This document shows positions 1 to 64,000 of a stretch of DNA of 64,000 nt, piece by piece. Below the pieces are notes generated by a model. It worked only from the letters and a program-made list of their open reading frames with translations, ran no database searches and was not told the DNA's origin. The translations under genes were made by a program, and so were the position numbers. The stretch covers positions 14,025 through 78,024 of the forward strand of contig JBAZVM010000002.1 in NCBI GenBank assembly GCA_041660885.1, read 5' to 3'. How positions within the stretch are numbered: position 1 is the first letter of the stretch; each line of letters begins with the position of its first letter. This stretch comes from Patescibacteria group bacterium (lineage in GTDB: Bacteria; Patescibacteriota; Patescibacteriia; UBA9570; JAHJKD01).

Positions 1-839
1 AAAACCTTTCCGTTGCAGTAGACGCGGGCAATGGCATGGCCGGCAAAATAATTCCTTTACTTCAAGAAAAGTTGAGTATTAATGTTACCCCGCTTTACTT
101 TGAATTGGATGGCACATTCCCTAATCATGAAGCTAACCCGATAAAATTAGAAAATGTTCAAGATTTGATCAAAACTGTCAAAGAAAAAAAAGCCGATATC
201 GGCCTGGCTTTCGATGGCGACGCGGATAGAGTTTTCTTTATTGATGAAAAAGGCGCTCGTGTGTCTTCTTCTCTGGTGACAGCTATGATCGCGGAACAAA
301 TTCTCATTAAGAACCCAAAGGCCGCAATTATCTATAATGTTCCATGTTCTAAGATCGTGTCGGAAACTATAGAAAGATGCGGTGGAAAGGGAATTAAAGA
401 ACGAGTGGGGCATTCTTTTATTAAAGCCACCATGAAAAAATACGGGGCCATCTTCGGCGGAGAACATTCCGGGCATTATTATTTCAAAGATAATTACTTC
501 GCGGATAGCGGTTTGATAGCAGCCTTATTTGTATTAGAAATCATTTCGAAATTAGATAAACCTTTTTCGCAAATACTGGAAAAATTTCAAAAATATTTTG
601 CCATAGAAGAAACGAATTCCGAAGTTACAGATAAAGAAGAAAAAATTAAAGAATTAAAAGAAAAATATAAAGACGCGCGAATAGAAGAAATGGACGGCGT
701 GACTTTTATGTATCCCGATTATTGGTTTAACGTGCGGCCTTCCAACACCGAACCGGCTCTGCGCTTAAACCTGGAAGCAAATACCGAAGAATTGAAAAAT
801 AATAAAACTCAAGAAATTTTAAATATCATACGCCAATGA
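1..839 (+). CDS. phosphomannomutase/phosphoglucomutase (alpha-D-phosphohexomutase family), 5' end cut by window edge
   Basis: The frame is open from nt 3 (NLSVAVDAGNGMAGK...). It has the metal-binding loop FDGDADR and the C-terminal RPSNTEP motif of PGM/PMM domain IV. Confidence 0.85.
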   Translation, partial: NLSVAVDAGNGMAGKIIPLLQEKLSINVTPLYFELDGTFPNHEANPIKLENVQDLIKTVKEKKADIGLAFDGDADRVFFIDEKGARVSSSLVTAMIAEQILIKNPKAAIIYNVPCSKIVSETIERCGGKGIKERVGHSFIKATMKKYGAIFGGEHSGHYYFKDNYFADSGLIAALFVLEIISKLDKPFSQILEKFQKYFAIEETNSEVTDKEEKIKELKEKYKDARIEEMDGVTFMYPDYWFNVRPSNTEPALRLNLEANTEELKNNKTQEILNIIRQ

Positions 840-2344
840 AAGCTAAAAGGCCGGTGGTACTCTGCATCATCGATGGCTGGGGCATCGGTACGGACGACGC
901 GCATAACGCGATTTTTTTAGCTGACACGCCGAATATTGATAAACTGCTGAAAGAATACCCCAACGCTCCCATTGGCGCGGCCGGAGAGCATATCGGCTTA
1001 ACACCGGGGCACCAAGGATCTTCGGAAATGGGGCATATGATTATTGGAGCCGGAAGAAATGTATTACTTCCCCAAACTCAAGTGAAGAACGAGGATTACG
1101 CAAAAAATAATGTGTTGCTTGCCGCCTTGCACAAAGCCAAGCGCGTGCATTTATTGGGCTTATGCTCGGATAAAGGAGTTCATTCGTATTTGGAAACAGG
1201 GCTGGCTATTCTTAAATTGGCTAAACAGCATAAAGTGAAAGAATTATATTGGCATGTAATCGCCGATGGCCGGGATACTCCTCCGAAAAGCACGGAAAAA
1301 TATATTGCTGCTGTTGCAAAGGAAATGAAAAAAACCAAATTGGGAAAATTCGGTAGTTTAATGGGTCGCTGGTGGATAATGGATAGAGATAAAAATTGGG
1401 ACAGAATAGAAAAATCCTACAACACTCTTTTCAAAGGCGAGGCTTTGTTTAAAGCAGCTGATATCGCAGAAGCGGTAAAAATCGCTTATGAAAGAGGAGA
1501 AACCGATGAACTGATAAAGCCCACGTTAATCGATGAGCAAGCTATTATTCAAGAGGGCGATGTAGTAATTAACTTTAACTATCGCGTTGATCGGGAAATA
1601 GAGCTGACTCAAGCCATTTGCGATAAGGATTTCCAACCATTTAAACGCCCCGATCATTGGAATAAAATAAAATATCTCGCTTTAACCGAATATTACGATA
1701 ATATGCCTTGCCCCTATATTATTAAAAAGGAAAAACCAATAAAAATATTAGGCGAAATTTTGGGAGAGAGAGGATACAAGCAACTGCGCCTCGCGGAAAC
1801 GGAAAAATGGGTTTATGTTACCAAATGCTTTAACAGCATGCGGGAAGAACCGTTTGATAATGAAGACCGCATTTTAATTCCTTCTGATAAAGTAGAAACC
1901 TTTGATCAAAAACCGGCCATGAAAGCCAGGGAGATCGCCAAAACTCTCGCCGAGAATATGGCTAAAAATATTTACGATGTGATTATTCTGAATTTCGCCA
2001 ACCCCGATATGGTGGGCCACACGGGAAACCAGCCGGCTATTATCAAAGCTTGCGAAGTGGTGGACGAAGCCGTAGGCACGGTGTACGAAGCCTGTAAAAA
2101 AGCGCATGCCGTATTATTGATCACCGCGGACCATGGAGACGCGGAAATAAACTATGATCCCGTTTCCAAACAGCCGCACACCTACCATACGGATAATTTC
2201 GTGCCTTTTATATTGGTGGATGACGAACAAAAAAATAAAACGATTTCCGAAACCGGAACATTAAAAGATATCGCTCCGACTTTGCTCCACTTATTAAAAG
2301 AAGTACCCCCGCCGGAAATGACGGGGAAAAACATTATTATTTAA
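836..2344 (+). CDS. gpmI: 2,3-bisphosphoglycerate-independent phosphoglycerate mutase
   Basis: 502 aa with CIIDGWG, NFANPDMVGHTG and TADHGDAE motifs of cofactor-independent PGAM. ATGA start/stop overlap with the upstream gene. Confidence 0.9.
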   Translation: MKAKRPVVLCIIDGWGIGTDDAHNAIFLADTPNIDKLLKEYPNAPIGAAGEHIGLTPGHQGSSEMGHMIIGAGRNVLLPQTQVKNEDYAKNNVLLAALHKAKRVHLLGLCSDKGVHSYLETGLAILKLAKQHKVKELYWHVIADGRDTPPKSTEKYIAAVAKEMKKTKLGKFGSLMGRWWIMDRDKNWDRIEKSYNTLFKGEALFKAADIAEAVKIAYERGETDELIKPTLIDEQAIIQEGDVVINFNYRVDREIELTQAICDKDFQPFKRPDHWNKIKYLALTEYYDNMPCPYIIKKEKPIKILGEILGERGYKQLRLAETEKWVYVTKCFNSMREEPFDNEDRILIPSDKVETFDQKPAMKAREIAKTLAENMAKNIYDVIILNFANPDMVGHTGNQPAIIKACEVVDEAVGTVYEACKKAHAVLLITADHGDAEINYDPVSKQPHTYHTDNFVPFILVDDEQKNKTISETGTLKDIAPTLLHLLKEVPPPEMTGKNIII

Positions 2345-2843
2345 TCGCCTTGCCTATGATCATGCTGCGGTGGATGGGGCCGAATTCTCTGGAATCGCGG
2401 CTTAGCGTTCGGTTGTCCCCCAGAAGAAAATAGTAGTCTGGCGAGATGACGAATTTCGTATCCGTGGAATAAGCGGGCTTGGTGGAAACGGATTCATCCA
2501 AATAAGGTTCGTCTAATAGTTCTCCGTTTATATAAACGCGGTTATTTTTAAGAAGCATTATATCTCCGGGCAAACCTATTACGCGCTTCACCAATAATTG
2601 GTTGCTGTTGTATTGATCAACCACCTGCACCACTTCGAATCTTTCCGGCTCTCGAAATAGCAAAGCCACTTTATTAACCAAAAAAAATTCATTATTTTTA
2701 TAATTCGGTTCCATGGATGTGCCGGAAACGCGCCCCGGTTCAATTATAAAAAAACGGGTAAAAAAAGCGATCAATAAAAAATTAGCCAGGATAAAAACCG
2801 TCTTGCGCACATACGATTGAATTTTATGCCAATTTGTTTCCAT
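2337..2843 (-). CDS. lepB: signal peptidase I
   Basis: N-terminal TM helix, then the S26 boxes SGTSMEP (Ser), KRVIGLPGD (Lys) and GDNRTLSRDSR. Confidence 0.85.
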   Translation of the reverse strand: METNWHKIQSYVRKTVFILANFLLIAFFTRFFIIEPGRVSGTSMEPNYKNNEFFLVNKVALLFREPERFEVVQVVDQYNSNQLLVKRVIGLPGDIMLLKNNRVYINGELLDEPYLDESVSTKPAYSTDTKFVISPDYYFLLGDNRTLSRDSREFGPIHRSMIIGKAIK

Positions 2844-2922
2844 ACAGTATGCCTATTATACCAAACAATCGCTAAATTATAAACCGGTTGTCTTTTTTGT
2901 TTTTTTCCTATATATTATCTCT

Positions 2923-3264
2923 ATGGATAATTTTATTTTCGGCATGCAGGGTTTAGCCCGCAGTTTGAACATTTCCATAGGTTCTATCCTCAACCAAGAA
3001 ATGGTTTGGGGGTTTGCTTTGGGTTTTTGCGCGTCTACTCTTATTCACATGTTTATCGTGGCGCAGAATCCCCTTTATGTTCCCAGCATGATCATGAAAA
3101 CCGCGCCGGATTCTTTTACTAAGGTAGCACCGCGCAACAAGAGCGGCACCTACGAAATGTCTTACGCTCAATACTCTCAGGAACACAGCCGAGTGCGCTT
3201 AGCTTTCTATTTAGCCATTATGGTTTTTCTTATAGTCATCGCCGTAGCATTAATAAGATATTAA
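2923..3264 (+). CDS. hypothetical small membrane protein
   Basis: 113-aa ORF with two hydrophobic segments (one N-terminal, one C-terminal). No recognisable motif. Confidence 0.4.
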   Translation: MDNFIFGMQGLARSLNISIGSILNQEMVWGFALGFCASTLIHMFIVAQNPLYVPSMIMKTAPDSFTKVAPRNKSGTYEMSYAQYSQEHSRVRLAFYLAIMVFLIVIAVALIRY

Positions 3265-3265
3265 T

Positions 3266-3994
3266 ATGATAGGAGTATTCGATTCCGGATTGGGGGGTCT
3301 TGGCATTTTCAGGAAAATAAAATTATTTCTTCCTTACGAAGATATTGTTTATTACGCGGATAATAAAAACGCTCCTTACGGAAACAAATCAGAAGATAAA
3401 ATAAAAGAACTGACTTTAAACAGCTTAAAGTTGTTAGAAAAAAAGGGATGCGACATTATTGTCGTGGCCTGCAATACGGCTACCACTTCAGGTATCGATT
3501 ATTACCGCAAACAAATAAAGGCGCACATTATCGGCGTAGTGCCCGTGGTTAAAACAGCGGCCCAAATGACCACAAAAAAAAGAATCGCGGTGCTGGCCAC
3601 CAAGTACACCATTCAAAGCCGATATCTTGATGATTTAATTAAAAAATTCGCGCCTAAAATTAAAGTTAAAAAAATTGCTTGCGAGGGCTGGGTAAAAGCC
3701 ATTGAAAATAATACAGTCACCGATGCTTTACTTAAAAAATGCCTAAAAAATATTTCCAACGAAGATGTAGTCGTTCTTGGCTGCACGCATTTTACGCTCA
3801 TAAAAGGCCACATTCAGCGTTTACTGGGGCCGGATGCTAAAGTTGTCAGCTCCAACGATGCCGTGGCCCGCCATGTTATGCGCGTAGGCATGAAATATAG
3901 GCTGCTGAGCAATAAACCGAGGAAATCAAAATATATTTATCTTTGTTCGGATAACTCAAAAAAATACACGGATAAAATTAAGCAATACGTCTAA
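3266..3994 (+). CDS. murI: glutamate racemase
   Basis: VFDSGLGGL, VVACNTA and LGCTHF catalytic cysteine boxes. 242 aa. Confidence 0.85.
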   Translation: MIGVFDSGLGGLGIFRKIKLFLPYEDIVYYADNKNAPYGNKSEDKIKELTLNSLKLLEKKGCDIIVVACNTATTSGIDYYRKQIKAHIIGVVPVVKTAAQMTTKKRIAVLATKYTIQSRYLDDLIKKFAPKIKVKKIACEGWVKAIENNTVTDALLKKCLKNISNEDVVVLGCTHFTLIKGHIQRLLGPDAKVVSSNDAVARHVMRVGMKYRLLSNKPRKSKYIYLCSDNSKKYTDKIKQYV

Positions 3995-5273
3995 CTAATT
4001 CCGTAAAAACATCTCCGCGTTTAAATTCATTTATAGCCGGCAGCCATGTTAAGCCGGGTGAAAATAATATTACATCTCCTTTTTTAGCTAAATGCCAAGC
4101 CTTTTTTACGGCTTCTTGAATATTTTTTACGTTGATACCTTTGGGCAAGCCGCCATTGGCATTGCCGGGCACTAAAATTAAGTCCCTTGCACTTCTTTTA
4201 ATTTCTCGCGACATCTCGTTAAGAGGTAAATTCTTAGTGTTCCCGCCAGAGATTAAAATAATCTTCTTCTTTGGAAAAGCCTGCAAGGCAACAACCGTGG
4301 CTTTGGGATGAGTGGAAGTGGTGTCGTTGTAGAATTTCACGCCTTTATATTCTCGAATCAATTCCAGCCTACTTTCCACTCCCTTAAACTCCTTCACAAC
4401 TTTCTTAATAATGCCATCCGGTACTTTATAAATATTACCTACTGTCCAAGCCGCCGCGATATTGGAAAGATTATGTTTTCCCAATATTTGAATTTCCGAT
4501 AATTTAACTTTATGGCTATCCGCATAGAAAACTATTTTACTTTTTGCTTTGGCTGCTATGGCTTTAACTTTCTTATCCGCCTTATTTAAAACAAGATAAT
4601 CGCTTTCCGTTTGCGTATTAAAAATATTTTCTTTGTCTTTCTGATACTGCGCCATGTTTTTATAATAATCCAAATGATCAGGCAGAATATTCGTAATCAC
4701 CGCCGTATTAAAATGATGATTATACAAATCGTGCAATTGAAAACTGGCCACTTCCATAACTACCAAATCTCCCTCTTTTAACTTCTCCATAAAATTAAGC
4801 GGGGAATTGCCGATATTGCCGCCCAAATAAACTTTATTCTTGTATTTAGCCTTTAATATTTCATAAATTAATGTGGTAGTGGTACTTTTGCCTCTGGTGC
4901 CGGTAATGCCAATTACTTTAATATTTTTTCCATGTATATAATCAAAAAATAATCCCAAATCGGTTAGTATCAAAGCGCAGTTGTCCGTGGCCGCGTGCAG
5001 ATATGAAGAATTCGGCTTCACGGCCGGATTTTTTATCACGATATCAGCGCTGACAAAATCTTCCATTCTGTGCCGGCCTAAAACTAACTGAACATTTTTA
5101 AATTTCTTAAGTTTGGCAATGGATTCTTTATTCAATAAAGAGGAAGGGCGGGAGTCAGTAACCACAACCTTAGCTTTTGCGCGCGCAAAAAATAAAGCCG
5201 CGGAAACGCCGCTGCCTTTAGCCATGCGCCCCAAACCCATTATTACTACTTTTTTTCCAGCGTAAGGGAGCAT
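3978..5273 (-). CDS. murD: UDP-N-acetylmuramoylalanine--D-glutamate ligase
   Basis: Mur ligase with an N-terminal Rossmann-like GLGRMAKGSG and the P-loop GITGTRGKSTTT. 431 aa. Convergent with murI, overlapping it by 17 nt. Confidence 0.8.
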   Translation of the reverse strand: MLPYAGKKVVIMGLGRMAKGSGVSAALFFARAKAKVVVTDSRPSSLLNKESIAKLKKFKNVQLVLGRHRMEDFVSADIVIKNPAVKPNSSYLHAATDNCALILTDLGLFFDYIHGKNIKVIGITGTRGKSTTTTLIYEILKAKYKNKVYLGGNIGNSPLNFMEKLKEGDLVVMEVASFQLHDLYNHHFNTAVITNILPDHLDYYKNMAQYQKDKENIFNTQTESDYLVLNKADKKVKAIAAKAKSKIVFYADSHKVKLSEIQILGKHNLSNIAAAWTVGNIYKVPDGIIKKVVKEFKGVESRLELIREYKGVKFYNDTTSTHPKATVVALQAFPKKKIILISGGNTKNLPLNEMSREIKRSARDLILVPGNANGGLPKGINVKNIQEAVKKAWHLAKKGDVILFSPGLTWLPAINEFKRGDVFTELVRRIA

Positions 5274-6259
5274 TACCTTATTCCTATGGCTTTATACACT
5301 TTTATTAAAGTTTTTTCCGCTTCTTTGTCTGCTTTCTGGGCACCCTTAGATAACACGGCATCTAAATTATTTTTATTGCCGATTAATTTCTTGTATTTTT
5401 CTTGAATAGGCTCTAAAAAATTTATAACAACTTCGGCTAAATCTTTTTTAAAGTCTCCATATCCTTTTCCTTGATACTGTTTTTCCAAACGCTTCATGTT
5501 TTTACCAGTCAGAAGAGAATAAATTGTCATTAGATTGGCTAGAGCGGGCTTCTTATCCTGATTAAACACAATTCCGCTACCGGAATCGGTGACCGCTTTC
5601 ATTATTTTCTTTTTTACCAAAGACGGCTCATCGGTTAAGGCAATATAATTATATTCAGAAGAAGCGGATTTGCTCATTTTTTTAGATGAATCATCCAGCC
5701 CCATTATTCTTTTTCCTTCAATGGGCATCATGGGCTCGGGCAAGGTAAAAATTTGGCCGTATAAATTATTAAAGCGGGTGGCAATATCGCGGCATAATTC
5801 CACATGTTGTTTTTGATCCTCTCCCACGGGTACGTAATGCGTTTGGTAAAGCAAAATATCCGCGGCCATAAGCACGGGGTAGGTAAATAAACCGGCATTG
5901 ATATTATCTTTATTCTGTTTAGATTTGTCTTTAAACTGCGTCATGCGGGAAAGCTCTCCCATTTGGGTGTAGCAATTTAAAACCCAAGCCAATTCCACGT
6001 GCTTTTTTACTTCTGATTGCAGAAATAGAATGACTTTGTCGGGGTCTAGACCGCAAGCCAAATATAAAGCCGCCAATTTATAAATATTCTCTTTAAGTTC
6101 TTTGGGCTCTTGCCGCACGGTAAGCGCATGGAGATCCACCACGCAAAAATAAGATTGATAATTCTTAGAAAGATCAATCCATTGTTTGATAGCTCCGAAA
6201 TAATTACCCAGATGAATTACGCCGGAAGGCTGAATACCAGAAAAAATGATTTTCTTCAT
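5273..6259 (-). CDS. trpS: tryptophan--tRNA ligase
   Basis: Class I aaRS of 328 aa with GIQPSG..HLGNY (HIGH-type) and KMSKS motifs. Confidence 0.9.
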   Translation of the reverse strand: MKKIIFSGIQPSGVIHLGNYFGAIKQWIDLSKNYQSYFCVVDLHALTVRQEPKELKENIYKLAALYLACGLDPDKVILFLQSEVKKHVELAWVLNCYTQMGELSRMTQFKDKSKQNKDNINAGLFTYPVLMAADILLYQTHYVPVGEDQKQHVELCRDIATRFNNLYGQIFTLPEPMMPIEGKRIMGLDDSSKKMSKSASSEYNYIALTDEPSLVKKKIMKAVTDSGSGIVFNQDKKPALANLMTIYSLLTGKNMKRLEKQYQGKGYGDFKKDLAEVVINFLEPIQEKYKKLIGNKNNLDAVLSKGAQKADKEAEKTLIKVYKAIGIR

Positions 6260-6365
6260 AATGCTTTATTATTTGATTAACCTGGCAATTATAGCAAATT
6301 TTCCCAATAAAATCAAACATAATAATTATTTTGCTAAAAAAACCAAAGTGTCGTAAAATATAGCT

Positions 6366-7313
6366 ATGCCTAATCGCTTAAACCAATTGATCACTGAATA
6401 CCTGGAATATCTAGAGATAGAAAAAAATCGTTCGCAAAAAACCATCCGCAATTACGATTTTTACCTTAATCGTTTTGTGGTCTGGGCGAAGATAACCAAG
6501 CCGGAACAGATCACAGCTGAATTGGCGCGCCACTATCGCCTATATTTAAACCGTTTACCTAACGCAAAATCGGAATTTGGCTTAAAAAAGGTCACGCAGA
6601 ATTATCATGCTATTGCTTTGCGTAATTTTTTAAAATATTTATCCAAGCGCGATGTTAAAACCCTTAATCCGGAAAAAATTGAGCTGGCCAAACAAGAAGA
6701 AAGGCAAATAGAGTTTCTTGAAGGGTCTGATTTAGATAAAATCTTAGAAGCGCCCTTGCTTATTAAACCCAAAGAAGGGAACAACACAAAAAGCTTGATC
6801 CAAACAAGGGACAAAGCCATATTGGAATTATTATTTTCCACGGGTCTGCGCGTATCCGAGGGGGCGAAATTAAAAATAGAAGATGTTAATTTAAAAAAAG
6901 ACGAATTTTCAGTGAGAGGAAAAGGCAGCAAAATTAGAGTGGTCTTTTTATCGGAGCAAGCCAAATATTGGTTGGCGGAATATTTAAAAAAGAGAAGTGA
7001 TCTATCCCCTTATCTTTTTATTGCCCATGACTTTGCTTCAAAACAAACAAGCGATAAAGAAGAAAGGCCCTTAACTCCAAGAACCATAGAAAGAATCGTG
7101 GCCAAATACGCCAAGATCGCGGGCATCACGAAAAAAATAACTCCACATACTTTACGGCATTCCTTTGCCACGGATCTTCTAAAAAACGGGGCGGATATTC
7201 GTTCCGTGCAATCCATGCTCGGGCACAGTTCAATCACCACCACGCAAGTTTATACGCATATCACGGATAAACATCTTAAAGAAGTATACAAAAAATTTCA
7301 CGGGAAAACGTAA
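6366..7313 (+). CDS. tyrosine recombinase, XerC/XerD type
   Basis: N-terminal SAM-like domain, then the catalytic C-terminus HTLRHSFAT...LGHSSITTTQVYTH (R-H-R-Y family). Confidence 0.85.
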   Translation: MPNRLNQLITEYLEYLEIEKNRSQKTIRNYDFYLNRFVVWAKITKPEQITAELARHYRLYLNRLPNAKSEFGLKKVTQNYHAIALRNFLKYLSKRDVKTLNPEKIELAKQEERQIEFLEGSDLDKILEAPLLIKPKEGNNTKSLIQTRDKAILELLFSTGLRVSEGAKLKIEDVNLKKDEFSVRGKGSKIRVVFLSEQAKYWLAEYLKKRSDLSPYLFIAHDFASKQTSDKEERPLTPRTIERIVAKYAKIAGITKKITPHTLRHSFATDLLKNGADIRSVQSMLGHSSITTTQVYTHITDKHLKEVYKKFHGKT

Positions 7314-7335
7314 GGAACGCACAACGCACATATAC

Positions 7336-7368
7336 GTAAGGAACGCGCATGTGCGTTCCTTACTTTTT
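7336..7368. terminator. bidirectional hairpin terminator between convergent genes
   Basis: gtaaggaacgc-gcatgt-gcgttccttac is a perfect 11-bp stem followed by TTTTT. The stop codon of the downstream minus-strand gene lies within one arm, and the upstream xerC-type stop lies in a second, direct copy of gtaaggaacgc starting at 7310. Confidence 0.6.
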
Positions 7369-9108
7369 CACCTGCAGCCAAACAGGTTCTTGGCTTAAGG
7401 TTATGGCGAATCTATGATTCTCCGCGTTTAAAGATTCGTTACCAGCCAACGAGCGTTTCATTATTTCCGTGGCTGGATCTAAATTTAAATTATAATTGCG
7501 AGTCTGCCCCCGAGTCCAAGCTAAATAATAATTATTTTTTCCTTGAGTATAATTATACAAATACACGCCGCCTAATTTACTGCTTTGCAAATCATCAAAA
7601 TAAACAGATCCATGCTCTCGCGAGCCATCCGGATTATCATCTAGAACAAAAGACTCAAAATAAATGGGATAATCCAAATCGCCATCTTCATTGCCGTTCC
7701 AATGCCCGCTGTAATTTTTCAAATTTATGCGATAATTCACATAACTGCTCGGCAAATATCCGATATTATATTGAAATGTTTCTCCGCTTTTATCTTTAAC
7801 ACGCACTCGTAAAAAAGTGGTGCCGTTGCTGCCTTTAGCTTTAAAACTTAAAGCTTTAGTATAATTTGGCAATTTCAATTCATTATGCACGGGCAAATAA
7901 CTGTTTACCGTACCATTGAAATAATAGTTGATTTTTAACTGGCCATTATACGCTTCCTCTAAATAACCGTCGCTATTAATGGCGCCGGAAAATTCCCAAT
8001 TATTTTTTTTATCGAAATTATCAATCACCGTTGCATTAGCCAGAGAGCTTAACTGATATTTTTTATCGGTTAATTTTTCTTGCATGAATTTAAAGGCGGC
8101 CAAAGCGGGTTTGGCCGTGTAATCATTCCTGGCCAAGCCAAAGCTGGATTCTAAATAGGCAGTGTTATCCGAATCATCGCGGAAAGTATACCAAAATATT
8201 TTTCTGACTTGTGAATTGGCAAACGCGCCGGCATAACCGCGCATTAAATAATCTGTTTGCTTCTCTTCTGAAACACCGTTATCGTAAGTAGTCCAACCGA
8301 ATTCGGTAAGCCAAATAGGCATGTCTTTATCGCCGTTATCGCGCATAACTGCGCGCATACTTTCCAAATCTACCGTAAGCGTATTTAACCCATCTGTCGT
8401 CTGTTCCGGGGAGTAATTAAAATTATCATCCACCACGCGATAAGGATGCGCGGCAACGATGTCGAACGGATCCGTTTCCGGCGTTAATTCATATATTCTG
8501 TTAAGAAAATCGGTGTCAGCGCCAGACATTCCGCCCAACACCACTTTGGCATTGGGATTAGCCTGTTTTATTTTATTGGAAGCTTCTTCCAAATAAGAAA
8601 CATAGTTTTCTTCATTGCTTTTCCAAAAGCCGTCGTAATTCGGCTCGTTCCAAATTTCCCAAGTATCAACTTTACCGGCGTATCGCGCGGCGACATTAGA
8701 AACATAATCGCTCCAGGCTGTCATATCCGGCGGATAATATTCATAATCAGGATCCCCCGCGTTAGAGGATGCCCAGGAAGAACTATAAGTAATGAGCCCA
8801 AGCACTTGGATATTATTTTCTTGATATTTGGTTATGAGCGCATCGTATTGTTCCCAATTGTAATTATCATCAGTCGGTTCTATCACATCCCAATTGAATT
8901 CCTCTCTGGCCCATTCCACATTATTTTCTTCAGCTAAATTTAAAGCCGTATCCCATTCATCCGGAACTACGCGCTGCCTTAAATGCATATTCACGCCAAA
9001 ACCGCCGGAGATGGCTTCACGAGCTTGGGTTAGAACCGGTAAAAGCAAGAACAGAATCACGGAAGCACGGAGGACACGGAGAACATGAAACTTAATTGTT
9101 TTTTTCAT
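7360..9108 (-). CDS. secreted glycoside hydrolase (clan GH-A TIM barrel, GH5/GH39-like) with C-terminal beta-rich domain
   Basis: Signal peptide. WEIWNEPN (acid/base Glu) and IWLTEFGW (nucleophile Glu) motifs. The ~230-aa C-terminal region is non-catalytic. Confidence 0.65.
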   Translation of the reverse strand: MKKTIKFHVLRVLRASVILFLLLPVLTQAREAISGGFGVNMHLRQRVVPDEWDTALNLAEENNVEWAREEFNWDVIEPTDDNYNWEQYDALITKYQENNIQVLGLITYSSSWASSNAGDPDYEYYPPDMTAWSDYVSNVAARYAGKVDTWEIWNEPNYDGFWKSNEENYVSYLEEASNKIKQANPNAKVVLGGMSGADTDFLNRIYELTPETDPFDIVAAHPYRVVDDNFNYSPEQTTDGLNTLTVDLESMRAVMRDNGDKDMPIWLTEFGWTTYDNGVSEEKQTDYLMRGYAGAFANSQVRKIFWYTFRDDSDNTAYLESSFGLARNDYTAKPALAAFKFMQEKLTDKKYQLSSLANATVIDNFDKKNNWEFSGAINSDGYLEEAYNGQLKINYYFNGTVNSYLPVHNELKLPNYTKALSFKAKGSNGTTFLRVRVKDKSGETFQYNIGYLPSSYVNYRINLKNYSGHWNGNEDGDLDYPIYFESFVLDDNPDGSREHGSVYFDDLQSSKLGGVYLYNYTQGKNNYYLAWTRGQTRNYNLNLDPATEIMKRSLAGNESLNAENHRFAITLSQEPVWLQVKK

Positions 9109-10504
9109 TGTAATCTCTTAAAAATTCTCTATTTTCTTTCATTTTATTTCTCGCTTCTTTTTCCGTCATCTTTTTTATATCGGCGATTATTTTCTTGGCT
9201 TGCGCGAATAAATATTCTTCGGTATTTTTCTTGGGATCGTCTAATACTTCTTCCAACAACAGATGCATGACAATGCCGATCTTGGCGCCGGGCTTCATTT
9301 TAAATTCCTTCTGTAAAATATTGCCGTCTATTTTTAGCATACGCGTATCAATCGGGTCCTTTTGCACTTTTATCATGCGCCGCTCAAGTTCTTCCAACTT
9401 ATAGGGCTTGTCCTTTTGGCAGCCGGAACCCATTCTATCCGCGATGCGTAAGTCTATCAGGTTCTTTAAGTTCTCATTGCCCACACGGCGGATCAAACGC
9501 CGCACCCCGGCATCGGTAATCTCGCCAATGTTATAATAAAACATGTGATTCTTTACCAAATGCGCTACCATGGCGATCTCGTCATTGGAAAACTTTAGCC
9601 GGCGCATTATCTGCTTGGTAAATTTCACGCCCAAGTGCTCGTGATTGTAAAAGGTGGCGTCTGCGCCTTCTCCTCCTTTGGTTTGCGGCTTGGCAATATC
9701 GTGCAAAAAGGCGGCCAAACGCACCAAGGGATCATCAGAAGGACAAAATTGCACGGAAAGCAAGCTATGATAATAAACCGAATACATATGATGCTTATTC
9801 TGCATCACGCCTACTGTTTTTTCCAGTTCCGGCAGTATTATTTTTTGTATGCCCGATTCTTTAAGCAGCCACAACCCTCTAAAAGAGTCGTCGGCTTTAA
9901 GAATTTTCATTAATTCATCGCGCACTCTTTCGCTGGATATTTTCTTTATATTATTTTTATTTTTAATTATCGCTTGCCAGGTTTTTTTCTCTATTTGAAA
10001 GTCCAGCTGAGCCGCGAAACGAATGGCGCGCATCATTCTTAACGCGTCTTCGTTGAATCTGTCTTCGGCCTTGCCCACGCAGCGGATTATTCTGGCTTCC
10101 AAATCTTTTTGGCCTTTAAATTTATCCACGGTTTTGTTGCCATCAAAAGCCAGGGCATTAATAGTGAAATCCCTACGCTTTAAATCTTCTTCTAAACTTA
10201 CTCCAAATTTAATTTTATCCGGGTGACGCTTATCCGTGTATTTGGCTTCACTGCGATAAGTGGTGACTTCGATAGTATCACCTTCTACTATTACTCCGAC
10301 TGTACCAAAAGAGTTATTATAAAAAGAATTTAGAAATATTTTCTGAATATCTTTTGGCAAAGCATTAGTTGTTACATCCCAATCTTTCGGTTCATTGCCA
10401 ATTAGCAAGTCTCTTAAGCATCCGCCAACGATAAAAGCTTCAAAGTTGTTGGCTTTGAGCTGGTTTAAGACAAACACGATATTTTCCGGTAATTTGATAA
10501 TCAT
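9092..10504 (-). CDS. cca: CCA-adding tRNA nucleotidyltransferase with HD domain
   Basis: GGCLRDLLIG...DWD nucleotidyltransferase motif, RDFTINA, and an HD domain (FLHDIAKP). 470 aa. Confidence 0.85.
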   Translation of the reverse strand: MIIKLPENIVFVLNQLKANNFEAFIVGGCLRDLLIGNEPKDWDVTTNALPKDIQKIFLNSFYNNSFGTVGVIVEGDTIEVTTYRSEAKYTDKRHPDKIKFGVSLEEDLKRRDFTINALAFDGNKTVDKFKGQKDLEARIIRCVGKAEDRFNEDALRMMRAIRFAAQLDFQIEKKTWQAIIKNKNNIKKISSERVRDELMKILKADDSFRGLWLLKESGIQKIILPELEKTVGVMQNKHHMYSVYYHSLLSVQFCPSDDPLVRLAAFLHDIAKPQTKGGEGADATFYNHEHLGVKFTKQIMRRLKFSNDEIAMVAHLVKNHMFYYNIGEITDAGVRRLIRRVGNENLKNLIDLRIADRMGSGCQKDKPYKLEELERRMIKVQKDPIDTRMLKIDGNILQKEFKMKPGAKIGIVMHLLLEEVLDDPKKNTEEYLFAQAKKIIADIKKMTEKEARNKMKENREFLRDYNEKNN

Positions 10505-10547
10505 AAGTAAATAATAGCTTTTTGGCGCTTAAAAGACAAGATAATCG

Positions 10548-10576
10548 TTGACTAGTCAAGTAATATTTGTTAGACT
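10548..10576 (+). promoter_or_regulatory. sigma70-like promoter of the tRNA-Arg/Met/His operon
   Basis: TTGACT (10548-10553), a 17-nt spacer, then TAGACT (10571-10576). It lies about 25 nt upstream of the leader element. Confidence 0.45.
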
Positions 10577-10598
10577 AAGCCTTGCAATTTTAGTTTAC

Positions 10599-10724
10599 GC
10601 CCTCGTAGTTATCTGCTCCGCTTTCACTCGCGTTCAAGCTTCGCAGGATTAAACGGATAAGTATTTGGGTATGTTCCTTCGAAGCCTCGCAGATATGCGA
10701 GGCGAAGAAGAAGCCCTCGTAGTT
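10599..10724 (+). repeat. tRNA-5'-associated structured element, copy 1 (102 nt, 10611-10712), flanked by a 12-nt direct repeat
   Basis: gccctcgtagtt occurs at 10599-10610 and again at 10713-10724, where it forms tRNA-Arg nt 1-12. The interior is homologous to 44954-45058. Confidence 0.7.
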
Positions 10725-10787
10725 CAACGGATAGAACATCAGCCTTCTAAGCCGATGATTGAGGTCCGACTCCTCACGAGGGCACCA
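10713..10787 (+). tRNA. tRNA-Arg(TCT), CCA encoded
   Basis: Manual cloverleaf: acceptor gccctcg/cgagggc, D arm gttc..gaac, anticodon loop cTTCTAa, T arm tgagg-tccgact-cctca, then ACCA. Confidence 0.85.
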
Positions 10788-10788
10788 G

Positions 10789-10862
10789 GGCAGGGTAGCT
10801 CAGTTGGTTAGAGCACGGGACTCATAAGCCCGGTGTCGAGAGTTCGAATCTCTCCCCTGCTA
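10789..10862 (+). tRNA. tRNA with CAT anticodon (elongator Met, or Ile2 if lysidinylated)
   Basis: Acceptor ggcaggg/ccctgct (G1-U72, so not an initiator), D arm gctc..gagc, anticodon loop cTCATAa, T arm gagag-ttcgaat-ctctc. Confidence 0.8.
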
Positions 10863-10880
10863 CGGACAAACAGTCCACAT

Positions 10881-10953
10881 GGTGGCCATGGTGAAGCGGT
10901 TATCACACGACTCTGTGGCAGTCGTATCACGGGTTCAATTCCCGTTGGCCACC
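10881..10953 (+). tRNA. tRNA-His(GTG) with genome-encoded G-1
   Basis: An extra 5' G opposite discriminator C, acceptor gtggcca/tggccac, anticodon loop cTGTGgc, T arm acggg-ttcaatt-cccgt. Confidence 0.85.
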
Positions 10954-10967
10954 CCCTTTTACAAAAA

Positions 10968-10992
10968 ACAGGGGGCTAATCCCTGTTTTTTT
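10968..10992 (+). terminator. rho-independent terminator after the tRNA cluster
   Basis: caggg-ggctaat-ccctg followed by TTTTTTT. Confidence 0.55.
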
Positions 10993-11038
10993 ATTTATTT
11001 AATTCTTTTTTTCTCTGTCAATTATTTCAATAATATTT

Positions 11039-12175
11039 TTATCGCTCAAAATCTTTGTAATTGCCATTAAAACTCCAGGGTCCGCTACCGCAGCTTGGTA
11101 AATCCGTGGTACCGATCCGCAGGGTAACTTTATTTTTTAATTTAATTAAAATAACTTCATTGCCCGCTTCATAACAATAAATTTTTCCATTGTTTTTAAC
11201 TTCGCTAAATTTACGATTCACCAGTCCACTTCCTTGCGGATTAAAATAATAAGCTCCAACTTCAAGCCCAACTTCGCTGAGCGATTGACCTACAGAAAAA
11301 ACTAATTGCTCTGGATAATAATTATCCGGCACTAAAGCAAGCTGATTGTCTTCATCCCAAGTCTGGCCGGTTGTTCCTTTTTCAAACCAAGCTCCTTGCG
11401 CACGCTCCGGCACATCATACTCGACTCGGCCGCAAACTGGCTTGATCTCTCGCCAGTTATTAATCCTTCCCAGCAAAGTTTGCATTTTTGCTTTTTTTGT
11501 TGAGCCAAAATAATCAAGTGGACAGACATAGTGTAGGCGAAAATCGCCCCAGTGATCAGGATTAATATATTCAAGCGCTTTAGCCTGGGTGTCTGATAAA
11601 GTAAAGTCTAAAGCGTTTTGGCCGATCTGCCCGCCAGCTGTTCCTATTTTTGTTCCTTTGGGGATAAAAACGGAAATGTTTTTTGAGCAAAATTTATATT
11701 TCTGCTCTCCCACCCAATCGGTTTGGCACTCGCCTATTCCGGCATTATAGGCATCTTTTAACTTTTCAGTTATTGAAATAACATGGCCGAAAAGACCATC
11801 TACTTCAGTACATGGGGAAAATGATATGTTGTAGTCCGTATAAATCGGGTCTGCGGACAAATGTTTAATAGAACTTATATTAGTTATCCAAATGTCACCG
11901 GGGGCATATACATTAGTTGTCACCGGAGTGACCGTGTCATCTTCTTTATTCAAATAAAGATAGATGTGATCAGTGGGAAAAATGTGCCCGCCGGTTGGAT
12001 TTAAATTCCCTAAAGGAGCAATGTTTGAAACATTACTCATATCAACAGGATACCGAGTAAATAGTGTTTGACTATCACCGCAACTTTCTAATTCAGCAGC
12101 TTGAGCAGAACTAAAGCAAGAAAAAATAAAAATTATAATGATATTAATTGAGATTATTTTTTTTAAATTAATCAT
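11039..12175 (-). CDS. hypothetical secreted protein
   Basis: 378-aa ORF with an N-terminal signal peptide (IIIIFIFSCFSSAQA). No recognisable catalytic motif. Confidence 0.5.
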   Translation of the reverse strand: MINLKKIISINIIIIFIFSCFSSAQAAELESCGDSQTLFTRYPVDMSNVSNIAPLGNLNPTGGHIFPTDHIYLYLNKEDDTVTPVTTNVYAPGDIWITNISSIKHLSADPIYTDYNISFSPCTEVDGLFGHVISITEKLKDAYNAGIGECQTDWVGEQKYKFCSKNISVFIPKGTKIGTAGGQIGQNALDFTLSDTQAKALEYINPDHWGDFRLHYVCPLDYFGSTKKAKMQTLLGRINNWREIKPVCGRVEYDVPERAQGAWFEKGTTGQTWDEDNQLALVPDNYYPEQLVFSVGQSLSEVGLEVGAYYFNPQGSGLVNRKFSEVKNNGKIYCYEAGNEVILIKLKNKVTLRIGTTDLPSCGSGPWSFNGNYKDFER

Positions 12176-12284
12176 TTTAAAATAAAAAGTTCATTAGATT
12201 TATTAATTATAACATAGTTTAGAACTTTTAATAAAATATTCAAAACAACTAGTTTTTTCAGGTGTTTTTTGATATAATAATATT

Positions 12285-12731
12285 ATGAAAAAAAATTTTC
12301 TTCTTCTAATTATTGTTTTATTGGTTGTTTCTGGATGTACTAAAAATAAAACCATTACTAAGTCGAATGCTGATGTTGTTAATACAGAAATAAATCAAAA
12401 CCTTAACATAGCCACAACAAATAAAAAAAATGCTGATGATTTAAATGAATTTACTTTTAAGGAATTAGGAATTTCTATTAATCTACCATTCAAACAAGAA
12501 ATGGTAAACACTTCGTATGCCGAATGCGGATTGGAAACACACTGCGATAACAATGGCTATTCTTTTACAGGTACATATTATGATGAAACCTTAGGTTATC
12601 CTATTACTTTTTTAGGAAGCGTTTCGGAAAATTGGTCTCCGCCTAGAGACTCGAATTTAGCTGAAGTGTATGATTTAAAATTTATTGATGATTCTTTTTT
12701 TGTTTATCTAAACAACGAAAAAAAAAATTGA
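12285..12731 (+). CDS. hypothetical lipoprotein, apparently truncated at an A10 tract
   Basis: Lipobox LLVVSGC. The ORF ends at a TGA immediately after ten consecutive A (12718-12727). Confidence 0.5.
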   Translation: MKKNFLLLIIVLLVVSGCTKNKTITKSNADVVNTEINQNLNIATTNKKNADDLNEFTFKELGISINLPFKQEMVNTSYAECGLETHCDNNGYSFTGTYYDETLGYPITFLGSVSENWSPPRDSNLAEVYDLKFIDDSFFVYLNNEKKN

Positions 12732-12951
12732 CAGGACCGAAGAATTAATTTATCAATTTTCCTTAGATGAACAAAATGGTGCAATTTTTGATGTGAATGA
12801 ATCAACCGATTCGAACATTATTAATAAATATTTAGGAGTAGCCAAACTGAAAAGTAATAATAAATATAAGTCCATAGGTATTGCCCTAGATAAAAATAAT
12901 ATTTCTAAAGATGACTTTATTAAAATAATGGAGTCAATTAAATTTATTTAA
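12730..12951 (+). CDS. continuation of the lipoprotein ORF in the +1 frame (DRTEELIYQFSLDEQNG...ESIKFI)
   Basis: 73 stop-free codons begin right after the A10 tract. Removing one A fuses this frame to 12285..12731. Confidence 0.4.
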   Translation, partial: DRTEELIYQFSLDEQNGAIFDVNESTDSNIINKYLGVAKLKSNNKYKSIGIALDKNNISKDDFIKIMESIKFI

Positions 12952-13013
12952 TCTTGTTCCAAATTAACATCCCATTTTTTAGCCGGGACACATATCTCTT
13001 GCGAATCATCTGC

Positions 13014-13048
13014 CAATAAAAAAGGGACGCGGCTAAAAACCGCGCCCC
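13014..13048 (-). terminator. rho-independent terminator of CDS 13065..13652
   Basis: On the minus strand: ggggcgcgg-ttttta-gccgcgtccc followed by TTTTTTATT. Confidence 0.65.
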
Positions 13049-13064
13049 TTAGAATATTTTGGCT

Positions 13065-13652
13065 TTATTCGCAAATCGGAGCTGTGAAGGCGCCGGAAAT
13101 TGCAGTTTCTTCGCCGGCTTCACTATCAAAAGTAAAATCAGCCCAGCCAGTAACAGTATCAGTAGCTTCGTCTATGTTGCTGACTACCAGCTTACCAGCC
13201 CAATCCACATTTACGCTCATGGGTGTGCCGCTTTCCTGTTCATAATAATAGTAAGCGTTATAATCATCGAACGCTAACTCATCTTCCAAAGCTTTATCAA
13301 AGGTGCCAATTTGCAAATCTTTCGTAGAAAAACTGATGGCGTCATTATCCATCACTACGCCGCATTCTTCATCCGGAGCAGTATTAGAAAACTCTACGGT
13401 ATAATGGTCGTCCCAATTATGCACTTCTACATAGGTAGCTGTAAAATCCTGGCCGTTGAGCGTTCCAGACGCGGTTGTATCGGGGATGGTACCCTGATCC
13501 GTGGCATCGGTCCAAACCGAGCTTTCAGTTACCGCGGCGTTGGTATCAGCGTCGGCGGTGTTGGTGTCAGTGGTTGTGGTTTGACAGCCGGCTCCGGTGA
13601 GTATTACCACCGTAAGAAGTAAAGCGGGTGCCAAAAATAACGCTTTTTTCAT
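13065..13652 (-). CDS. hypothetical lipoprotein (Thr/Asp-rich)
   Basis: 195 aa with signal plus lipobox LTGAGC. GC is moderately elevated relative to neighbours. Confidence 0.55.
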   Translation of the reverse strand: MKKALFLAPALLLTVVILTGAGCQTTTTDTNTADADTNAAVTESSVWTDATDQGTIPDTTASGTLNGQDFTATYVEVHNWDDHYTVEFSNTAPDEECGVVMDNDAISFSTKDLQIGTFDKALEDELAFDDYNAYYYYEQESGTPMSVNVDWAGKLVVSNIDEATDTVTGWADFTFDSEAGEETAISGAFTAPICE

Positions 13653-13783
13653 TTCTTTTTTATTAATTATTATTTAGCACGTTTATTATAGCATTAATTT
13701 TCTAAAAAAAGCGAACTGAAAATTAACAGCCAGCCCGGACACCTATCTCTTGCGAAACAGGGCCGGGCTTTCCTCCTTCGAAG

Positions 13784-13990
13784 TCAGTAGGGCAGCGTCC
13801 TATCCAGGAAGCGCCCAAACCAACCGCCGGCCGCGCCCAAGAGCACAGCCAGAACGATCCCGAGCCACAGCCCGATGGCGATATAGCCAACGAGTCCACC
13901 GACAACAACCCCGATAATGGCGAAGCACGCCATGTCGAAGTTGTCGTTCACCGCTCGGAACCAGTCCCTCCAATCGCGCCAATCGTACAT
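13784..13990 (-). CDS. small Trp/Gly-rich membrane protein (68 aa), GC-rich foreign-looking gene
   Basis: A strong SD (GGAGGAGG) lies 5 nt upstream of the ATG. Two hydrophobic helices. Chosen over overlapping alternative-frame ORFs because of the SD and TM pattern. Confidence 0.5.
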   Translation of the reverse strand: MYDWRDWRDWFRAVNDNFDMACFAIIGVVVGGLVGYIAIGLWLGIVLAVLLGAAGGWFGRFLDRTLPY

Positions 13991-14205
13991 GTCTTCCTCC
14001 TCCCCGCAATTGCAGGGTTTTGCCTAATGCTGAACATACAGCGACATCTTAAACTAGTATGAAAGTTATTCTTTGTCAAAAAAGAAGTGATTTACAATTA
14101 AAGCCCATTATGCCATACTGCAGCTGAATATAGTACTTACAACTGTTCGCAAGAGCAAAATTAAGGCACGATTGCACAGCTGCAGCACACATTCATCCCT
14201 TTGGG

Positions 14206-15279
14206 GTGTTTTTTTATATGATCAAACCACTGCCTATTTTTGACATTATCATAGTATACGACGCTAACTTAGCTTTTAGTGCTGCTGATTCAACTTATCA
14301 CGAGTCTTCTCCTTTCACTATTAGCGAAGAGTCTTTTAATTGTGATGCTACCTATCGCTACTTTATTCAATATTGTAAGAAGCAAGGCCTTTCAGTCGCC
14401 TTTACAACCACAAAAGATATTAATACTTCGGGACAATTTAGTAGTGTATGGACATACAATAACCGTTGGGAACGTAATTACCACATTGCATACGCGAAAG
14501 TAATATTTGATAAATTTTTAAATCTACTTCCTCGCAATCATGAAGTTTACAAACGATTAACAACCGCTAAAAAATCGCTGCCGTTCTTTCATGATCAAAA
14601 GATAAATATATTATTCGATAATAAATTAGAAACACATTTACAACTTTCTAGCTACACTATACCCACTGTTAAAGTTGATTCTTTGACCAAGGAGAGCATT
14701 AAAAAAGCTAAAAAATCTTTGCTTTCCCTGTGTCTCCGCCATCCATTTCGTGATGACTTTAATTCTGATTTAGTACTGAAAGATCAATTTGGATGGGGCG
14801 GAAATAGTATTTTTAAAATAGCTAATGGCAATGACTTTTCTAATGTTCCTTCTGACTCTTCCATTAATTTTGTCTTGCAACCTTTCATTCAAACTTCTGG
14901 TTTTAATATTGCTCACTTTACCGGAAAATCTGATTTACGCGTTATTATTTGCAACAATGTTATTATCCAAAGTTATCTGCGTATTGCTAAAATTGGAGAT
15001 TTTCGAGCTAATGCTGAACAAGGCGCCAAAATTACTTATTTGACTTTAGATCAAATTCCTCTTGACGTGCTGGAGATGATAGCTAGTATTCAAAAACATT
15101 CACCAAATAAAAATGCGCTTTATGCACTAGATTTTATTAAAAGCATTAATAACCACTTATATTTTATTGAGGGCAACAGCAGCCCCGGATTAAATTGGTT
15201 TGACCCGGAAGACGAAAGAAGAGCGAAACAACTTATTCGTCTGATTGTTAAAAAATTGAAAAAAATAATTTTATTGTAG
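14206..15279 (+). CDS. ATP-grasp domain protein (YheC/YheD-like)
   Basis: The C-terminal half has the ATP-grasp pattern (DLRVII...FRANAEQGAK...YFIEGNSSPG). The likely true start is the ATG at 14218. Very AT-rich. Confidence 0.5.
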   Translation: MFFYMIKPLPIFDIIIVYDANLAFSAADSTYHESSPFTISEESFNCDATYRYFIQYCKKQGLSVAFTTTKDINTSGQFSSVWTYNNRWERNYHIAYAKVIFDKFLNLLPRNHEVYKRLTTAKKSLPFFHDQKINILFDNKLETHLQLSSYTIPTVKVDSLTKESIKKAKKSLLSLCLRHPFRDDFNSDLVLKDQFGWGGNSIFKIANGNDFSNVPSDSSINFVLQPFIQTSGFNIAHFTGKSDLRVIICNNVIIQSYLRIAKIGDFRANAEQGAKITYLTLDQIPLDVLEMIASIQKHSPNKNALYALDFIKSINNHLYFIEGNSSPGLNWFDPEDERRAKQLIRLIVKKLKKIILL

Positions 15280-15360
15280 CCAAGGTCTTCCTTGGTCTTA
15301 TAACTAGCTAGAAATATATATTTTTGATATTATATTATTATAATAATTCATTATAATAAT

Positions 15361-15795
15361 ATGAAAACAAAGCTGATTATATCCAGTTTGGTATTGGGCA
15401 TATTACTATGCTCCGGCACTCCGGCTATGGCCAATACCTACGATAAATACTTAGGCAGATGGAAAGGGAAAGTGGAAATTTATAATAGTACTTGCCCAAG
15501 TGTTTACCCCGACGGCGATATCGGGACTGCTATTATTAAAATCAAATCAATTCAATCAACCGGTAAATTAACCGCCTACGTAAAATACAGTACTTATGAT
15601 TATAAATATCAATTAACCGGAAAAATAAACGAAGATAGAATTAAATTCCACTATGAAATGTATGATGATGTAACTACATACGATTTATCGGGAAAATTTA
15701 AAACAGACACGAAAATGAGGCTTCATTCCTTCAACAACAGGCCGGGCACATGTGATGATGGGTTCAACCAAAGATATATTCTTAAGAAACTATAA
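15361..15795 (+). CDS. hypothetical secreted protein
   Basis: 144 aa with signal peptide LLCSGTPAMA. Confidence 0.45.
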   Translation: MKTKLIISSLVLGILLCSGTPAMANTYDKYLGRWKGKVEIYNSTCPSVYPDGDIGTAIIKIKSIQSTGKLTAYVKYSTYDYKYQLTGKINEDRIKFHYEMYDDVTTYDLSGKFKTDTKMRLHSFNNRPGTCDDGFNQRYILKKL

Positions 15796-15800
15796 ATTAT

Positions 15801-16181
15801 ATGTTACAAATATCTCATGATTTAACATTGTCCATGGTTTTTATTCTTATTTTAATGTTTATAATGGCCGGACTGATTATAGCGCTAGTTTATATCTATA
15901 AGAAAAAACCGGAGCTGAGAGATTACCTGATCAGTTTGGGCTTTGGCTTTGGTTTAACTTTAATTACCGCCTTGGCCGTCAGCTTTAAATATGAAGCCGG
16001 CACCGGGCTTGCCCGCAAATTCGGTTGGCCGCACTTTATTTATATTCTCTGGCCCAATGGCACAAAAGGCTTATACCTTGGCCCAGGCTTAAGCTATATA
16101 TTGGGTGATATTTTCTTCTATGCGTTCTTAGCGTTACTGGTAATAATGATATTTAAAATTACCGACAAAAGAAGAAGATAA
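15801..16181 (+). CDS. hypothetical membrane protein
   Basis: 126 aa with 3-4 hydrophobic helices. The start lies 5 nt after the upstream stop. Confidence 0.45.
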   Translation: MLQISHDLTLSMVFILILMFIMAGLIIALVYIYKKKPELRDYLISLGFGFGLTLITALAVSFKYEAGTGLARKFGWPHFIYILWPNGTKGLYLGPGLSYILGDIFFYAFLALLVIMIFKITDKRRR

Positions 16182-16193
16182 TTTTCTTATTTA

Positions 16194-16222
16194 CTCCGAA
16201 ATCAATTCGGGGTGTTTCTTTT
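16194..16222 (+). terminator. rho-independent terminator
   Basis: ctccgaa-atcaa-ttcgggg followed by tgtttctttt. Confidence 0.5.
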
Positions 16223-16315
16223 ATTCACAATCATTTATGAACAAAAGGAACGATGAACGATGAGACTGCAGTTGTTGGTAGCTAATCTCACTCATCGTCC
16301 GCCACGGGCGCCCCC

Positions 16316-17044
16316 TCAACGCTGTGGCCAGTCTGCCTGCCCATCTTCGGCAGCTTTTTTCAAAGCCGCCGTGATGACTTGGAATGCTGAACCAACGTCG
16401 TCTACGATGGTGAACAGCTTCAAGTCTTCTTTTTCAATGACTCCCGCCTCAACTAAAACTCGGAAGTCGATTAGGCTTCCCCAAAAATCCCTACCGTAGA
16501 GGACAATGGGAAGCGGTTTTTCGATTCGTCGAGTTTGTCTGAGGCAAAGAAGTTCGAACAGCTCATCGAGCGTTCCGAACCCTCCGGGGAATACCACGAG
16601 AGCTTTCGCTTGATAGGCAAACCAGAACTTCCGCATAAAGAAATAGCGGAAGACGAAACTAAGACCCTTGGTAATGAACTGGTTATTGCCCTGTTCTCTT
16701 GGCAGGACGATTCCGAATCCGATCGACCTTCCACGGGTTACTTCGCTTGCCCCTCTATTGGCAGCTTCCATAATCCCCGGGCCGGCACCGGTCGCAACCA
16801 AGTATCGGCCTCCCTTTTCGCTTAGAGACCAATCCGTAAGAAGCATGGACAACAGTTTAGCAGCTTCGTAATACCCATTGCCCTGCCTGACGCGAGCGGA
16901 ACCGAAAAAGACAATCGTGTCTTTTACTCCGCTCAACCAAAGGAAAAGCAAAGGCCCGAGATACTCCAGAAGAATACGCAGCGGGCGCAGGAAACGCGGA
17001 CCATTCATAATCGAAACGGGGTAAAACTTGATGGGCTTGGACAT
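16316..17044 (-). CDS. LOG family protein (TIGR00730 Rossmann fold, nucleotide/cytokinin riboside 5'-monophosphate phosphoribohydrolase-like), GC-rich copy
   Basis: GAGPGIMEAANRGA and PGGFGTLDELFE motifs. SD-like GAGGA upstream. Composition is clearly more GC-rich than the flanks. Confidence 0.8.
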   Translation of the reverse strand: MSKPIKFYPVSIMNGPRFLRPLRILLEYLGPLLFLWLSGVKDTIVFFGSARVRQGNGYYEAAKLLSMLLTDWSLSEKGGRYLVATGAGPGIMEAANRGASEVTRGRSIGFGIVLPREQGNNQFITKGLSFVFRYFFMRKFWFAYQAKALVVFPGGFGTLDELFELLCLRQTRRIEKPLPIVLYGRDFWGSLIDFRVLVEAGVIEKEDLKLFTIVDDVGSAFQVITAALKKAAEDGQADWPQR

Positions 17045-17188
17045 GGAGTCCTCACGCGGGGGTTGAAGGTTTATGTAAAGGAACGCCTCGACTTGGCATC
17101 AGTTTATAGAAAAAGCGTTGGAAAGACAATACTATTTTGCAAAACTATGAATAATATAGTATATTTAAAAAACGATTTTATTAAATAT

Positions 17189-17989
17189 ATGAAAAAAGCT
17201 TTATTAATCGCTATATTATTGCTGGCAACGACCGGATGCACTCAACAAGTAACTGTGGGTAACTTGAATATTGGCATTGAAGCCGATACGAACACGGAAA
17301 AGCAATATCAGGAAGAATGGTTGGAAATGGAAAAAGGCATAAACTTCAAAGAAATGCCGATTTACGAAAAAAGCGGACAAGAAGAGTATCTGCAAGACGT
17401 CGTTACCGTGTTTAAATTTGATCCTCAATATTTTACTTTCAGCTTAAAGCAGCAGACGCAAAATCCTTTGGTGATTTCTAAGTGGCAAGAAAAATATAAG
17501 CCGCTATTCGTTTGCAATGGCGGATATTTTATGGAAAATAATCTGCCTTCCAGCTTGCTTAAAATAAACGGCGAACAATACGGCACTAAATTGGGAGCGG
17601 ATTCAGTAGGTGAATTGGTTATAGATGATAACGGTCAACCCGATATATTAGAAAACGCCGACAACAGCCAATATAATAATCTTTTACAGTCTTATCCTCT
17701 TTTAGTTAGGCCGGATGGCGTAAAAAGCTTAAAAGATGATAGCGGCCAAGTGGCCCCTCGTTCGATAATCGCCAAAGATGCTGAGGGAAATATTCTATTT
17801 ATTTTTACCAGTAATTATTATTTCAGCTTATATAATTTGCAAGATTATCTGGCCGACTCCGACTTGAATTTAAAAATCGCACTAAACCTAGACGGCGGTC
17901 CTTCTTCAGGATACTACTTAAATTCCGAAACTATAAAAAAATCCGAATCAGATGTGGTGCCGAATGTGGTAATGGTGAATAAAAAATAA
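17189..17989 (+). CDS. phosphodiester glycosidase family lipoprotein (DUF2233/NAGPA-like)
   Basis: Lipoprotein signal LLLATTGC, NGGYF, APRSIIAKD and the terminal NLDGGPSSG motif. The ORF track starts it at 17063, but the signal peptide begins at the ATG at 17189. Confidence 0.65.
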   Translation: MKKALLIAILLLATTGCTQQVTVGNLNIGIEADTNTEKQYQEEWLEMEKGINFKEMPIYEKSGQEEYLQDVVTVFKFDPQYFTFSLKQQTQNPLVISKWQEKYKPLFVCNGGYFMENNLPSSLLKINGEQYGTKLGADSVGELVIDDNGQPDILENADNSQYNNLLQSYPLLVRPDGVKSLKDDSGQVAPRSIIAKDAEGNILFIFTSNYYFSLYNLQDYLADSDLNLKIALNLDGGPSSGYYLNSETIKKSESDVVPNVVMVNKK

Positions 17990-17991
17990 TT

Positions 17992-18888
17992 CTATTTATC
18001 TTCCTCTGGAAATTTCACGCGTAGCATGGCCATGGTACTATCATCATGATTATCACCCAAAGTGGGTTCTTGATTATCAGGATCAAAAAGCATAGTCTCC
18101 ATTTTTGTTTCTTCATTTACAATAACGAAAATAAAGTCCTCATTATCCCTGTCATTTAAAGCGTCTAAATCCACTTCTCCGTCTTTCATCGGTATAGTAT
18201 CCATATCGAATGTTTTAGATATACCATCGGTCATTAAAACAACTATATCCCCGTTCTGCAAACCATCGAATGTTCTTTTACTAATTCTGTTTTTGGGCCC
18301 TCCGATAGAGCTGGTAATAGCATTGCTTCTCTCCCCGAATTCTTGTTTCCAAGAATGCGGAACCGTGGCAAAAATAATTTTTCCACTTCTTACAACTAAA
18401 GCTATGGAATCACCCGCCCAATTCACTTCCAAATCTCTCCCTCTAATTTCCGCACAAACCATGGTAGATGCCGGATTCCTCGGTCTTGCCATGTGTTGGG
18501 TAGCGCTATCCCTTAAAACAGCCAATTCCGTATGAGCCTTTTGCATGGCCGCAGAAGCAGACCAATCCCTGCCCACTTCCTTAGCAACAATATCCACCGC
18601 CATAGCGCTAGCTTTTTCTCCACTGCTGTGCCCTCCAACACCATCAGCTACTATTAAAACTGCCCCGTCTTGAGTGTTAATAATGGCTCCGTTATCTTGA
18701 TTTTTTTTTCCATCAAATAAATGATTCGCTCCGATCTCGGTGGACAAACAAGCTTGCCCGCAAGTAGTTTCTATGATTTGGCTGAATCTTTCCTCGCTTT
18801 CGGGAATTCTAATTTCCGCTAAAACAAAACTTTTTTCTTTTTCAGTTTCTCCGGTCGCAACTATTTTTGGTTCACCGATCTCACTCAT
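17992..18888 (-). CDS. PP2C-family Ser/Thr protein phosphatase
   Basis: VADGVGGHSSGEKAS and LMTDGI motifs of PPM phosphatases. Confidence 0.75.
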   Translation of the reverse strand: MSEIGEPKIVATGETEKEKSFVLAEIRIPESEERFSQIIETTCGQACLSTEIGANHLFDGKKNQDNGAIINTQDGAVLIVADGVGGHSSGEKASAMAVDIVAKEVGRDWSASAAMQKAHTELAVLRDSATQHMARPRNPASTMVCAEIRGRDLEVNWAGDSIALVVRSGKIIFATVPHSWKQEFGERSNAITSSIGGPKNRISKRTFDGLQNGDIVVLMTDGISKTFDMDTIPMKDGEVDLDALNDRDNEDFIFVIVNEETKMETMLFDPDNQEPTLGDNHDDSTMAMLRVKFPEEDK

Positions 18889-18952
18889 AATATTATAATT
18901 GAAAATTATTTATATTCTAAGATTAAACAAGATGGACAATTCCGTCAAGAAA

Positions 18953-18978
18953 TCAAAAACCCCGCATTTCTGCGGGGC
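18953..18978 (-). terminator. rho-independent terminator of the KH-domain gene
   Basis: On the minus strand: ccccgca-gaaa-tgcgggg followed by TTTTTGATTT. Confidence 0.6.
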
Positions 18979-19006
18979 TTTGATTATAATTTAAAGAGCA
19001 AGTTGA

Positions 19007-19339
19007 TTAAATCTTTAAATTGTCCACTGCGCTCGTATCTACTACTTCTTCGGTGGCTGGCATAGCTGGGCGGGGTGCTTTCGGAGGTCTGGAACCCTCT
19101 GGTTCGTAGATCTTCAAATTCACGCGCGCTTGTCTTTTAGCGCCAACAACGCGAAGCAAAGTTCTGATAGCTTTAGCGGTTTGACCTTGGCGGCCGATTA
19201 CTTGGCCTAAGTCTTTTGAGTCGACTTTCAGGGTGATTAATACGCCCATTTCGTCGATTTTGCGTTCTGTTGAAACAGCGTCTGGATTGTCGACGATGTT
19301 CTTAACCAGATACTCCACAAACGCTTGGTCTTGTTCCAT
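19007..19339 (-). CDS. KH domain RNA-binding protein (YlqC/UPF0109 family)
   Basis: KH core LGQVIGRQGQTAKAIRTLL. Located directly downstream of rpsP, as in many bacteria. Confidence 0.8.
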   Translation of the reverse strand: MEQDQAFVEYLVKNIVDNPDAVSTERKIDEMGVLITLKVDSKDLGQVIGRQGQTAKAIRTLLRVVGAKRQARVNLKIYEPEGSRPPKAPRPAMPATEEVVDTSAVDNLKI

Positions 19340-19407
19340 AAACTCTGCTTTGAATTAATTGTTAAGCAAGTATAATTATACCTTAACGAAAATCAGTGTC
19401 AAGAATA

Positions 19408-19821
19408 TTATTTTTTCGGTTCTTCTTTCTTAGTTTCCGCCGGTTTTACTTCTTCTTTTTTCGCTTCAGCGGGCTTCTCTTCTTTAGCCGGAGCCTTGGC
19501 TGCTTTGGCAGCCTCATTCTTGGCTTTGTCGTCTGCGGCTTTTTTGCCTTTTTTAGTGGCTACCACGCGGCGCTTTTTGCCTTCTATTATTTTGGCGTTG
19601 ATGAGCATGTTATTAACAGTAGCCGTGGTTTGCGCGCCTTTGCTTATCCAATACTTAATCCTATCCGTTTTTAAATTCATGGTCGGCGGATTAGTATGGG
19701 TATTGTAGCTTCCCAATAACTCAATGGATCGGGAAGACGGGGACCAATCTTGATCCTGCAGAACCAAGCGAAAATAAGGTTGATTTTTTCGGCCGATTCT
19801 TGAAAGTCTAATTACTAGCAT
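19408..19821 (-). CDS. rpsP: 30S ribosomal protein S16 with Lys/Ala/Glu-rich C-terminal tail
   Basis: MLVIRLSRIGRKNQPYFRLV is the canonical S16 N-terminus. The ORF track extends it 13 codons upstream to 19860. Confidence 0.85.
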   Translation of the reverse strand: MLVIRLSRIGRKNQPYFRLVLQDQDWSPSSRSIELLGSYNTHTNPPTMNLKTDRIKYWISKGAQTTATVNNMLINAKIIEGKKRRVVATKKGKKAADDKAKNEAAKAAKAPAKEEKPAEAKKEEVKPAETKKEEPKK

Positions 19822-19887
19822 AATTTTTTGTAATAAAAAACTCTTAATTATTAAGAGCACTTAGTTTAGCGATAAAACTATAATACT

Positions 19888-20985
19888 TCATTTACTCTTG
19901 CTTGTCAACGCATGCTTGATGTAACCCATTTTATAGAGCAATTCCGCGTTTAAAATGTTTCCGCCCGCGGCGCCGCGCACCAAATTATGGCTTAAGCCGA
20001 CAAATTTATAATCCAACACAGGGCATTTTCTCAGCCTCCCAACGGACACGGCCATGGCTTTATCTTCGTCTCTGTCTATTAAGGGCTGGGGCCTGTTATT
20101 ATCTGAATAATATCTAATCGGCTGTTTAGGCGCCAAAGGCAGACAATATTGCTGGGGCAAAGCTTTAAAATTTTTCCATATCTGTAAAATCTGTTTTTGG
20201 CTCGGTTTTCTTTTGCCAAACAAAACGCTTACGCATGCCATATGCCCATGCACCACGGGCACGCGATTGCAGTGCGCGGAAATTTTTAATCCGGGATAAT
20301 CTTTTAATATTTTCAAAGGTTCTTGCTCTGTTTTTTCTTCTTCACCATCTATATAGGGAATAACATTTTCCGCAATGCCAAATTCTTTGATAGATGTAGC
20401 CCCGGCTCCGGAAATGGCTTGCATAGTGGTTACCATTATTTTTTTTATGTCGTATCCGGCTTTAAGCAATGCGTAAACCGGAAGCAAATAACTTTGCAAA
20501 CTGCAATTCGGCTTTACTACTATAAATCCTTTTATTTTATAGTGCTTTTGCTGACGAACAATTTCTCTGATATGGCTCGCGTTAATTTCCGGAATAAGCA
20601 ATGGCACGTCTTTGCTAAAACGATGCGCCGAGTTATTGGAAAAAACAGCCATACCGGCTTTGGAATAAGCCAACTCTAATTTTTTGATATCATTATGGCT
20701 CGGCATCTTCACGGCGGAAAAAATTACAGCGCATTTTTTAGCCGCTTCTTTGATATTATTTATATTGTCTACTTTAATACTAGTGCACTCTTTGGGAATC
20801 TGGCTTTTAATGTGCCAGCGCCCGGCCACGGCCTTTTTATAGGTCTTGCCAGCGGAATTTTTTGAAGCCGCTAAATAAACCACGGAAAACCAAGGATGAT
20901 TTCTAAGTAAATGTACATACTCTTGGCCAACCAGACCCGTGGCCCCTAAAATTCCTACTGGTATTTTTTTCTGCTTACGCGGCAT
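19888..20985 (-). CDS. asd: aspartate-semialdehyde dehydrogenase
   Basis: GILGATGLVGQ NAD(P)-binding motif and active-site Cys in KPNCSLQS. 365 aa. Confidence 0.85.
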   Translation of the reverse strand: MPRKQKKIPVGILGATGLVGQEYVHLLRNHPWFSVVYLAASKNSAGKTYKKAVAGRWHIKSQIPKECTSIKVDNINNIKEAAKKCAVIFSAVKMPSHNDIKKLELAYSKAGMAVFSNNSAHRFSKDVPLLIPEINASHIREIVRQQKHYKIKGFIVVKPNCSLQSYLLPVYALLKAGYDIKKIMVTTMQAISGAGATSIKEFGIAENVIPYIDGEEEKTEQEPLKILKDYPGLKISAHCNRVPVVHGHMACVSVLFGKRKPSQKQILQIWKNFKALPQQYCLPLAPKQPIRYYSDNNRPQPLIDRDEDKAMAVSVGRLRKCPVLDYKFVGLSHNLVRGAAGGNILNAELLYKMGYIKHALTSKSK

Positions 20986-20990
20986 ATCGG

Positions 20991-21884
20991 TTAATTACAA
21001 ATAATAGTCCCTGGTGATTGAAAATTATATGTATTTTTTATTATTATGGGTATGTTTTTCTTTTGTGCCGGAACCATGGTAAGAGGATGCAAAACTTTCG
21101 CGCCGGCTTTGGCCATTTTAATAGCCTGCGCGTAATTTATTTTTTCTATCAACTTGGCTTTTTTCTTTTTTTTGGGATCAGCGCTGTATAAACCATCAAC
21201 ATCAGTCCATATTTCTATTACCTTGGCCTGTAAAGCCGCTCCCAAAATAGCGGCCGTGTAATCCGATGTGCCGCGGCCCATGGTTGTGGTTTGCTTTTTT
21301 TTATCGGCGGCGATAAAACCGGTAACTACCGGCACTCCCTTAATATTTTTCCAATATTTTTTTATTTTATTTTCCGTAGCTTTGTAATTTACTTTAGCTT
21401 TCATATAAGCGCTATCTGTTTGTATTATGTCTCGGCCGTCTACATATTGGCTTTTTATCCCCTGACAATTCAACAACTCCATAATAATATAGGCGGAAAA
21501 TCTTTCTCCGCAGCTGGCCAGCGCGTCAATATCTTTTTTTGTATATCTTTTATTATCTTTTATTTTTTTCAGTCGCTTAAAACTATCTCGACACATTGTG
21601 CTCATGGTATTGGCTAACTTTTTTTGACGCTCCTTGGGGAAAAAATGCTTAATGATATTCATGTGTCTTTCGCGAATTACTTGCAAATTGTCCAAATATT
21701 TCTTTCCTCGAGCGGCTAACAAAACGGAATGGATCAACATATTGGTAACTCCGGAAAAAGCGGAAACTACGATAACTATATTTCTTTTTTCCGCCACTTC
21801 AATGGTGGTAATAGCCAAAACACGGCGCAAGCCGGCTTCCGAGCCAACGGATGTCCCCCCGAATTTAATGACTTTATCGATCAT
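20991..21884 (-). CDS. aspartate kinase, catalytic domain only (no ACT domains)
   Basis: VIKFGGTSVG amino-acid kinase N-terminus. The protein ends at ...NTYNFQSPGTIICN, where the ACT regulatory domains normally begin. The stop lies 5 nt upstream of asd. Confidence 0.75.
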   Translation of the reverse strand: MIDKVIKFGGTSVGSEAGLRRVLAITTIEVAEKRNIVIVVSAFSGVTNMLIHSVLLAARGKKYLDNLQVIRERHMNIIKHFFPKERQKKLANTMSTMCRDSFKRLKKIKDNKRYTKKDIDALASCGERFSAYIIMELLNCQGIKSQYVDGRDIIQTDSAYMKAKVNYKATENKIKKYWKNIKGVPVVTGFIAADKKKQTTTMGRGTSDYTAAILGAALQAKVIEIWTDVDGLYSADPKKKKKAKLIEKINYAQAIKMAKAGAKVLHPLTMVPAQKKNIPIIIKNTYNFQSPGTIICN

Positions 21885-21890
21885 AACTTT

Positions 21891-24587
21891 CTAAACGCTT
21901 ACTTCTTTCCCCTGAGTCATTTTTTGAGCTTCTTCCAGCTTCACCGATAAGATGTTGCTGGCGCCGGTTACGCCCATGGTGACGCCGTATAAAATATCGG
22001 CATGGTGCATAGTAGCGCGATTATGAGTAATCACTATAAATTGAGTTTTTTTCGCGAGCTTGCGCACAATGGCGGCGAATTTTTCCGCGTTAGCTTCGTC
22101 TAAAGCCGCTTCCACTTCATCCATTACCAAGAAGGGCGGGGTATTGGCCGCGATAATGGCGCAGATTAATGATATGGCGGTCATGGATTTTTCTCCGCCG
22201 GAAAGCGCGTGCACATTATGCACTTTCTTGCCCGGAGGCGCCGCTTCAATATCAATGCCGGATATAATGCGCTGCTTCTTTTTTAATTTACCCAAAGAAA
22301 CCGGTTCTAGTTTTTTATTTTCTTCAACCGGTTCAGGTTGTCCATTAAGGGGTTTCTCTTCTTCTTTTGCTGGCTCTTCGGTAATCAATTGCAATTTAGC
22401 GTTCCCGCCGCCGAATAACACTTTAAAATATTTTTCAAAATTCTCCGCAATGGCTTTGAAAGATTTATTAAATTGCTTTTTTATGGTTATGTCCAAATCA
22501 TCAATTATTTTATCCAGCTGTTCTATAGTTGCGCGCATGTCTTTGCTTTGCGTTTTTAAAAAGTCAAAGCGTTCTTTCGTGGTGTTATACTCGTTAACGG
22601 TTTCTTGGTCGATGCTGCCTATCAATTCCAGCTGATGCTTGAAATTCTCTATCTGCATGCTGATCTCGCTTCTATTCTTAACCTGGCCGGTCCATTTGTT
22701 AATTTCCTGCACTTTTTCCAGAGGCACTTCTTTGGCGATTTCTTTATCTAAATCTTCCAGCTTTGTTTCTATCTTGGCTAATTCAATGTCTAAAAAATTT
22801 ATCTGCGAAACCAAACCGGATAACTGGTTCTGCGCGTCTTTGCTTTGATTCTGCAATTTCAGCAATTCCTGCTTTTTAAATTCTTCTTCTTCGTTGAATT
22901 TATTAATCTTATCCGAAACCTTCATCATCTTTTCTTCCAAAGTAAGGAGGGAGGCGTTAATCTTTTTATTCTTTTCTTGGAATTGAGCCAGCTGGGCATT
23001 TTTATCGTACTTTTGCTTTTGGCTTTGTTCGATATTTTTTATTTCTTTATCCAAATCCAAAGCCGCGGCTTCTTCTTTGCGGATATTTTCCTCAAGCAAC
23101 AGAGCTTTTTCCTTTTTACCTTCTATGTTAATGCGCAAATCGCTTAACGCTTTTAAAATTTCTTCTTTCTGTTCGGCTTTTCTGCTTAATTCCCTGGTTA
23201 ATATTTCTATCCTCTTTTTCTGGGCGATAATTTCTTCGTTATTTCGGCCATGCAGCTCGTCTAATAAAGAAGCCATCTGGCCTGTGATCATTTTTGCTTC
23301 CTTTTGCACTACTTTAAAAGTATTAAGATCGGTGGTATCCAGCAAGCGCTTTAAAAAATTCTCCTGTCCCGCGAAAATATCCACTAATCTTTCTCTTATT
23401 TCCGGTACGGAAAGAACTTCCAATTTTTTCTGCAATAATTCTTTGGCTTTTAAAAGCTCGTATTCCAAATTCTTAAAATCTTTATTGATCTTTTTTTCAT
23501 CGAGAAATTTAACCTCGAGTTTTTCTTCCAATTGCTTGATAATGCTTTTTAAATGTTCCACTTCCAAATTCGTGCGCTTCACATTATGCTGCACTTCCTC
23601 GTATTTGCGTTGGAGCCATACCAAATTCAGCTCTCCTTGCTTTTCCTGTTCCACTTCCAGTTTTCCGCGAAGCACTATTTGGTCTTTTAATAATTTATTC
23701 TTCTCGTTTAAATGATCGTTGTAATCGCGCTGCATTCTTTGGTACAAAGCAGTGCGCGATTCTTGCGAAGATATTTCATCTAAGAGATTTTGAATATCTT
23801 TAATGTTTTTCTCCACGAGAGCTCTTTCTTTGTTGTATTCTTCTTTACTTTTTTGCGTTAGTTTTTGCTTTTGCGCTAATTCTTCGCGCATGGATCCGTA
23901 AAATTTTATCTGCAATTCCAAAAGCTGAACTTCTATGCTTTTTCTTTTTTCTAGTTTATGCACCTGGCGGGATAGCGAACGCAATCTTGGTTCTATTTCC
24001 AAAAGAAGGTCTTCGGCTCGGGTTAAGTTATCTTCCGTGCGGATTAATTTGTTTATGGCTTGGTCGCGCTTGATTTGAAATTCTTTCACGCCCGTTGCTT
24101 CATCAAAAAAATCTTTCCGATCTTGCGGGTTGGCGTTTAAAATATCCGTAATCATGCCCTGGCCGATAACGCCATAGCTTTTCTGGCCGAAGTTCGCTTT
24201 GGCCAATAACATTATAATATCGGAAAGGCGCGCTTTATTTTTATTAATGAAATATTCGCTTTCTCCGTTTCTGTAGCACTTACGGGTGATGACCACTTCG
24301 GGATAATCTATTTTCAAACGATTGTCGTGATTGTTCAAATGCAGATCCACTTGCGCCGCGCCTAAGCGAGCCAGCTTTTTGCTGCCCGCGAAAATGGCGT
24401 CTTCCGCCTTTTTCAAACGTAACAATTTCGGGCTTTGTTCGCCCATTACCCATCTTAACGCGTCCACCACATTGGTTTTGCCGCCGCCGTTGGGGCCCAC
24501 GATGGCCACGAAAGGATGCTTAAATTCAAAAGTAGTCTTTTTCACGAAAGACTTGAATCCGGAAATAACGAGTTTATCTAGATACAT
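21891..24587 (-). CDS. smc: SMC-like chromosome segregation ATPase (short, no recognisable hinge)
   Basis: N-terminal FKSF...GPNGGGKTN Walker A, C-terminal LSGGEK signature and MDEVEAALD Walker B. The middle is a continuous K/E-rich coiled coil. 898 aa. Confidence 0.75.
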   Translation of the reverse strand: MYLDKLVISGFKSFVKKTTFEFKHPFVAIVGPNGGGKTNVVDALRWVMGEQSPKLLRLKKAEDAIFAGSKKLARLGAAQVDLHLNNHDNRLKIDYPEVVITRKCYRNGESEYFINKNKARLSDIIMLLAKANFGQKSYGVIGQGMITDILNANPQDRKDFFDEATGVKEFQIKRDQAINKLIRTEDNLTRAEDLLLEIEPRLRSLSRQVHKLEKRKSIEVQLLELQIKFYGSMREELAQKQKLTQKSKEEYNKERALVEKNIKDIQNLLDEISSQESRTALYQRMQRDYNDHLNEKNKLLKDQIVLRGKLEVEQEKQGELNLVWLQRKYEEVQHNVKRTNLEVEHLKSIIKQLEEKLEVKFLDEKKINKDFKNLEYELLKAKELLQKKLEVLSVPEIRERLVDIFAGQENFLKRLLDTTDLNTFKVVQKEAKMITGQMASLLDELHGRNNEEIIAQKKRIEILTRELSRKAEQKEEILKALSDLRINIEGKKEKALLLEENIRKEEAAALDLDKEIKNIEQSQKQKYDKNAQLAQFQEKNKKINASLLTLEEKMMKVSDKINKFNEEEEFKKQELLKLQNQSKDAQNQLSGLVSQINFLDIELAKIETKLEDLDKEIAKEVPLEKVQEINKWTGQVKNRSEISMQIENFKHQLELIGSIDQETVNEYNTTKERFDFLKTQSKDMRATIEQLDKIIDDLDITIKKQFNKSFKAIAENFEKYFKVLFGGGNAKLQLITEEPAKEEEKPLNGQPEPVEENKKLEPVSLGKLKKKQRIISGIDIEAAPPGKKVHNVHALSGGEKSMTAISLICAIIAANTPPFLVMDEVEAALDEANAEKFAAIVRKLAKKTQFIVITHNRATMHHADILYGVTMGVTGASNILSVKLEEAQKMTQGKEVSV

Positions 24588-24604
24588 AACCTCCTATTTA
24601 TTTT

Positions 24605-25303
24605 TTACCACTTTTTTATTTCAAGCCCGGCTTTAGCCGCGTTTAACTGCGCTTCTTGTTTGGAAGCGCCTTTTCCTTCGGTTACTTTCTCATCGTTTAA
24701 AAACAAGCCCACTAAAAATTTCTTGGCGTGATCCGGGCCGGTTTCTTTCAGCACTTTGTAATGCGGGGTTACGCCCAGGGCGTCTTGCGCTTTTTCCTGA
24801 AATAAAGTTTTCGGATCGATGAATAATTTATTCTTTAATATATATTTAAGTTCCGGCACCAGCTGTTTTAAAATAAATTGGGAAGCCGCGGCGAATCCGA
24901 ATTCCAAATAAATGGCCCCGGTGATGGATTCAAAGGTGTTGGCTAAAATTTGGTCTCGCGCTTTGGTGTTTTTATCTTTGGCTTCGCCTTTGCTTAAATA
25001 AAGCAAACTTTCCACTTCCATTTCTTTGGCTACCTTGGCTAACATTTGCGAATTCACCACGGACGCGCGCCAATTAGTAAGATCTCCTTCCGGAGCTTCG
25101 TAGTTTTTATATAAATATTCCGTGATTACCAATTCCAAAACCGCGTCGCCCAAGAATTCCAGGCGTTCGTTGTGCCCCAAGGGGAAATCCCGGTGCTCGT
25201 TTAAGTAAGAGCGGTGCACCAGAGCTTGAATGAGATGTGTTTTATCTTTGAAATTAAGGCCTAATCTTTTTTCTAAGGCACTGATATCTTTAAATGGTGA
25301 CAT
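24605..25303 (-). CDS. rnc: ribonuclease III
   Basis: ERLEFLGDAVL signature plus a C-terminal dsRBD. Confidence 0.9.
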   Translation of the reverse strand: MSPFKDISALEKRLGLNFKDKTHLIQALVHRSYLNEHRDFPLGHNERLEFLGDAVLELVITEYLYKNYEAPEGDLTNWRASVVNSQMLAKVAKEMEVESLLYLSKGEAKDKNTKARDQILANTFESITGAIYLEFGFAAASQFILKQLVPELKYILKNKLFIDPKTLFQEKAQDALGVTPHYKVLKETGPDHAKKFLVGLFLNDEKVTEGKGASKQEAQLNAAKAGLEIKKW

Positions 25304-25306
25304 GCG

Positions 25307-25744
25307 TTATTTTTTAGGTTCTTCTTCTTTTTTATTTTGATCCCGATAAATGCTTCCCAGCACGCCGTTGACGAATTTGCCCGAAGATGGGCCGCCGAAA
25401 GTCTTGGCCAGCTCAATGGCTTCGTTGATGGCCACTTTCGGAGGAATCTCTTTATTGTTGAAGCATAATTCGTAGATACCGATGCGCAGAACATTTCTAT
25501 CAATGATAGTGATTTGCGCGATAGGCCATTCCGGAGCGTACTTGGTAATGAATTTATCCAGTTTATCTATGTTGGCTTTTATCTTTTCCACTAAATCGAC
25601 GCTGAAATTTTGATCATCGAAATCGGCCGCGAAATCCTTTTTATTGTGTTGCAGAATTTCTTGAAGATCTTCTTTTTTATTGTTGAAATCCCATTCAAAA
25701 AGGCTTTGCAAGGCTAAGGTTCGCGATAAGTGCCGATTAGCCAT
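25307..25744 (-). CDS. nusB: transcription antitermination factor NusB
   Basis: 145 aa with the R..ALQ.LF N-terminus and a conserved [10 protein letters not shown] helix. Confidence 0.8.
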
Positions 25745-25747
25745 AAT

Positions 25748-26008
25748 TTACTTAGTCTCTTTTTGTTCTTTATTGGCTTTTTCCGCTTCCGCTTGTTTCT
25801 GTAGCTTCTTCTTGGCTTTTTTATCTAATTTGGCTTCCAGTTTTAATACATCCCTTCCTTTGTAGAATCCGCAATTTTGGCAAACCATATGCGGTAAAAC
25901 CGATTTCTTGCATTTCGGGCAAGATAATAATGCTTTCTTTTTCAAAGCAAAATGCGATGCTCTTGTTTTTCTGCGTCTTGCTGGCAGACGTTTTGGCGGA
26001 ACTGTCAT
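25748..26008 (-). CDS. rpmF: 50S ribosomal protein L32 with Lys-rich C-terminal tail
   Basis: PKRLPARRRKTRASH plus a CPKC...CQNC zinc ribbon. Confidence 0.85.
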   Translation of the reverse strand: MTVPPKRLPARRRKTRASHFALKKKALLSCPKCKKSVLPHMVCQNCGFYKGRDVLKLEAKLDKKAKKKLQKQAEAEKANKEQKETK

Positions 26009-26090
26009 TTTTCTAAATGATTAATGATTAATTTGTAAATTTAATATCAATACTATAACTGAAACGCAAAAATTAATCAAGTGTAGGATA

Positions 26091-26131
26091 AAAAACAAAA
26101 AAATAGGGAACGCACGCGTGCGTTCCCTATT
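26091..26131 (-). terminator. rho-independent (bidirectional-looking) terminator
   Basis: aatagggaacgcac-gc-gtgcgttccctatt is a 14-bp stem flanked by an A-run and a T-run. Its core resembles the hairpin at 7336. Confidence 0.6.
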
Positions 26132-26150
26132 TTAATTCATTCGTAATTAT

Positions 26151-28112
26151 TTATTTCGAAGTTAGGCCGAAATTTACATCATCCGTATCCTTTCCCGCTT
26201 TTACCCGAATTGATGCGGATGCAGTCTCATAATATGTCGATGCGACATAAGGCTTGTATTTACCCGCGGCAATACCGTCAAAAACATAATAGCCATTACT
26301 ATCGGAAGTAGCGCTCATGCCAGATCCTTTAATGCGTACTACGTAACCGGATAGCGGCAAGTTGGTGGAATTATCATAAATATACCCGGAAAAAGAACCG
26401 GCTTCACTTAACTTAATATTTACTCTCTTTTGCTTGCCCGCTTTAATCTTTTTCGCAACTATCTTTTCCGCGTATTGCGAAGAAGAAACGCGAATATTAT
26501 ATGTTCCCTTTTTTAATTCGCTGAAACGATAATAGCCGTCGTTATCCGTCGTCGCTGAATCATATCCCTGATTAGAAATTCTTTTACCCGAGTAGGCGTA
26601 AACATACGCTCCTTTCACGGGATTGCCATTATATGTTACGCGGCCGAATATTTCCGCGCCATCGGTTAAAGTGTAATCTTTTCCCGAAACATCATCTTTT
26701 AAATTAATTTTGCTTTTTTCATAAGCCACATAACCGGTTTTGGTAATCATGATCCGATAATAATTCGGGGTAATGCCGGTAATGGTAAAAGAGCCGTCTG
26801 AACTGGTGGTTCCACTATAATTTGAAGATGATGATCTTGGCTGGCTTAAATTATACAAATACACATACGCCCCATATATGGCCGCGCCATCCGCATCTAG
26901 CACGGTGCCGCTATACTCAGAAGCGGCCGGTATGCTGGCGTTTTGGTCGGCGGTTGTGGCGCCGAGAGAAACTTCAACATTATATAATACTTGAGTAACA
27001 TAATAAGTTTTGCTGAAAGTAATGGTATAAGAAGTAGAGGGGCGCAAACTGGTTATGGAATAAAAACCATCCGCTCCTGATGTGGTGGTGTAGGTATTAC
27101 CCAAACCGTCAGTAGCGCTTATGGTTACGGTTTCTAACGGCGTAGTTCCGTTCTTCTTATATGTGTATCCCGTAATTGTACCGCCTAATTGCAAAGTATA
27201 ATTTTTCGTAGCTGCGGTGCCGTCTTCTTCTATTGTTAATGCTTTCGCGTAGCTGATATAACCGGATTTGCTGGCGGTAACCGTATAAGTGCCCACAGCA
27301 GTGCCATTATAAGGATAAGTATCAAATATCTGAGCGGTATACTGGCCGCTGCTGTCTGTTGTTCCTGTATAAGTCGTGCCGCCGCTTTTTACCGCAGTAA
27401 CAGTCGCTCCGGATATGGGGGCGCCATTGGCATCCAGCACTTGGCCGGAAATTGTACTGCCATCGGTTAAAGTGATATCCAAAGAAGTATCTTGTTCGTC
27501 TACTATTGTCGTACCCGTAGTTATTTGCTTGGTAAAGTATCCCGTTTTACTGATAGTCATGTTATATGTGCCAGCGGCGGATACGGTGTAATCGGAGGAG
27601 GAAGGATACGGTGTAAAATAATATTGGCCGATAGCTGTAGAATAAGCACCGTAAGAACCATAAGAAGAGCCGGTGGAATTGTACCCGTAGATATAAGCAT
27701 TATAAATCGGGGTAACCCCATCTCCGGCATAAACCTTGCCCAATATACGGCCTTGCGCTATCAAAGAAAAATTTATACTAGCGGTTTCGCCATCAACTAC
27801 GGTAACAGTTTGTGTGCCTCTTCTAAAAACATAATTGGGAAAATCAGCGGAAGAAATGTAACTGTCATAAACAACGTAAGTGCCGGCATCCACAGTTATG
27901 CTGTATGCGCCCGCGGCATCTGTCCAGCCGCTGGATTCTACGCCGGTTGAAGCGTTCTCGGCCAGCATATACAAATTGGGAATTGCCGCGCCATCGCTGT
28001 GGCGGGTAACCGTACCGCTAATGGTAGCCGCGGCCCAAGTGGGCTGAGCCAGCATCAAGCCCAAACCAAAAATCCCTACAAATAGGGCTATGAATCCTCC
28101 TTTTTTGAACAT
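26151..28112 (-). CDS. secreted protein made of carboxypeptidase-regulatory-like (CarboxypepD_reg) beta-sandwich repeats
   Basis: Signal peptide, then at least 6 repeats of the pattern SG.V.D..G.PI.GA.V...D..G.Y...L..G.Y, for example SGQVLDANGAPISGATVTAV. Confidence 0.65.
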   Translation of the reverse strand: MFKKGGFIALFVGIFGLGLMLAQPTWAAATISGTVTRHSDGAAIPNLYMLAENASTGVESSGWTDAAGAYSITVDAGTYVVYDSYISSADFPNYVFRRGTQTVTVVDGETASINFSLIAQGRILGKVYAGDGVTPIYNAYIYGYNSTGSSYGSYGAYSTAIGQYYFTPYPSSSDYTVSAAGTYNMTISKTGYFTKQITTGTTIVDEQDTSLDITLTDGSTISGQVLDANGAPISGATVTAVKSGGTTYTGTTDSSGQYTAQIFDTYPYNGTAVGTYTVTASKSGYISYAKALTIEEDGTAATKNYTLQLGGTITGYTYKKNGTTPLETVTISATDGLGNTYTTTSGADGFYSITSLRPSTSYTITFSKTYYVTQVLYNVEVSLGATTADQNASIPAASEYSGTVLDADGAAIYGAYVYLYNLSQPRSSSSNYSGTTSSDGSFTITGITPNYYRIMITKTGYVAYEKSKINLKDDVSGKDYTLTDGAEIFGRVTYNGNPVKGAYVYAYSGKRISNQGYDSATTDNDGYYRFSELKKGTYNIRVSSSQYAEKIVAKKIKAGKQKRVNIKLSEAGSFSGYIYDNSTNLPLSGYVVRIKGSGMSATSDSNGYYVFDGIAAGKYKPYVASTYYETASASIRVKAGKDTDDVNFGLTSK

Positions 28113-28174
28113 AATGTTTATGTTTATTAATTAACTTGATTATATTATAATATAATTCTAAGATAATTAAAAAT

Positions 28175-31100
28175 ATGACTCAACGAGAAGCAATATTAGC
28201 CAGAAGACGCAATGCGCAAAGTGACGCCGCAAACGAAGCAACTGACGGGCGCAAGCTTACACCAGCTGACGACGCTACCGGCACCGAAGATGAAGCGCGC
28301 TTAAGGCAAGAACGAGAAAATACGCCAGAAAATGCAAAAACAGCCAAGGATTTATTAACCGCCACTATTGATGGTTTGGACCAGCTGACCATGGTTTTCG
28401 GTCGCCGAAAAAAAACTGCGGAATTATGCTGCGTCATCGAAAGCCGCATTCGCCGCTATCTGGAGCAAAATAACGAACCTAGCGTTTACGCCGAAGCTTT
28501 AACGCAAGAAGAAGAAAGGGATGAAGACACTAAGCTGGCTTTAGCTGAAACAGAAGCACATATAAGAGCGGAGCTTAATCCCCTTTTATTTCAGTTGCAA
28601 ATTTCTATTGGAAAAAATAATAACCTGCTTGAATTACTGACCACCGGCCGAGTGGGCGCGCAAAAAACTCGCACTCTGTTTCATGAACTTTCCGGTTTAA
28701 GTGTAGAAAAACCCGAAGCGGAAAAAGGCAAGCTGGTTCTAATCGATCCCCTAAATACGAACGAAGACAATATCACCTATTGGAGAGAACGCGTAACCAA
28801 TGAAAAATATATCGCCGGTTTTATTGGAAACCGTTCGGCTTACGCGGCAATCATGTTGAAGGATTTAGCTAAAGAAACCAAAGATGAATCTTTGAGAAAA
28901 GCTTGCACCATTATTGTTAAATGGATAGACCAAACCCAAGCGGGAATGGGCTCAAATTTGAGCTTAGAGGGATTAAGAGAATCGGTAAGCCGTTTAGATT
29001 TTTTGCATGCCCGGGACACTAAAGAACCTTTCCGTGTTATTAATGCTTTGCAGGAAATAAAAAGCGCAGAGCCCTTGCTCTATACCAGTTTACTGGGTAC
29101 GGGGCCCAGATACGAAAGCGCTGAAGCTGGTAGAAGCGATCTGTTTGGCAACGTGGTACAGATCGCCCTGCAAAGAACTCTAGAGATATTACCGCAATGG
29201 AGAAAAACTTTCGGGGAAGACGAGGATGGTTTAACATTATTAGACCAGCAATGTCATGAATTATTGAATATGGCTGATACGACAGCCATGCCACTATTAT
29301 ATCTTGATGAAGAAAGAATGGCTGTGCTCATGGAGCACACGTCTATGCGCACTGCGGAAGAAATTCAAAGAGACCCAAAAATGGCCGGAATGCTGATGCC
29401 GATGGTAATGGGTGCTCTTTTTCATATGGATAAAAGCGCCAAGTTAAAAGCCGTAATGGAAAAAATTTCTGCAAAAGAATATAACGACACCTTGGAAAAA
29501 ATAAACTCCGGTACAATGGAAGAATTTTTTGCTGTGGTTCGCAGCATACCAACCAGCCGTCTGGAAAGTGACCGCCTTTTAAAAAAAACTGTCGAAAGAA
29601 GAACGCTAGCGTTTTTAAGCGTTGCCGCGCCCGATGAGTTTATCCGCATCATTCAGGAGACTCCTGAGGACATGCTAGCTAGCGAGGAATTTAGTGCAGT
29701 AATAGAAAGAAGATTGGCGCCGGCTTTACCTGATCCATCATTGCCGCAAGGCCACCCTCGTCGAGGCACTTATCGAATTAACATTAGCAGTTGTCATGGT
29801 GATGTGGCCAGAAAAGCATACAATGAAAAAAACTTGCCTATCGGAGGCTACGAAGCGATAGATGGTATAAGAAAAATCCCGATTACAAGAAGAGACCGTA
29901 TTATTTATAGATTATTTGATCGAAGAGGAGGCTACGTTAGAGAACAGGAAAAAGAGGAAGAACGTAATTTAAGAATGGTTCTCTGGGAAACCGCGCCGGA
30001 TGAAACGCTGTTGTGCGAGGAATTTTACAGAAACTGGTGCGATTTAATTGAGAAAATAATGGAGAACATGAGCAATTACAAAATGGCGCACAAGTTTTAC
30101 GAACCGATGGCGCGCGTGGCCGCCGCGCATCCGCAAATACCTGCGGAAAAATGGGCGCAATGGGTAGAAGCCAATAAAAGATACTTCTTAGGCATGGATG
30201 ATGCCTTTAGCCGCCGGGTCTATTTTTATCGTCAAACAACCTTTGAAGATGTCATGGAAGGTCCTTCCGCATTACATAGAATAGGATCTAAATATATACA
30301 GGAGCAACATGAAGGTCGCTGGAAGGAAGAAAAAATGACCGAAGCCGATAGAATTAACAGAGAAGTCTTTCTCTTTAGAACCAGAGATGCCGATAGCAGT
30401 GGACAAAAAATACATGATTATGTAGGACATATAGTAAACATGCTACGAGAAGGAACAAATATTATTCCGATAATAGACAAATTAACTGATCAAGAAAAAA
30501 CCGACTATTTATTAATGTTGCTAACATCATTAGTAGAAATTGACATTTATAATCACGATGAAAACGAGAGGATAATATCTTTTAGCAATTTAGCAATGAA
30601 ATGCGATAATCTTTATTCAATAGTGCACTTGCTAAGATTATGCGATCGTTATTTATCTAATAATGCAAATTATCGTAAAATATGTACCAATATCGAAGCA
30701 AAAAAACACTTAACACCTACCGACTATCCGCGCTTTCAGAAAGACGAACACGGCCGCTGGCAGGTGGATGTGTGGGACGAAAAAAAGAAGGAATGGGTGA
30801 GGCAGGTGCAGTGGCGGGATTACGAGGTGGCGGAGACTAGAGAGTATGAAGGTGGCGAAGAATTAATAAGAATCGATGACCAAAAATATCTCACTAAAGA
30901 CTCGCAATTGGTAGGTCCTATTAGTGTTCGAGATAACGCTGGCAAAGTAATTTACCGAATTGAACCGGCACCAGGTGGATTCAAAGCTATCATTGTCCAT
31001 GAAAGTAAAATCATTACCGGCAGTTGGAACGGTCGAATGAATGTTTGGGATCCCACCGACGGAGCATGCGAAGCGACCATAGATGTCGAAGACGGGATAG

Positions 31101-31768
31101 ACCGCATTATCCCGGCAAAGGACGGAACTATCTTCTTGGCAACTAAAAAACGGGTAGGAGATACGAATGTCTTTAAAACAAAAATAATTAGAGTGGATCT
31201 TGAAACAAAAGAAATTGTAACTATTACTGAAGGTGACGATATTGGTGACTTTCAATTATTGGAAAATGACAGACTATTGCTTCTTAAAAGACACGGACTG
31301 GAAATATTTGATCCTGAAAAAAAGAATAAACCGCAGTCATTAGGAGAAGATGCTCTACAGAAAATGGATACAAGTTTACCATGGCCATATGGGGACCGTG
31401 ATATAATCTCTAATGACAAATATATCATTATTTCCAGACGTCACGATGGGTCATTCATAATCCTAGACAAACAAACTTGCCAACCAATTATAACCGAAAA
31501 TGAGTTGCCCAAATTTGGTGGAAAAAATCCTTTTATCACTTCCGATGGTTTATTAGCCTTATCATTCGATGATACTATCAATTTTTATGACATGGGTAGC
31601 TGGAGATGCGTCCATCATTTACGTGTTCCTGAAGGAAAAATCCATACAATGATGGAAACAGGCGACCATAAAATATTAGCTGATGTGGGAATAACTCATC
31701 CTCCCACGCCACCAAGTGGAAATTATACGGTATCATATATACTCCAGGTACTGGAAGAAAAAAAATAA
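28175..31768 (+). CDS. large hypothetical protein (1197 aa) with C-terminal WD40/beta-propeller-like region
   Basis: Uninterrupted ORF. The body is acidic and helical with no recognised motif. The C-terminus has WD-like strands (ITGSWNGRMNVWDP). Confidence 0.6.
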   Translation: MTQREAILARRRNAQSDAANEATDGRKLTPADDATGTEDEARLRQERENTPENAKTAKDLLTATIDGLDQLTMVFGRRKKTAELCCVIESRIRRYLEQNNEPSVYAEALTQEEERDEDTKLALAETEAHIRAELNPLLFQLQISIGKNNNLLELLTTGRVGAQKTRTLFHELSGLSVEKPEAEKGKLVLIDPLNTNEDNITYWRERVTNEKYIAGFIGNRSAYAAIMLKDLAKETKDESLRKACTIIVKWIDQTQAGMGSNLSLEGLRESVSRLDFLHARDTKEPFRVINALQEIKSAEPLLYTSLLGTGPRYESAEAGRSDLFGNVVQIALQRTLEILPQWRKTFGEDEDGLTLLDQQCHELLNMADTTAMPLLYLDEERMAVLMEHTSMRTAEEIQRDPKMAGMLMPMVMGALFHMDKSAKLKAVMEKISAKEYNDTLEKINSGTMEEFFAVVRSIPTSRLESDRLLKKTVERRTLAFLSVAAPDEFIRIIQETPEDMLASEEFSAVIERRLAPALPDPSLPQGHPRRGTYRINISSCHGDVARKAYNEKNLPIGGYEAIDGIRKIPITRRDRIIYRLFDRRGGYVREQEKEEERNLRMVLWETAPDETLLCEEFYRNWCDLIEKIMENMSNYKMAHKFYEPMARVAAAHPQIPAEKWAQWVEANKRYFLGMDDAFSRRVYFYRQTTFEDVMEGPSALHRIGSKYIQEQHEGRWKEEKMTEADRINREVFLFRTRDADSSGQKIHDYVGHIVNMLREGTNIIPIIDKLTDQEKTDYLLMLLTSLVEIDIYNHDENERIISFSNLAMKCDNLYSIVHLLRLCDRYLSNNANYRKICTNIEAKKHLTPTDYPRFQKDEHGRWQVDVWDEKKKEWVRQVQWRDYEVAETREYEGGEELIRIDDQKYLTKDSQLVGPISVRDNAGKVIYRIEPAPGGFKAIIVHESKIITGSWNGRMNVWDPTDGACEATIDVEDGIDRIIPAKDGTIFLATKKRVGDTNVFKTKIIRVDLETKEIVTITEGDDIGDFQLLENDRLLLLKRHGLEIFDPEKKNKPQSLGEDALQKMDTSLPWPYGDRDIISNDKYIIISRRHDGSFIILDKQTCQPIITENELPKFGGKNPFITSDGLLALSFDDTINFYDMGSWRCVHHLRVPEGKIHTMMETGDHKILADVGITHPPTPPSGNYTVSYILQVLEEKK

Positions 31769-31808
31769 ATATATGCTATAATTCAATAACAACAATTAAT
31801 CTATAAAT

Positions 31809-32525
31809 ATGCCCAAAACCATTATCGCCGCGAATTGGAAAATGAATAAAAACAAAAGAGAAGTCACCCAGTTTTTAACTTCCTTAAAAACCGTGAAATG
31901 GAACAAAGAAAAAGAAGTAGTGCTTTGCGCGCCATATACTTTGTTGCCTTTATTGGACGAGCTGAATAAGAAAGCGCCTTGGAAAATCGGAGCGGAAAAT
32001 ATGCACGACCAAGAATCCGGGGCTTTTACTGGCGAAGTCTCCCCGCTGATGCTGAAAGATACAGGATGCGAATATGTAATTATCGGCCATTCGGAAAGAA
32101 GACAGTTTTTTGGTGAAACCAATGAATCGGTAAACAAAAAATTAAAATCGGCTTTAGCTCATAATCTCACTCCGATATTTTGCGTGGGCGAAACTTTAGA
32201 GCAAAGAGAAAAAAACGAAACTGAACAAGTAGTAACACAACAAATTCAAGAAGGTTTAAAAGATATAAAAACTTTAAACCAAATCGTTATCGCGTATGAG
32301 CCAGTCTGGGCCATTGGCACGGGCAAAGTAGCTACTCCCGAGCAAGCGCAAGAAGTGCACGCGTTAATCCGCAAACTTACCTCGCCGGAAATAAGCATCC
32401 TCTACGGCGGCAGTGTGAAGCCGGAAAACATTAAAGACTTAATGGCACAAAAAGATATAAATGGCGCCCTCGTGGGCGGTGCCAGCTTGGAAGCGGAGAG
32501 CTTTGCGAAAATCGTGAATTATTAA
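31809..32525 (+). CDS. tpiA: triosephosphate isomerase
   Basis: AANWKMN, IIGHSERR and AYEPVWAIGTG motifs. Confidence 0.9.
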   Translation: MPKTIIAANWKMNKNKREVTQFLTSLKTVKWNKEKEVVLCAPYTLLPLLDELNKKAPWKIGAENMHDQESGAFTGEVSPLMLKDTGCEYVIIGHSERRQFFGETNESVNKKLKSALAHNLTPIFCVGETLEQREKNETEQVVTQQIQEGLKDIKTLNQIVIAYEPVWAIGTGKVATPEQAQEVHALIRKLTSPEISILYGGSVKPENIKDLMAQKDINGALVGGASLEAESFAKIVNY

Positions 32526-32529
32526 AATT

Positions 32530-35500
32530 ATGCCGGAACCAACCAGAAAAACAGAAGCCAGAAGAGGGGGGCTTGATCGTTTCGTGTCCCGAAGCCGATT
32601 AATGAACTACGTATTGGCTGGCCTAATTTCTTTTGCCCAAGGAGACCATGCTAATCATAATCCGGAAACAACCTCGATCGCGGACACGGAGACAGAACCT
32701 CATGAATTCAAACCCCTGGTGCCCCTGGACCAGATACCGCAAACGAAAACTGTTGAAACGGATTTTTTTGAGGAGCCGTCTTCAGATATTACCCCAGAGA
32801 ATATAAGTTCACTGCAAAAAGAATATGAGTTAAGCTCGGATCAAAAAAGATTCGCTCGCTTAGCCCGTATCGCCGGAGCGCCGAGTGCCGTCAACAGCCC
32901 CCAAGATGTGGAGCGTTTCCTGCGTTCGGCTGAAAAATTTAAACCAGCCGATGAGGAAGAGTTACGGGACTGGGATGAAGATTTTCTTAGTCAGGTGCTA
33001 GAAGCTCATTTTGAATCCGCTCCCCGGGAAATGAAAATAGTCATTAGCGACCAAGAAGAGCTGAAGATGTATATGTATTGGGACAAAGCAGTGCAATCAC
33101 TGGGGCCTGAATACGAATTTCGCGGCCTGCCCCGCGTGGTCAACGAAAAAACACTGCCAAAAATTCATAAAATGCTAAGCGCAATCTGGGACGGGAATGA
33201 GACAGCAGAGGTGTGGACAGAATATTGCAGACAACTCGATTTCCAAGGAGAGTTTGAACCGCAGATCATTACACCGGAAACCGGGGTAAAGATAATTACC
33301 AAAGCTTACAGCAAATTAGATTATTCTTTAATACGGTTTTCGGGGTTGGCAGAGACTTATTTATCCAAATGTGAAATGAGAGACTACCCTGCTTTGGATC
33401 TAACTAATCCCGAACCTTTTTTGGAGGACTTGGAACATTTTAATTACGCACCATATGACGAAGAAGAGTATCCTTTTACCGGCGATGGCGTATCGTATTT
33501 TGCTTCCCCGGCAACGGCATATTACCACATAATGTCGGATAAAATGCAGGATATCCCGTTTCCAGAAGGCTATACGAGATACGAAGGTCTGATGACTCTA
33601 CACTATTTAATGAATGCCGATTACGGCCCGCCGCAACGACTCACTGGTGAAACGCTGGTCCGATTAGCGGATTTAACTGAAAAAACGCAATCTTATGGGG
33701 AAATTTCAGATTTTCAACAGGAACTTATGCTGGCAAAAATAATGTCGAAAATAATGGAAAGAGAAGGCTTCCAGACGATCACGCCGGATAATTTTTCCGA
33801 TTACATCAAAAGATTGACCGCGGCTTACGAATACGCCAAGACTTTGGCGCCGCGAAAAAATCAAGATGAATACGAAGAATTTATTATTTCAGGTGCACAC
33901 TTTTCCGGAGAATTAAAAATCGCATTGATCTCGGATCCGGAAAACACTTCCCTGGTTACCGTAAAGGATCTGCAAAAAATTCCTCAAGGCCGGCGCCTGG
34001 CCGCCGTTATTTTCCAGCAAGCCGAACTGGCTGTGGTTCTGCCCGAAGGAGAGGTGATAATCGAGAATGATAAAGAATTACGAGCATTATTCCGAGATTT
34101 GCTATTTCTAAAAAACGCTAATCCCGATTTTGATCCATCGACTCTCTTAGAGAAAATCCATTACGCGGGGAAGGAAATGAAAGTAACTTCCTGGGAGCAA
34201 TTTTCCGGGGTATTATCCACAGCCTATGTTTTTCCAGAGTATCCGTCGGCATGGCCGACCGGTATTGATGAATATCAAAAATTTAAAGCTGCCAACGTGG
34301 ACTTAAGCGACTTCCCTATTTTCTCCGCCGACTACCGGTCGCTCGATGAATTATATGAACAAACTACCTATCAACGGATGAGATTAATAAGCATACTGCA
34401 AACAAGGGTGCTCAGCAAAAAATTATTGGAAAGAGCGGATTTTTATAACGTGCCTTTCGCGGTAACCACGGAAACCATGCCCGAAATTGCCAAGCAGTAT
34501 TCGGAAATGCAAATATTTTTTGGAACTGAAGTCGCCGATCTCTATTTAAAGCAATTGGAGTTTCCTGGATTCCCGAGCGATATTACGGAAGCTAACTTGG
34601 TGGAAGTGGCCGCGGCGCTGCGCCTTTTGCGAAATAACGGCGGTGAAGATATGGTTCAAGAATACGCTTCCCGATTAACCCCGGGATTAACGGTGGCTTA
34701 CGCCACGGAAATCACGACTGATGATTTGGAAATGGAATTCGCCAAAAAGACTCTGGCGGACCTCGGATTAATTCGTGTTGAATCTTCGGCAAAACCCGTT
34801 GTTATCAATATTACATACGAGCCGCCGCGCTCTTTGGAAGATCTGTTTCTGACTTTAAACAGTATGGAAATGCTTAAATCCCTGCATAAGGATGAAGGTA
34901 AGGCAACGGAAGAAAAATATTTAAAAAGCGTAGACTGGGAAAGCATTATTGGAGATGCCGTCAATGTTCAAGATATTTCCAAAATAGAAGAATTGCGCCA
35001 GCGCATCAACTCAAGCATCGGCTCCACTATGGGAGACCGATTTTTGATCGCCGTGGGCAGCTCGGCCATAGAAAAAAATCCGGTGACTTGGGAAAACATG
35101 GAAGAAAAATTAACTTTTTGCGAAGCGTATTTACAAGTCAGGGAAGGGGCTAAAATTGATGAAGATGTTGTGGGATTATACCACATGATCGGCATGTTCC
35201 AGGCCAGCCAAATTTTAAAATTTTGGCAAAGCCAGGGCGTGGATTTTGAAGATAAAAAGGTGGCGCCATATGTGACTAGACTGCAAACAGCGGGAGCCGA
35301 TATTCCGGTGGATGACCCTATTTTAAGCAAAATTTGGCGTTCCGGCAGCCAGCCGAGTTATTTATTCAATAAAGGTTTAAGAAAAATCACGGACAGCGAT
35401 GAAGTGACCGCTCCCGAAACCCAAGGAACAAGATTGACCTTTAAACCCAACCCAGAGCGCATGAAACCGGGATACGAATATCAATTAGTTTATAACGGCG

Positions 35501-36207
35501 AAGAATTGGTGGCGCGCGTATTAATCGGCGATCCAAAAAGCGGCGCCAAACTGGATTACGCGGTGCGCGTGGGCGGCGGCCTAACCACAGAAGAAGTGTA
35601 CTCAATGTATCCTGAAGGAGAAATCGCGGCTCAAGCCGTGGGCAGCTACACCACCGGTCCGCAAAAACCGGCGGATTTTGCCATCGACGGCGGCCATGTA
35701 GAAAATTACCTTATTTCTACAAGAGAGGGTTTAGTAATTATTCAAAAAGATGGCACAGTGAGAATCAAGCATCGCGGCCAATTGCAAACCACGGATATCG
35801 CGCCACGAGCAGCAGTTAATCCGTTACACATTACTGAAAATTTATCAGACTTTACCACTTTTATTGAACTGGCAGAACGAGAAGGAGTTGATGTCATGAA
35901 CAGCCATTTGCTTTTATACCAAGGCGGTTTGGAAGTGGGAACAAACTCCGACCCGGCAACCGATAAAAGAAGAGCGTTGGTTACGTATCATGACGGCCGC
36001 TTCGCGCTGGTTGATTTCGAGCAGCCACTGTCGCTTTACGAGGAAGCTTATCTTTTGCAACAGGCCGGTTTTGAGAGCGCGGTCAATTTGGATACGGGGT
36101 ATTACGACTACTCCAGCATTTACCCGGCCGCCGGCGCACCAATTTCTTTGGGGCTGGAAGACAAAGACGGAATCAATAATAAATTTATATTTTTAAGCGA
36201 GCAATAG
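32530..36207 (+). CDS. large hypothetical protein (1225 aa) with C-terminal phosphodiester-glycosidase-like (DUF2233-like) domain
   Basis: Starts 4 nt after the tpiA stop. Weak N-terminal hydrophobic segment. The last ~200 aa resemble DUF2233 (…RRALVTYHDGRFALV…AVNLDTG). Confidence 0.6.
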   Translation: MPEPTRKTEARRGGLDRFVSRSRLMNYVLAGLISFAQGDHANHNPETTSIADTETEPHEFKPLVPLDQIPQTKTVETDFFEEPSSDITPENISSLQKEYELSSDQKRFARLARIAGAPSAVNSPQDVERFLRSAEKFKPADEEELRDWDEDFLSQVLEAHFESAPREMKIVISDQEELKMYMYWDKAVQSLGPEYEFRGLPRVVNEKTLPKIHKMLSAIWDGNETAEVWTEYCRQLDFQGEFEPQIITPETGVKIITKAYSKLDYSLIRFSGLAETYLSKCEMRDYPALDLTNPEPFLEDLEHFNYAPYDEEEYPFTGDGVSYFASPATAYYHIMSDKMQDIPFPEGYTRYEGLMTLHYLMNADYGPPQRLTGETLVRLADLTEKTQSYGEISDFQQELMLAKIMSKIMEREGFQTITPDNFSDYIKRLTAAYEYAKTLAPRKNQDEYEEFIISGAHFSGELKIALISDPENTSLVTVKDLQKIPQGRRLAAVIFQQAELAVVLPEGEVIIENDKELRALFRDLLFLKNANPDFDPSTLLEKIHYAGKEMKVTSWEQFSGVLSTAYVFPEYPSAWPTGIDEYQKFKAANVDLSDFPIFSADYRSLDELYEQTTYQRMRLISILQTRVLSKKLLERADFYNVPFAVTTETMPEIAKQYSEMQIFFGTEVADLYLKQLEFPGFPSDITEANLVEVAAALRLLRNNGGEDMVQEYASRLTPGLTVAYATEITTDDLEMEFAKKTLADLGLIRVESSAKPVVINITYEPPRSLEDLFLTLNSMEMLKSLHKDEGKATEEKYLKSVDWESIIGDAVNVQDISKIEELRQRINSSIGSTMGDRFLIAVGSSAIEKNPVTWENMEEKLTFCEAYLQVREGAKIDEDVVGLYHMIGMFQASQILKFWQSQGVDFEDKKVAPYVTRLQTAGADIPVDDPILSKIWRSGSQPSYLFNKGLRKITDSDEVTAPETQGTRLTFKPNPERMKPGYEYQLVYNGEELVARVLIGDPKSGAKLDYAVRVGGGLTTEEVYSMYPEGEIAAQAVGSYTTGPQKPADFAIDGGHVENYLISTREGLVIIQKDGTVRIKHRGQLQTTDIAPRAAVNPLHITENLSDFTTFIELAEREGVDVMNSHLLLYQGGLEVGTNSDPATDKRRALVTYHDGRFALVDFEQPLSLYEEAYLLQQAGFESAVNLDTGYYDYSSIYPAAGAPISLGLEDKDGINNKFIFLSEQ

Positions 36208-36288
36208 AATCACGGAAGCACGGAGAAATGCAATTCATTAATTGCATTTTTTTCGTGAACTCTGTTTTTTCCGTGTCTCCGTGATTCT
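36206..36288 (+). terminator. nested hairpin terminator with outer CACGGA-type inverted repeat
   Basis: The inner stem aaatgcaatt/aattgcattt is followed by a T-run. The outer arms are agaatcacggaagcacggag and tccgtgtctccgtgattct. Confidence 0.6.
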
Positions 36289-36300
36289 GTCTCTCTTTAA

Positions 36301-36328
36301 TTGACAAACATTGTTTATATATTAAGAT
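36301..36328 (+). promoter_or_regulatory. sigma70-like promoter of the GC-rich 78-aa gene
   Basis: TTGACA (36301-36306), a 16-nt spacer, then TAAGAT (36323-36328). An AGGAGG SD follows at 36350. Confidence 0.45.
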
Positions 36329-36357
36329 ACCGGCACTTCCCTAGCACATAGGAGGAA

Positions 36358-36594
36358 GTGATGGACGACAAGTCCAAGGTGTTATTCGATGTGTTGATCG
36401 GAAAACCCCACGCGCGCGGCACCCTGCTGCGCGTCATCTCCGAGTACCTTGCCATCTCCGATCAGGAGAACGGCAAGGACAGCGCAGAGCAGCTCTGCGC
36501 CTACATCGAGGCGAATCCCGATCGCGCAATCAACGCGTTCGGTGCGTGGGTCGAAGAAATGGAGATGGACATCGAGCCTGCCCCTCAGGACTAG
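36358..36594 (+). CDS. small acidic hypothetical protein (78 aa), GC-rich foreign-looking gene
   Basis: Has its own promoter and a canonical SD (ATAGGAGGAAGTGATG). G/C-ending codons contrast with the neighbours. Confidence 0.5.
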   Translation: MMDDKSKVLFDVLIGKPHARGTLLRVISEYLAISDQENGKDSAEQLCAYIEANPDRAINAFGAWVEEMEMDIEPAPQD

Positions 36595-36689
36595 ATGGGA
36601 AGCAAGAAGGAGGCCGGAGTGGTTCGTTCGCGCGCAAGCAGCGGACCACTCCACAGATCAAACGAAAAAAAATAGATTAAATTTACATA

Positions 36690-36722
36690 ATAAAAACCCC
36701 CTCTCCAGACATGGAGAGGGGG
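36690..36722 (-). terminator. rho-independent terminator of gyrA
   Basis: On the minus strand: ccccctctcc-atgtct-ggagaggggg followed by TTTTTATTAT. Confidence 0.65.
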
Positions 36723-36741
36723 ACGGGGGGAGAGGACGGAA

Positions 36742-39243
36742 TTACACAAACGTTACGCTGGCCACTTTATCGCTAGGCTCTTTGAAGCGCATAAGGCGCA
36801 CGCCTTGAGTAGCGCGGCCGGAAATGTTCACGGCTTTCAATGGCAAGCGGATAACCTGCCCTTTATTGGACATGATAATTAAATCTTCTTGCGCTAATTT
36901 GGCGTTCACGATAAACGAAGCGTTTATCTTGCCGGTCTTGGGCGTGATTTTAGCCGTGGTTACGCCGGATCCGCCGCGGTTCTGCACTTTATAATTGGCC
37001 ACGCCCGTTCGTTTGCCAAAGCCGTTTTCCATAACGGTTAATAATTGCTCGTCTTTTCCCGCTTTGCCTTCAAATAATAAATCCATGCCCACGACCACGC
37101 CTTCTTTCTTCAAACGAATGCCGCGCACGCCGGAAGCGGCCCGGCCCATGGCGCGCACATCTTTCTCTCTAAAGCGGATGGCTTGGCCATTATCGGCGAT
37201 CAGCATGATTTCGTCTTTTCCGCCGGACGGTTTTACCCATTGCAATTCATCACCGGGCTTTATTTTAATGGAAATTAATCCGGAGCGGCGCACTTTCTTA
37301 AAATCTTCTATGTCTGTTTTCTTGATAATGCCTTTTTTCGTAACCATTACCAAGAATTTATAAGAAGCCAGATCTCCCATGGCCAGAACCGAAGATATTT
37401 TCTCCTCGGGCCCAAGCTGCAAGAAGTTCACAATGGCTTGGCCCTTGGCTGTGCGCGAAGCCGGAGGCACTTCATAAGCCTTCAGCTGGAATACGCGGCC
37501 TTTGGTGGTAAAGAATAATATATCCGCGTGCGTATTGGTGGAAATAAGCTGGTCTACCGCGTCTTCTTCCTTGGCCGTGAGGCCGATCACGCCTTTGCCC
37601 CCGCGATGCTGCTGTTTGAAAGTGTCCGGCGGCAAACGCTTGATATAGCCGTCTTTGGTGATCATGAGCATGGCCGCTTCTTTGGGTATAAGATCTTCTT
37701 GAGAAAACTTGCCCACGGCATTGGGTACGATTTCCGTGCGACGGTCGTCGCTGTATTTGTCTTTAATTTCTTTTAACTCATTCTTAATGACTTCCAAAAT
37801 CTTTTTGCGGCTGCTTAAAGTACTTTTTAATTCTTTAATCAGCTTTTTCTTTTCCTTCAACTCTTCTTCCACTTTCACTTGTTCCAAGTTGGCCAATTGC
37901 TGCAGCTTCATTTCCAAAATGGCCACGGATTGCCTGTCGCTTAAATGGAACTTCTTTATCAAATTGGCTTTTGCTTCTTCTTTATCTTTGGATTTTTTAA
38001 TGGTCTTAATAATGGCATCAATCTTTTCCAAAGCCATTACCAAACCTTCCAAAATATGAGCGCGTTCTTCCGCTTTATTCAATTCGTATTTTAATCTTCT
38101 CACCACTACTACTTCTCGGTGCTTGATGTACTCTTCTAAAATCATTTTCAAATTAAGCACGCGTGGCTGCAAGCTATCTACCAAAGCCAGCATGTTGTAA
38201 TGGAAATTTTCCTGAAGCGGAGTTAAGGTGTATAAACGATTTAATATTTTTCTGGGGTAGGCGTCTTTTTTCAAATCCACCACCACACGCACGCCGTCTT
38301 TATCGGATTCGTCGCGCAAATCTTTAATGCCATCTATTTTCTTTTCTTTCACTAAATCGGCAATCTTTTCAACAAGTGTGGCTTTATTCACTTGGTAAGG
38401 AATTTCCGTGATCACTATTTGAAAATATCCGTTTTTATGTTCCACAATCTCCGCTTTGCCGCGCATCACCACTTTTCCCTTGCCCGTAGCATATGCTTGC
38501 TTGATATCTTGCATGTTAAATACTTGGCCGCCCGTGGGAAAATCCGGGCCTTTCACGAATTCCATTAAATCATCCACCGTGGCTTGGGGGTGATCAATAA
38601 GGTGCATTATGCCGCCGCAAAGTTCTCCGAGATTATGCGGAGGAACATTGGTGGCCATACCCACGGCAATGCCTACTGTGCCGTTTAATAAAAAATTGGG
38701 CAGCTTGGCCGGAAGCACCGTGGGCTCTTGCTGAGAACCGTCATAATTCGGCACAAAATCTACCGTGTCTTTTTCAATATCGAACATCAGCTCTTCCGCG
38801 ATGCGGGAAAGCTTGGCTTCCGTGTACCTCATGGCCGCGGCGCCGTCTCCATCCATGGAGCCGAAGTTTCCTTGGCCGTTTACCAGCGGATAGCGCAAGG
38901 AAAAGTCCTGCGCCATGCGCACCATGGAATCGTATACGGCTGTATCACCGTGCGGATGATACTTACCAAGCACTTCACCAACCACGGTGGCGGATTTTCT
39001 GAATTTGGCTCCGGCTTTCAAGCCGATAGTCCACATGGCGTATAAAATGCGGCGATGCACGGGTTTAAGGCCGTCGCGCACATCGGGCAAAGCGCGGGAC
39101 ACGATAACGCTCATGGCGTAATCTAAATAGCATTGCTCCATTTCGGAAACAATGGGCTGTATTTGAACGCGTTCTTCCGGTATGGCTTTTTCCTCGTTAT
39201 CTTTTACCGCTTCTATTTTTTTAAGAATTTTTTTCTTGGACAT
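36742..39243 (-). CDS. gyrA: DNA gyrase subunit A
   Basis: 833 aa with active-site [10 protein letters not shown], the QRDR-like region [14 protein letters not shown], and C-terminal beta-pinwheel repeats. Confidence 0.92.
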
Positions 39244-39246
39244 ATT

Positions 39247-39924
39247 TTACTTTAATTTAGGAAATACTTCGTCCTCCATCGCGTTTATTTCCTCCTCGCT
39301 TAAATTACGGGGATTTTTAATTATGGCGTTAATGTTTCGGTTACCGTTTTGGTTGGTATTTTCTTCGAGAGTGAATAATTTTCCGCTGACATCTCCAATG
39401 CTGGTTTTTAAATCATCAAAAGAGCCGGTTAAATTATCAGAGAACTCCGTCCAGGAATCATTCTCTTGTTCGCCGCCTTGCACTTTTAATGTATAAGGCC
39501 AGGCGATCATCCAAACAATGAAAATAACGGCAAAAGTGGTCAGCACCAATATCCATAAATGCAGTTTGCTGGCCTTTCTTTTTTTCTCGACAACTGGAAT
39601 CTTAATGGTTTTGGATTTTTCTTCTTCCACTTCCCTATTAAGCTCTTCTTTTTGAGAAAGGGCTGCTGTGTATCTGTCTTCCGGAACTTCCGAACGTAAA
39701 TCGTAAATGGATAATTCTTTTACGGGTGCCGGCGGTGCGTAGAAAACCGGTTTAGTCTGCTTTTTCTGTGTTAAAACTTTTTTAGCTTTTTTAACAGTCT
39801 TTTTTTTAGCAATAACTTTTTTACCCGCCGTAGCTTTAGCAGAGGCGGGCTTTTTCGTCGGCTTCTTGATGCTTTTCTTGGCAACTTTTTTAGTAACTAA
39901 TTTCTTTTTTATTTTTTTGGGCAT
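39247..39924 (-). CDS. hypothetical membrane protein with Lys-rich (histone H1-like) N-terminus
   Basis: 225 aa. The N-terminal 60 aa are KK-rich, followed by a single TM helix (LWILVLTTFAVIFIVWMIAW). Confidence 0.5.
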   Translation of the reverse strand: MPKKIKKKLVTKKVAKKSIKKPTKKPASAKATAGKKVIAKKKTVKKAKKVLTQKKQTKPVFYAPPAPVKELSIYDLRSEVPEDRYTAALSQKEELNREVEEEKSKTIKIPVVEKKRKASKLHLWILVLTTFAVIFIVWMIAWPYTLKVQGGEQENDSWTEFSDNLTGSFDDLKTSIGDVSGKLFTLEENTNQNGNRNINAIIKNPRNLSEEEINAMEDEVFPKLK

Positions 39925-39944
39925 AAATATTTAAAAGAACTTTT

Positions 39945-40565
39945 TTAATTGCTGTTTTTTAAAAAAATTACTTTTGTTTCTTCCTGGGGCAGATCTTTTT
40001 TCTTAAGAATTAATTTATCTTGCGCTTCTATATTTTTAATACCCATTTCTTTGGCGAATTTTTCTACGTTTTCCAGCTTTAACTTCAATTTGGGAATGTG
40101 ATGATACATGGGAATGACTATTCTCGGTTCTATTTGGCTGATTATTTTCGTGCGGCGCTCCGAAGTTAAGCTAGAAACGGGTAAAAATAAAACATCCACG
40201 CCTTCCATGGTTTCTAATTGCGCATCAGTAAGGGAATGGTTCAGTACGCCTAAAAATCCCAAAGAAATTTCTTCCGATTCTATGCGGAAAATAAAATTTC
40301 CGGTTTGATCCGTCTCCCCGGCTTTTAAACCGTAGATGTAATCTTCTTTTAATTCGTATTCGCCCGGGCCGTCTATTAAAAAATTATCCCCTATCAAGCG
40401 TTTGGTGTTATTCACGTTATCGTTTTTCGGATCGCTTAATAAAACCACGTCTGCTTTCTGCTTGGGCATGGTTAAACCCGTTTTATCGCCATACGGATCG
40501 GTAATGATGGTGTTGCCTTTTGTTTGAATTTTAAAACAGCTTAAACCTAGCCAATTTATATGCAT
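39945..40565 (-). CDS. MBL-fold metal-dependent hydrolase (UPF0173-like)
   Basis: N-terminus INWLGLSCFKIQ...ITDPY is typical of the UPF0173 family. 206 aa. Confidence 0.6.
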   Translation of the reverse strand: MHINWLGLSCFKIQTKGNTIITDPYGDKTGLTMPKQKADVVLLSDPKNDNVNNTKRLIGDNFLIDGPGEYELKEDYIYGLKAGETDQTGNFIFRIESEEISLGFLGVLNHSLTDAQLETMEGVDVLFLPVSSLTSERRTKIISQIEPRIVIPMYHHIPKLKLKLENVEKFAKEMGIKNIEAQDKLILKKKDLPQEETKVIFLKNSN

Positions 40566-40773
40566 ATTTTAGGTGAAAAATTATAAAAAATCTCTATCTA
40601 GAATAACATAATTTTAAGAGGGTGGCAATATACCCAGGCTTGCCATTTTTTTCCCTTTGAGCTATAGTAGCAAAGTTGCTTTTTAATTTAATTTATCCCC
40701 TAGTTAAGGCAACCTGGGGGGCCGCCAGCTTAAAAAAAAGGTCAGGTTGGGGCTAACTACTTAAACATTAATT

Positions 40774-42048
40774 ATGGCCACTAAAACGAAAAATCCTTTG
40801 TCCGACGAAAAGCAAAACAGCTTGATGGGCAAATTATTAGAAGAGCAAAAAGAGCTGAAAATTCCTGAAGTTAACGCGATTATTGAAGGAAAAGTCATTA
40901 CCGCATCTAAAAACGAAGTACACTTAGATATAGACGGCATCGCTTGCGGTGTCGTGCGCGGACCGGAACTGTTTGATGAATCCGGCGAATACACCAGTTT
41001 GAAAATCGGCGATAAAGTATCGGCGACTGTTTTGGAATTGGAAAACGAAGACGGCGAGCTGGAACTTTCCTTCCGCCAAGCCGGCCACAAAAAGGCTTGG
41101 GATGAATTGGAACGCTTAATGCGCGAAGGCGAAACCATAGACGCCGAAGTATTAGACGCCAACAAAGGCGGCTTGATTATGCGCGTCAGCCGCATCTCCG
41201 GGTTCTTGCCGGTTTCCCAATTGACTGTAGAACACTACCCCAGAGTAGAGGGCGGCAATAAAAGCAAAATATTGGAAAGATTGCAAAGCTATGCCGGCCA
41301 AAAATTCAAAGTGGCTATTATAGATGTAGACGAAGCAGACAATAAATTGATTGTTTCTGAAAAAAGCGCGTGGGAAGACCAGCACAAAGCCATCATCGCC
41401 AAATACAAAGTGGGCGATTGCGTGGAAGGAAGAATTACCGGCGTGGTGGATTTCGGCGCCTTTATAGAATTCGGCGAAGGAGACGATAAGCTGGAAGGCT
41501 TAGTGCACATTTCCGAATTAGCCTGGCAGCGTATCGACGACCCCAGAAAATTCGTGAAAGTGGGAGACCCTATAAAAGCTCAAATTATCAGCATTGATGA
41601 TTCCAAAATATCCTTAAGTATCCGCCGCTTGCAGAAAGATCCTTGGGCGGAAGTGGTAAAAAAATACACTGTCGGCCAAAAAATAAAAGGCGTGGTTTTG
41701 AAAATCAATCACTTTGGCGCATTTGTGGAATTGGATAAAGACATCCACGGCTTGGCTCACATCTCCGAACTTTCCAGCAAGAAGATCAACGATCCGAGCG
41801 AAATAGTAAAAATCGGAGACGAATACGAATTTAAAATTATTTCCATAGAACCGCAGAACCATCGTTTAGGTTTATCCATGAAAGCTTTGAAAGAAAAACC
41901 GAAAGAAGAACCCGACTCCGCCAAGGCTACGGCGGGCGAGGAAAAAGAGGAAAAGAAAGACGAAGCGGAAAAACCTGCGGTGACTGAAGAAAAAAAAGAA
42001 GAAGAAACAAAGCCGGAAGAAAAAAACGTGCCGGCCAAACAGGAATAA
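40774..42048 (+). CDS. rpsA: 30S ribosomal protein S1 (four S1 domains) with Glu/Lys-rich tail
   Basis: Four repeats of the S1 OB-fold pattern (G..V.G.V......GAFVE....GL.HISE). Confidence 0.85.
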   Translation: MATKTKNPLSDEKQNSLMGKLLEEQKELKIPEVNAIIEGKVITASKNEVHLDIDGIACGVVRGPELFDESGEYTSLKIGDKVSATVLELENEDGELELSFRQAGHKKAWDELERLMREGETIDAEVLDANKGGLIMRVSRISGFLPVSQLTVEHYPRVEGGNKSKILERLQSYAGQKFKVAIIDVDEADNKLIVSEKSAWEDQHKAIIAKYKVGDCVEGRITGVVDFGAFIEFGEGDDKLEGLVHISELAWQRIDDPRKFVKVGDPIKAQIISIDDSKISLSIRRLQKDPWAEVVKKYTVGQKIKGVVLKINHFGAFVELDKDIHGLAHISELSSKKINDPSEIVKIGDEYEFKIISIEPQNHRLGLSMKALKEKPKEEPDSAKATAGEEKEEKKDEAEKPAVTEEKKEEETKPEEKNVPAKQE

Positions 42049-42116
42049 TCTCACTTTGAGAAAATTGGCAGAATCTGTTATAATAGCTTTATAATTTATT
42101 AAGTTATAATCTTTCT

Positions 42117-43961
42117 ATGGCTATGGTTCCCAACCGTTCTTACGGCGACATCGCGAAAAAAATCCTTTACTTATTTTTAGCGTTGATTTTTATCGGCGCT
42201 TTTTTAAGTTTATACAATTCTCCCTTTGAAAAAATCGATGAAGTATCTCTGAATACTTTAGTTTCCGAAGTTAAGGAAAACAAAGTAAAAAGCTTGGAGA
42301 TTGTTGGAGAACAAACCATAAACATAGAACTTCAAGATGGCGTAAAACAAAAAACCAGGAAAGAATTAAGCCAGCCTTTGCCCGAATTATTAACCAGTTT
42401 TGGCATCAAGCCCGAACAATTGGGCAATATCGATATTAAAGTTAAAAACGATAACGGCCTGGGTTATTGGCTATCGGCTTTGCTGCCCTTTTTAATTCCT
42501 ATTATAGTTATCGGCGTATTTCTTTGGATCATGATGCGCCAAGTACAAGGCACCAACAATCGCGCCATGATGTTCGGCCAATCCAAGGCCCGGGAAACGA
42601 ACCCGAAAGATAAAAAAAGAAAGGTAACTTTCAAAGACGTAGCCGGAGTTTTAGAAGCCAAGGAAGAATTAAAAGAAGTGGTTGATTTTTTAAAGAATCC
42701 CAAAAAATTCCAAAACTTAGGAGCGCGCGTTCCCAAAGGAGCTTTGCTAGTAGGCCCTCCGGGCACGGGTAAAACATTGCTCGCCCGCGCCATTGCCGGC
42801 GAAGCTAATGTCCCCTTCTACCACATCTCCGGCTCGGAATTCGTAGAAATGTTCGTGGGCGTAGGCGCATCGAGAGTCCGCGATCTATTTAAAACCGCGA
42901 AAAAAACCGCTCCCAGCATAGTATTCGTAGATGAAATAGACGCGGTCGGCAGACAAAGAGGCACCGGTTTGGGCGGATCCCATGACGAACGCGAACAAAC
43001 CTTAAACCAAATCTTAGTGGAAATGGACGGTTTTGATAATGAAACCAATGTGATTATTATTGCGGCCACGAACAGGCCAGATGTATTGGATCCGGCTTTA
43101 TTGCGCCCCGGCCGTTTTGACCGCCGCATAGTTTTGGATATGCCGGATTATAAAGACAGAGAACAAATACTCTTGGTGCACGCGAAAAATAAGCCGCTGG
43201 CCAAAGACGTGAATCTTAAAGAACTGGCCCAGCGCACTCCTGGTTTTTCCGGCGCTGATCTTTCCAACCTTCTAAATGAAGCCGCCATTTTAGCTGCCCG
43301 CCTTAATAAAAAAGAAGTGAATCTGAACGATTGTCTGCAATCCATAGAAAAAGTGTTACTGGGCCCCGAGCGCAAAAGCTCTTTGCTCAATAAAAAAGAA
43401 AAAGAAATCACGGCTTATCATGAAGCCGGGCACGCTCTAGTAGCCAACCAACTGCCTAATGCCGATCCCGTAAAAAAAGTATCTATTATTTCCCGCGGAC
43501 GAGCAGCCGGATACACTTTAAAACTGCCCATAGAAGATAAACACATGCACACAAGATCGGAATTCTTGGAAGATATCGCGGTAATGCTGGCCGGGCACGC
43601 CACGGAAAGAGAAGTCTTCAAAGAATTAACCACCGGCGCCACCAATGATCTGGAGCAAGCCACCAAATTGGCCCGTCGCTTGGTAATGAGCTTTGGCATG
43701 AGCGATGCCATGGGCCCGCGCACATTCGGTGAACGGGAAGAAATGGTTTTCTTGGGAAAAGAAATAGCGGAACAGCGCGACTACAGTGAAAAAACCGCCC
43801 AGTTGATAGACAAAGAAATCGACCGCATTATTAAAGAAGGCTATCATCGCGCTTTGGGCATTATCCGCGATAAAAGAAAAATTCTTAACCGCATCGCGGA
43901 AGAACTATTAAAGAAAGAAACTCTGGAGCAGAAAGATTTCGAAGCTTTGGTAAAAGATTAA
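42117..43961 (+). CDS. ftsH: ATP-dependent zinc metalloprotease FtsH
   Basis: Two TM helices, Walker [12 protein letters not shown] region, and the zinc motif HEAGHA. Confidence 0.93.
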
Positions 43962-43976
43962 AAATAAAATAAATAT

Positions 43977-44954
43977 ATGAGATTATACTTTAAGGCATTG
44001 TCCGATGGCTGGAAACTGACTAGCAAACATACTTGGCTTTGGTTTTTCGGCTTGTTCGCCCTGTTTATCGTGGGCAATGGCGGAGAATTCGATTTGTATT
44101 TTAAAAACGTCGGCCGGCTTTCCGGAAACAACTCAATTTTCAGTGCCGCTTTCTGGCAGCAAGGAGAATGGGTGGAAATAATTAATCGCTTGCAATCGTT
44201 ATGGACGGAAAACTGGATAATGACATTATTCATGGCTGGCATTTTTGTTGCCGCTTTATTATTTGTTCTGTATTTTGTTGTTATTTCTCAAATTGCCTTA
44301 ATCTACGCCGCCAATCAAGGGCAAAAAAGTAGTTTATCTTTTCATCAATGCATCGTGGCGGGCAATAAATTTTTCTGGCGCGCTTTAATTATCAACATAA
44401 TCAGCAAACTGATCGTAATAGCCGTTCTTTTAATTATAGCCATACCATTATTTTTCTTATTAAGCAGCGGTACTTATGAAGCCACTTATTCCATTTTGGC
44501 CTCGATATTATTAATACCGGCCGTGATTATCGTTTCTTTTTTAAACAAATACGCGATTAACTACGCGGTGATTGATAATGAAAAAATATTTCCGGCCATA
44601 AAAAAAGCGTTTAAACTATTCGGCCAGAATTGGCTGGTCAGCTTGGAAATGGCCCTGATAATTTTCATTCTTTCCCTTTTACTCGGCTTATTTATTCTGG
44701 CGGCCACGGCCATTGTATTGGCTCCTTTCTTGGCTTCATCCATCTCCACGGCTTCGGCTTATGCCGACCCGCTAGCGAATATTTTAACCGTGTTAATGCT
44801 GGCCGCGCTGGTATTAATCGTTGGCATGGTCTTAGCTGCCTCCATATTTTCCGCTTGGCAATTAACTTCTTGGACATACCTGTTTAAGGAATTGACTGCA
44901 GGGCCGAAAGAAGGTAAGCTAATACGCGTCTTGAATGGAAAAAGGGGCATATAA
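43977..44954 (+). CDS. hypothetical polytopic membrane protein
   Basis: 325 aa with at least 6 hydrophobic helices. Its last codons and stop overlap the left direct repeat of the tRNA-associated element. Confidence 0.5.
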   Translation: MRLYFKALSDGWKLTSKHTWLWFFGLFALFIVGNGGEFDLYFKNVGRLSGNNSIFSAAFWQQGEWVEIINRLQSLWTENWIMTLFMAGIFVAALLFVLYFVVISQIALIYAANQGQKSSLSFHQCIVAGNKFFWRALIINIISKLIVIAVLLIIAIPLFFLLSSGTYEATYSILASILLIPAVIIVSFLNKYAINYAVIDNEKIFPAIKKAFKLFGQNWLVSLEMALIIFILSLLLGLFILAATAIVLAPFLASSISTASAYADPLANILTVLMLAALVLIVGMVLAASIFSAWQLTSWTYLFKELTAGPKEGKLIRVLNGKRGI

Positions 44955-45067
44955 TCTGCTTCGCTCCTTACTACGTTCGGAGCTTCGCAGGATCAAGTCT
45001 ATTTATTTAGGCCTAGCTCCTGCGAAGCCCTGATCCAAAGGATCATGGGCGAAGCAGAGGGCATATA
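44945..45067 (+). repeat. tRNA-5'-associated structured element, copy 2 (105 nt, 44954-45058), flanked by a 9-nt direct repeat
   Basis: gggcatata occurs at 44945-44953 and again at 45059-45067, where it forms tRNA-Ile nt 1-9. Perfect 9-bp terminal inverted pairing ctgcttcgc/gcgaagcag. Homologous to 10611-10712. Confidence 0.7.
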
Positions 45068-45132
45068 GCTCAGTCGGTTAGAGCACAGCCCTTATAAGGC
45101 TGGGGTCCCTGGTTCGAGTCCAGGTATGCCCA
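45059..45132 (+). tRNA. tRNA-Ile(TAT)
   Basis: Acceptor gggcata/tatgccc, D arm gctc..gagc, anticodon stem cagcc/ggctg with loop cTTATAa, T arm cctgg-ttcgagt-ccagg. No encoded CCA. Confidence 0.85.
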
Positions 45133-45241
45133 CTGAAATATAACTTAAAATAGAATATTAACCACTCTTTTATTTCTAGTTAGATGGAACACTTCTTTTT
45201 GATTTACTTGTAGTAGATTCCCTGCCAGATACTTTAAAACA

Positions 45242-45296
45242 ATCCGTTTTCGCTCTTTTGAGCTCATCAGTTCCGATACCTATCGGAAGAACGGAT
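45242..45296 (-). ncRNA. hammerhead ribozyme, type III topology
   Basis: Minus strand: AUCCGUU C / UUCCGAU-AGGU-AUCGGAA / CUGAUGA / GCUC-AAAA-GAGC / GAAA ACGGAU. All invariant core nucleotides and three helices are in canonical order. Confidence 0.8.
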
Positions 45297-45298
45297 GG

Positions 45299-45333
45299 GG
45301 GAGAGAGTGACGAGCGGGGGTCACATCTCTCCC
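45299..45333 (-). other. 13-bp GC-rich stem-loop between the stop codon and the ribozyme
   Basis: On the minus strand: U8 then gggagaga(t)gtgac-ccccgctc-gtcactctctccc. The T-run precedes the stem, so this is not a canonical intrinsic terminator. Confidence 0.5.
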
Positions 45334-45352
45334 AAAAAAAAGAACGATGTAT

Positions 45353-45898
45353 CTATTTCCAGCGGTAAAGAACCCGCTGGTCTTGGGGAGAAATGCAGAG
45401 GCGGATCTCCTTGGATCCGTCCTCGTTCTCACCCTGCATTATCACGGCCCAATCTCCGTAGAGACAGACCGCCGAACTAACCTCCTGTGCGGCCTGGAAG
45501 ACGATCGCCGCGATCTCTTCATGGGTTACCGGCGGCTGTGCCGCGAAAACCGTGAACTTGTCGTCCCTCATCCGCTTTTCAGCGGACGGCCGCCTTTCGA
45601 ATCCCGGCGCCGCGATCATGGCCATCACGCGGCCGGGCCAAGCCTGCGCCGCGATGAGCGACCCGACGATGAGAGCCTCGGGGTTCTCCTTTTCGAGGCG
45701 TTCCAGCGCCTCGGTCGAGGCGACGTCCGGTACGATTTTCGTTCGGACAAGCTCGACACCGGTCGGGTGCATTCCCGCCGGCTCATCCTCGAACCGGGCG
45801 TTCAGCACCGTCCCGGAAGGAGGGACTTCGTAGACTTCTCCCTCGACGGAGAGGAAACGAATCAGGTGGGGGGTAACATTAACCACATTCTTCCTCAT
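45353..45898 (-). CDS. hypothetical protein (N-terminal N-x-T-P-H family seen in phage/mobile contexts), GC-rich
   Basis: An AAGGAGG SD lies 8 nt upstream of the ATG at 45898 (MRKNVVNVTPH...). The ORF track starts 9 codons earlier, at 45925. GC-rich codon usage. Confidence 0.6.
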   Translation of the reverse strand: MRKNVVNVTPHLIRFLSVEGEVYEVPPSGTVLNARFEDEPAGMHPTGVELVRTKIVPDVASTEALERLEKENPEALIVGSLIAAQAWPGRVMAMIAAPGFERRPSAEKRMRDDKFTVFAAQPPVTHEEIAAIVFQAAQEVSSAVCLYGDWAVIMQGENEDGSKEIRLCISPQDQRVLYRWK

Positions 45899-46200
45899 GA
45901 CTACCGACCTCCTTGCTCTGATCAAAATGATTTTTATGTTTTGTTAAGCTTAAATGGTCTCTTTATCTTTTTAACTTAACGACGAAATATACACTAAAAA
46001 TGGCTTTATGTCAATAGTAAATGATTAAATATAGGCTAAAAATAGCAAAAAAATATTTATTTTGGCTAAAATAAACCATTTTTACTGGTACAAAATCTGA
46101 AGGCGGCTTTTCTACTATATCCATGCTACGCGCGACCTCCTATTCTAATTCTAAAATCTTTGCTAAAATAGGTTCCAGTAGCGTCGTATAAAGATACATT

Positions 46201-46274
46201 TGGGTGTATAGCTCAGTTGGTTAGAGCGTCACATTGACATTGTGAAGGTCTCTGGTTCGAGTCCAGATACACCC
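46201..46274 (+). tRNA. tRNA-Val(GAC)
   Basis: Acceptor gggtgta/tacaccc, anticodon stem tcaca/tgtga with loop tTGACAt, T arm tctgg-ttcgagt-ccaga. Confidence 0.85.
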
Positions 46275-46296
46275 ACCTATTATTAAACATACAAAA

Positions 46297-47040
46297 ATGA
46301 AAAAAGATAAAATCAGGGACATCATTGCCCAAAGCCACCGAGGAAAGCAAGAAGAGCTAGCCCAATTGCGCGGAGAAATCATCAAGCCAAAAGATATAGC
46401 GGAAAAAGCCGGCTGGATAACTTGGAGAATTTTACGCATTATGGCGGAGTTCACGGATGGGTATGACTTCTTGGGAAAATTAGAGCAAGATGTCACTGTC
46501 TTCGGTTCTGCCAGAACAAAACCGGGATCAAGATACTACGAAGAAGCATATAAATTAGGCAGGTTGCTCGGCCAGCATAAATATACTGTTGTTACCGGCG
46601 GAGGCCCGGGTATTATGGAAGCGGCCAACAAAGGCGCTTTCGAAGTCGGCGCCAAATCTTTGGGCTTGAACATTAAATTGCCCATGGAACAAAGGTTAAA
46701 CCCGTATGTCACCGGCAGCATCGGCTTTCATTTTTTCTTCACCAGAAAAGTAATGCTTACCTCCCCTTCGGCCGCGTTCGCCTTTTTCCCCGGAGGATTC
46801 GGTACCATGGATGAATTCTTTGAAGTGGTAACTTTAATCCAAACCAGAAAAATGGATAGAGTGCCTTGCGTACTTGTAGGCAAAGAATTCTGGAGCCCTT
46901 TAAATCATTTTATTAAATATGGCATGTTGGACAACGAACATACCATTAATAAAGAGGATATGAATTTATATACCATCGTGGATACGGCCGAAGAAGCTTA
47001 TTCGTTTATAAAAAAATACAAGATTAAAAGAACTTTCTAA
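46297..47040 (+). CDS. LOG family protein (TIGR00730), native-composition copy
   Basis: GGGPGIMEAANKGA and PGGFGTMDEFFE motifs. 247 aa. Confidence 0.8.
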   Translation: MKKDKIRDIIAQSHRGKQEELAQLRGEIIKPKDIAEKAGWITWRILRIMAEFTDGYDFLGKLEQDVTVFGSARTKPGSRYYEEAYKLGRLLGQHKYTVVTGGGPGIMEAANKGAFEVGAKSLGLNIKLPMEQRLNPYVTGSIGFHFFFTRKVMLTSPSAAFAFFPGGFGTMDEFFEVVTLIQTRKMDRVPCVLVGKEFWSPLNHFIKYGMLDNEHTINKEDMNLYTIVDTAEEAYSFIKKYKIKRTF

Positions 47041-47969
47041 TGGATTATAAAGTTAAACCGGAGTTTATTGATGAACGTTTAGATAAATTTTTAGTTAAAA
47101 AATTTCCCAATTTATCAAGAGCGCAAATTCAAAAAGCCATCACCGATGGCCATGTTTTGGTTAACAACCAAAAGCCTTCCAAACACCGTTTTCTAAAAGC
47201 AGACGATCTCGTTAATATTGATTTCAATGCTGAAGAACTGGAAAAAAAATCACCGGCAGCTTTGCAGCCCAATGCCGACATTAAGCTAAATATTCTTTTT
47301 GAAGACGAAAACTATATAATAGTTAATAAACCGGCTAATCAAATCGTGCACCCGGCCGAGCATTATAAAAATAACGATACTCTGGCTCATGGTTTGCTGG
47401 CTCACTTTCCCGGCATCGCTTTGGTGGGAGAAGACAAAACGCGCCCAGGCATAGTGCACCGCTTAGACAAAGAAGTTTCCGGCGTGTTGGCTGTTCCCAA
47501 AACTCAAGAAGCATTTTTGCATCTTAAAAAGCAATTTCAAGATAGGAGCATCTACAAAGAATATATTGCCTTGGTGTACGGAAAAATGCCTCAGAATCAT
47601 GATTATATAACCTTTAATATTGAAAGGTCCAAAACCAGAGGCCACAAAATGGCGGCCAAACCGGATAATTCCGGAAAAGAAGCAGTGACAGAATATGAAG
47701 TCACCAAAGAATATGCTTTATATTCTTTATTAAAGGTAATCATCCATACCGGACGCACGCATCAGATCAGGGTTCATCTTAACGCCCTTTCCCATCCCAT
47801 TATAGGGGATGAATTATACTGTCCGAAAAACTTAAAGAACAAAGCGAAAATTAATAGAATTTTCTTGCACGCGCACATCCTGAAATTTAAAAATATGCAG
47901 GGCGAAGAGCTTTCATTCAAAGCGGCTTTACCCGATGATTTAAAGGTTTTTCTTGAAAAAATAAAATAA
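47040..47969 (+). CDS. RluA-family 23S rRNA pseudouridine synthase (RluD-like)
   Basis: N-terminal S4 domain (RLDKFL), catalytic HRLDKEVSG, and GRTHQIRVH. TAATG overlap with the upstream gene. Confidence 0.8.
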   Translation: MDYKVKPEFIDERLDKFLVKKFPNLSRAQIQKAITDGHVLVNNQKPSKHRFLKADDLVNIDFNAEELEKKSPAALQPNADIKLNILFEDENYIIVNKPANQIVHPAEHYKNNDTLAHGLLAHFPGIALVGEDKTRPGIVHRLDKEVSGVLAVPKTQEAFLHLKKQFQDRSIYKEYIALVYGKMPQNHDYITFNIERSKTRGHKMAAKPDNSGKEAVTEYEVTKEYALYSLLKVIIHTGRTHQIRVHLNALSHPIIGDELYCPKNLKNKAKINRIFLHAHILKFKNMQGEELSFKAALPDDLKVFLEKIK

Positions 47970-47978
47970 TAAGCAGGC

Positions 47979-48007
47979 TTGACGAAACAAGCCTATTTAT
48001 TTATACT
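47979..48007 (+). promoter_or_regulatory. sigma70-like promoter of rplS, overlapping the upstream terminator hairpin
   Basis: TTGACG (47979-84), a 17-nt spacer, then TATACT (48002-07). The hairpin aggcttg-acgaaa-caagcct precedes it. Confidence 0.4.
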
Positions 48008-48061
48008 ATAAAAGTCTTGGATTATTCCAAGATTTTAATTACTTTAATTTATCATTTTACT

Positions 48062-48400
48062 ATGGAAGAAGCAGCAAAACCGCAGGAACAAAAGGTGAAA
48101 AAAGCCGAATTGCCCAAATTAAAACCGGGTAATAAAGTTAGAGTCCACCAGAGAATCAAAGAGGGGAAAAAAGAAAGAACGCAAATATTCGAAGGCATGA
48201 TCATAGCCATAAAAGGCGCGACGCCGGAAACAAAAACCATTACCGTGCGTAAAATGTCCGAAGGCGTTTCCGTGGAAAAAATCTTCCCTCTGGCCTTGCC
48301 AACTATTGAAAAAATAGAAGTTACCGGAACAATAACCGTACGCCGCGCGAAACTATATTATCTTCGCGATTACAAGAAAAAGGTTAAAGATAAGAAATAA
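48062..48400 (+). CDS. rplS: 50S ribosomal protein L19
   Basis: KPGNKVRVHQRIKEG.KERTQIFEGMIIA is the L19 core. The likely start is the ATG at 48062 (ORF track: 48017). Confidence 0.85.
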   Translation: MEEAAKPQEQKVKKAELPKLKPGNKVRVHQRIKEGKKERTQIFEGMIIAIKGATPETKTITVRKMSEGVSVEKIFPLALPTIEKIEVTGTITVRRAKLYYLRDYKKKVKDKK

Positions 48401-48411
48401 TTCTAATTCTG

Positions 48412-48496
48412 GCCGGGGTGGTGTAATTGGTAGACACGCTACTTTGAGGTGGTAGTGGCTGTATAAGCCGTGGAGGTTCAAGTCCTCTCCCCGGCA
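48412..48496 (+). tRNA. tRNA-Leu(GAG), long variable arm
   Basis: Acceptor gccgggg/ccccggc, anticodon stem ctact/ggtag with loop tTGAGgt, a 16-nt variable arm, and T arm ggagg-ttcaagt-cctct. Confidence 0.85.
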
Positions 48497-48502
48497 CACT
48501 CG

Positions 48503-48576
48503 GGGTGCTTAGCTCAGTTGGTTAGAGCGTCTCGTTTACACCGAGAAGGCCAGGGGTTCGAGTCCCTTAGCACCCA
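48503..48576 (+). tRNA. tRNA-Val(TAC)
   Basis: Acceptor gggtgct/agcaccc, anticodon stem tctcg/cgaga with loop tTTACAc. Confidence 0.85.
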
Positions 48577-48580
48577 CATT

Positions 48581-48814
48581 ATGGCAAAATACATTATTGG
48601 CATCATTATGATCGGCGTGGCTATTGCCATGGTCATTAAAACGGAATGGTTCATCAACTTTTCCGGGCGCATCCAATGGGCGGAAGATAAACTGGGCGGA
48701 GACGGCACGCGCACATTTTATAAACTGCTAGGAATAATTATTATTTTTCTTTCCGTACTGGTTATGAGCGGAAGAATTTTCGCGATATTCGATTGGATTT
48801 TCAGTAAAGGCTAA
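48581..48814 (+). CDS. small membrane protein (77 aa) embedded in the tRNA cluster
   Basis: MAKYIIGIIMIGVAIAMVIK... has two TM helices. The longer ORF-track version (48470) runs through two tRNAs and was trimmed. Confidence 0.5.
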   Translation: MAKYIIGIIMIGVAIAMVIKTEWFINFSGRIQWAEDKLGGDGTRTFYKLLGIIIIFLSVLVMSGRIFAIFDWIFSKG

Positions 48815-48819
48815 AAAAA

Positions 48820-48893
48820 GGGCCCGTAGCTCAGTTGGCTAGAGCGCCGCATTTGCATTGCGGAGGTCAGGAGTTCGACTCTCCTCGGGTCCA
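48820..48893 (+). tRNA. tRNA-Ala(TGC)
   Basis: Acceptor gggcccg/cgggtcc with the G3:U70 identity pair. Anticodon loop tTTGCAt. Confidence 0.9.
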
Positions 48894-48898
48894 CTAAT

Positions 48899-50122
48899 TT
48901 ATTTCTTCTTCGTGCTATGTTTCTTCTTTTGCTTTTTCAGCATCTTTTCTAATTTATAGAGATGGTAAATGGTAACCGAGCTTAAGATAGTCAGCAAGCC
49001 AATGGCTATGCCAAACACATAAAATGGCCAATAACTTTTTTCCTCAGTATAAACAGTCTGGGCTTTTTTTCCCGTTACATTTAAAACTAAATAATCGGAA
49101 ACGGCATTACCCGCTTTATCCACGGCTTGCATGGATATCTGATAACTTCCCGCTTGTAAAAAAGGCAAAAAATATTTTTCCGCTTCTTTTGGGGTAATTT
49201 TTCCTAATATTTTGTTATTTATAAAAACAGAAAAATAATCAATTCCGGAATTGTCATCGTAAGCGGCCAAATTTAAGTATGGAGATTTTTTATTTTTATG
49301 TATGTCAAAAATAAAAGATCGGGGAGGTTGCGTGTCAATTTTAAATTGATAGTGGCTGGTTTCGCTCCAGTCTGCACTATTTTTCGCGCGCAAATGAAAA
49401 TACCAAATGCCATCCGCAAGATCGTATTTCTCCAGCGTTGTCTCTTGTGTGTCTTCTTCTGTATCGGGCATGGTATCCGCAGTTTGGTTTAAATCATAAC
49501 TAAAATCCGTCACTCCTTCGTCTTTATTCCAAGATAATTTAATATTTTTATTAGCATACCAAAAATCACTTAGGGGATGCGTTTCAGAAATAATATTTGG
49601 TGTAACTGGTTTCTGTTTATTTTTTTCATTATCATCATCTATTTTATCCTCAGTGCTTTCTTTAATATTATAATTGGTTTGGCCAAGGCCGGTTAATATG
49701 TTCTGCGAAGTATTGGAAATTAAATATAATTTCCCGCTTAATACTTTCACTTGAGCCGTACCCAATGCTTTAGCATGAAACACCATGGAAATAAGAGAAC
49801 CGTTTCCGGAAAAACCGGGATTCGGCCTACCACCGGAAAAAGCTATCAAGCCTCCGGAACCGGAAGGTCCTTGGTTCCAAAATGTAAAAGCCGATCCTTT
49901 AGAAATACTTATCAGCTCCAAAGTGTCCGTAGAATAAGAAATGCTTCCATCTCCGGCGCCAATGGCGTCTCCTCCGGTGCCAACTACTAAACTCACCGTA
50001 ATATTTGAATCTAAATCATATTCTCCGCTGGTTGGAGATAAATAATAAGAACCGGACGCCCAAGAAGCGCAAAAAGGGAAAAACAAGAAAAAAATTATTA
50101 AAACTACACACTCCTTTTTCAT
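48899..50122 (-). CDS. membrane-anchored cohesin-like surface protein
   Basis: Signal peptide, a cohesin-like beta-sandwich (YYLSPTSGEYDL...ISYSTDTLELISI), an Ig-like module (THP..WY....L.W...DFSY...DG.WYFH), and a C-terminal TM helix with a KKQKKKH tail. Confidence 0.55.
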   Translation of the reverse strand: MKKECVVLIIFFLFFPFCASWASGSYYLSPTSGEYDLDSNITVSLVVGTGGDAIGAGDGSISYSTDTLELISISKGSAFTFWNQGPSGSGGLIAFSGGRPNPGFSGNGSLISMVFHAKALGTAQVKVLSGKLYLISNTSQNILTGLGQTNYNIKESTEDKIDDDNEKNKQKPVTPNIISETHPLSDFWYANKNIKLSWNKDEGVTDFSYDLNQTADTMPDTEEDTQETTLEKYDLADGIWYFHLRAKNSADWSETSHYQFKIDTQPPRSFIFDIHKNKKSPYLNLAAYDDNSGIDYFSVFINNKILGKITPKEAEKYFLPFLQAGSYQISMQAVDKAGNAVSDYLVLNVTGKKAQTVYTEEKSYWPFYVFGIAIGLLTILSSVTIYHLYKLEKMLKKQKKKHSTKKK

Positions 50123-50124
50123 AT

Positions 50125-51255
50125 TTATTTTATTTTTCTTCTTCTTTTTGAGAGCACGAAAAAGGCGATAACTATCACAACTAAAATAACAATAAATAGA
50201 ATACTTTTTTTATAGCTACGACCCTGCCCGTTATATTGCACTTCAGTTTGCGTTTCGTTGCCGGCTTTATCAAAAGCCGTAATGGTAATTATCTGCTTTT
50301 TATCTTGATCTTGAATGGTATAAGGGCTGGATAAATTTTCATAAATATGTTTTCCTTCTTGCACGGTATAAGAAGTCACCCCGGAAACGCTATCTTGGGC
50401 GGAAAAACTAACAAAAAATTGCCCGTCCAAACCTTCCGGCGTTTGGCCGATTAACGCCTGCAAATTATCCGGCGGGGTAGTGTCTATTAAAAATTTTTGA
50501 AAAGTTGTTTGTCCCCAATCGTCGTCAGACACTTTTTGCTTGATGCCGAAATAATAAACGCCATCTGTTAAATTTTCATATGTTTTACTGCCTGTTTCTT
50601 GTTCCGGAGCGGAATCTGGTTCTTTTGTTTCATTTTTATTTAATATATAGCTGTAATCAAGCGCTCCTGAATTTTCCCACTGCACGGAAAGTTTATTATT
50701 GCCGTACCAAATATTTTCTTCCGGATGCGTTGTTGATGTAATATTTATTTTATAAGGATCGCTTGGATTAATAACATAGGCAGATGGCTTAACTTTTATC
50801 TCAACCGGCTCTGGTTTTTCATCGCCATAAGCTAAAACTTGGCTTTTTTCTACATCAAGATTTATTTCAGTTTCTCCGGTTTTTGTTCCTGTAAAAACTA
50901 TCGTGAATAATTTCGCGTTTATTACGTATCCCCCTTCGGTAACTCCGCCAGTGAACATGATCTTTCCTCCTTCAACCGTAACTTGCGGTTCCACCATCCA
51001 TACATCCAAAGCGGATCCTCCGGTTATAATATCCTCAACCCGTAAATAATCTTTGGGATACGTTATTTCCCCTTGCACCGTATTAATGATTTCTAATTCG
51101 CTGTCCAACCAAACAGAAACTTCCACTGTTTCGTTCTGTTGCATGATTTTTTCACGCGGAGAAAAAGAAACAATGGCCGCATGGGAAATAATCGGCAGAC
51201 ACCAGAATAAAATGGTCATTAATAATAATTTGCGCATATTTTTCAACCCGTCCAA
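50125..51255 (-). CDS. membrane-anchored cohesin-like surface protein (paralog of 48899..50122)
   Basis: Same architecture: signal peptide, cohesin-like domain (VEVSVWLDS...GEITYPKDYLRVEDI), a THPEENIWY..DYSY..DGVYYFG module, and a C-terminal TM helix with an RRRK tail. Confidence 0.55.
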   Translation of the reverse strand: MDGLKNMRKLLLMTILFWCLPIISHAAIVSFSPREKIMQQNETVEVSVWLDSELEIINTVQGEITYPKDYLRVEDIITGGSALDVWMVEPQVTVEGGKIMFTGGVTEGGYVINAKLFTIVFTGTKTGETEINLDVEKSQVLAYGDEKPEPVEIKVKPSAYVINPSDPYKINITSTTHPEENIWYGNNKLSVQWENSGALDYSYILNKNETKEPDSAPEQETGSKTYENLTDGVYYFGIKQKVSDDDWGQTTFQKFLIDTTPPDNLQALIGQTPEGLDGQFFVSFSAQDSVSGVTSYTVQEGKHIYENLSSPYTIQDQDKKQIITITAFDKAGNETQTEVQYNGQGRSYKKSILFIVILVVIVIAFFVLSKRRRKIK

Positions 51256-52124
51256 TAAGACATTAATTCGCTAAAATCCAAAATATCCACTTTGCCGTCT
51301 TTATTAATATCCGCGCGTACGGAAGAAGATACTGTCTGACCCCAATACATCTGCATTATGCTTAAATCCAAAGCATTTACCAAGCCATCGCAATTAATAT
51401 CGGCGTCTAACGCTAAATCGCACGCGCCAAGCGCCGGATTTTTAGTGACTTTAAATTTAATTTTCTTGGAAAAAATCGAAGTGACGCCATTTTTCTTTTT
51501 GGCTTTTACTTTCGCGGTATGTTTGCCTAATGACAGCGTCGTAGCCAGCAACCGTCTGGACCAGCGGCCGCGCCTGTTGCTTAAAGCGTGTACGGATAAA
51601 ACTTCAGCGGAGTGTATTTTTATCAATATTTTTTTTCTTGGCGCTGTGGTACCGAAAAATTTTATCCTTTTGCCTTTCGGGACCGTACGTTTATTAGCTT
51701 TCACGGTCGGCGGTAAAAAAATGCCGGAAAGCGTAGCCGAGGTTCCTTCGGTTATCGTCATGATATATTTCGTGGCTCTGCCGTTTAAACCTAAAAGGTC
51801 TCGGCCGTAAATTTTAAAAGTATAAGTGCTTGGCAATACTTGCTTTGTTACGGAAAATTTAGCTTGAGAACTGGCTGTCAACGAATAAATTAATTCCTGC
51901 CCGCTTTTTACATAAACCGAAGAACGAGGATAAGCTAAACCTTTAAAAGTAACGAATGATTCCAGCTCTTCCGGAGTGGTAGTTCCGGTTGTGGGCACTT
52001 CAGCGGAAATACTAACCTCCAAAGCGCTGGTTGAATATGAAAACCCCATAATCAAAATGATTATGGGGAGAAAAGTGAAGAAAAAAAGCAGTTTATTTTT
52101 TAGCGCGTTTAATAATCCAGGCAT
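51243..52124 (-). CDS. secreted dockerin-containing protein
   Basis: Signal peptide, Ig-like region, and a C-terminal duplicated EF-hand-like dockerin repeat (DADINCDGLVNALDLSIMQMYW ... ADINKDGKVDILDFSELMSYW). Confidence 0.65.
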   Translation of the reverse strand: MPGLLNALKNKLLFFFTFLPIIILIMGFSYSTSALEVSISAEVPTTGTTTPEELESFVTFKGLAYPRSSVYVKSGQELIYSLTASSQAKFSVTKQVLPSTYTFKIYGRDLLGLNGRATKYIMTITEGTSATLSGIFLPPTVKANKRTVPKGKRIKFFGTTAPRKKILIKIHSAEVLSVHALSNRRGRWSRRLLATTLSLGKHTAKVKAKKKNGVTSIFSKKIKFKVTKNPALGACDLALDADINCDGLVNALDLSIMQMYWGQTVSSSVRADINKDGKVDILDFSELMSYWTG

Positions 52125-53076
52125 TGTAGCGTTTGATCAAGATTATGAATAAAACCACCAACACTACTAGAATTATCGTAATGAGAGTAAGCAACCTCCA
52201 AGGAATCACCCAGAAAGAAACCGTGGCCGTATCCTGCAAATTATCCTCAACGCCGAAAGTCACGGCTAAATCGGCCGTGTATTTACCAAAAGCGAAATTT
52301 TTATACTCATTGCTTAGTTCCGTAAAAAAATTGGCAAAGGCATTGCTATTGGCTTCCACTACTTCTCCCTTTTCCCAAAGCATATCGTATTTTCTGGTTT
52401 GTTTCGGCAGAGTGGCTCCTTTGCTGGAATTTACCGCGATTTTCTCTTTCACGGAGTTAAACATATTAGTTATCGTGGCTGTTCCTTGCGGTCGCAGATG
52501 GACAGAACCCGTATTTTCAAAGCGCATGGTTAAATCTGTAGGCAAACGATTATAAATTTTCTTGGTGGTAGTGAAATCCTTTATATTTCCTGATTCGACA
52601 ACATCACCATCTACAGTGACTAAAAATAAAGTACCAATTTTTGTACCAATGGCAATTTTACCTGATCCTTCCGGTACCGGGGGTTGGTTAGTAAAAAATA
52701 AAGCCGCATAATGCCCACCCGCATCGACATCGGCCGGTACTTTAATTTTTACATTTAAAGCTTTTCTTTCCCCGGGATTAACAGTAAAAGGCCCTTTTTC
52801 CACTTCAATCCATGAGCTAAGATCGGTTAATTCATCTTCAAAAGTGAAAGAAGGTTGGCCGGTTTCACCCATGGCGGAAAAATTCGCCACTTCCGTATAC
52901 AATTCTTCGGCTTTTTGGGTTTCATTGAATATTTTAATTTCAATCTCCGATTCTTGCCCCGGTTCTATTTGTAATTCAAACGATGGCGGTATCAATGTCA
53001 TGGCTGAAGCCGGATGCAAGGAACATATAAGCAATAATGCTAGTGAAGTTGCCAATGAGGCAATTATGCGTTTCAT
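52093..53076 (-). CDS. CscA-like (DUF916/DUF3324-like) cell-surface protein with C-terminal membrane anchor
   Basis: Signal peptide, two beta-sandwich-like halves (LQIEPGQESEIEIKIFN..., WIEV..FTVNPGERKALNVKIKVP...GGHY) and a C-terminal TM helix with a basic tail. This is the architecture of WxL-locus CscA proteins. Confidence 0.45.
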   Translation of the reverse strand: MKRIIASLATSLALLLICSLHPASAMTLIPPSFELQIEPGQESEIEIKIFNETQKAEELYTEVANFSAMGETGQPSFTFEDELTDLSSWIEVEKGPFTVNPGERKALNVKIKVPADVDAGGHYAALFFTNQPPVPEGSGKIAIGTKIGTLFLVTVDGDVVESGNIKDFTTTKKIYNRLPTDLTMRFENTGSVHLRPQGTATITNMFNSVKEKIAVNSSKGATLPKQTRKYDMLWEKGEVVEANSNAFANFFTELSNEYKNFAFGKYTADLAVTFGVEDNLQDTATVSFWVIPWRLLTLITIILVVLVVLFIILIKRYNAWIIKRAKK

Positions 53077-53096
53077 TTTGTTAAATATTTTAAAGA

Positions 53097-54173
53097 TTAA
53101 AAAGTACCGGTAGCAATGTACGTAACATTGGTGGTGTAGGTACCCGGTTGCGTTGTGCCAGCAATGTTAGCTAAGTAATAAGCCGAAATGGTTTCCGCAT
53201 CTGTTGGCCCTAGTTCTGAAACAACGGTTGTGGTTGTGCTGGCAACATAATTCCAATCGCGATTGGCTGGCGTGGCATTATGATCATATCCGGAAGCTAT
53301 GGTGGCATCACCGCTAGTAGAAAAACCCATGGCAAATTGTTCTGTTCCAGCAGAGCCATTTTCATCATTAGTAATGGTAGCTACGGAAATGGTATTGCCT
53401 CCGTCTGTTAAAGTCGCGCCATTATATGTAATAACATAACCGCTTCCTGCATTTGTGGCCACTTGCATAGTATGAGCGGCTGCGGAATCAGTATCTGAAC
53501 CAGTAGTGCCGGTGGCAAAACGGGCGTTAGCTGTAGCTAATGTACCAAAACCTATAGTGGTGTCATCGATAGAAAAAGTAATGGAAGGATCAACAGTAGA
53601 AGTAATGTAAACGCTGTCATCGTCAACCAACGCCACGGCAACAGAACCGCTGTCTGTCATTGTGCCGCCAATTTCTATTTCTTTGGAGCCTGAAGTGGAA
53701 GCATTGTCAATTTGATTAGCACCGGTACCATCGTGCGTTGCTCCCGTACCGATTTTAACAGTAACGGTTGCGGCCGCGGCTATTGAACCGCCGTCGCCGG
53801 TGCAAAAATTAAAAGTAATAACTTGGCCGGCAATACCTACGCCAACTGCGTCCGCTCCAGTACAATCAGCGGCTGTTTCTTCGTCCGTACCTTCTTCTTC
53901 AATATCGATATCATCTTCTGTCACCCCGGTTAAATCAAAATCCGAAGGAAATGTTAATGTAATTGTTTCCGCATTAGCCACTCCTGTAGCAGTATCAAAT
54001 ACGATAGTATGGTTGGAATTAACATCTTTTGTAGCCGTAGATAATGTGTCGCTGACATTTGATAATCCATCCGCGCGCACAGCAGTTTGCGGTACAAATA
54101 ATACCATTGCCATAGCAAAAATCACAAAAATAGATGTGATTCTATGCATAGACATCATTGATAACTTTTTCAT
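53097..54173 (-). CDS. secreted surface subunit sharing the C-terminal domain of the giant protein
   Basis: Signal peptide ending VRADG. The last ~160 aa align with the C-terminus of 54266..61198 (DTTIGFG.L..ANAR.ATGT.GSD...ISAYY..NI...T.PG.YTT..TYI.T..F). Confidence 0.6.
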   Translation of the reverse strand: MKKLSMMSMHRITSIFVIFAMAMVLFVPQTAVRADGLSNVSDTLSTATKDVNSNHTIVFDTATGVANAETITLTFPSDFDLTGVTEDDIDIEEEGTDEETAADCTGADAVGVGIAGQVITFNFCTGDGGSIAAAATVTVKIGTGATHDGTGANQIDNASTSGSKEIEIGGTMTDSGSVAVALVDDDSVYITSTVDPSITFSIDDTTIGFGTLATANARFATGTTGSDTDSAAAHTMQVATNAGSGYVITYNGATLTDGGNTISVATITNDENGSAGTEQFAMGFSTSGDATIASGYDHNATPANRDWNYVASTTTTVVSELGPTDAETISAYYLANIAGTTQPGTYTTNVTYIATGTF

Positions 54174-54235
54174 AATTTTGTTTTTTATTTTATATTTATT
54201 GATTAAAATATGATATTTTTTAACCAGTTATATGT

Positions 54236-54264
54236 ATTATAGCATACTTTTTAATGTCGGTCAA
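54236..54264 (-). promoter_or_regulatory. strong sigma70-like promoter for the 358-aa subunit gene
   Basis: On the minus strand: TTGACC (54264-54259), a 17-nt spacer, then TATAAT (54241-54236). The -35 abuts the stop codon of the giant gene. Confidence 0.55.
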
Positions 54265-54265
54265 T

Positions 54266-57200
54266 CTAAAAACTGGCAGTCATGATATAAGTTATACTTG
54301 TGGTATACTCTCCGGCTGGAGTTGTATCTTCAATATTACTTATATAATACGCTGATATTTCTTCCGAGTCTGTAGCCGCTGCTTCGGAAAACAGCGTGGT
54401 AAGGTTATTTACCTCAAATTTATAATCGGCCGGAGTTGCCGCGTCATAGCCTGAAGCTATAGTTGCGTCTCCCGCGGTAGTAATGCCTAAAGCGAATTGA
54501 GATTGTCCAAAGTCGCCATTATCGTCTCCGGTAATAGTAGCCGCGGAAATAGATCCAGCTGAGCTTGTTAAAGTATCGCCATAGTAAGTAACATTGTATC
54601 CATTTTCCGCGCTGGTATACACGGTTAAAGTATGAGCCGGTGTTTTACTGTCTGAACCACTAGTACCAGTAGCGTATCTGGCATTAGCCGCGGTTAATGA
54701 GCCAAAGCCGATGGTGGTGTCTGATATATCAAAAGAGAGGAAAGCAAAATTCCAGCAATCGTTTCCCGTCGAATCTAAATTGCTAATGTGCGTGGCATCA
54801 ATATCCGGCGCCACGGCGCAAGCATATGAATCTTTAGCATCGGTATAATATACGCTTCTGGTGCCGGCGACATTTAAATTCCAGACAGAGCCGGCAGATG
54901 AACTTCTTAAGCTCACGAGAGAATCAATATCTTGTCCGTTTAAATTGATATTTTGGAAAGTAAAATCACCTGCGGCTAAAAAGCGTAATTTTGAATTAGG
55001 GGTTATATCAGTAAAATTCCTTGTCACTGCCGTACTGTCTGAAAAAATCACAGAGGGATCAGTTTGCGGATTTGTACCGAAACTATTAGTAACAGTTAAA
55101 TCATAGAATGCATTTATTCCGGTTAAAGTACCTGATACGGTTTGTTGGCTATCGCCATCGAGAGTGACCAGGCTAGAATTGGCTACAAATTTATCACCGG
55201 TTATCCAATTACCCGCTACATTAATACTATTGCTTTCTCCAGCTAAGGTGTCGAGCGTTCCGGAAGATATATTCAAAGTTCCATTAACATCCAAAGCATC
55301 TTCCACTTCAACTGTTAAGTAATGATAAATTGTTAAATTGTATAGAGAAAAACTGCCATCTGTAATAATTTGGTCGTTGTCTTCGTCTCTCCCGTCCATA
55401 ATTATCGTGGATTGATCGGCATTAAATGTGGCGCCGGAATTAATAGTCAAGTCTCCGGCATTATTGATTTGCGTCTCATTTGTTTCCACATCATCCGTGG
55501 CATCTAGTGTTCCAGAAACACTAATGCCACCAATATCAACATCTATATCAAAGCCATTTGTATATAAAGCGTTAGTGCTATTAACGGTAAGAGATTTAGC
55601 AGTAATATCCGTGCCTAAATCAACGGTATCTGAAGATCCGCCAATTTGTAAATAACCCATATTAGTAGCTCCATGGTTATCGAGATATGTTAAATTTCCA
55701 TCAAATATCGTCGCGGTACTATTGGCATAATTATATATGCCATCTATGGTGATATCGCCGCCTATATTAGTATTGTAAGCTCCCATAGCCGCAAACAAAC
55801 CGTCGGTTTCCACATGAAAAACGCCGTCCACATTCACAGAATCATACGCATAAAAAGACTGATCTGATACCGTGAAATCATTACTAACTATAAATGGATC
55901 ATAACAAGAAACGCCTCCCGCGGCTAGTTGAAAATTATAAAAGGTTTGGCTGTTTGTATTTAAACTTGCCGACAAACCATTATACATTATAAAAGTATTG
56001 CCCGTTGTGGCCGTATAAGTGCCGTTGCTGAAATTTACATCTCCTTCTACGGTCCAAACATTATTGCCGGATACGATAATTTCCGAAGCGGAACCTGTTC
56101 CTACAAAATCCAGATTTCCAGTGATATTCACCACGGGATTATTGGCAGCTCCCGTAACAGCAAGGTCGCCGGGCGCAGCGCCGTCGTCGTCAATGTAAAA
56201 CGCACCGCCAAAATCATAGGTGCCGCTCGCAAAGGTAACAGACCGAGCCGTCGAAGAGCTGGAAAAAAATCTTACCTGGTCGCCATACAATCGCGCATCA
56301 AAAGTAGTGTCGGCAATATCGCCGTCAGTGGCGTCATAATACACATAAGAACTTAAAGTGCCAGTGGCGCCAGGTCCGGATGAAGTATCAGTAAATCGTA
56401 ATATGCCGGTGGTTTCATGTTCAATAGTGCCATTTAGAGTTAATGTGCCGGGGGCATCAATTATAACTCCATTATTAATATAAAAATGATCATTAGCTTC
56501 AACGGTTAATACATTGGAAACTGTTAAGTCTTCTCGGCCGTAAATGGTTCCGGGAGAAGAGGGATTAATTACCAAATTATATAAAGTACCTCCTCCTCCA
56601 TAAATATTCCCGTTGGTACTGGTCATGATAACGTTGTAAGTGCCTGCCACCAAATCACTGGTCATATCCAAATTTTTTGCAATCACAATATTAGAAGCAA
56701 GAGTCGGTACGCCGCTCAAGTTCAATATATAAAAAGTGATCGACGGAGAGGTTCCACCTCCAATATTACCGGTGCCAGAAACAGTTACCGTAGGCGTGCC
56801 GGTATAGGTGACGGTGCAATTAGTGCCCACGGTACCAATAGTGCCTCCGGCTACTGATAAATTTTCCCCTATACTTAGAGTTGTATTTGTTCCTCCACCG
56901 ATAATGGCGATATCATTACCAATGGCAGAGCTGCCTTCATCTATGTATGCGGTTGAATCTTGATCAAGAACCAAATCTCCTGATGTGCTACCTGTAGTGG
57001 TGACAGTGCCATTGGGATCAAAAATATCTCCTTGCCAGACATTTAATTTTTTATCGGAATTAACGGTTATTGTATCGGTCGTATCATCAACTGCGTCAAA
57101 CAACATGTCCGTTGCATTAGTCGTATCATCGTAAGCATCTAAATCTGTGATATTAACAGTGCCGTCATTTTCATCGCCAATTATAACGCGATCAATTATC

Positions 57201-60200
57201 ATTCTCATATCCGAATCAATTGTTCCGTCGGAAACATAAACGCGATTAGCTTTATCCGTAGAATTAGAGTTTAAATATATCGCGATAGTTTGACCGGCCG
57301 TGGCCGTTACCGCGTCAAAAGTAAAAGTGGCATCGGTATCGGAACAACTGGTTGTCGTCTCCGCCCCTCCATCGACTCTCAAAGAAAGGACAGCGGTTGC
57401 ACCATCGCAAGGACCGCCATTAGCATCCGTAGCGTCCGTTTCATTATCGGCTAACCAAACTTTTCCAGTTAACGGCCATGCGGAATCGTCCCATCTTATA
57501 TAGCCGGGATTAGCTTCGTTGACTCCTTCAAAGCCGTCATAAGCTTCTCCGTCAAAACTTCCTGAAGAAGAATTAAAATCCCAATAACCCACATCAGCAT
57601 GATCCTCTAAGTTAACATTAAAATCCGCTTCGGAATTAGTATTATCAAATATTACCCCGGTCCATGTTTTTTCGTCGCTACCGATTGCGTTTTTTAAATA
57701 GATCAAAGAATTATCAGTGGCCGCGGTACTATCCAAATTATCAAAAGAACAATAATCCATATTCATAACTGAAACTCCTTGTTCAATGTATAAACCGCGC
57801 GGTCCATCCATGTGGTCAAAGTCCGTATAACTAAATTCTATGGCAGAACCACCATAAGCAAACATGCCATAACCGTCGGTTCCGCTAATATTATCTACGG
57901 TCGTGCGATGGTCGCTTGTACCAGTAGCCATTATTTCTTCCCCTGACCCAACTTTTACACTGCCAGCCGAATCAACGCGCACATCCACTTGCCGCTCGCT
58001 GCCGCCAGATAAATCCGTACCGTCAAAATCCGTGGCATAACTCCAATTATCGGTTGTTGCTACGTTATAATCACCATATATATATACGTCCCCATTTGTA
58101 TTGGCATGATCTTGCGAATATAAAGACCCGGTAGCATCAACGGTAAATGTTGAGGCCGTAGAATTCCATGAGCGAATATCCGTATTCGCGCCTATTTGCA
58201 GTGTTCCATATGTTTCCGGATCATTATTTTTACTGCCGACTGTATATGCTGTTCCTGAATTTAAATATAGTGTTCCGTCAGCCAAATCAGTAGCTCCTGT
58301 TTCTGCATCTTCAATAGCGTAAGCACCACCAACTTGTAATGTTCTGCCAGTATCTATATAAAAATCGGAAACATCGGTAATAGTCAGATCACTAGCCGTC
58401 TTCATATCGCTAGTTTGAATTGTCCAGCCGCCGGAACCGTTGTTGAATATAACTTTATAAAATGCGTGGTCCGTATCCGTTCCTCCCGCGTCTATCGTAT
58501 TGGCAGCATCACCGGCATCAAAAGTAATAGTACCGCTATTATGAGTAAGTATGCCGGCATTCGACCAGTTACCACCTACTGTAAAAGTACTGCTATTCGA
58601 TGCTAATAAAGTGCCGGTGGCTAAAATGGAAACATTTCCATCCACATTTAAAGTGGGATCATAAGTAGTACCATCCACGGAAACATCGTAAGTATCTCCT
58701 CCCATAGTTAAATTTCCGCTGACATTTATAGTTTGCGAAACATCCGAACCTAAAGTAAAAGTAGGGCTGCCTACGCCAGATGGAGCCAACTCCAAATCAT
58801 GATAAGTTTCATTTTCTATTTCCGTGGCCGCGGTACCGGTATAGGCCACTAAAGAATCGGAACCTTCAGTTAACGACCCTTCCACTAAAAACGGCATGCT
58901 GGCCGCTGTACCGGAACCGGTTACGCGCAAGGCATATCCGGAAGAACCTAAATCTAAAGTCTGCCCGGTGCGCACTCTTACTTTAGTCGCTTTAATTGAA
59001 GAACCAAGGGCTACTGTTTCTGAAGAACCGTAAATATCCACCGTGCCCATATTGGATTTCGTACTATTGCTGTCCGTCCAATTATTCGTACCCGTGCCGT
59101 CGAAAGTAAATACACCGGCAGTAGTGGTATAACTGCCGCTAGCGCCTAAGCTTAAATCATTACCCAAAGTTACATCGCTATTAATGGCGGAAAGCTCTCC
59201 GTAGGCGACGGTAAGATTATTATCCACATCCAGAGACGGATTAAAAGTCCAAGTCGCTGTTCCCGATCCCTCGCCACCGGTTAAATCGTAGAAAGAAGCA
59301 ACGGTCGCTCCGGTGGAATTTATAGTTTCGCTGCCGGAAGTGGCGGTCATTATTACGCTGGAAGTGCCTGCGGTAAAGACGGAGTTGTTGTCCCATGAAC
59401 CGGCCAATTTAAAAGTGTTGGCGTTGGCAGTAATTGTCCCGTTATTTTCCAAATCATGAGTAATTAAAGTTTCTCCGTCTGATGCGTCGGGTTGATAGGT
59501 ATTGCCGGTTAAAATATATAATTCTTCTTGCGTGGAATTGCCCGCGGGAGAATCTATAGTAAGAGTTGAAGTGCCGCCATCATATTCAAAAATAATATCT
59601 TCATCATTAGTGGAGGCGGAATAATCGTAGTTGGAAATATTGGCATTGGTAATGGTTTGGTAATCATTACTGCCCAGAGTGACATGTTCTTCCATTAGTT
59701 TATAGCCATAGCTGTTTCCGGAATTATCATATTTAGAAATAGCGCTAGCTTCATTGGCATCAGCTACGCCATCAATAAAAATGGTTATCACATCTCCGGA
59801 AGAGGGCGCGGTTAAACCGGGAACAGTGAAAGTGCCATCTTTGGTTAAGCCTGTTTGCGCTTGTAAATTAGCGTTATAAGCCACTTTAACCGTTTGCGAA
59901 TCCGGACAAGCTGCAGACTGGTCGTAATCCAAACACTCCCCAGCCACATGAAAAACTGTACCAGCTTTATTAAAAGCAAAATCATAAGGCTTGGTAGGCA
60001 AAGCCGCGGTCGGTAAAACACCGGTGGAAAGATCGGTTTCAAACGCTCCCATGGTAGCAGATTGAGTCCATGTGCCATTGGCTACTCCATCCCATAGTTT
60101 CATTTCCGGCGCCATATCTAAAGTAGTTTCATTTTCAGCTATTAGCATAATTTTTGTTGACGATGGGTCAGGACGTAAGATTACGCCGGAGGTATTGCCT

Positions 60201-61198
60201 TTTAAAAAAGCTGTTGATAAACATGGGCCGGCGTTATCTTCAGCCAAATCCAAACCTGTCACCACTTCTATAGTTCCGGCTCCGCCTTCGGTTAAGGTGC
60301 ATTCCGTACCTCCATCGCTAATCGCTTGAAACTGGTTCGCGGATATATCGTAAACCATATAAGAAACAGTGGTATCACTAGCCACGGTCGCGCGTACGCC
60401 ATCACGCCAGGCGAATAACACTCGATCTGAAGAAGACCCCACTTCCCACGCTACATCCACGGCTTGCGCATAACCATTATTATTAATATCCGCATCTTCC
60501 GTAGGCGTGGCCACAGTAGTCCAATCCGATCCATTCCACATATCTACATTAACATCAGCTGAACTAGTAGAAACTGTATCAACGGTTATTAAACCAATAT
60601 AATCATTATTGGGGCTGCCTGCCGCCTGCAACCAAACCACAGCGGCACCTGGATTAACCGAGCCAGAGCCATTTGTCCATGTTCCTCCTGAATAAACAGA
60701 ATAATCCGTTGTCGTACTAATTCCCCATATTGTAAAGCCATCTCCGGAAGTTCCTTCCCAAGCGCTATCCGATGTTTGTTTAACCGTTGTCGCGGCAACA
60801 CCAGCGGCATCATGTAAAACAATATCATCCCAAGCCGAACCGGTCCAAACTGCGCCATACACTCCGTAATAAGTATAATTTTTCCAAGTCAAAATAATGC
60901 TGTCGCTGCCGTAATCAGAAGTTAATTCTATCCAAAGAGAAACATCGTTATTACCACCTTCAGCTACGCCTGAATAATCCAAGGATTGTTCATCGGACCA
61001 TTTCGCGCCATTCCAAGTACGATATTTTAAAGTTTGATTTGCGGTGGAAGTATCTTCATAAACTACTAACGCGTCTCCGGATGAATCTTCATACGCAACA
61101 TCAAATTCTCTATATACTCCGTAAGTCCACCAATATTGGTGGTAAAATCTCCGTTGGTTGGCGCGTTGGCTCCATCTATCCATGTGCTGCCATCCCAA
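54266..61198 (-). CDS. giant surface adhesin-like protein (2310 aa as called), probably the 3' part of a single frameshifted gene
   Basis: Uninterrupted ORF. The N-terminal ~410 aa repeat a module from the upstream ORF. The long Thr/Gly/Asn/Asp-rich beta-helix-like middle is followed by a C-terminal domain shared with 53097..54173. Confidence 0.7.
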   Translation of the reverse strand: MGWQHMDRWSQRANQRRFYHQYWWTYGVYREFDVAYEDSSGDALVVYEDTSTANQTLKYRTWNGAKWSDEQSLDYSGVAEGGNNDVSLWIELTSDYGSDSIILTWKNYTYYGVYGAVWTGSAWDDIVLHDAAGVAATTVKQTSDSAWEGTSGDGFTIWGISTTTDYSVYSGGTWTNGSGSVNPGAAVVWLQAAGSPNNDYIGLITVDTVSTSSADVNVDMWNGSDWTTVATPTEDADINNNGYAQAVDVAWEVGSSSDRVLFAWRDGVRATVASDTTVSYMVYDISANQFQAISDGGTECTLTEGGAGTIEVVTGLDLAEDNAGPCLSTAFLKGNTSGVILRPDPSSTKIMLIAENETTLDMAPEMKLWDGVANGTWTQSATMGAFETDLSTGVLPTAALPTKPYDFAFNKAGTVFHVAGECLDYDQSAACPDSQTVKVAYNANLQAQTGLTKDGTFTVPGLTAPSSGDVITIFIDGVADANEASAISKYDNSGNSYGYKLMEEHVTLGSNDYQTITNANISNYDYSASTNDEDIIFEYDGGTSTLTIDSPAGNSTQEELYILTGNTYQPDASDGETLITHDLENNGTITANANTFKLAGSWDNNSVFTAGTSSVIMTATSGSETINSTGATVASFYDLTGGEGSGTATWTFNPSLDVDNNLTVAYGELSAINSDVTLGNDLSLGASGSYTTTAGVFTFDGTGTNNWTDSNSTKSNMGTVDIYGSSETVALGSSIKATKVRVRTGQTLDLGSSGYALRVTGSGTAASMPFLVEGSLTEGSDSLVAYTGTAATEIENETYHDLELAPSGVGSPTFTLGSDVSQTINVSGNLTMGGDTYDVSVDGTTYDPTLNVDGNVSILATGTLLASNSSTFTVGGNWSNAGILTHNSGTITFDAGDAANTIDAGGTDTDHAFYKVIFNNGSGGWTIQTSDMKTASDLTITDVSDFYIDTGRTLQVGGAYAIEDAETGATDLADGTLYLNSGTAYTVGSKNNDPETYGTLQIGANTDIRSWNSTASTFTVDATGSLYSQDHANTNGDVYIYGDYNVATTDNWSYATDFDGTDLSGGSERQVDVRVDSAGSVKVGSGEEIMATGTSDHRTTVDNISGTDGYGMFAYGGSAIEFSYTDFDHMDGPRGLYIEQGVSVMNMDYCSFDNLDSTAATDNSLIYLKNAIGSDEKTWTGVIFDNTNSEADFNVNLEDHADVGYWDFNSSSGSFDGEAYDGFEGVNEANPGYIRWDDSAWPLTGKVWLADNETDATDANGGPCDGATAVLSLRVDGGAETTTSCSDTDATFTFDAVTATAGQTIAIYLNSNSTDKANRVYVSDGTIDSDMRMIIDRVIIGDENDGTVNITDLDAYDDTTNATDMLFDAVDDTTDTITVNSDKKLNVWQGDIFDPNGTVTTTGSTSGDLVLDQDSTAYIDEGSSAIGNDIAIIGGGTNTTLSIGENLSVAGGTIGTVGTNCTVTYTGTPTVTVSGTGNIGGGTSPSITFYILNLSGVPTLASNIVIAKNLDMTSDLVAGTYNVIMTSTNGNIYGGGGTLYNLVINPSSPGTIYGREDLTVSNVLTVEANDHFYINNGVIIDAPGTLTLNGTIEHETTGILRFTDTSSGPGATGTLSSYVYYDATDGDIADTTFDARLYGDQVRFFSSSSTARSVTFASGTYDFGGAFYIDDDGAAPGDLAVTGAANNPVVNITGNLDFVGTGSASEIIVSGNNVWTVEGDVNFSNGTYTATTGNTFIMYNGLSASLNTNSQTFYNFQLAAGGVSCYDPFIVSNDFTVSDQSFYAYDSVNVDGVFHVETDGLFAAMGAYNTNIGGDITIDGIYNYANSTATIFDGNLTYLDNHGATNMGYLQIGGSSDTVDLGTDITAKSLTVNSTNALYTNGFDIDVDIGGISVSGTLDATDDVETNETQINNAGDLTINSGATFNADQSTIIMDGRDEDNDQIITDGSFSLYNLTIYHYLTVEVEDALDVNGTLNISSGTLDTLAGESNSINVAGNWITGDKFVANSSLVTLDGDSQQTVSGTLTGINAFYDLTVTNSFGTNPQTDPSVIFSDSTAVTRNFTDITPNSKLRFLAAGDFTFQNINLNGQDIDSLVSLRSSSAGSVWNLNVAGTRSVYYTDAKDSYACAVAPDIDATHISNLDSTGNDCWNFAFLSFDISDTTIGFGSLTAANARYATGTSGSDSKTPAHTLTVYTSAENGYNVTYYGDTLTSSAGSISAATITGDDNGDFGQSQFALGITTAGDATIASGYDAATPADYKFEVNNLTTLFSEAAATDSEEISAYYISNIEDTTPAGEYTTSITYIMTASF

Positions 61199-62890
61199 AC
61201 TTGCAAATCCAAATGCCCCAAGCTGGTTTGAGAACCGCTGATATATTCTTCTCTGGTCGGGCAGGCTTCTATAATTTTATGAGTCGCTTCTTCATATCCG
61301 GTAACAGTCCCGGTGCCGGCATCTCCTTCGGCGCTATAATCCGTTCCCGCTGTCCAAGTTCTATAATGAGGATTAACCAAATTGGCGCCGTCCTCATGAT
61401 AAGCCAACAAACCCGTGCCATCAGCGGAATATTTTTTAAAAGCATGCGAGTAAGGCATAATAGCTATGGCGGCCGTGGCTAAAGTACCCGGAGAAGCATC
61501 AGTTTCTATGGCGCCCATAGTACCGGTTTGCGCAAGCCAAGTGGCATTATCCTCGCCTTGCCAATACATAGCCTCGGGCCGGACATCTAAAGTCAGTTCA
61601 TTCTGAGTTAAAACCATTAAACCGCGGCCGCTATAATCTTGAGTAATCTCCACGCCAGATGTATTTCCCACCATATAAGCTGATGTCAAACAAGGACCGC
61701 CGTTATCTTCGGCCAGATCCAAGCTGGTTACTGTTTCCGCATATCCCGCGTCTCCTTCGGTTATGGCGCATTCCGTGCCGCCATCGTCTATGGCTTGAAA
61801 AGCATTTGCGGAAATATCATAAACCATATAGGACAAAGCTGTTTCGCTGGCCACGGCCGCGCGTATGCCATCGCGCCAGGCAAATAATGCCCGATCGCTA
61901 GAACCGCCATATTCCCACTCTACATCCACGGCTTGTGCATAACCATTATTATTAATATCACCATCATCAGTCGGTGTAGTAACTGTGGTCCAATCCGAAC
62001 CATTCCACATATCTACGCCAACATCGGCAGTACTTGTGCTAACCACATCCGCATGTATCATGGCAATATAATTGTTATTCGGGCTGCCTGCCGCTTGCAA
62101 CCAAACCACGGCGCCGGCGGGATTTTTAGAGCCTGAGCCATTAGCCCATTCGCCAGCAATGTAAGTAGAATAATCCGTGGTCGTACCCGTGCCCCAAACA
62201 GCCATACCGTCTCCTGAAGTTCCTTCCCACGCGCAATCTATGGATTGTTTTGTGGAAGTGGGCACGCCGGCAGCGTCGTGCAACACAATATCATCCCAAG
62301 ATGACCCGTTCCAAACCGCCCCGTATATACCATATAAAGCATAATTTTTCCAAATTAACATGATGTTATCACTGCCATAATCAGGAACCAATTCTACCCA
62401 TATAGAGACATCATCAGTACCCGATTCAGCGACGCCGCTGAAATCTATAGTACCCTCAGCCGACCAAGTGCTGCCATTCCAAGTACGATACTTCAGCGTC
62501 TTATTAGCTGTTGCGCTGTCTTCATAAACAACTAAAGCGTCTCCCGTGGAATCCTCATAAGCAACATCAAAATTACGATAGTTGGCATAAGTAATATTTA
62601 AACCGGTGCCATTAAGCGAACCATTCGTGGCTGCTCCACTACCAATGGACCAGCTGCCGCCAGTAAACATTTGAGCTTGGATATTGCCGGTTTCATATTG
62701 TTCCACGCGCATATACTCATCGCGAGTAGGCGCGGCTTCCACTTGAACAAACCTTAAATCCGATCCGTTGCCGCCATCGTATGCTTGCATATTACTTTCC
62801 GAACTGACATCGCTGGGCGTCCAAGTTCTATAATGAGGGTTGGGCAAAGTATTGCTCATGTCTTCATCATAAACCAGCATGCCATTGCCA
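59960..62890 (-). repeat. tandem duplication of a ~1.47-kb (489-codon) module inside the giant gene
   Basis: ccaagttctataatgagg occurs at 61354 and 62821 (offset 1467). ccattattattaatatc occurs at 60474 and 61943 (offset 1469). The protein modules align (PHYRTWT...FDVAYEDS.GDALVVYED...). Confidence 0.75.
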
Positions 62891-64000
62891 TTAGCCGCGT
62901 CCGAGGCAATCTGCCATTGGCGCGCTTCGGTAAAAATTTCAGGAGCTTCTGCCGGGCCGAGCAAGAAAATATCCGGCGATCTATCCGGCGCGTCGTATTG
63001 GTAAGATAAAGTATAAGCCTGCCCCGCTTTCCACTCCACAAACCAATCAATGATTTTTCTGTCATTATTCATGGATTCTTGCCCGTCTTGGTCTATGCGC
63101 TTTAGCGTAAAATCCGTTGGCATGCTTTCCCTGAATAAGCCGGAATAATCTTGCGCGGGCACTACTTCTAAAAAAACTTCGTAATCGGCAATAGGCCAAA
63201 TACGGGAAGAGGTAATGCGGGAGATATCAAAGGGAATATTATCAAGCACGGGTAAATCTTCTTCAATAGTATGAATCCCGGCCTCGGTTGTGGCAATAAG
63301 TTTTAAATGATAATCGCCATTATGCTTAATATCAAAGGTGGCGCTGTAATCCGGTAAATTAGTTACTGTAATCGGTCCGCAGGCGTTAGAACGAGAGACG
63401 GAATTATCTTGAGTGGATAATATTTGTTTTTCTCCGGTAGGTGCAGTTATTTCCAACTGCATGTCCGCATTGCAAATAGTGTGGCCTTGATTATCCAGTA
63501 CACCCATGCCCAAATTGACGGTCTCACCCATATGGTACATGGATTTTGTCGGGTTCATTACCAGCACTCCCCAAGAAAATCTTTCTATCAATTCAATATC
63601 TCTACCGCCTTGTTGCACCAGCACTTTTAATTTATATTCTCCGGGAATGGTAAAATCCCCGGGCGTTATTTCCAGTTCTTTAACATTATGTTTTCTGTTG
63701 TTTTTGGTATTCTCTGGTATGGGTAAATCTTTATTTTCTCCTTGCGGATTAACCAAAGTAATGGATTCTATTTCCCTTTCATCTCCGCCGATACCTAAGA
63801 AACTTAGCATGGAATTATCAGAAACATTGATATCGGCCTGGGGCAATTCATCCATTTGATAATCGCTTTTTTCCAGATTAACAATATTTTGAGATAAATC
63901 CGGAGGAGGAGAAAGTGCTTCCAAAGTTAATTTCAAGCTTACGCCGTCTACATAAGCCGTGGCGATTTTTTCCCGCGCGTCATCGGCGTAATAAGTGAAT
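61066..64000 (-). CDS. N-terminal part of the giant surface protein (5' end beyond the window)
   Basis: The reading frame stays open to the window edge (…FTYYADDAREKIATAYVDGVS-LKLTLEAL…). It overlaps the next ORF by 133 nt in a different frame, across a homologous module. Confidence 0.65.
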   Translation of the reverse strand, partial: FTYYADDAREKIATAYVDGVSLKLTLEALSPPPDLSQNIVNLEKSDYQMDELPQADINVSDNSMLSFLGIGGDEREIESITLVNPQGENKDLPIPENTKNNRKHNVKELEITPGDFTIPGEYKLKVLVQQGGRDIELIERFSWGVLVMNPTKSMYHMGETVNLGMGVLDNQGHTICNADMQLEITAPTGEKQILSTQDNSVSRSNACGPITVTNLPDYSATFDIKHNGDYHLKLIATTEAGIHTIEEDLPVLDNIPFDISRITSSRIWPIADYEVFLEVVPAQDYSGLFRESMPTDFTLKRIDQDGQESMNNDRKIIDWFVEWKAGQAYTLSYQYDAPDRSPDIFLLGPAEAPEIFTEARQWQIASDAANGNGMLVYDEDMSNTLPNPHYRTWTPSDVSSESNMQAYDGGNGSDLRFVQVEAAPTRDEYMRVEQYETGNIQAQMFTGGSWSIGSGAATNGSLNGTGLNITYANYRNFDVAYEDSTGDALVVYEDSATANKTLKYRTWNGSTWSAEGTIDFSGVAESGTDDVSIWVELVPDYGSDNIMLIWKNYALYGIYGAVWNGSSWDDIVLHDAAGVPTSTKQSIDCAWEGTSGDGMAVWGTGTTTDYSTYIAGEWANGSGSKNPAGAVVWLQAAGSPNNNYIAMIHADVVSTSTADVGVDMWNGSDWTTVTTPTDDGDINNNGYAQAVDVEWEYGGSSDRALFAWRDGIRAAVASETALSYMVYDISANAFQAIDDGGTECAITEGDAGYAETVTSLDLAEDNGGPCLTSAYMVGNTSGVEITQDYSGRGLMVLTQNELTLDVRPEAMYWQGEDNATWLAQTGTMGAIETDASPGTLATAAIAIMPYSHAFKKYSADGTGLLAYHEDGANLVNPHYRTWTAGTDYSAEGDAGTGTVTGYEEATHKIIEACPTREEYISGSQTSLGHLDLQVWDGSTWIDGANAPTNGDFTTNIGGLTEYIENLMLRMKIHPETR

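Follow-up and report, generated by a model that had tools for sequence, protein, structure and literature searches.

The window, the whole 64,000-nt stretch of the Patescibacteria contig analysed here, contains two copies of a short non-coding element, each placed directly before a tRNA gene. The copy at the tRNA-Ile gene (copy 2) lies among the following features, given with their window coordinates:

43977..44954, + strand: membrane-protein gene, 325 aa, ending in NGKRGI; the outer repeat copy and element base 1 together hold its final codons and its stop
44945..44953, + strand: outer direct-repeat copy gggcatata, duplicate of tRNA-Ile nt 1-9, missing from the empty orthologous sites L161 and L166
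44954..45058, no strand given: element copy 2 (105 nt); non-coding and quasi-palindromic, with two hairpin modules inverted relative to each other (family model)
44955..44991, no strand given: module 1 hairpin of copy 2 (alignment columns 3-55; RNAalifold and pair counts)
45018..45058, no strand given: module 2 hairpin of copy 2, an inverted copy of module 1 (alignment columns 93-145)
45059..45133, + strand: tRNA-Ile, anticodon TAT, intact (ARAGORN and Rfam); the element lies directly against +1, and nt 1-9 make up the inner copy of the repeat

The nonamer gggcatata is directly read at 44945-44953 and again at 45059-45067. The initial annotation had interpreted it as a duplication of tRNA-Ile nt 1-9, and this was confirmed at both positions, the two copies flanking the 105-nt element. 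The repeat is exactly 9 nt long, since the bases preceding the two copies differ (g vs a), and its outer copy runs straight on from the native upstream flank. The element itself scored 76.2 and 69.0 bits on the two strands of the family model. Module 1 is composed of an outer stem TCTGC/GCAGG, a TTC/TTC internal loop, an inner stem GCTCC/GGAGC and an apical loop. Module 2 carries an outer stem T(C)CTGC/GCAGA, a GAA/GAA internal loop, GCC/GGC and an apical hairpin CTGATCC-AAA-GGATCATG.

As also proposed initially, the TAA stop of the membrane-protein gene (44952-44954) is built from the left repeat copy, which supplies T and A, and from nt 44954, the first base after the repeat, which supplies the final A. 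The further claim that the insertion had remodelled the 3′ end of this gene was not supported. On reading the sequence without the element, the frame would be AGG GGC ATA TAG, with a stop inside tRNA nt 8-10; the KRGI residues are identical with or without the element, and the C-terminus is unaltered, the sole change being TAG to TAA. The membrane protein is 2-5 residues longer than its orthologues because the ancestral stop was lost; this stop is retained in the closer relative L160, 5 nt upstream of the repeat. In the window, the upstream ORF now ends inside a leftover tRNA fragment.

Comparison of orthologous loci, suggested by the initial annotation as a check, revealed empty sites in two more distant relatives. 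Both have the same FtsH-membrane protein-tRNA-Ile locus; in L161-L163 the stop is followed by 8 nt and tRNA-Ile, and in L166/L167 by 13 nt and tRNA-Ile. The upstream 9-mer was not found in these empty loci (L161-L163, L166/L167), and filled and empty sites differ solely by the element plus the repeat. Since such empty orthologous sites exist, 44954-45058 is, as judged by this comparison, an insertion. The same tRNA-Ile site is filled in three related lineages. In L160, a related element is found at tRNA-Ile with a 14-nt repeat; compared to the window, the fold is kept, the apical hairpins differ and the flanking proteins share no more than 67% identity. The window and L160 insertions may be independent hits, or may descend from a single ancestral event with a later 4-nt deletion (GCTC). 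In L164, another relative, a ~450-bp GIY-YIG cassette occupies the same tRNA-Ile +1, with an 11-nt repeat and 10-bp inverted ends. Both window elements had been described as lying at core/accessory junctions; support for this was obtained on the copy 2 side, where the tRNA-Ile to tRNA-Val interval differs between relatives. Downstream of tRNA-Ile, this stretch varies and has a high GC content.

The second occurrence in the window, copy 1, has the same organization:

10599..10610, + strand: outer direct repeat gccctcgtagtt, duplicate of tRNA-Arg nt 1-12 (sequence repeat)
10611..10712, no strand given: copy 1 of the element, 102 nt long, from the same family as copy 2 (family model, 71.9 and 54.1 bits)
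10713..10787, + strand: tRNA-Arg (TCT); the element lies directly against +1, and nt 1-12 make up the inner copy of the repeat

Here gccctcgtagtt recurs at 10713-10724, as tRNA-Arg nt 1-12. Copy 1 sits in the leader of a tRNA-Arg/Met/His unit, downstream of a promoter-like site (10548-10576), and no promoter or terminator was found inside the element, which would be transcribed within the pre-tRNA leader. A covariance model of the element gave exactly two matches in the 64 kb, copies 1 and 2. A chance repeat was ruled out by two observations: an exact 9-mer repeated directly at one fixed position and spacing has a frequency of 2.4e-5 in the window, and nt 1-9 are copied within 400 nt upstream at only two of the eight window tRNA genes, tRNA-Ile and tRNA-Arg. 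With Rfam at gathering score, the window matches were tRNAs only, and within the element only chance-level microRNA matches were obtained (E >= 2.8). No curated Rfam model matched the element, whether at gathering score or with E relaxed to 10.

In copy 2 the ends are complementary, ctgcttcgc (44957-44965) with gcgaagcag (45049-45057). The initial annotation had noted this as a perfect 9-bp terminal pairing; the complementarity is present and extends to 10 bp (tctgcttcgc/gcgaagcaga), and the minimum-energy fold of copy 2 is the corresponding cloverleaf or terminal-pairing form. However, this is not the conserved fold. Its pairs 6:142, 52:97, 1:147 and 2:146 fail to form in 12-23 copies out of 29, and the cloverleaf or end-to-end fold was rejected as the conserved one. 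A two-hairpin model, instead, has 95.4% of cells paired across the 29 copies, with a covariation score of 0.398; shuffles gave 0.139, and slid partners did not exceed 0.10. Both sides changed in 10 of 22 pairs; the pair 97:142, for instance, is AU in 10 copies, CG in 6, UA in 5, GC in 4 and GU in 2. The 3x3 internal loop is invariant, TTC/TTC on one strand and GAA/GAA on the other. The predicted conserved structure is two separate hairpins, each module folding on itself.

A pattern scan together with the model R1 gave 76 non-redundant copies, a sample skewed towards one subfamily as copies were ascertained with fixed sequence motifs. The family is present in Omnitrophota, Planctomycetota, Proteobacteria and Patescibacteria, and its elements are 102-136 nt long, lack an ORF and consist of two inverted ~45-nt modules. 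One Omnitrophota MAG has at least 10 copies on 7 contigs. Cultured carriers are Roseivirga pacifica and a Mesorhizobium isolate, and possibly Planctomycetales ZRK34, a pattern match unconfirmed by the family model. A phage origin was discarded, as six IMG/VR pattern matches turned out not to be family members. One copy, in L102, interrupts an ORF start.

A tRNA end is abutted within 4 nt by 38 of the 76 copies (30 at 3′ ends and 8 at 5′ ends), compared to 0.9% expected for random intervals in the same loci; 12 further copies lie within 300 nt of a tRNA. Fifteen tRNA isotypes are targeted, as is tmRNA, the latter via a weak element-like match in L182, and both orientations relative to the tRNA occur. 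Patescibacteria copies precede +1 and those of the other phyla follow the tRNA 3′ terminus. Arrays at one terminus were found in L010, L028, L083, L125 and L157, with identical units in L125 and L157; as judged from their sequences, they show that one tRNA terminus can be hit repeatedly.

The direct repeats share this anchor. At 5′ ends, 6 of 8 copies carry them (n = 9, 12, 12, 12, 12 and 14), and at 3′ ends 7 of 30 (n = 10-21); because 23 of the 30 3′-end copies have no direct repeat, duplication is not an obligatory product. Repeats of 24-25 nt are found twice in the L168 cassettes, and in L182 a 15-nt repeat flanks a GIY-YIG element of ~720 bp that sits at the 3′ end of tmRNA, so that overall length varies between 9 and 25 nt. 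The repeat always matches the local tRNA; an intact gene stays beside the element, and a short terminal fragment continues into the old flank. On the inner side, the repeats end within a conserved arm of the tRNA, either the D-arm (nt 9-14 or 24-25) or the T-arm (nt 53-65). No duplication lacking a tRNA-terminus anchor was found among the copies examined. All six Patescibacteria copies are at +1, with 9-14-nt repeats, and together with the L164 and L168 cassettes they agree with the earlier proposal of a duplication anchored at tRNA +1. The mechanism tied to the tRNA 5′ boundary that was derived from it holds in a broader form: the link is to tRNA gene boundaries, but in other phyla the anchor is the 3′ terminus.

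The 3′ anchor is A76 where CCA is encoded and the discriminator (nt 73) where it is not. A fixed-distance ruler from the T-loop does not fit this dependence on the encoded CCA. In L180 the tRNA end is copied inverted, not direct, with inverted 38-nt arms; the idea of the tRNA 3′ end acting as a primer, prompted by these arms, fits neither CCA-less genes nor 5′-end insertions. For copies directly after tRNA-CCA, a distal repeat was sought up to 6 kb downstream and found in L028 only. A 14-mer 1.1 kb away in L110 falls within unrelated, GC-rich coding sequence; it was treated as a coincidence.

Of the 42 loci ascertained by the element, 6 have a GIY-YIG ORF no more than ~200 nt away from it. The three protein-ascertained loci (L180, L181 and L182) all read tRNA/tmRNA 3′ end, element-like sequence and GIY-YIG in the same direction. 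Altogether the gene is present in L164, L168, L026, L059, L078, L088, L110, L113 and L180-L182, and modules flank it at some loci. These genes are stand-alone, encode UPF0213-like proteins of 80-90 aa matched by Pfam PF01541, and the products resemble the UPF0213 proteins of PDB entries 1ZG2 and 1YWL. In cultured carriers the proteins measure 78-80 aa, as in Roseivirga pacifica (OZ247500.1, around 1,009-1,011 kb). UPF0213 structures are deposited only as hypothetical proteins, and no assigned function was found. No GIY-YIG ORF was found anywhere in the 64-kb window, nor was a cognate nuclease for Patescibacteria-type copies found among the loci examined; the L164 and L168 cassette ends differ from those of the window element. 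Neither a DDE or HUH gene nor TnpA or TnpB was seen with family copies. We know of no GIY-YIG protein acting as a transposase. The studied GIY-YIG homing enzymes (I-TevI) cut with a 2-nt stagger, and such cuts cannot alone yield 9-25-nt duplications.

Taken together, these results suggest that 44954-45058 is probably a solo non-coding copy of a tRNA-end mobile DNA family linked to a GIY-YIG nuclease. We infer from comparative data that the family is mobile. The window copies would be non-autonomous and moved in trans by a GIY-YIG nuclease encoded elsewhere in the genome. This nuclease may read the folded hairpin modules as single strands and cut the tRNA gene in the conserved D-arm for 5′-type insertions and in the T-arm for 3′-type ones, break sites that we propose because the inner repeat ends fall there; repair or fill-in would then duplicate the stretch from the break to the gene terminus. 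More tentatively, UPF0213-type GIY-YIG proteins and hairpin repeats may constitute an unrecognised prokaryotic mobile class, with a GIY-YIG mobilising enzyme and a target set by tRNA termini rather than by DNA sequence, a proposal that we regard as possible though doubtful. Within it, a tRNA-guided process can be envisaged in which the abundant mature or 3′-processed tRNA might pair with its own gene, the R-loop edges marking the target. This would fit the observed anchors, +1, A76 with CCA and the discriminator without CCA.

Movement by break repair, as in homing, would place the origin of the junction elsewhere: the nuclease would cut the tRNA gene, the element and the tRNA terminal segment would be copied or ligated from a donor, and the junction would be inherited from it. 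The inner repeat ends in the D- and T-arms, the identical array units of L125 and L157 and the filling of one tRNA-Ile site in three lineages are all consistent with this, and passages of the SegB study describe cuts within tRNA genes and microhomology-mediated duplications of tRNA + segB units (PMC13096335). Nevertheless, a donor of another isotype would mismatch the acceptor stem, while the repeats always match the local tRNA across 15 isotypes, two of them in the window; as most 3′-end copies also lack a repeat, we consider homing unlikely. We find it quite improbable that the element is instead primarily a structured RNA with a function in the leader or trailer of the pre-tRNA (processing, stabilising or regulatory), or the 5′ UTR of a nuclease mRNA, kept by selection and not mobile. 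Strong covariation in both hairpins, location inside a transcription unit, where a promoter-like site precedes copy 1 while the element itself holds neither promoter nor terminator, the place of the element before the nuclease ORF in tRNA direction, and the fold kept between the window and L160 despite different apical hairpins and the divergence of the flanking proteins would all suit such an RNA. Covariation would, however, be expected just as much if an enzyme recognised hairpins of single-stranded DNA. Moreover, the element is present or absent among orthologous loci, its two orientations relative to the tRNA would therefore produce two different RNAs, and the terminus-anchored direct repeats and tandem arrays, the L102 copy that breaks an ORF start and the lack of an Rfam match likewise speak against this reading.

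Integration classically occurs at tRNA genes and leaves part of the tRNA duplicated. The repeat and element could thus be the scar of a tyrosine/serine integrase island using the tRNA gene as attachment site, a reading in line with the variable, GC-rich interval after tRNA-Ile and with an integrase gene about 130 nt upstream of tRNA-Ser in L181. Yet the duplication is at the 5′ end, with the element upstream of the tRNA and away from the island side; nothing but element plus repeat separates filled sites from empty ones; the 15 isotypes have unrelated repeat sequences, unlike those of a core-site recombinase; and no integrase adjoins either window copy. We therefore rejected this explanation as very improbable. 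Compared to tyrosine-integrase islands (tRNA 3′ ends), Ty3 and the Dictyostelium TRE (upstream of eukaryotic tRNA genes), which use tRNA genes as safe sites and leave them intact, the family likewise keeps the gene intact beside its landing site. It differs by the absence of an integrase or reverse transcriptase and of an isotype-specific core site or core repeat (the latter usually taken from the tRNA 3′ part in islands), by the use of both 5′ and 3′ termini and by its size of ~105 nt.

Full-text searches of the literature gave no published account of such elements, the nearest being the SegB study. According to passages of that work, the phage endonuclease SegB, a free-standing GIY-YIG enzyme, occurs widely in association with tRNA genes, cleaves inside them at the motif RAWTSGAAC, and makes breaks that drive duplications next to a tRNA gene (PMC13096335). 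In the family described here, GIY-YIG genes similarly lie outside introns and beside tRNA genes of many isotypes; the ORFs adjoin tRNA/tmRNA termini, and on the inner side the repeats stop in the conserved D-/T-arms. The physical association with tRNA genes is shared, including by the window copies, and an encoded GIY-YIG protein is found only in the related loci. In contrast to SegB, these proteins are bare 80-90-aa UPF0213-type catalytic domains; Seg proteins carry an extra DNA-binding region that is missing here. The family is also bacterial and chromosomal, its pattern giving no member in IMG/VR, and comprises hairpin-module repeats that occur as solo copies as well. Finally, insertion is at the exact tRNA terminus with anchored repeats, of which the available passages of the SegB paper make no mention (PMC13096335).

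The hairpins also recall REP/REPIN sequences: short palindromic units form inverted doublets with covariation, implying that they may be recognised as folded single strands, and the scattered non-coding copies can flank a small nuclease-type gene. Contrary to RAYT systems, however, this gene is a GIY-YIG (PF01541) and not a Y1 HUH transposase, and insertion shows nucleotide-precise tRNA-terminus targeting and target duplications. REPs generally lie outside genes and show neither this targeting nor such duplications. IS200/IS605 palindrome-associated elements also have hairpins, in subterminal position, but they insert 3′ of a fixed tetra- or pentanucleotide and make no target duplication; target duplications, varying flank bases and the absence of TnpA/TnpB set the family apart. 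With MITEs it shares small size, lack of an ORF, long inverted ends and multiple copies, often with direct repeats of target sequence. Unlike the fixed-length duplications of MITEs and classical transposases, the repeats vary from 9 to 25 nt and are often missing, one repeat edge is always the tRNA gene terminus, and no DDE transposase relative was found. To our knowledge, no bacterial transposase or integrase inserts in this manner at tRNA/tmRNA ends.

The targeting rule is unusual: insertion to the nucleotide, at either end, beside any tRNA or tmRNA gene, with the gene preserved. These results suggest a candidate role for the stand-alone GIY-YIG/UPF0213 family as the nuclease of a selfish element. 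If recognition depends on structure or on tRNA guidance, it might offer a tool for placing DNA at safe conserved sites; in the tRNA-guided case, host tRNAs would be natural guides for insertion beside any tRNA gene. For Patescibacteria, such elements would account for oddities near tRNA genes: structured ~100-nt leaders, pseudo-tRNA fragments and ORFs ending in fragments.

Copy 2 of the element lies between two copies of a 9-mer in the window, in the order ...aaaag GGGCATATA / atctgcttcgc ... gcgaagcaga / GGGCATATAgctcag....

Features of the window
43977-44954: membrane-protein ORF (325 aa)
44954-45058: element copy 2
45059-45133: tRNA-Ile(TAT), ARAGORN and Rfam
10611-10712: element copy 1, before tRNA-Arg
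10548-10576: promoter-like site TTGACT-17-TAGACT, upstream of the outer repeat of copy 1

Given this tRNA-Ile position, the inner 9-mer corresponds to tRNA-Ile nt 1-9, and the 105 nt that separate the two 9-mers stop exactly at +1, the first nucleotide of the mature tRNA. Copy 1 follows the same plan (gccctcgtagtt / 102 nt / GCCCTCGTAGTT), its inner repeat being tRNA-Arg nt 1-12. The two inserts are alignable and have in common ATCTGCT.CGC, AGCTTCGCAGGAT, CGAAGCC and GGCGAAG. The chance of an exact 9-mer direct repeat at a given spacing is 2.4e-5 in this window, where only 2 of the 8 tRNA genes, tRNA-Ile and tRNA-Arg, have an upstream copy of their own 5′ end.

The window was assigned to a Patescibacteria MAG, and its gene order (S1 - FtsH - membrane protein - tRNA-Ile(TAT) ... 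tRNA-Val - LOG - RluD) is kept in relatives. Presence or absence of the element is directly visible in the alignment of these tRNA-Ile loci.

Orthologous tRNA-Ile(TAT) loci (identities are those of the membrane protein to that of the window)
L161-L163: 49%; +1 site empty (stop codon, 8 nt, tRNA +1); tRNA-Ile at 3986-4059 in L161
L166/L167: 44%; +1 site empty (stop codon, 13 nt, tRNA +1); tRNA-Ile at 2426-2500 in L166
L160: 67%; related ~99-nt element between two GGGCGCATAGCTCA (14 nt), ending at +1; tRNA-Ile at 3046-3121
L164: 47%; ~450-bp cassette between copies of GGGCATATAGC (11 nt)

The L164 cassette is bounded by inverted ends of 10 bp (CCGAGCGTTT/AAACGCTCGG) and carries an 86-aa ORF for a GIY-YIG protein, a small stand-alone nuclease domain. 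According to the initial annotation, an upstream 9-mer without element at orthologous loci would make the match coincidental. The empty sites of L161-L163 and L166/L167 do not show this arrangement. Copy 2 is therefore an insertion, and the 9-nt duplication was produced by it. Putting GCTC back after GGGCATATA would turn the window repeat into the 14-mer GGGCATATAGCTCA, and the element would then begin, like that of L160, with TCTGC. It is therefore plausible that one ancestral insertion underlies the copies of the window and L160, with 4 nt deleted later in the window.

The insertion had also been proposed to have remodelled the 3′ end of the upstream gene. This ORF ends ...KRGI, with TAA at 44952-44954. 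Removal in silico of the element and one repeat copy gave ...AAA AGG GGC ATA TAG CTC..., where the same last residues are followed by a TAG stop from tRNA nt 8-10. The proposal was not borne out, since the residues are unchanged and only the third stop-codon base is altered by the insertion itself. Orthologues have C-termini 2-5 residues shorter than the window protein and L160 retains TAA TAA just 5′ of its repeat; extension of the ORF into the left-over tRNA fragment is therefore attributed to loss of an older stop.

No promoter- or terminator-like site was found inside copies 1 and 2. Together with the promoter-like site upstream of copy 1, this suggests that both elements are probably transcribed in pre-tRNA leaders and cut off at +1. 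Downstream, the tRNA-Ile to tRNA-Val interval (45134-46201, ~1.07 kb) is GC-rich in its core (45400-45900, 60-67% vs ~40% around), and its ORFs gave no Pfam match. A hammerhead-core-like match on the minus strand (45236-45271, ACUGAUGAGCUCAAAAGAGCGAAAAC) covered only part of the Rfam HH9 model and scored 22.9 bits, below its gathering score (52). The equivalent interval of L161 carries MFS and PrcB_C genes instead. A tRNA-Ile with UAU is an uncommon bacterial means of reading AUA; this anticodon is kept at the locus in all relatives examined.

A first pattern, made of the motifs common to copies 1 and 2, also gave chance matches in GC-rich genomes. The real family among its matches was found in Omnitrophota, Planctomycetota, Verrucomicrobiota, Alpha- and other Proteobacteria and Patescibacteria (Andersenbacteria L079, Saccharibacteria L108). 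A second pattern, used on metagenomes, yielded extra copies, including contigs identical to both window loci (L120, L132). A covariance model (R1) built from 29 copies and run on the collected loci and the window gave 76 non-redundant copies. A tRNA gene end lies within 4 nt in 38 of these (30 at the 3′ end, 8 at the 5′ end), and 12 further copies, mostly in arrays, are within 300 nt; random intervals in the same loci abutted a tRNA end in 0.9% of trials. Fifteen tRNA isotypes are represented, and both element orientations relative to the tRNA were seen. At 3′ ends, the element follows A76 if CCA is encoded and the discriminator if not. Arrays correspond to repeated insertions at one terminus (L010, L028, L083, L125 and L157).

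In L102, a partial element (4338-4395) breaks an ORF immediately behind the start (MDLDALRHSASHV / element), while the same ORF is unbroken in the related contig L122 (~1160-1210). Insertion is thus not strictly confined to tRNA ends. A Phenylobacterium MAG (L053, 963-1254) harbors three head-to-tail element-like units with a period of 102 nt, near which no tRNA was detected. Two cultured carriers are a Mesorhizobium sp. isolate for a family member (L060, 3533-3646) and Roseivirga pacifica, with a complete genome, for a GIY-YIG element (L182). The complete genome of Planctomycetales ZRK34 (L062) gave a pattern match only, unconfirmed by R1 at E up to 0.001.

The initial annotation placed the start of the duplicated segment exactly at tRNA +1, and this holds for all six Patescibacteria repeats (9-14 nt). 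They are the repeat-bearing members of the eight 5′-end copies (n = 9, 12, 12, 12, 12 and 14), and their outer edge is always +1. At 3′ ends, a repeat accompanies 7 of 30 copies; it measures 10-21 nt, and its outer edge is the 3′ terminus of the gene. Most 3′-end copies (23/30) have none. L083 has an additional 12-nt 3′-end repeat next to its other element copy, unscored by the automated screen. GIY-YIG cassettes obey the same rule, as in L164 with its 11-nt repeat. In L168 (1143-1868, Candidatus Portnoybacteria JACQXN010000014.1), tRNA-Cys has two tandem cassettes in front of it, and a 24-25-nt copy of its own 5′ end stands before each of them; the second GIY-YIG ORF stops inside the tRNA-Cys gene (nt 19-21). 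In L182, the GIY-YIG element is surrounded by 15-nt copies of the tmRNA 3′ end that lie 737 nt from each other. The inner edges of the repeats are located in the D-arm region (tRNA nt 9-14 or 24-25) or the T-arm (nt 53-65), positions that we read as coinciding with the parts conserved in all tRNA genes. Among the copies and cassettes examined, no repeat was found that was not anchored at a tRNA or tmRNA terminus. The target-end copy of L180 is inverted, not direct: a 38-nt inverted repeat (875-912 / 1247-1284, 97%), composed of the last 24 nt of tRNA-Asp and the first 14 nt of the element, brackets the GIY-YIG gene.

Folded alone, copy 2 forms a four-way junction (-53.8 kcal/mol, z = -7.2), equally good on both strands. 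Its perfect terminal pairing had been pointed out initially; as a conserved structure it is disfavoured by pair counts over 29 copies. In the corresponding end-to-end 'cloverleaf', rejected as the conserved fold, the bases of alignment columns 97 and 142 are set against invariant partners and stay unpaired in 12-23 of the 29 copies. RNAalifold on these copies gave two hairpins, one in each half; pair counts for this fold show 95.4% of cells paired, both-sided changes in 10 of 22 pairs and a covariation score of 0.398 vs 0.139 for shuffles and ≤0.10 for slid partners. The decisive pair, columns 97:142, occurs as AU (10), CG (6), UA (5), GC (4) and GU (2). Pair counts thus favour a two-hairpin architecture, in which the outer stem of each module leads through an invariant TTC/TTC or GAA/GAA internal loop to a GCC/GGC stem topped by a variable apical hairpin, module 2 being the inverse of module 1. 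Since covariation lies within one strand, both orientations are used and the loops are invariant, it may be the folded single strand that is recognised, either as DNA (as for REP or IS200/IS605 ends) or as RNA. The modules repeat a GCGAAGC motif (45021-45028, 45050-45056; family consensus), and d(GCGAAGC) is famous as an unusually stable DNA mini-hairpin. It is a mere lead, because covarying pairs favour the long module hairpin.

In 6 of 42 element-ascertained loci, a GIY-YIG ORF (80-128 aa) is found no more than ~200 nt from the element. In L026 and L059, more module copies lie beyond the ORF. In the reverse test, starting from GIY-YIG protein homologues (mostly Omnitrophota), three loci were picked without regard to DNA.

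Loci picked by protein, all co-directional
L180: tRNA-Asp, element, GIY-YIG
L181: tRNA-Ser, element, GIY-YIG
L182: tmRNA, weak element-like hairpins (18 bits), GIY-YIG

The proteins match Pfam GIY-YIG and are similar to UPF0213 proteins PDB 1ZG2 and 1YWL, both deposited as hypothetical. The Patescibacteria-type proteins are homologous to the Omnitrophota-type ones, since the profile of the other group matches all of them (43 of 43). Small GIY-YIG genes are not all at tRNAs, as shown by L170, where a perfect 19-bp inverted repeat (1183-1201 ATATATCCCCACACCAATT / 1459-1477 AATTGGTGTGGGGATATAT) flanks the ORF away from tRNA genes, and by L172, where the gene is inside a conjugation locus. The L170 arrangement suggests a wider occurrence of small GIY-YIG cassettes bounded by inverted ends. 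No GIY-YIG ORF was found in the whole 64 kb of the window, and copies 1 and 2 are therefore solo elements.

We propose that the hairpin elements would be mobilised by a small GIY-YIG nuclease encoded elsewhere. The nuclease or a partner would break the tRNA gene in the D-arm or T-arm, and repair would then duplicate the stretch from the break to the gene terminus. In every repeat, the junction away from the D-/T-arm is the exact gene terminus (nt 76 or nt 73 at 3′ ends). Speculatively, a processed tRNA paired to its own gene could mark both termini, which would fit these anchors. The best precedent is phage SegB, a free-standing GIY-YIG endonuclease, widely tRNA-gene-associated, that cleaves inside tRNA genes at RAWTSGAAC, the breaks leading via microhomology to tandem duplications of the tRNA-plus-segB unit (PMC13096335).

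No account of tRNA termini carrying hairpin elements or GIY-YIG cassettes, with repeats anchored at the terminus, was found in the literature searched, which left out most subscription journals, so that an earlier description is possible. The finding combines known kinds, palindromic non-autonomous elements and tRNA-associated free-standing GIY-YIG genes; it is the targeting rule that is unusual.

What the first reader, a model, noticed from the sequence alone, without database searches (positions are those of the whole stretch)
48899..64000. 15-kb operon for a composite cell-surface apparatus: giant adhesin, shared-domain subunit, CscA-like anchor and a cohesin/dockerin set
Seven co-oriented minus-strand ORFs have gaps or overlaps of -32 to +92 nt. 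In order they encode:
1. A giant surface protein of more than 3200 aa, split over two ORFs.
2. A 358-aa secreted protein sharing the giant's ~160-aa C-terminal domain.
3. A protein with the signal / two beta-sandwich / C-terminal TM architecture of CscA (DUF916/DUF3324) from Firmicute WxL loci.
4. A secreted protein ending in a typical duplicated dockerin.
5. Two paralogous membrane-anchored proteins with cohesin-like domains.

This combination suggests a modular surface complex. Cohesin scaffolds in the membrane would hold a dockerin adaptor, alongside a WxL-like large-plus-small subunit pair. The shared domain's C-terminal strand (PG.YTT..TYI.T..F) resembles terminal strands of WxL and SCPU-type surface subunits, but it lacks the Trp motifs.

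In an organism that probably lives attached to other cells, this is a prime candidate for a host-attachment machine. As far as I know, this composition has not been described.
Basis: partly seen in the sequence, partly recalled or inferred. Interest (0 to 1): 0.8.

Follow-up and report, generated by a model that had tools for sequence, protein, structure and literature searches.

The report
Giant-tipped CPR pilus operon with cohesin-dockerin anchor
This is a conserved operon of ultrasmall (CPR/Patescibacteria) bacteria that most likely builds a recently discovered "Pam"-type strand-exchange pilus, here in an undescribed version tipped by a ~3,400-residue adhesin and probably tied to the membrane through a cohesin-dockerin pair.

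Summary
Seven co-oriented minus-strand ORFs form six genes, because the giant gene is split by a 1-nt frameshift.

The shared domain is the C-terminal domain of Pam pilins (NCBIfam NF058581). Pam pili are a CPR pilus system described in a 2026 preprint, so the core is known. That core is a pilin plus a membrane-anchored PapD/WxLIP-like chaperone.

Three things appear to be new:
- A donor-strand motif (VxVTATV) precedes the domain in small pilins. It also opens the mature dockerin protein. It is absent from the giant.
- Dockerin and cohesin genes co-occur strictly: 39 loci with both, 1 with dockerin only, 0 with cohesin only, 26 with neither. In the one exception a transmembrane helix replaces the dockerin.
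- Dockerin-positive loci almost always have a giant ORF upstream (26 of 27).

Inferred order: giant tip (acceptor only), pilin shaft (donor and acceptor), dockerin terminator (donor only), membrane cohesins.

I class it as a new variant of a known kind. It is syntenic in about 40 species-level genomes. Polymerisation and cohesin-dockerin binding are untested.

The parts
61066..64000 (-). Giant surface protein, N-terminal ORF. It is cut by the window end; the true start with its signal peptide lies about 611 nt beyond 64000.
   Evidence: The frame stays open to the window end. The identical Logan contig has a 1181-aa gene call, and the N-terminus has a basic-then-hydrophobic signal segment. Residues 2-370 are 42% identical to the giants of L007 and L059.
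61120..61135 (-). Site of the 1-nt frameshift that splits the giant gene.
   Evidence: Internal repeat copy 1 (...ATNGS...TYANYRNFDVAYED) aligns to frame A up to PTNGDFTTNIGG. From TYGVYREFDVAYED onward it aligns to frame B. The same sequence is present in the Logan assembly.
54266..61198 (-). Giant surface protein, C-terminal ORF. It holds the second propeller-like repeat, a long repeat-rich region with no Pfam match, and the Pam pilin C-terminal domain.
   Evidence: No Pfam family at E<=0.1.
54269..54739 (-). C-terminal Pam-pilin domain of the giant. It is an acceptor domain only; the preceding segment (...DSTGNDCWNFAF) lacks the donor-strand motif.
   Evidence: NF058581 scores 54.2 bits against a cutoff of 55. 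It is 56% identical to the pilin C-terminal domain. The motif is absent from 0/7 large proteins bearing the domain and 0/27 giant fragments, and is present in only 1/49 representatives of >=550 aa.
53097..54173 (-). 358-aa Pam-type pilin: signal peptide, N-terminal domain, linker (donor) strand, C-terminal domain.
   Evidence: NF058581 scores 70 bits against a cutoff of 55. The isolated C-terminal domain scores 74 bits.
53586..53621 (-). Linker/donor strand of the pilin, DDSVYITSTVDP (residues 185-196).
   Evidence: The family consensus DDxVxVTATVDP sits immediately before the C-terminal domain. The strict motif occurs in 38/53 small pilins, always 153-209 residues from the C-terminus, against a background of 0.086 per 1000 residues.
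53100..53585 (-). Pilin C-terminal (acceptor) domain, ending ...PGTYTTNVTYIATGTF-COOH.
   Evidence: In all 150 listed representatives the domain lies at the extreme C-terminus. The last residue is F in 131 and Y in 17 of those 150.
52093..53076 (-). 327-aa membrane-anchored chaperone-like protein (WxLIP / PamC-PamD / PapD-like): signal peptide, two beta-sandwich domains, C-terminal TM helix.
   Evidence: PF06030 scores 31.9 bits against a cutoff of 27.3. The AF2 model has pLDDT 92. Foldseek top hits are WxLIP 9i1y/9i25 at E 1e-11, followed by CsuC, CfaA, Caf1M, DraB and FaeE.
51243..52124 (-). 293-aa secreted dockerin protein: signal peptide, donor-like strand, about two Ig-like domains, type I dockerin. 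No TM helix.
   Evidence: Dockerin_1 scores 43.5 bits. Topology.
51996..52022 (-). Donor-strand-like segment LEVSISAEV at the mature N-terminus of the dockerin protein.
   Evidence: The motif [VI]x[VI][TS]AxV occurs in 39/45 orthologues directly after the signal peptide.
51246..51407 (-). Type I dockerin module with two Ca-binding repeats (DINCDGLVNALD and DINKDGKVDILD).
50125..51255 (-). 376-aa membrane protein: signal peptide, cohesin-like domain, FN3/Ig-like domains, C-terminal TM helix.
   Evidence: It is a full-length paralogue of the 407-aa protein. OmpL47/Big-type Ig hit. TM helix.
48899..50122 (-). 407-aa membrane protein: signal peptide, cohesin fold (residues 24-154, nt 49661-50053), FN3-like domain, Ig (Big_13), C-terminal TM helix (nt 48959-49030).
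   Evidence: The AF2 model has pLDDT 87.7. Foldseek matches: 2w1n cohesin+FN3 at E 3e-11, and cohesins 2xdh, 1g1k and 2vn5 with target-normalised TM-scores of 0.72-0.78. Pfam Cohesin scores 15.7 bits, below the 24.1 cutoff, but 6 of 28 homologues carry PF00963, and NCBI names the protein 'cohesin domain-containing protein'.

Best explanation
The locus is a single operon for a Pam-type, usher-less pilus or surface fibre of a Patescibacteria (CPR) bacterium, assembled by donor-strand exchange.

Proposed mechanism:
1. All products are exported by Sec.
2. The 327-aa protein stays in the membrane through its C-terminal helix. It caps the incomplete Ig-like C-terminal domain (CTD) of subunits by donating a strand, as WxLIP, PamC/PamD and PapD-type chaperones do.
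3. The giant protein (about 3,440 aa) has only an acceptor CTD and no donor strand. It can therefore sit only at the distal tip, where it is the adhesin.
4. The 358-aa pilin has both a donor strand (DDSVYITSTVDP) and an acceptor CTD. It forms the shaft, with one to many copies.
5. The 293-aa dockerin protein has a donor strand at its mature N-terminus and no acceptor CTD. It ends the chain.
6. Its C-terminal dockerin plugs into the cohesin domains of the two membrane-anchored paralogues (376 and 407 aa), tying the fibre to the cell.

The dockerin protein and the cohesin proteins together would then do the job proposed for PamR in Ca. Mycosynbacter amalyticus.

What is shown: domain identities, folds, topology, motif distribution, synteny and co-occurrence. 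What is inferred: polymerisation, the order of subunits, cohesin-dockerin binding, and a role in host attachment.
For: Pam-pilin identity:
- The pilin matches NF058581 at 70-74 bits against a cutoff of 55. The giant's C-terminus scores 54.2 bits. All 33 aligned CTDs match the model, best E 8.5e-52.
- The Pam system was defined by cryo-EM in the preprint 10.64898/2026.03.03.709456. Its parts are pilins with an N-terminal domain, a linker donor strand and a CTD; a CTD-only tip protein, PamT; TM-anchored PapD-like chaperones; and a TM-anchored terminator, PamR, with an N-terminal strand.

Chaperone:
- The AF2 model (pLDDT 92) best matches WxLIP structures, then chaperone-usher chaperones.
- It has a low-confidence loop at about residues 130-150, where the WxLIP paper describes a loop that becomes a strand completing the WxL sandwich.

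Polarity logic from the donor-strand motif:
- Present in 38/53 small pilins just before the CTD, and in 39/45 dockerin proteins just after the signal peptide.
- Absent or nearly so elsewhere: 0/7 large CTD proteins, 0/27 giant fragments, 0/91 cohesin-like proteins, 1/113 chaperones.
- In an independent set of 150 representatives it occurs in 44/70 pilin-sized proteins and 1/49 large ones.
- The donor segment aligns in 92% of 340-400 aa proteins and 4% of proteins >=550 aa, p 6e-17.
- Two dockerin orthologues (L030, L035) carry an extra N-terminal domain of about 170 residues before the strand, the position the N-terminal domain occupies in pilins.

Anchor:
- Dockerin and cohesin genes co-occur as 39 (both), 1 (dockerin only), 0 (cohesin only), 26 (neither); p 1.6e-17.
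- In the single dockerin-type gene without cohesins (L081), a TM helix stands where the dockerin would be. That is the PamR architecture.
- The cohesin fold is supported by structure.

Giant tip: dockerin-positive loci have an ORF of >=900 aa upstream in 26/27 cases, against 8/20 in dockerin-negative loci; p 2.5e-5.

Synteny: the order giant, pilin(s), chaperone(s), dockerin, cohesin, cohesin recurs in L002-L004 and in about 38 species genomes.
Against: - No structure of the pilin or of any complex was computed here, so the acceptor groove and the strand insertion are inferred from family membership and a 7-residue motif.
- The window's own pilin has a variant motif (VYITSTV, with S in place of A).
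- The chaperone matched no Pam-named NCBIfam model, even with the E-value limit raised to 10. Its link to PamC/PamD rests on fold and architecture only.
- The Pfam Cohesin score of the window protein is below the cutoff.
- The giant gene carries a frameshift. If that is real, this particular copy may make a truncated protein without the CTD.
- No filament has been seen in this lineage. The small subunit could be a single adaptor rather than a polymer.
- The reason for two cohesin paralogues per single dockerin is unexplained.
Confidence: 0.6

Rival explanations
1. A WxL/Csc-like, non-polymerising cell-surface complex. The WxLIP-like membrane protein would hold the giant and the small protein on the envelope permanently by strand complementation of their shared C-terminal domain. 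No fibre forms. The cohesin and dockerin proteins would be a separate co-regulated scaffold.
For: - PF06030 scores above its cutoff, and the best structural matches are WxLIP, including a WxLIP-WxL complex.
- The arrangement of one small and one large protein sharing a C-terminal domain, plus a DUF916-type TM protein, mirrors WxL clusters.
- No filament has been observed for this lineage.
Against: - The shared domain matches the Pam pilin model. Pam pilins are shown by cryo-EM to polymerise.
- No WxL domain (PF13731) hit in 33 CTDs at E<=1, and the W-x-L motifs are absent.
- The donor-strand motif is conserved in the small subunit and in the dockerin protein but absent from the giant. A static complex has no need for this pattern.
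Confidence: 0.2
2. A Pam-type fibre in which the cohesin-fold membrane proteins are an assembly platform (an usher-like or polymerisation-site role) or wall-spanning struts, not the anchor of the dockerin protein. The dockerin would bind something else, such as a host or wall component.
For: - Two or three cohesin-like paralogues are conserved per locus. In many loci the second is about 800 aa with CarboxypepD_reg repeats. That is more than a simple anchor needs.
- Non-cellulosomal dockerins with unknown partners are common (own knowledge).
Against: - Dockerin and cohesin genes co-occur strictly, and in L081 the dockerin is replaced by a TM helix exactly where cohesins are missing.
- This is the pattern expected if the dockerin-cohesin pair only supplies membrane attachment.
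Confidence: 0.12
3. A cellulosome-like polysaccharide-degrading or sugar-binding scaffold that happens to lie next to an adhesin gene.
For: Cohesin and dockerin modules are present. A GH5-like gene lies elsewhere in the window at 7360-9108.
Against: - No catalytic or carbohydrate-binding module occurs in any of the operon proteins.
- The only dockerin-bearing protein has Ig-like domains and a pilin-type strand.
- The gene order with pilin and chaperone is fixed across about 40 genomes.
Confidence: 0.03

Closest known systems
Pam pilus system of Ca. Mycosynbacter amalyticus (Saccharimonadia): PamA/B/E pilins, PamT tip, PamC/D chaperones, PamR anchor. Preprint 10.64898/2026.03.03.709456; NCBIfam NF058579 and NF058581.
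   Same: - The C-terminal pilin domain matches NF058581.
- The pilin is built as N-terminal domain, linker strand, C-terminal domain.
- The chaperone is PapD-like, has two domains and is anchored by a TM helix.
- No usher or secretin is present.
- A subunit lacking a donor strand is available for the tip, and a subunit with only an N-terminal strand is available for the base.
- The system is restricted to CPR bacteria.
   Different: - The tip is a multi-thousand-residue adhesin (about 3,440 aa here; gene calls of 4,766-9,711 aa in related loci) instead of the small CTD-only PamT.
- The base subunit ends in a dockerin instead of a TM helix, and two cohesin-fold TM proteins are added.
- There is one pilin and one chaperone here, against three pilins and two chaperones.
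- The lineage is Kerfeldbacteria/Parcubacteria-like, not Saccharimonadia or Microgenomatia.
- The preprint does not mention dockerin, cohesin, adhesin, WxL or DUF916.
WxL / Csc cell-surface clusters of Firmicutes (small WxL protein, large WxL protein, WxLIP = DUF916-DUF3324-TM helix; PMC10599100; PDB 9i1y, 9i25).
   Same: - The 327-aa protein passes the Pfam threshold for WxLIP_PGBD, and its best structural matches are WxLIP.
- A small and a large secreted protein share one C-terminal domain.
- A strand of the TM-anchored partner is predicted to complete that domain.
   Different: - No WxL domain or W-x-L motifs.
- No hit to the second WxLIP domain family (DUF3324).
- No LPXTG partner was noted in the operon proteins.
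- The small subunit has an extra N-terminal domain and a donor strand.
- WxL proteins are described as peptidoglycan-bound, not as filaments.
Chaperone-usher pili (Fim/Pap, Csu, CFA/I, Caf1).
   Same: - The proposed donor-strand logic has three classes of subunit: a tip adhesin with an acceptor-only pilin domain (as in FimH and PapG), shaft subunits, and a terminator.
- The chaperone has the two-domain Ig-like fold. Foldseek E-values to CsuC, CfaA, Caf1M, DraB and FaeE are 1e-9 to 1e-7.
   Different: - No outer-membrane usher.
- The chaperone is membrane-tethered.
- The donor strand is an internal linker, not an N-terminal extension.
- There is no detectable sequence similarity, apart from two weak PF00419 hits among 33 CTDs.
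Cohesin-dockerin pairs (cellulosomes; non-cellulosomal pairs such as Archaeoglobus fulgidus 2xdh and C. perfringens GH84C 2w1n).
   Same: - A type I dockerin with two Ca-binding repeats.
- A cohesin jelly-roll fold; the cohesin+FN3 tandem resembles 2w1n.
- Both partners are encoded side by side.
   Different: - No enzymes or carbohydrate-binding modules.
- The cohesins are anchored by a C-terminal TM helix.
- The proposed cargo is a pilus base subunit.

Membership tests
Pam pilus system (CPR) | Pilin carrying the Pam pilin C-terminal domain (NCBIfam NF058581) | tested here: met
   The 358-aa protein scores 70 bits and its isolated CTD 74.1 bits, against a cutoff of 55. The giant's C-terminus scores 54.2 bits, just under the cutoff. 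All 33 family CTDs match.
Pam pilus system (CPR) | Linker beta-strand between the N- and C-terminal domains that is donated to the next subunit | tested here: inconclusive
   A conserved strand-like motif DDxVxVTATVDP lies exactly at the junction between the two domains. No structure or complex was computed.
Pam pilus system (CPR) | PapD/FimC-like two-domain chaperone with a C-terminal TM helix (PamC/PamD) | tested here: met
   The AF2 model (pLDDT 92) has two beta-sandwich domains and a TM helix at residues 293-326. Foldseek matches WxLIP and chaperone-usher chaperones.
Pam pilus system (CPR) | Tip subunit with an acceptor CTD but no donor strand (PamT) | tested here: met
   The giant has the CTD without the donor motif. 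This holds across large CTD-bearing proteins. The form differs: it is a giant adhesin, not a single-domain protein.
Pam pilus system (CPR) | Membrane-anchored terminator with an N-terminal strand and two FnIII-like domains (PamR) | tested here: inconclusive
   The dockerin protein has the N-terminal strand motif and Ig-like domains but ends in a dockerin rather than a TM helix. The L081 orthologue has a TM helix instead. No comparison with the PamR sequence or structure was possible.
Pam pilus system (CPR) | Forms extracellular filaments | not testable with these tools
   Needs cryo-EM, cryo-ET or proteomics of the organism.
WxL / Csc cluster | WxLIP protein: DUF916 (PF06030), DUF3324 and a TM helix | tested here: inconclusive
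   PF06030 scores 31.9 bits against a cutoff of 27.3, a TM helix is present, and the top Foldseek hits are WxLIP 9i1y/9i25. No Pfam hit to the DUF3324 domain at E<=0.1.
WxL / Csc cluster | Two or more proteins with a WxL domain (PF13731, dual Trp-x-Leu motifs) | tested here: not met
   No PF13731 hit in 33 CTDs at E<=1. No hit of the CTD profile to any PDB sequence, which includes the WxL chain of 9i25. The motifs are absent from the sequence.
Cohesin-dockerin system | Type I dockerin with duplicated Ca-binding segment | tested here: met
   PF00404 scores 43.5 bits against a cutoff of 22.9. The sequence contains DINCDGLVNALD and DINKDGKVDILD.
Cohesin-dockerin system | Cohesin module | tested here: met
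   At fold level, target-normalised TM-scores are 0.67-0.78 and rmsd 2.4-3.7 A to solved cohesins. Pfam scores 15.7 bits, below the 24.1 cutoff, in the window protein, but PF00963 is recorded for 6 of 28 homologues.
Cohesin-dockerin system | Specific binding of the dockerin to the cohesin | not testable with these tools
   Only indirect evidence: strict gene co-occurrence, 39 (both), 1 (dockerin only), 0 (cohesin only), 26 (neither), p 1.6e-17.
Chaperone-usher pili | Outer-membrane usher | tested here: not met
   No usher-like gene in the operon or its flanks. The organism is a CPR bacterium; absence of an outer membrane rests on own knowledge.

The most novel reading that the evidence does not exclude
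CPR bacteria outside Saccharimonadia build donor-strand-exchange pili with three distinctive features. The distal end is a 3,000-10,000-residue adhesin. The proximal end is held on the cell by a cohesin-dockerin plug. That would be a new role for the cohesin-dockerin pair: a non-covalent pilus anchor that replaces a transmembrane helix. In addition, the assembly chaperone is homologous to Firmicute WxLIP. WxL clusters and Pam pili would then be branches of one usher-less, chaperone-only strand-complementation superfamily of bacteria lacking an outer membrane.
Probability: 0.4. Interest if true: 0.8.

Novelty: new variant of a known kind. Interest (0 to 1): 0.62.

Why it matters
How the huge and mostly uncultured CPR radiation attaches to host cells is largely unknown. 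Pam pili were recognised only in 2026, in one cultured Saccharibacterium.

If my reading is right:
- Pam-type systems extend to at least 250 species-level genomes of other CPR lineages.
- The host-binding part would be identified as giant, rapidly diverging tip proteins.
- There is a simple, testable polarity rule: acceptor only, donor plus acceptor, donor only.
- Cohesin-dockerin pairing would be used as a pilus anchor.

It also links Pam chaperones to the WxLIP proteins of enterococci, listeriae and lactobacilli. The mechanism of WxL loci is still debated, so the link could redirect work on them.

Tried and rejected
- Sequence search of the pilin, and of a 33-sequence CTD profile, against PDB sequences found nothing meaningful. 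No direct link to deposited PamA/PamB or WxL chains could be made.
- The Pfam scan of 33 CTDs gave no WxL hit. Two members gave weak Fimbrial (PF00419) hits.
- NCBIfam with the E-value limit raised to 10 found no Pam-named model for the chaperone, the dockerin protein or the cohesin proteins.
- The profile search of the 5.8-billion-protein set with the CTD alignment returned only short 'hypothetical' proteins and no Mycosynbacter entry.
- The first related-loci run, with the 45-sequence alignment, failed for lack of a conserved stretch. It was repeated with 16 closer sequences.
- I looked for an intact orthologue spanning the giant's frameshift. P0149, L007 and L059 lack the propeller-like repeats, so the internal duplication was used instead.
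- I first placed the frameshift in 'TATATA' near 61112-61120. The repeat alignment moves it to about 61126.
- A phmmer scan found no further Pam-type genes elsewhere in the window.
- The scan found no intrinsic terminator downstream of the last gene.
- The literature library holds no paper linking WxL or DUF916 to CPR or to donor-strand exchange, and no paper on cohesin/dockerin in CPR pili.
- Both structure-prediction jobs went to the chaperone and the cohesin protein. The pilin itself was therefore not modelled.

Full report
OBSERVATION

The region holds seven co-oriented minus-strand ORFs:
- 48899-50122 (407 aa)
- 50125-51255 (376 aa)
- 51243-52124 (293 aa)
- 52093-53076 (327 aa)
- 53097-54173 (358 aa)
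- 54266-61198 (2310 codons)
- an ORF from 61066 that stays open to the window end

A Logan contig is 100% identical to window 48865-63076. On it the giant gene starts about 611 nt beyond the window, after an AT-rich intergenic region. Its N-terminus has a basic-then-hydrophobic signal segment. An Amidase_2/CARDB gene lies upstream on the same strand.

The two giant ORFs overlap by 133 nt in different frames. The giant contains a tandem duplication of about 390 aa at 68% identity. Copy 1 aligns to the upstream frame as far as '...PTNGDFTTNIGG', and to the downstream frame from 'TYGVYREFDVAYED' onward. A single-nucleotide frameshift therefore lies near 61126. Repaired, the protein would be about 3,440 aa. 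I cannot tell whether the shift is real or an assembly error.

The 358-aa protein and the giant share their last 161 residues at 56% identity, E 2e-48. The 407-aa and 376-aa proteins are full-length paralogues, E 2e-28. All five small proteins have signal-like N-termini. The 327-, 376- and 407-aa proteins end in a TM helix and a basic tail.

DOMAIN IDENTITIES

- 293-aa protein: Pfam Dockerin_1, 43.5 bits against a cutoff of 22.9.
- 327-aa protein: WxLIP_PGBD (the former DUF916), 31.9 bits against a cutoff of 27.3.
- 407-aa protein: Cohesin, 15.7 bits against a cutoff of 24.1, so below threshold.
- 358-aa protein: NCBIfam NF058581 'CPR_Pam_pilin_C, Pam pilus system pilin subunit', 70 bits against a cutoff of 55. 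There is a weaker match to the PamT model.
- Giant, last 250 residues: the same NF058581 model at 54.2 bits.
- GenBank names these products 'hypothetical', 'DUF916 domain-containing', 'dockerin type I domain-containing' and 'cohesin domain-containing'. They lie on a 153.8-kb contig of a 'Patescibacteria group bacterium'.

WHAT PAM IS

A 2026 preprint (10.64898/2026.03.03.709456) solved filaments of the Saccharibacterium Ca. Mycosynbacter amalyticus by cryo-EM.
[quoted passage not shown] The linker of the neighbouring subunit completes that domain.
- The operon also encodes PamE (a pilin) and PamT (C-terminal domain only, proposed tip).
- PamC and PamD are PapD/FimC-like chaperones with a C-terminal TM helix.
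- PamR has two FnIII-like domains, a C-terminal TM helix and an extra N-terminal strand. It is the proposed terminator and anchor.
- The preprint reports homologues mainly in Saccharimonadia and Microgenomatia.
- It does not contain the words dockerin, cohesin, adhesin, WxL or DUF916.

STRUCTURES

The 327-aa protein was modelled with 45 homologues and reached pLDDT 92. The model shows a signal helix, two beta-sandwich domains and a TM helix at 293-326. A lower-confidence loop lies at about residues 130-150.

Foldseek against the PDB gives as best matches 'WxLIP from Enterococcus faecium' (9i1y) and 'WxLIP ... bound to long WxL' (9i25), at E about 1e-11. RbmA and the chaperone-usher chaperones CsuC, CfaA, Caf1M, DraB and FaeE follow. 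The WxLIP paper (PMC10599100) predicts that a disordered hairpin loop of WxLIP becomes a strand that completes the WxL beta-sandwich. That is the same principle as donor-strand complementation.

The 407-aa protein reached pLDDT 87.7. It has a cohesin-fold domain (residues 24-154), an FN3-like domain, an Ig domain and a TM helix. Foldseek finds the cohesin+FN3 tandem 2w1n at E 3e-11. It also finds many cohesins with target-normalised TM-scores of 0.67-0.78 and rmsd 2.4-3.7 A. Six of its 28 homologues carry PF00963.

SYNTENY

Homologues of the chaperone-like protein are all from Patescibacteria-type genomes: Kerfeldbacteria, Parcubacteria, Uhrbacteria, Nomurabacteria, Doudnabacteria, Peregrinibacteria and Minisyncoccales. 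A few records carry evidently wrong labels. A scan of one genome per species found relatives in 250 genomes, and 80 loci were fetched.

A phmmer annotation of all ORFs in these loci gave these counts:
- Of 68 loci with at least 3.5 kb downstream, 39 have a dockerin protein directly after the chaperone.
- Of those 39, 38 continue with a cohesin-like gene and 36 have two or more.
- Of 27 dockerin-positive loci with both flanks, 26 have an ORF of at least 900 aa upstream. The figure is 8 of 20 for dockerin-negative loci (Fisher p 2.5e-5).

Gene calls in three long contigs show giants of 4,766, 9,711 and 6,879 aa in the same position.

Other chaperone loci are organised differently. Some have several pilins and three or four chaperone paralogues. 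Others have a chaperone followed by a protein of about 1,100-1,200 aa with a pilin-like N-terminal domain.

THE POLARITY PATTERN

In an alignment of 33 C-terminal domains, the small pilins share a strand-like segment immediately before the domain. Its consensus is DDxVxVTATVDP; in the window it reads DDSVYITSTVDP. The large proteins have unrelated sequence there, for example ...DSTGNDCWNFAF.

The orthologues of the dockerin protein carry the same motif directly after their signal peptide. Examples are QVVVTATVP and IDVSVSATVP; the window has LEVSISAEVP.

Counts of the strict motif [VI]x[VI][TS]AxV:
- small pilins: 38/53, always 153-209 residues from the C-terminus
- dockerin proteins: 39/45
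- large proteins bearing the domain: 0/7
- giant fragments: 0/27
- cohesin-like proteins: 0/91
- chaperones: 1/113
- all other ORFs: 0.086 per 1000 residues

An independent exhaustive search of 1.84 billion representatives found 497 clusters with the domain at E<=1e-3. In all 150 listed hits the domain is at the extreme C-terminus, and 148 of these end in F or Y.
- The donor segment is included in the alignment in 92% of 340-400 aa proteins and 4% of proteins of at least 550 aa (p 6e-17).
- A slightly relaxed motif occurs in 44/70 pilin-sized and 1/49 large proteins.

Two dockerin orthologues (L030, L035) have an additional N-terminal domain of about 170 residues in front of the strand, the position the N-terminal domain occupies in pilins.

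THE ANCHOR

Across loci with enough flank, dockerin and cohesin genes co-occur as follows: 39 with both, 1 with dockerin only, 0 with cohesin only, 26 with neither (p 1.6e-17).

The single locus with a dockerin-type protein but no cohesins is L081. There the protein keeps the signal peptide, the strand (DDFVSVSANV) and the Ig-like domains. A TM helix stands where the dockerin would be, followed in the same frame by a Nudix-like domain. That is the architecture described for PamR.

INTERPRETATION

The simplest reading is one linear, usher-less strand-exchange assembly:
1. giant tip adhesin (acceptor only)
2. pilin shaft (donor and acceptor)
3. dockerin protein (donor only, so chain-terminating)
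4. cohesin domains of two membrane proteins

The membrane-tethered WxLIP/PapD-like protein would act as chaperone.

Shown here: domains, folds, topology, motif distribution, synteny and co-occurrence. Inferred: the fit of the strands in the groove, polymerisation, cohesin-dockerin binding and a role in host attachment. I put this at about 0.6.

The main rival (about 0.2) is a static WxL-like surface complex with no fibre. A variant (about 0.12) gives the cohesin proteins another role. A cellulosome-like function is very unlikely because no enzyme or carbohydrate-binding module is present.

COMPARISON AND NOVELTY

The locus passes the testable criteria for the Pam family: the pilin domain, and the chaperone's fold and TM anchor. 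It differs in its tip, its base and its lineage.

It is not a WxL cluster, because no WxL domain was found. Its chaperone does belong to the WxLIP/DUF916 family by Pfam threshold and by fold. I found that link in no paper of the library.

It works like a chaperone-usher pilus but has no usher. I class it as a new variant of a known kind. Its claim of an undescribed composition is only partly right.

CONTEXT

The flanks are housekeeping genes: L19, a pseudouridine synthase, FtsH, S1, GyrA, TIM, SMC and a CCA-adding enzyme. No other Pam-type genes are in the window.

Noticed in passing
window 59960-62600 (-), within the giant gene: A tandem duplication of about 390 aa (68% identical copies) is rich in W/G 'WNGS.W' motifs and looks like a beta-propeller. 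It is absent from the giants of related loci (L007, L059, P0149), so the adhesin's middle part is lineage-specific.
   Followed up: partly
window ~61120-61135 (-): A one-nucleotide frameshift splits the giant gene. The identical sequence is present in an independent Logan assembly of SRR18595301. Both flanking frames remain open for roughly 1,160 and 2,280 codons, so it is either very recent, phase-variable or an assembly error.
   Followed up: partly
L085 109-1887 (just beyond the window end, same strand as the operon): A 592-aa protein with Amidase_2 (a peptidoglycan amidase domain) and a faint CARDB hit sits directly upstream of the giant gene. About 250 nt of AT-rich spacer with a promoter-like TTGCAA...TATAAT separates the two.
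   Followed up: no
L081 7474-8859: In this orthologue of the dockerin protein, a TM helix stands where the dockerin would be. It runs on in the same frame into a Nudix-hydrolase-like cytoplasmic domain. This locus has no cohesin genes.
   Followed up: partly
P0095-P0118: Many more distant chaperone homologues (about 510-570 aa; Kaiserbacteria, Falkowbacteria) are fused to a LytR C-terminal domain (PF13399).
   Followed up: no
L036, L037, L045, L047, L052, L053, L056, L063, L067, L076, L083, L084: A different locus type, mostly in Uhrbacteria. The chaperone is followed by a single protein of about 1,100-1,235 aa that begins with a pilin-like N-terminal domain. These loci have no dockerin or cohesin genes.
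   Followed up: no
L038, L040, L061, L070, L072, L073, L075: Loci with three or four tandem chaperone paralogues. L038, L040 and L073 also have a second, divergent pilin family: an FN3-like N-terminal domain and a C-terminus ...GSYQN..TYIT.AQ[FY]. This layout is closer to the multi-pilin Mycosynbacter operon.
   Followed up: partly
L002, L003, L006, L009, L011, L012, L014-L018, L021, L023: The closest relatives of the window's chaperone usually have a second, shorter chaperone paralogue (about 305-330 aa) between the pilin and the main chaperone. The window has only one. In these loci the second cohesin-like protein is about 740-990 aa; CarboxypepD_reg domains are recorded for it in L002 and L003.
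   Followed up: no
window 26151-28112 (-), 28175-31768 (+), 32530-36207 (+): Three further large, probably surface proteins. One is a 653-aa protein with six CarboxypepD_reg repeats. The other two are ORFs of about 1,200 aa with essentially no Pfam match, flanking triosephosphate isomerase.
   Followed up: no
window 7360-9108 (-): A GH5/cellulase-like glycoside hydrolase gene lies in a genome otherwise typical of a reduced CPR bacterium.
   Followed up: no
titles of L005, L006, L014, L019, L056 and others: Several public MAG records carrying this CPR-type operon are labelled Gammaproteobacteria, Pirellulales or Methylomirabilis. These are probably mis-binned or mislabelled.
   Followed up: no
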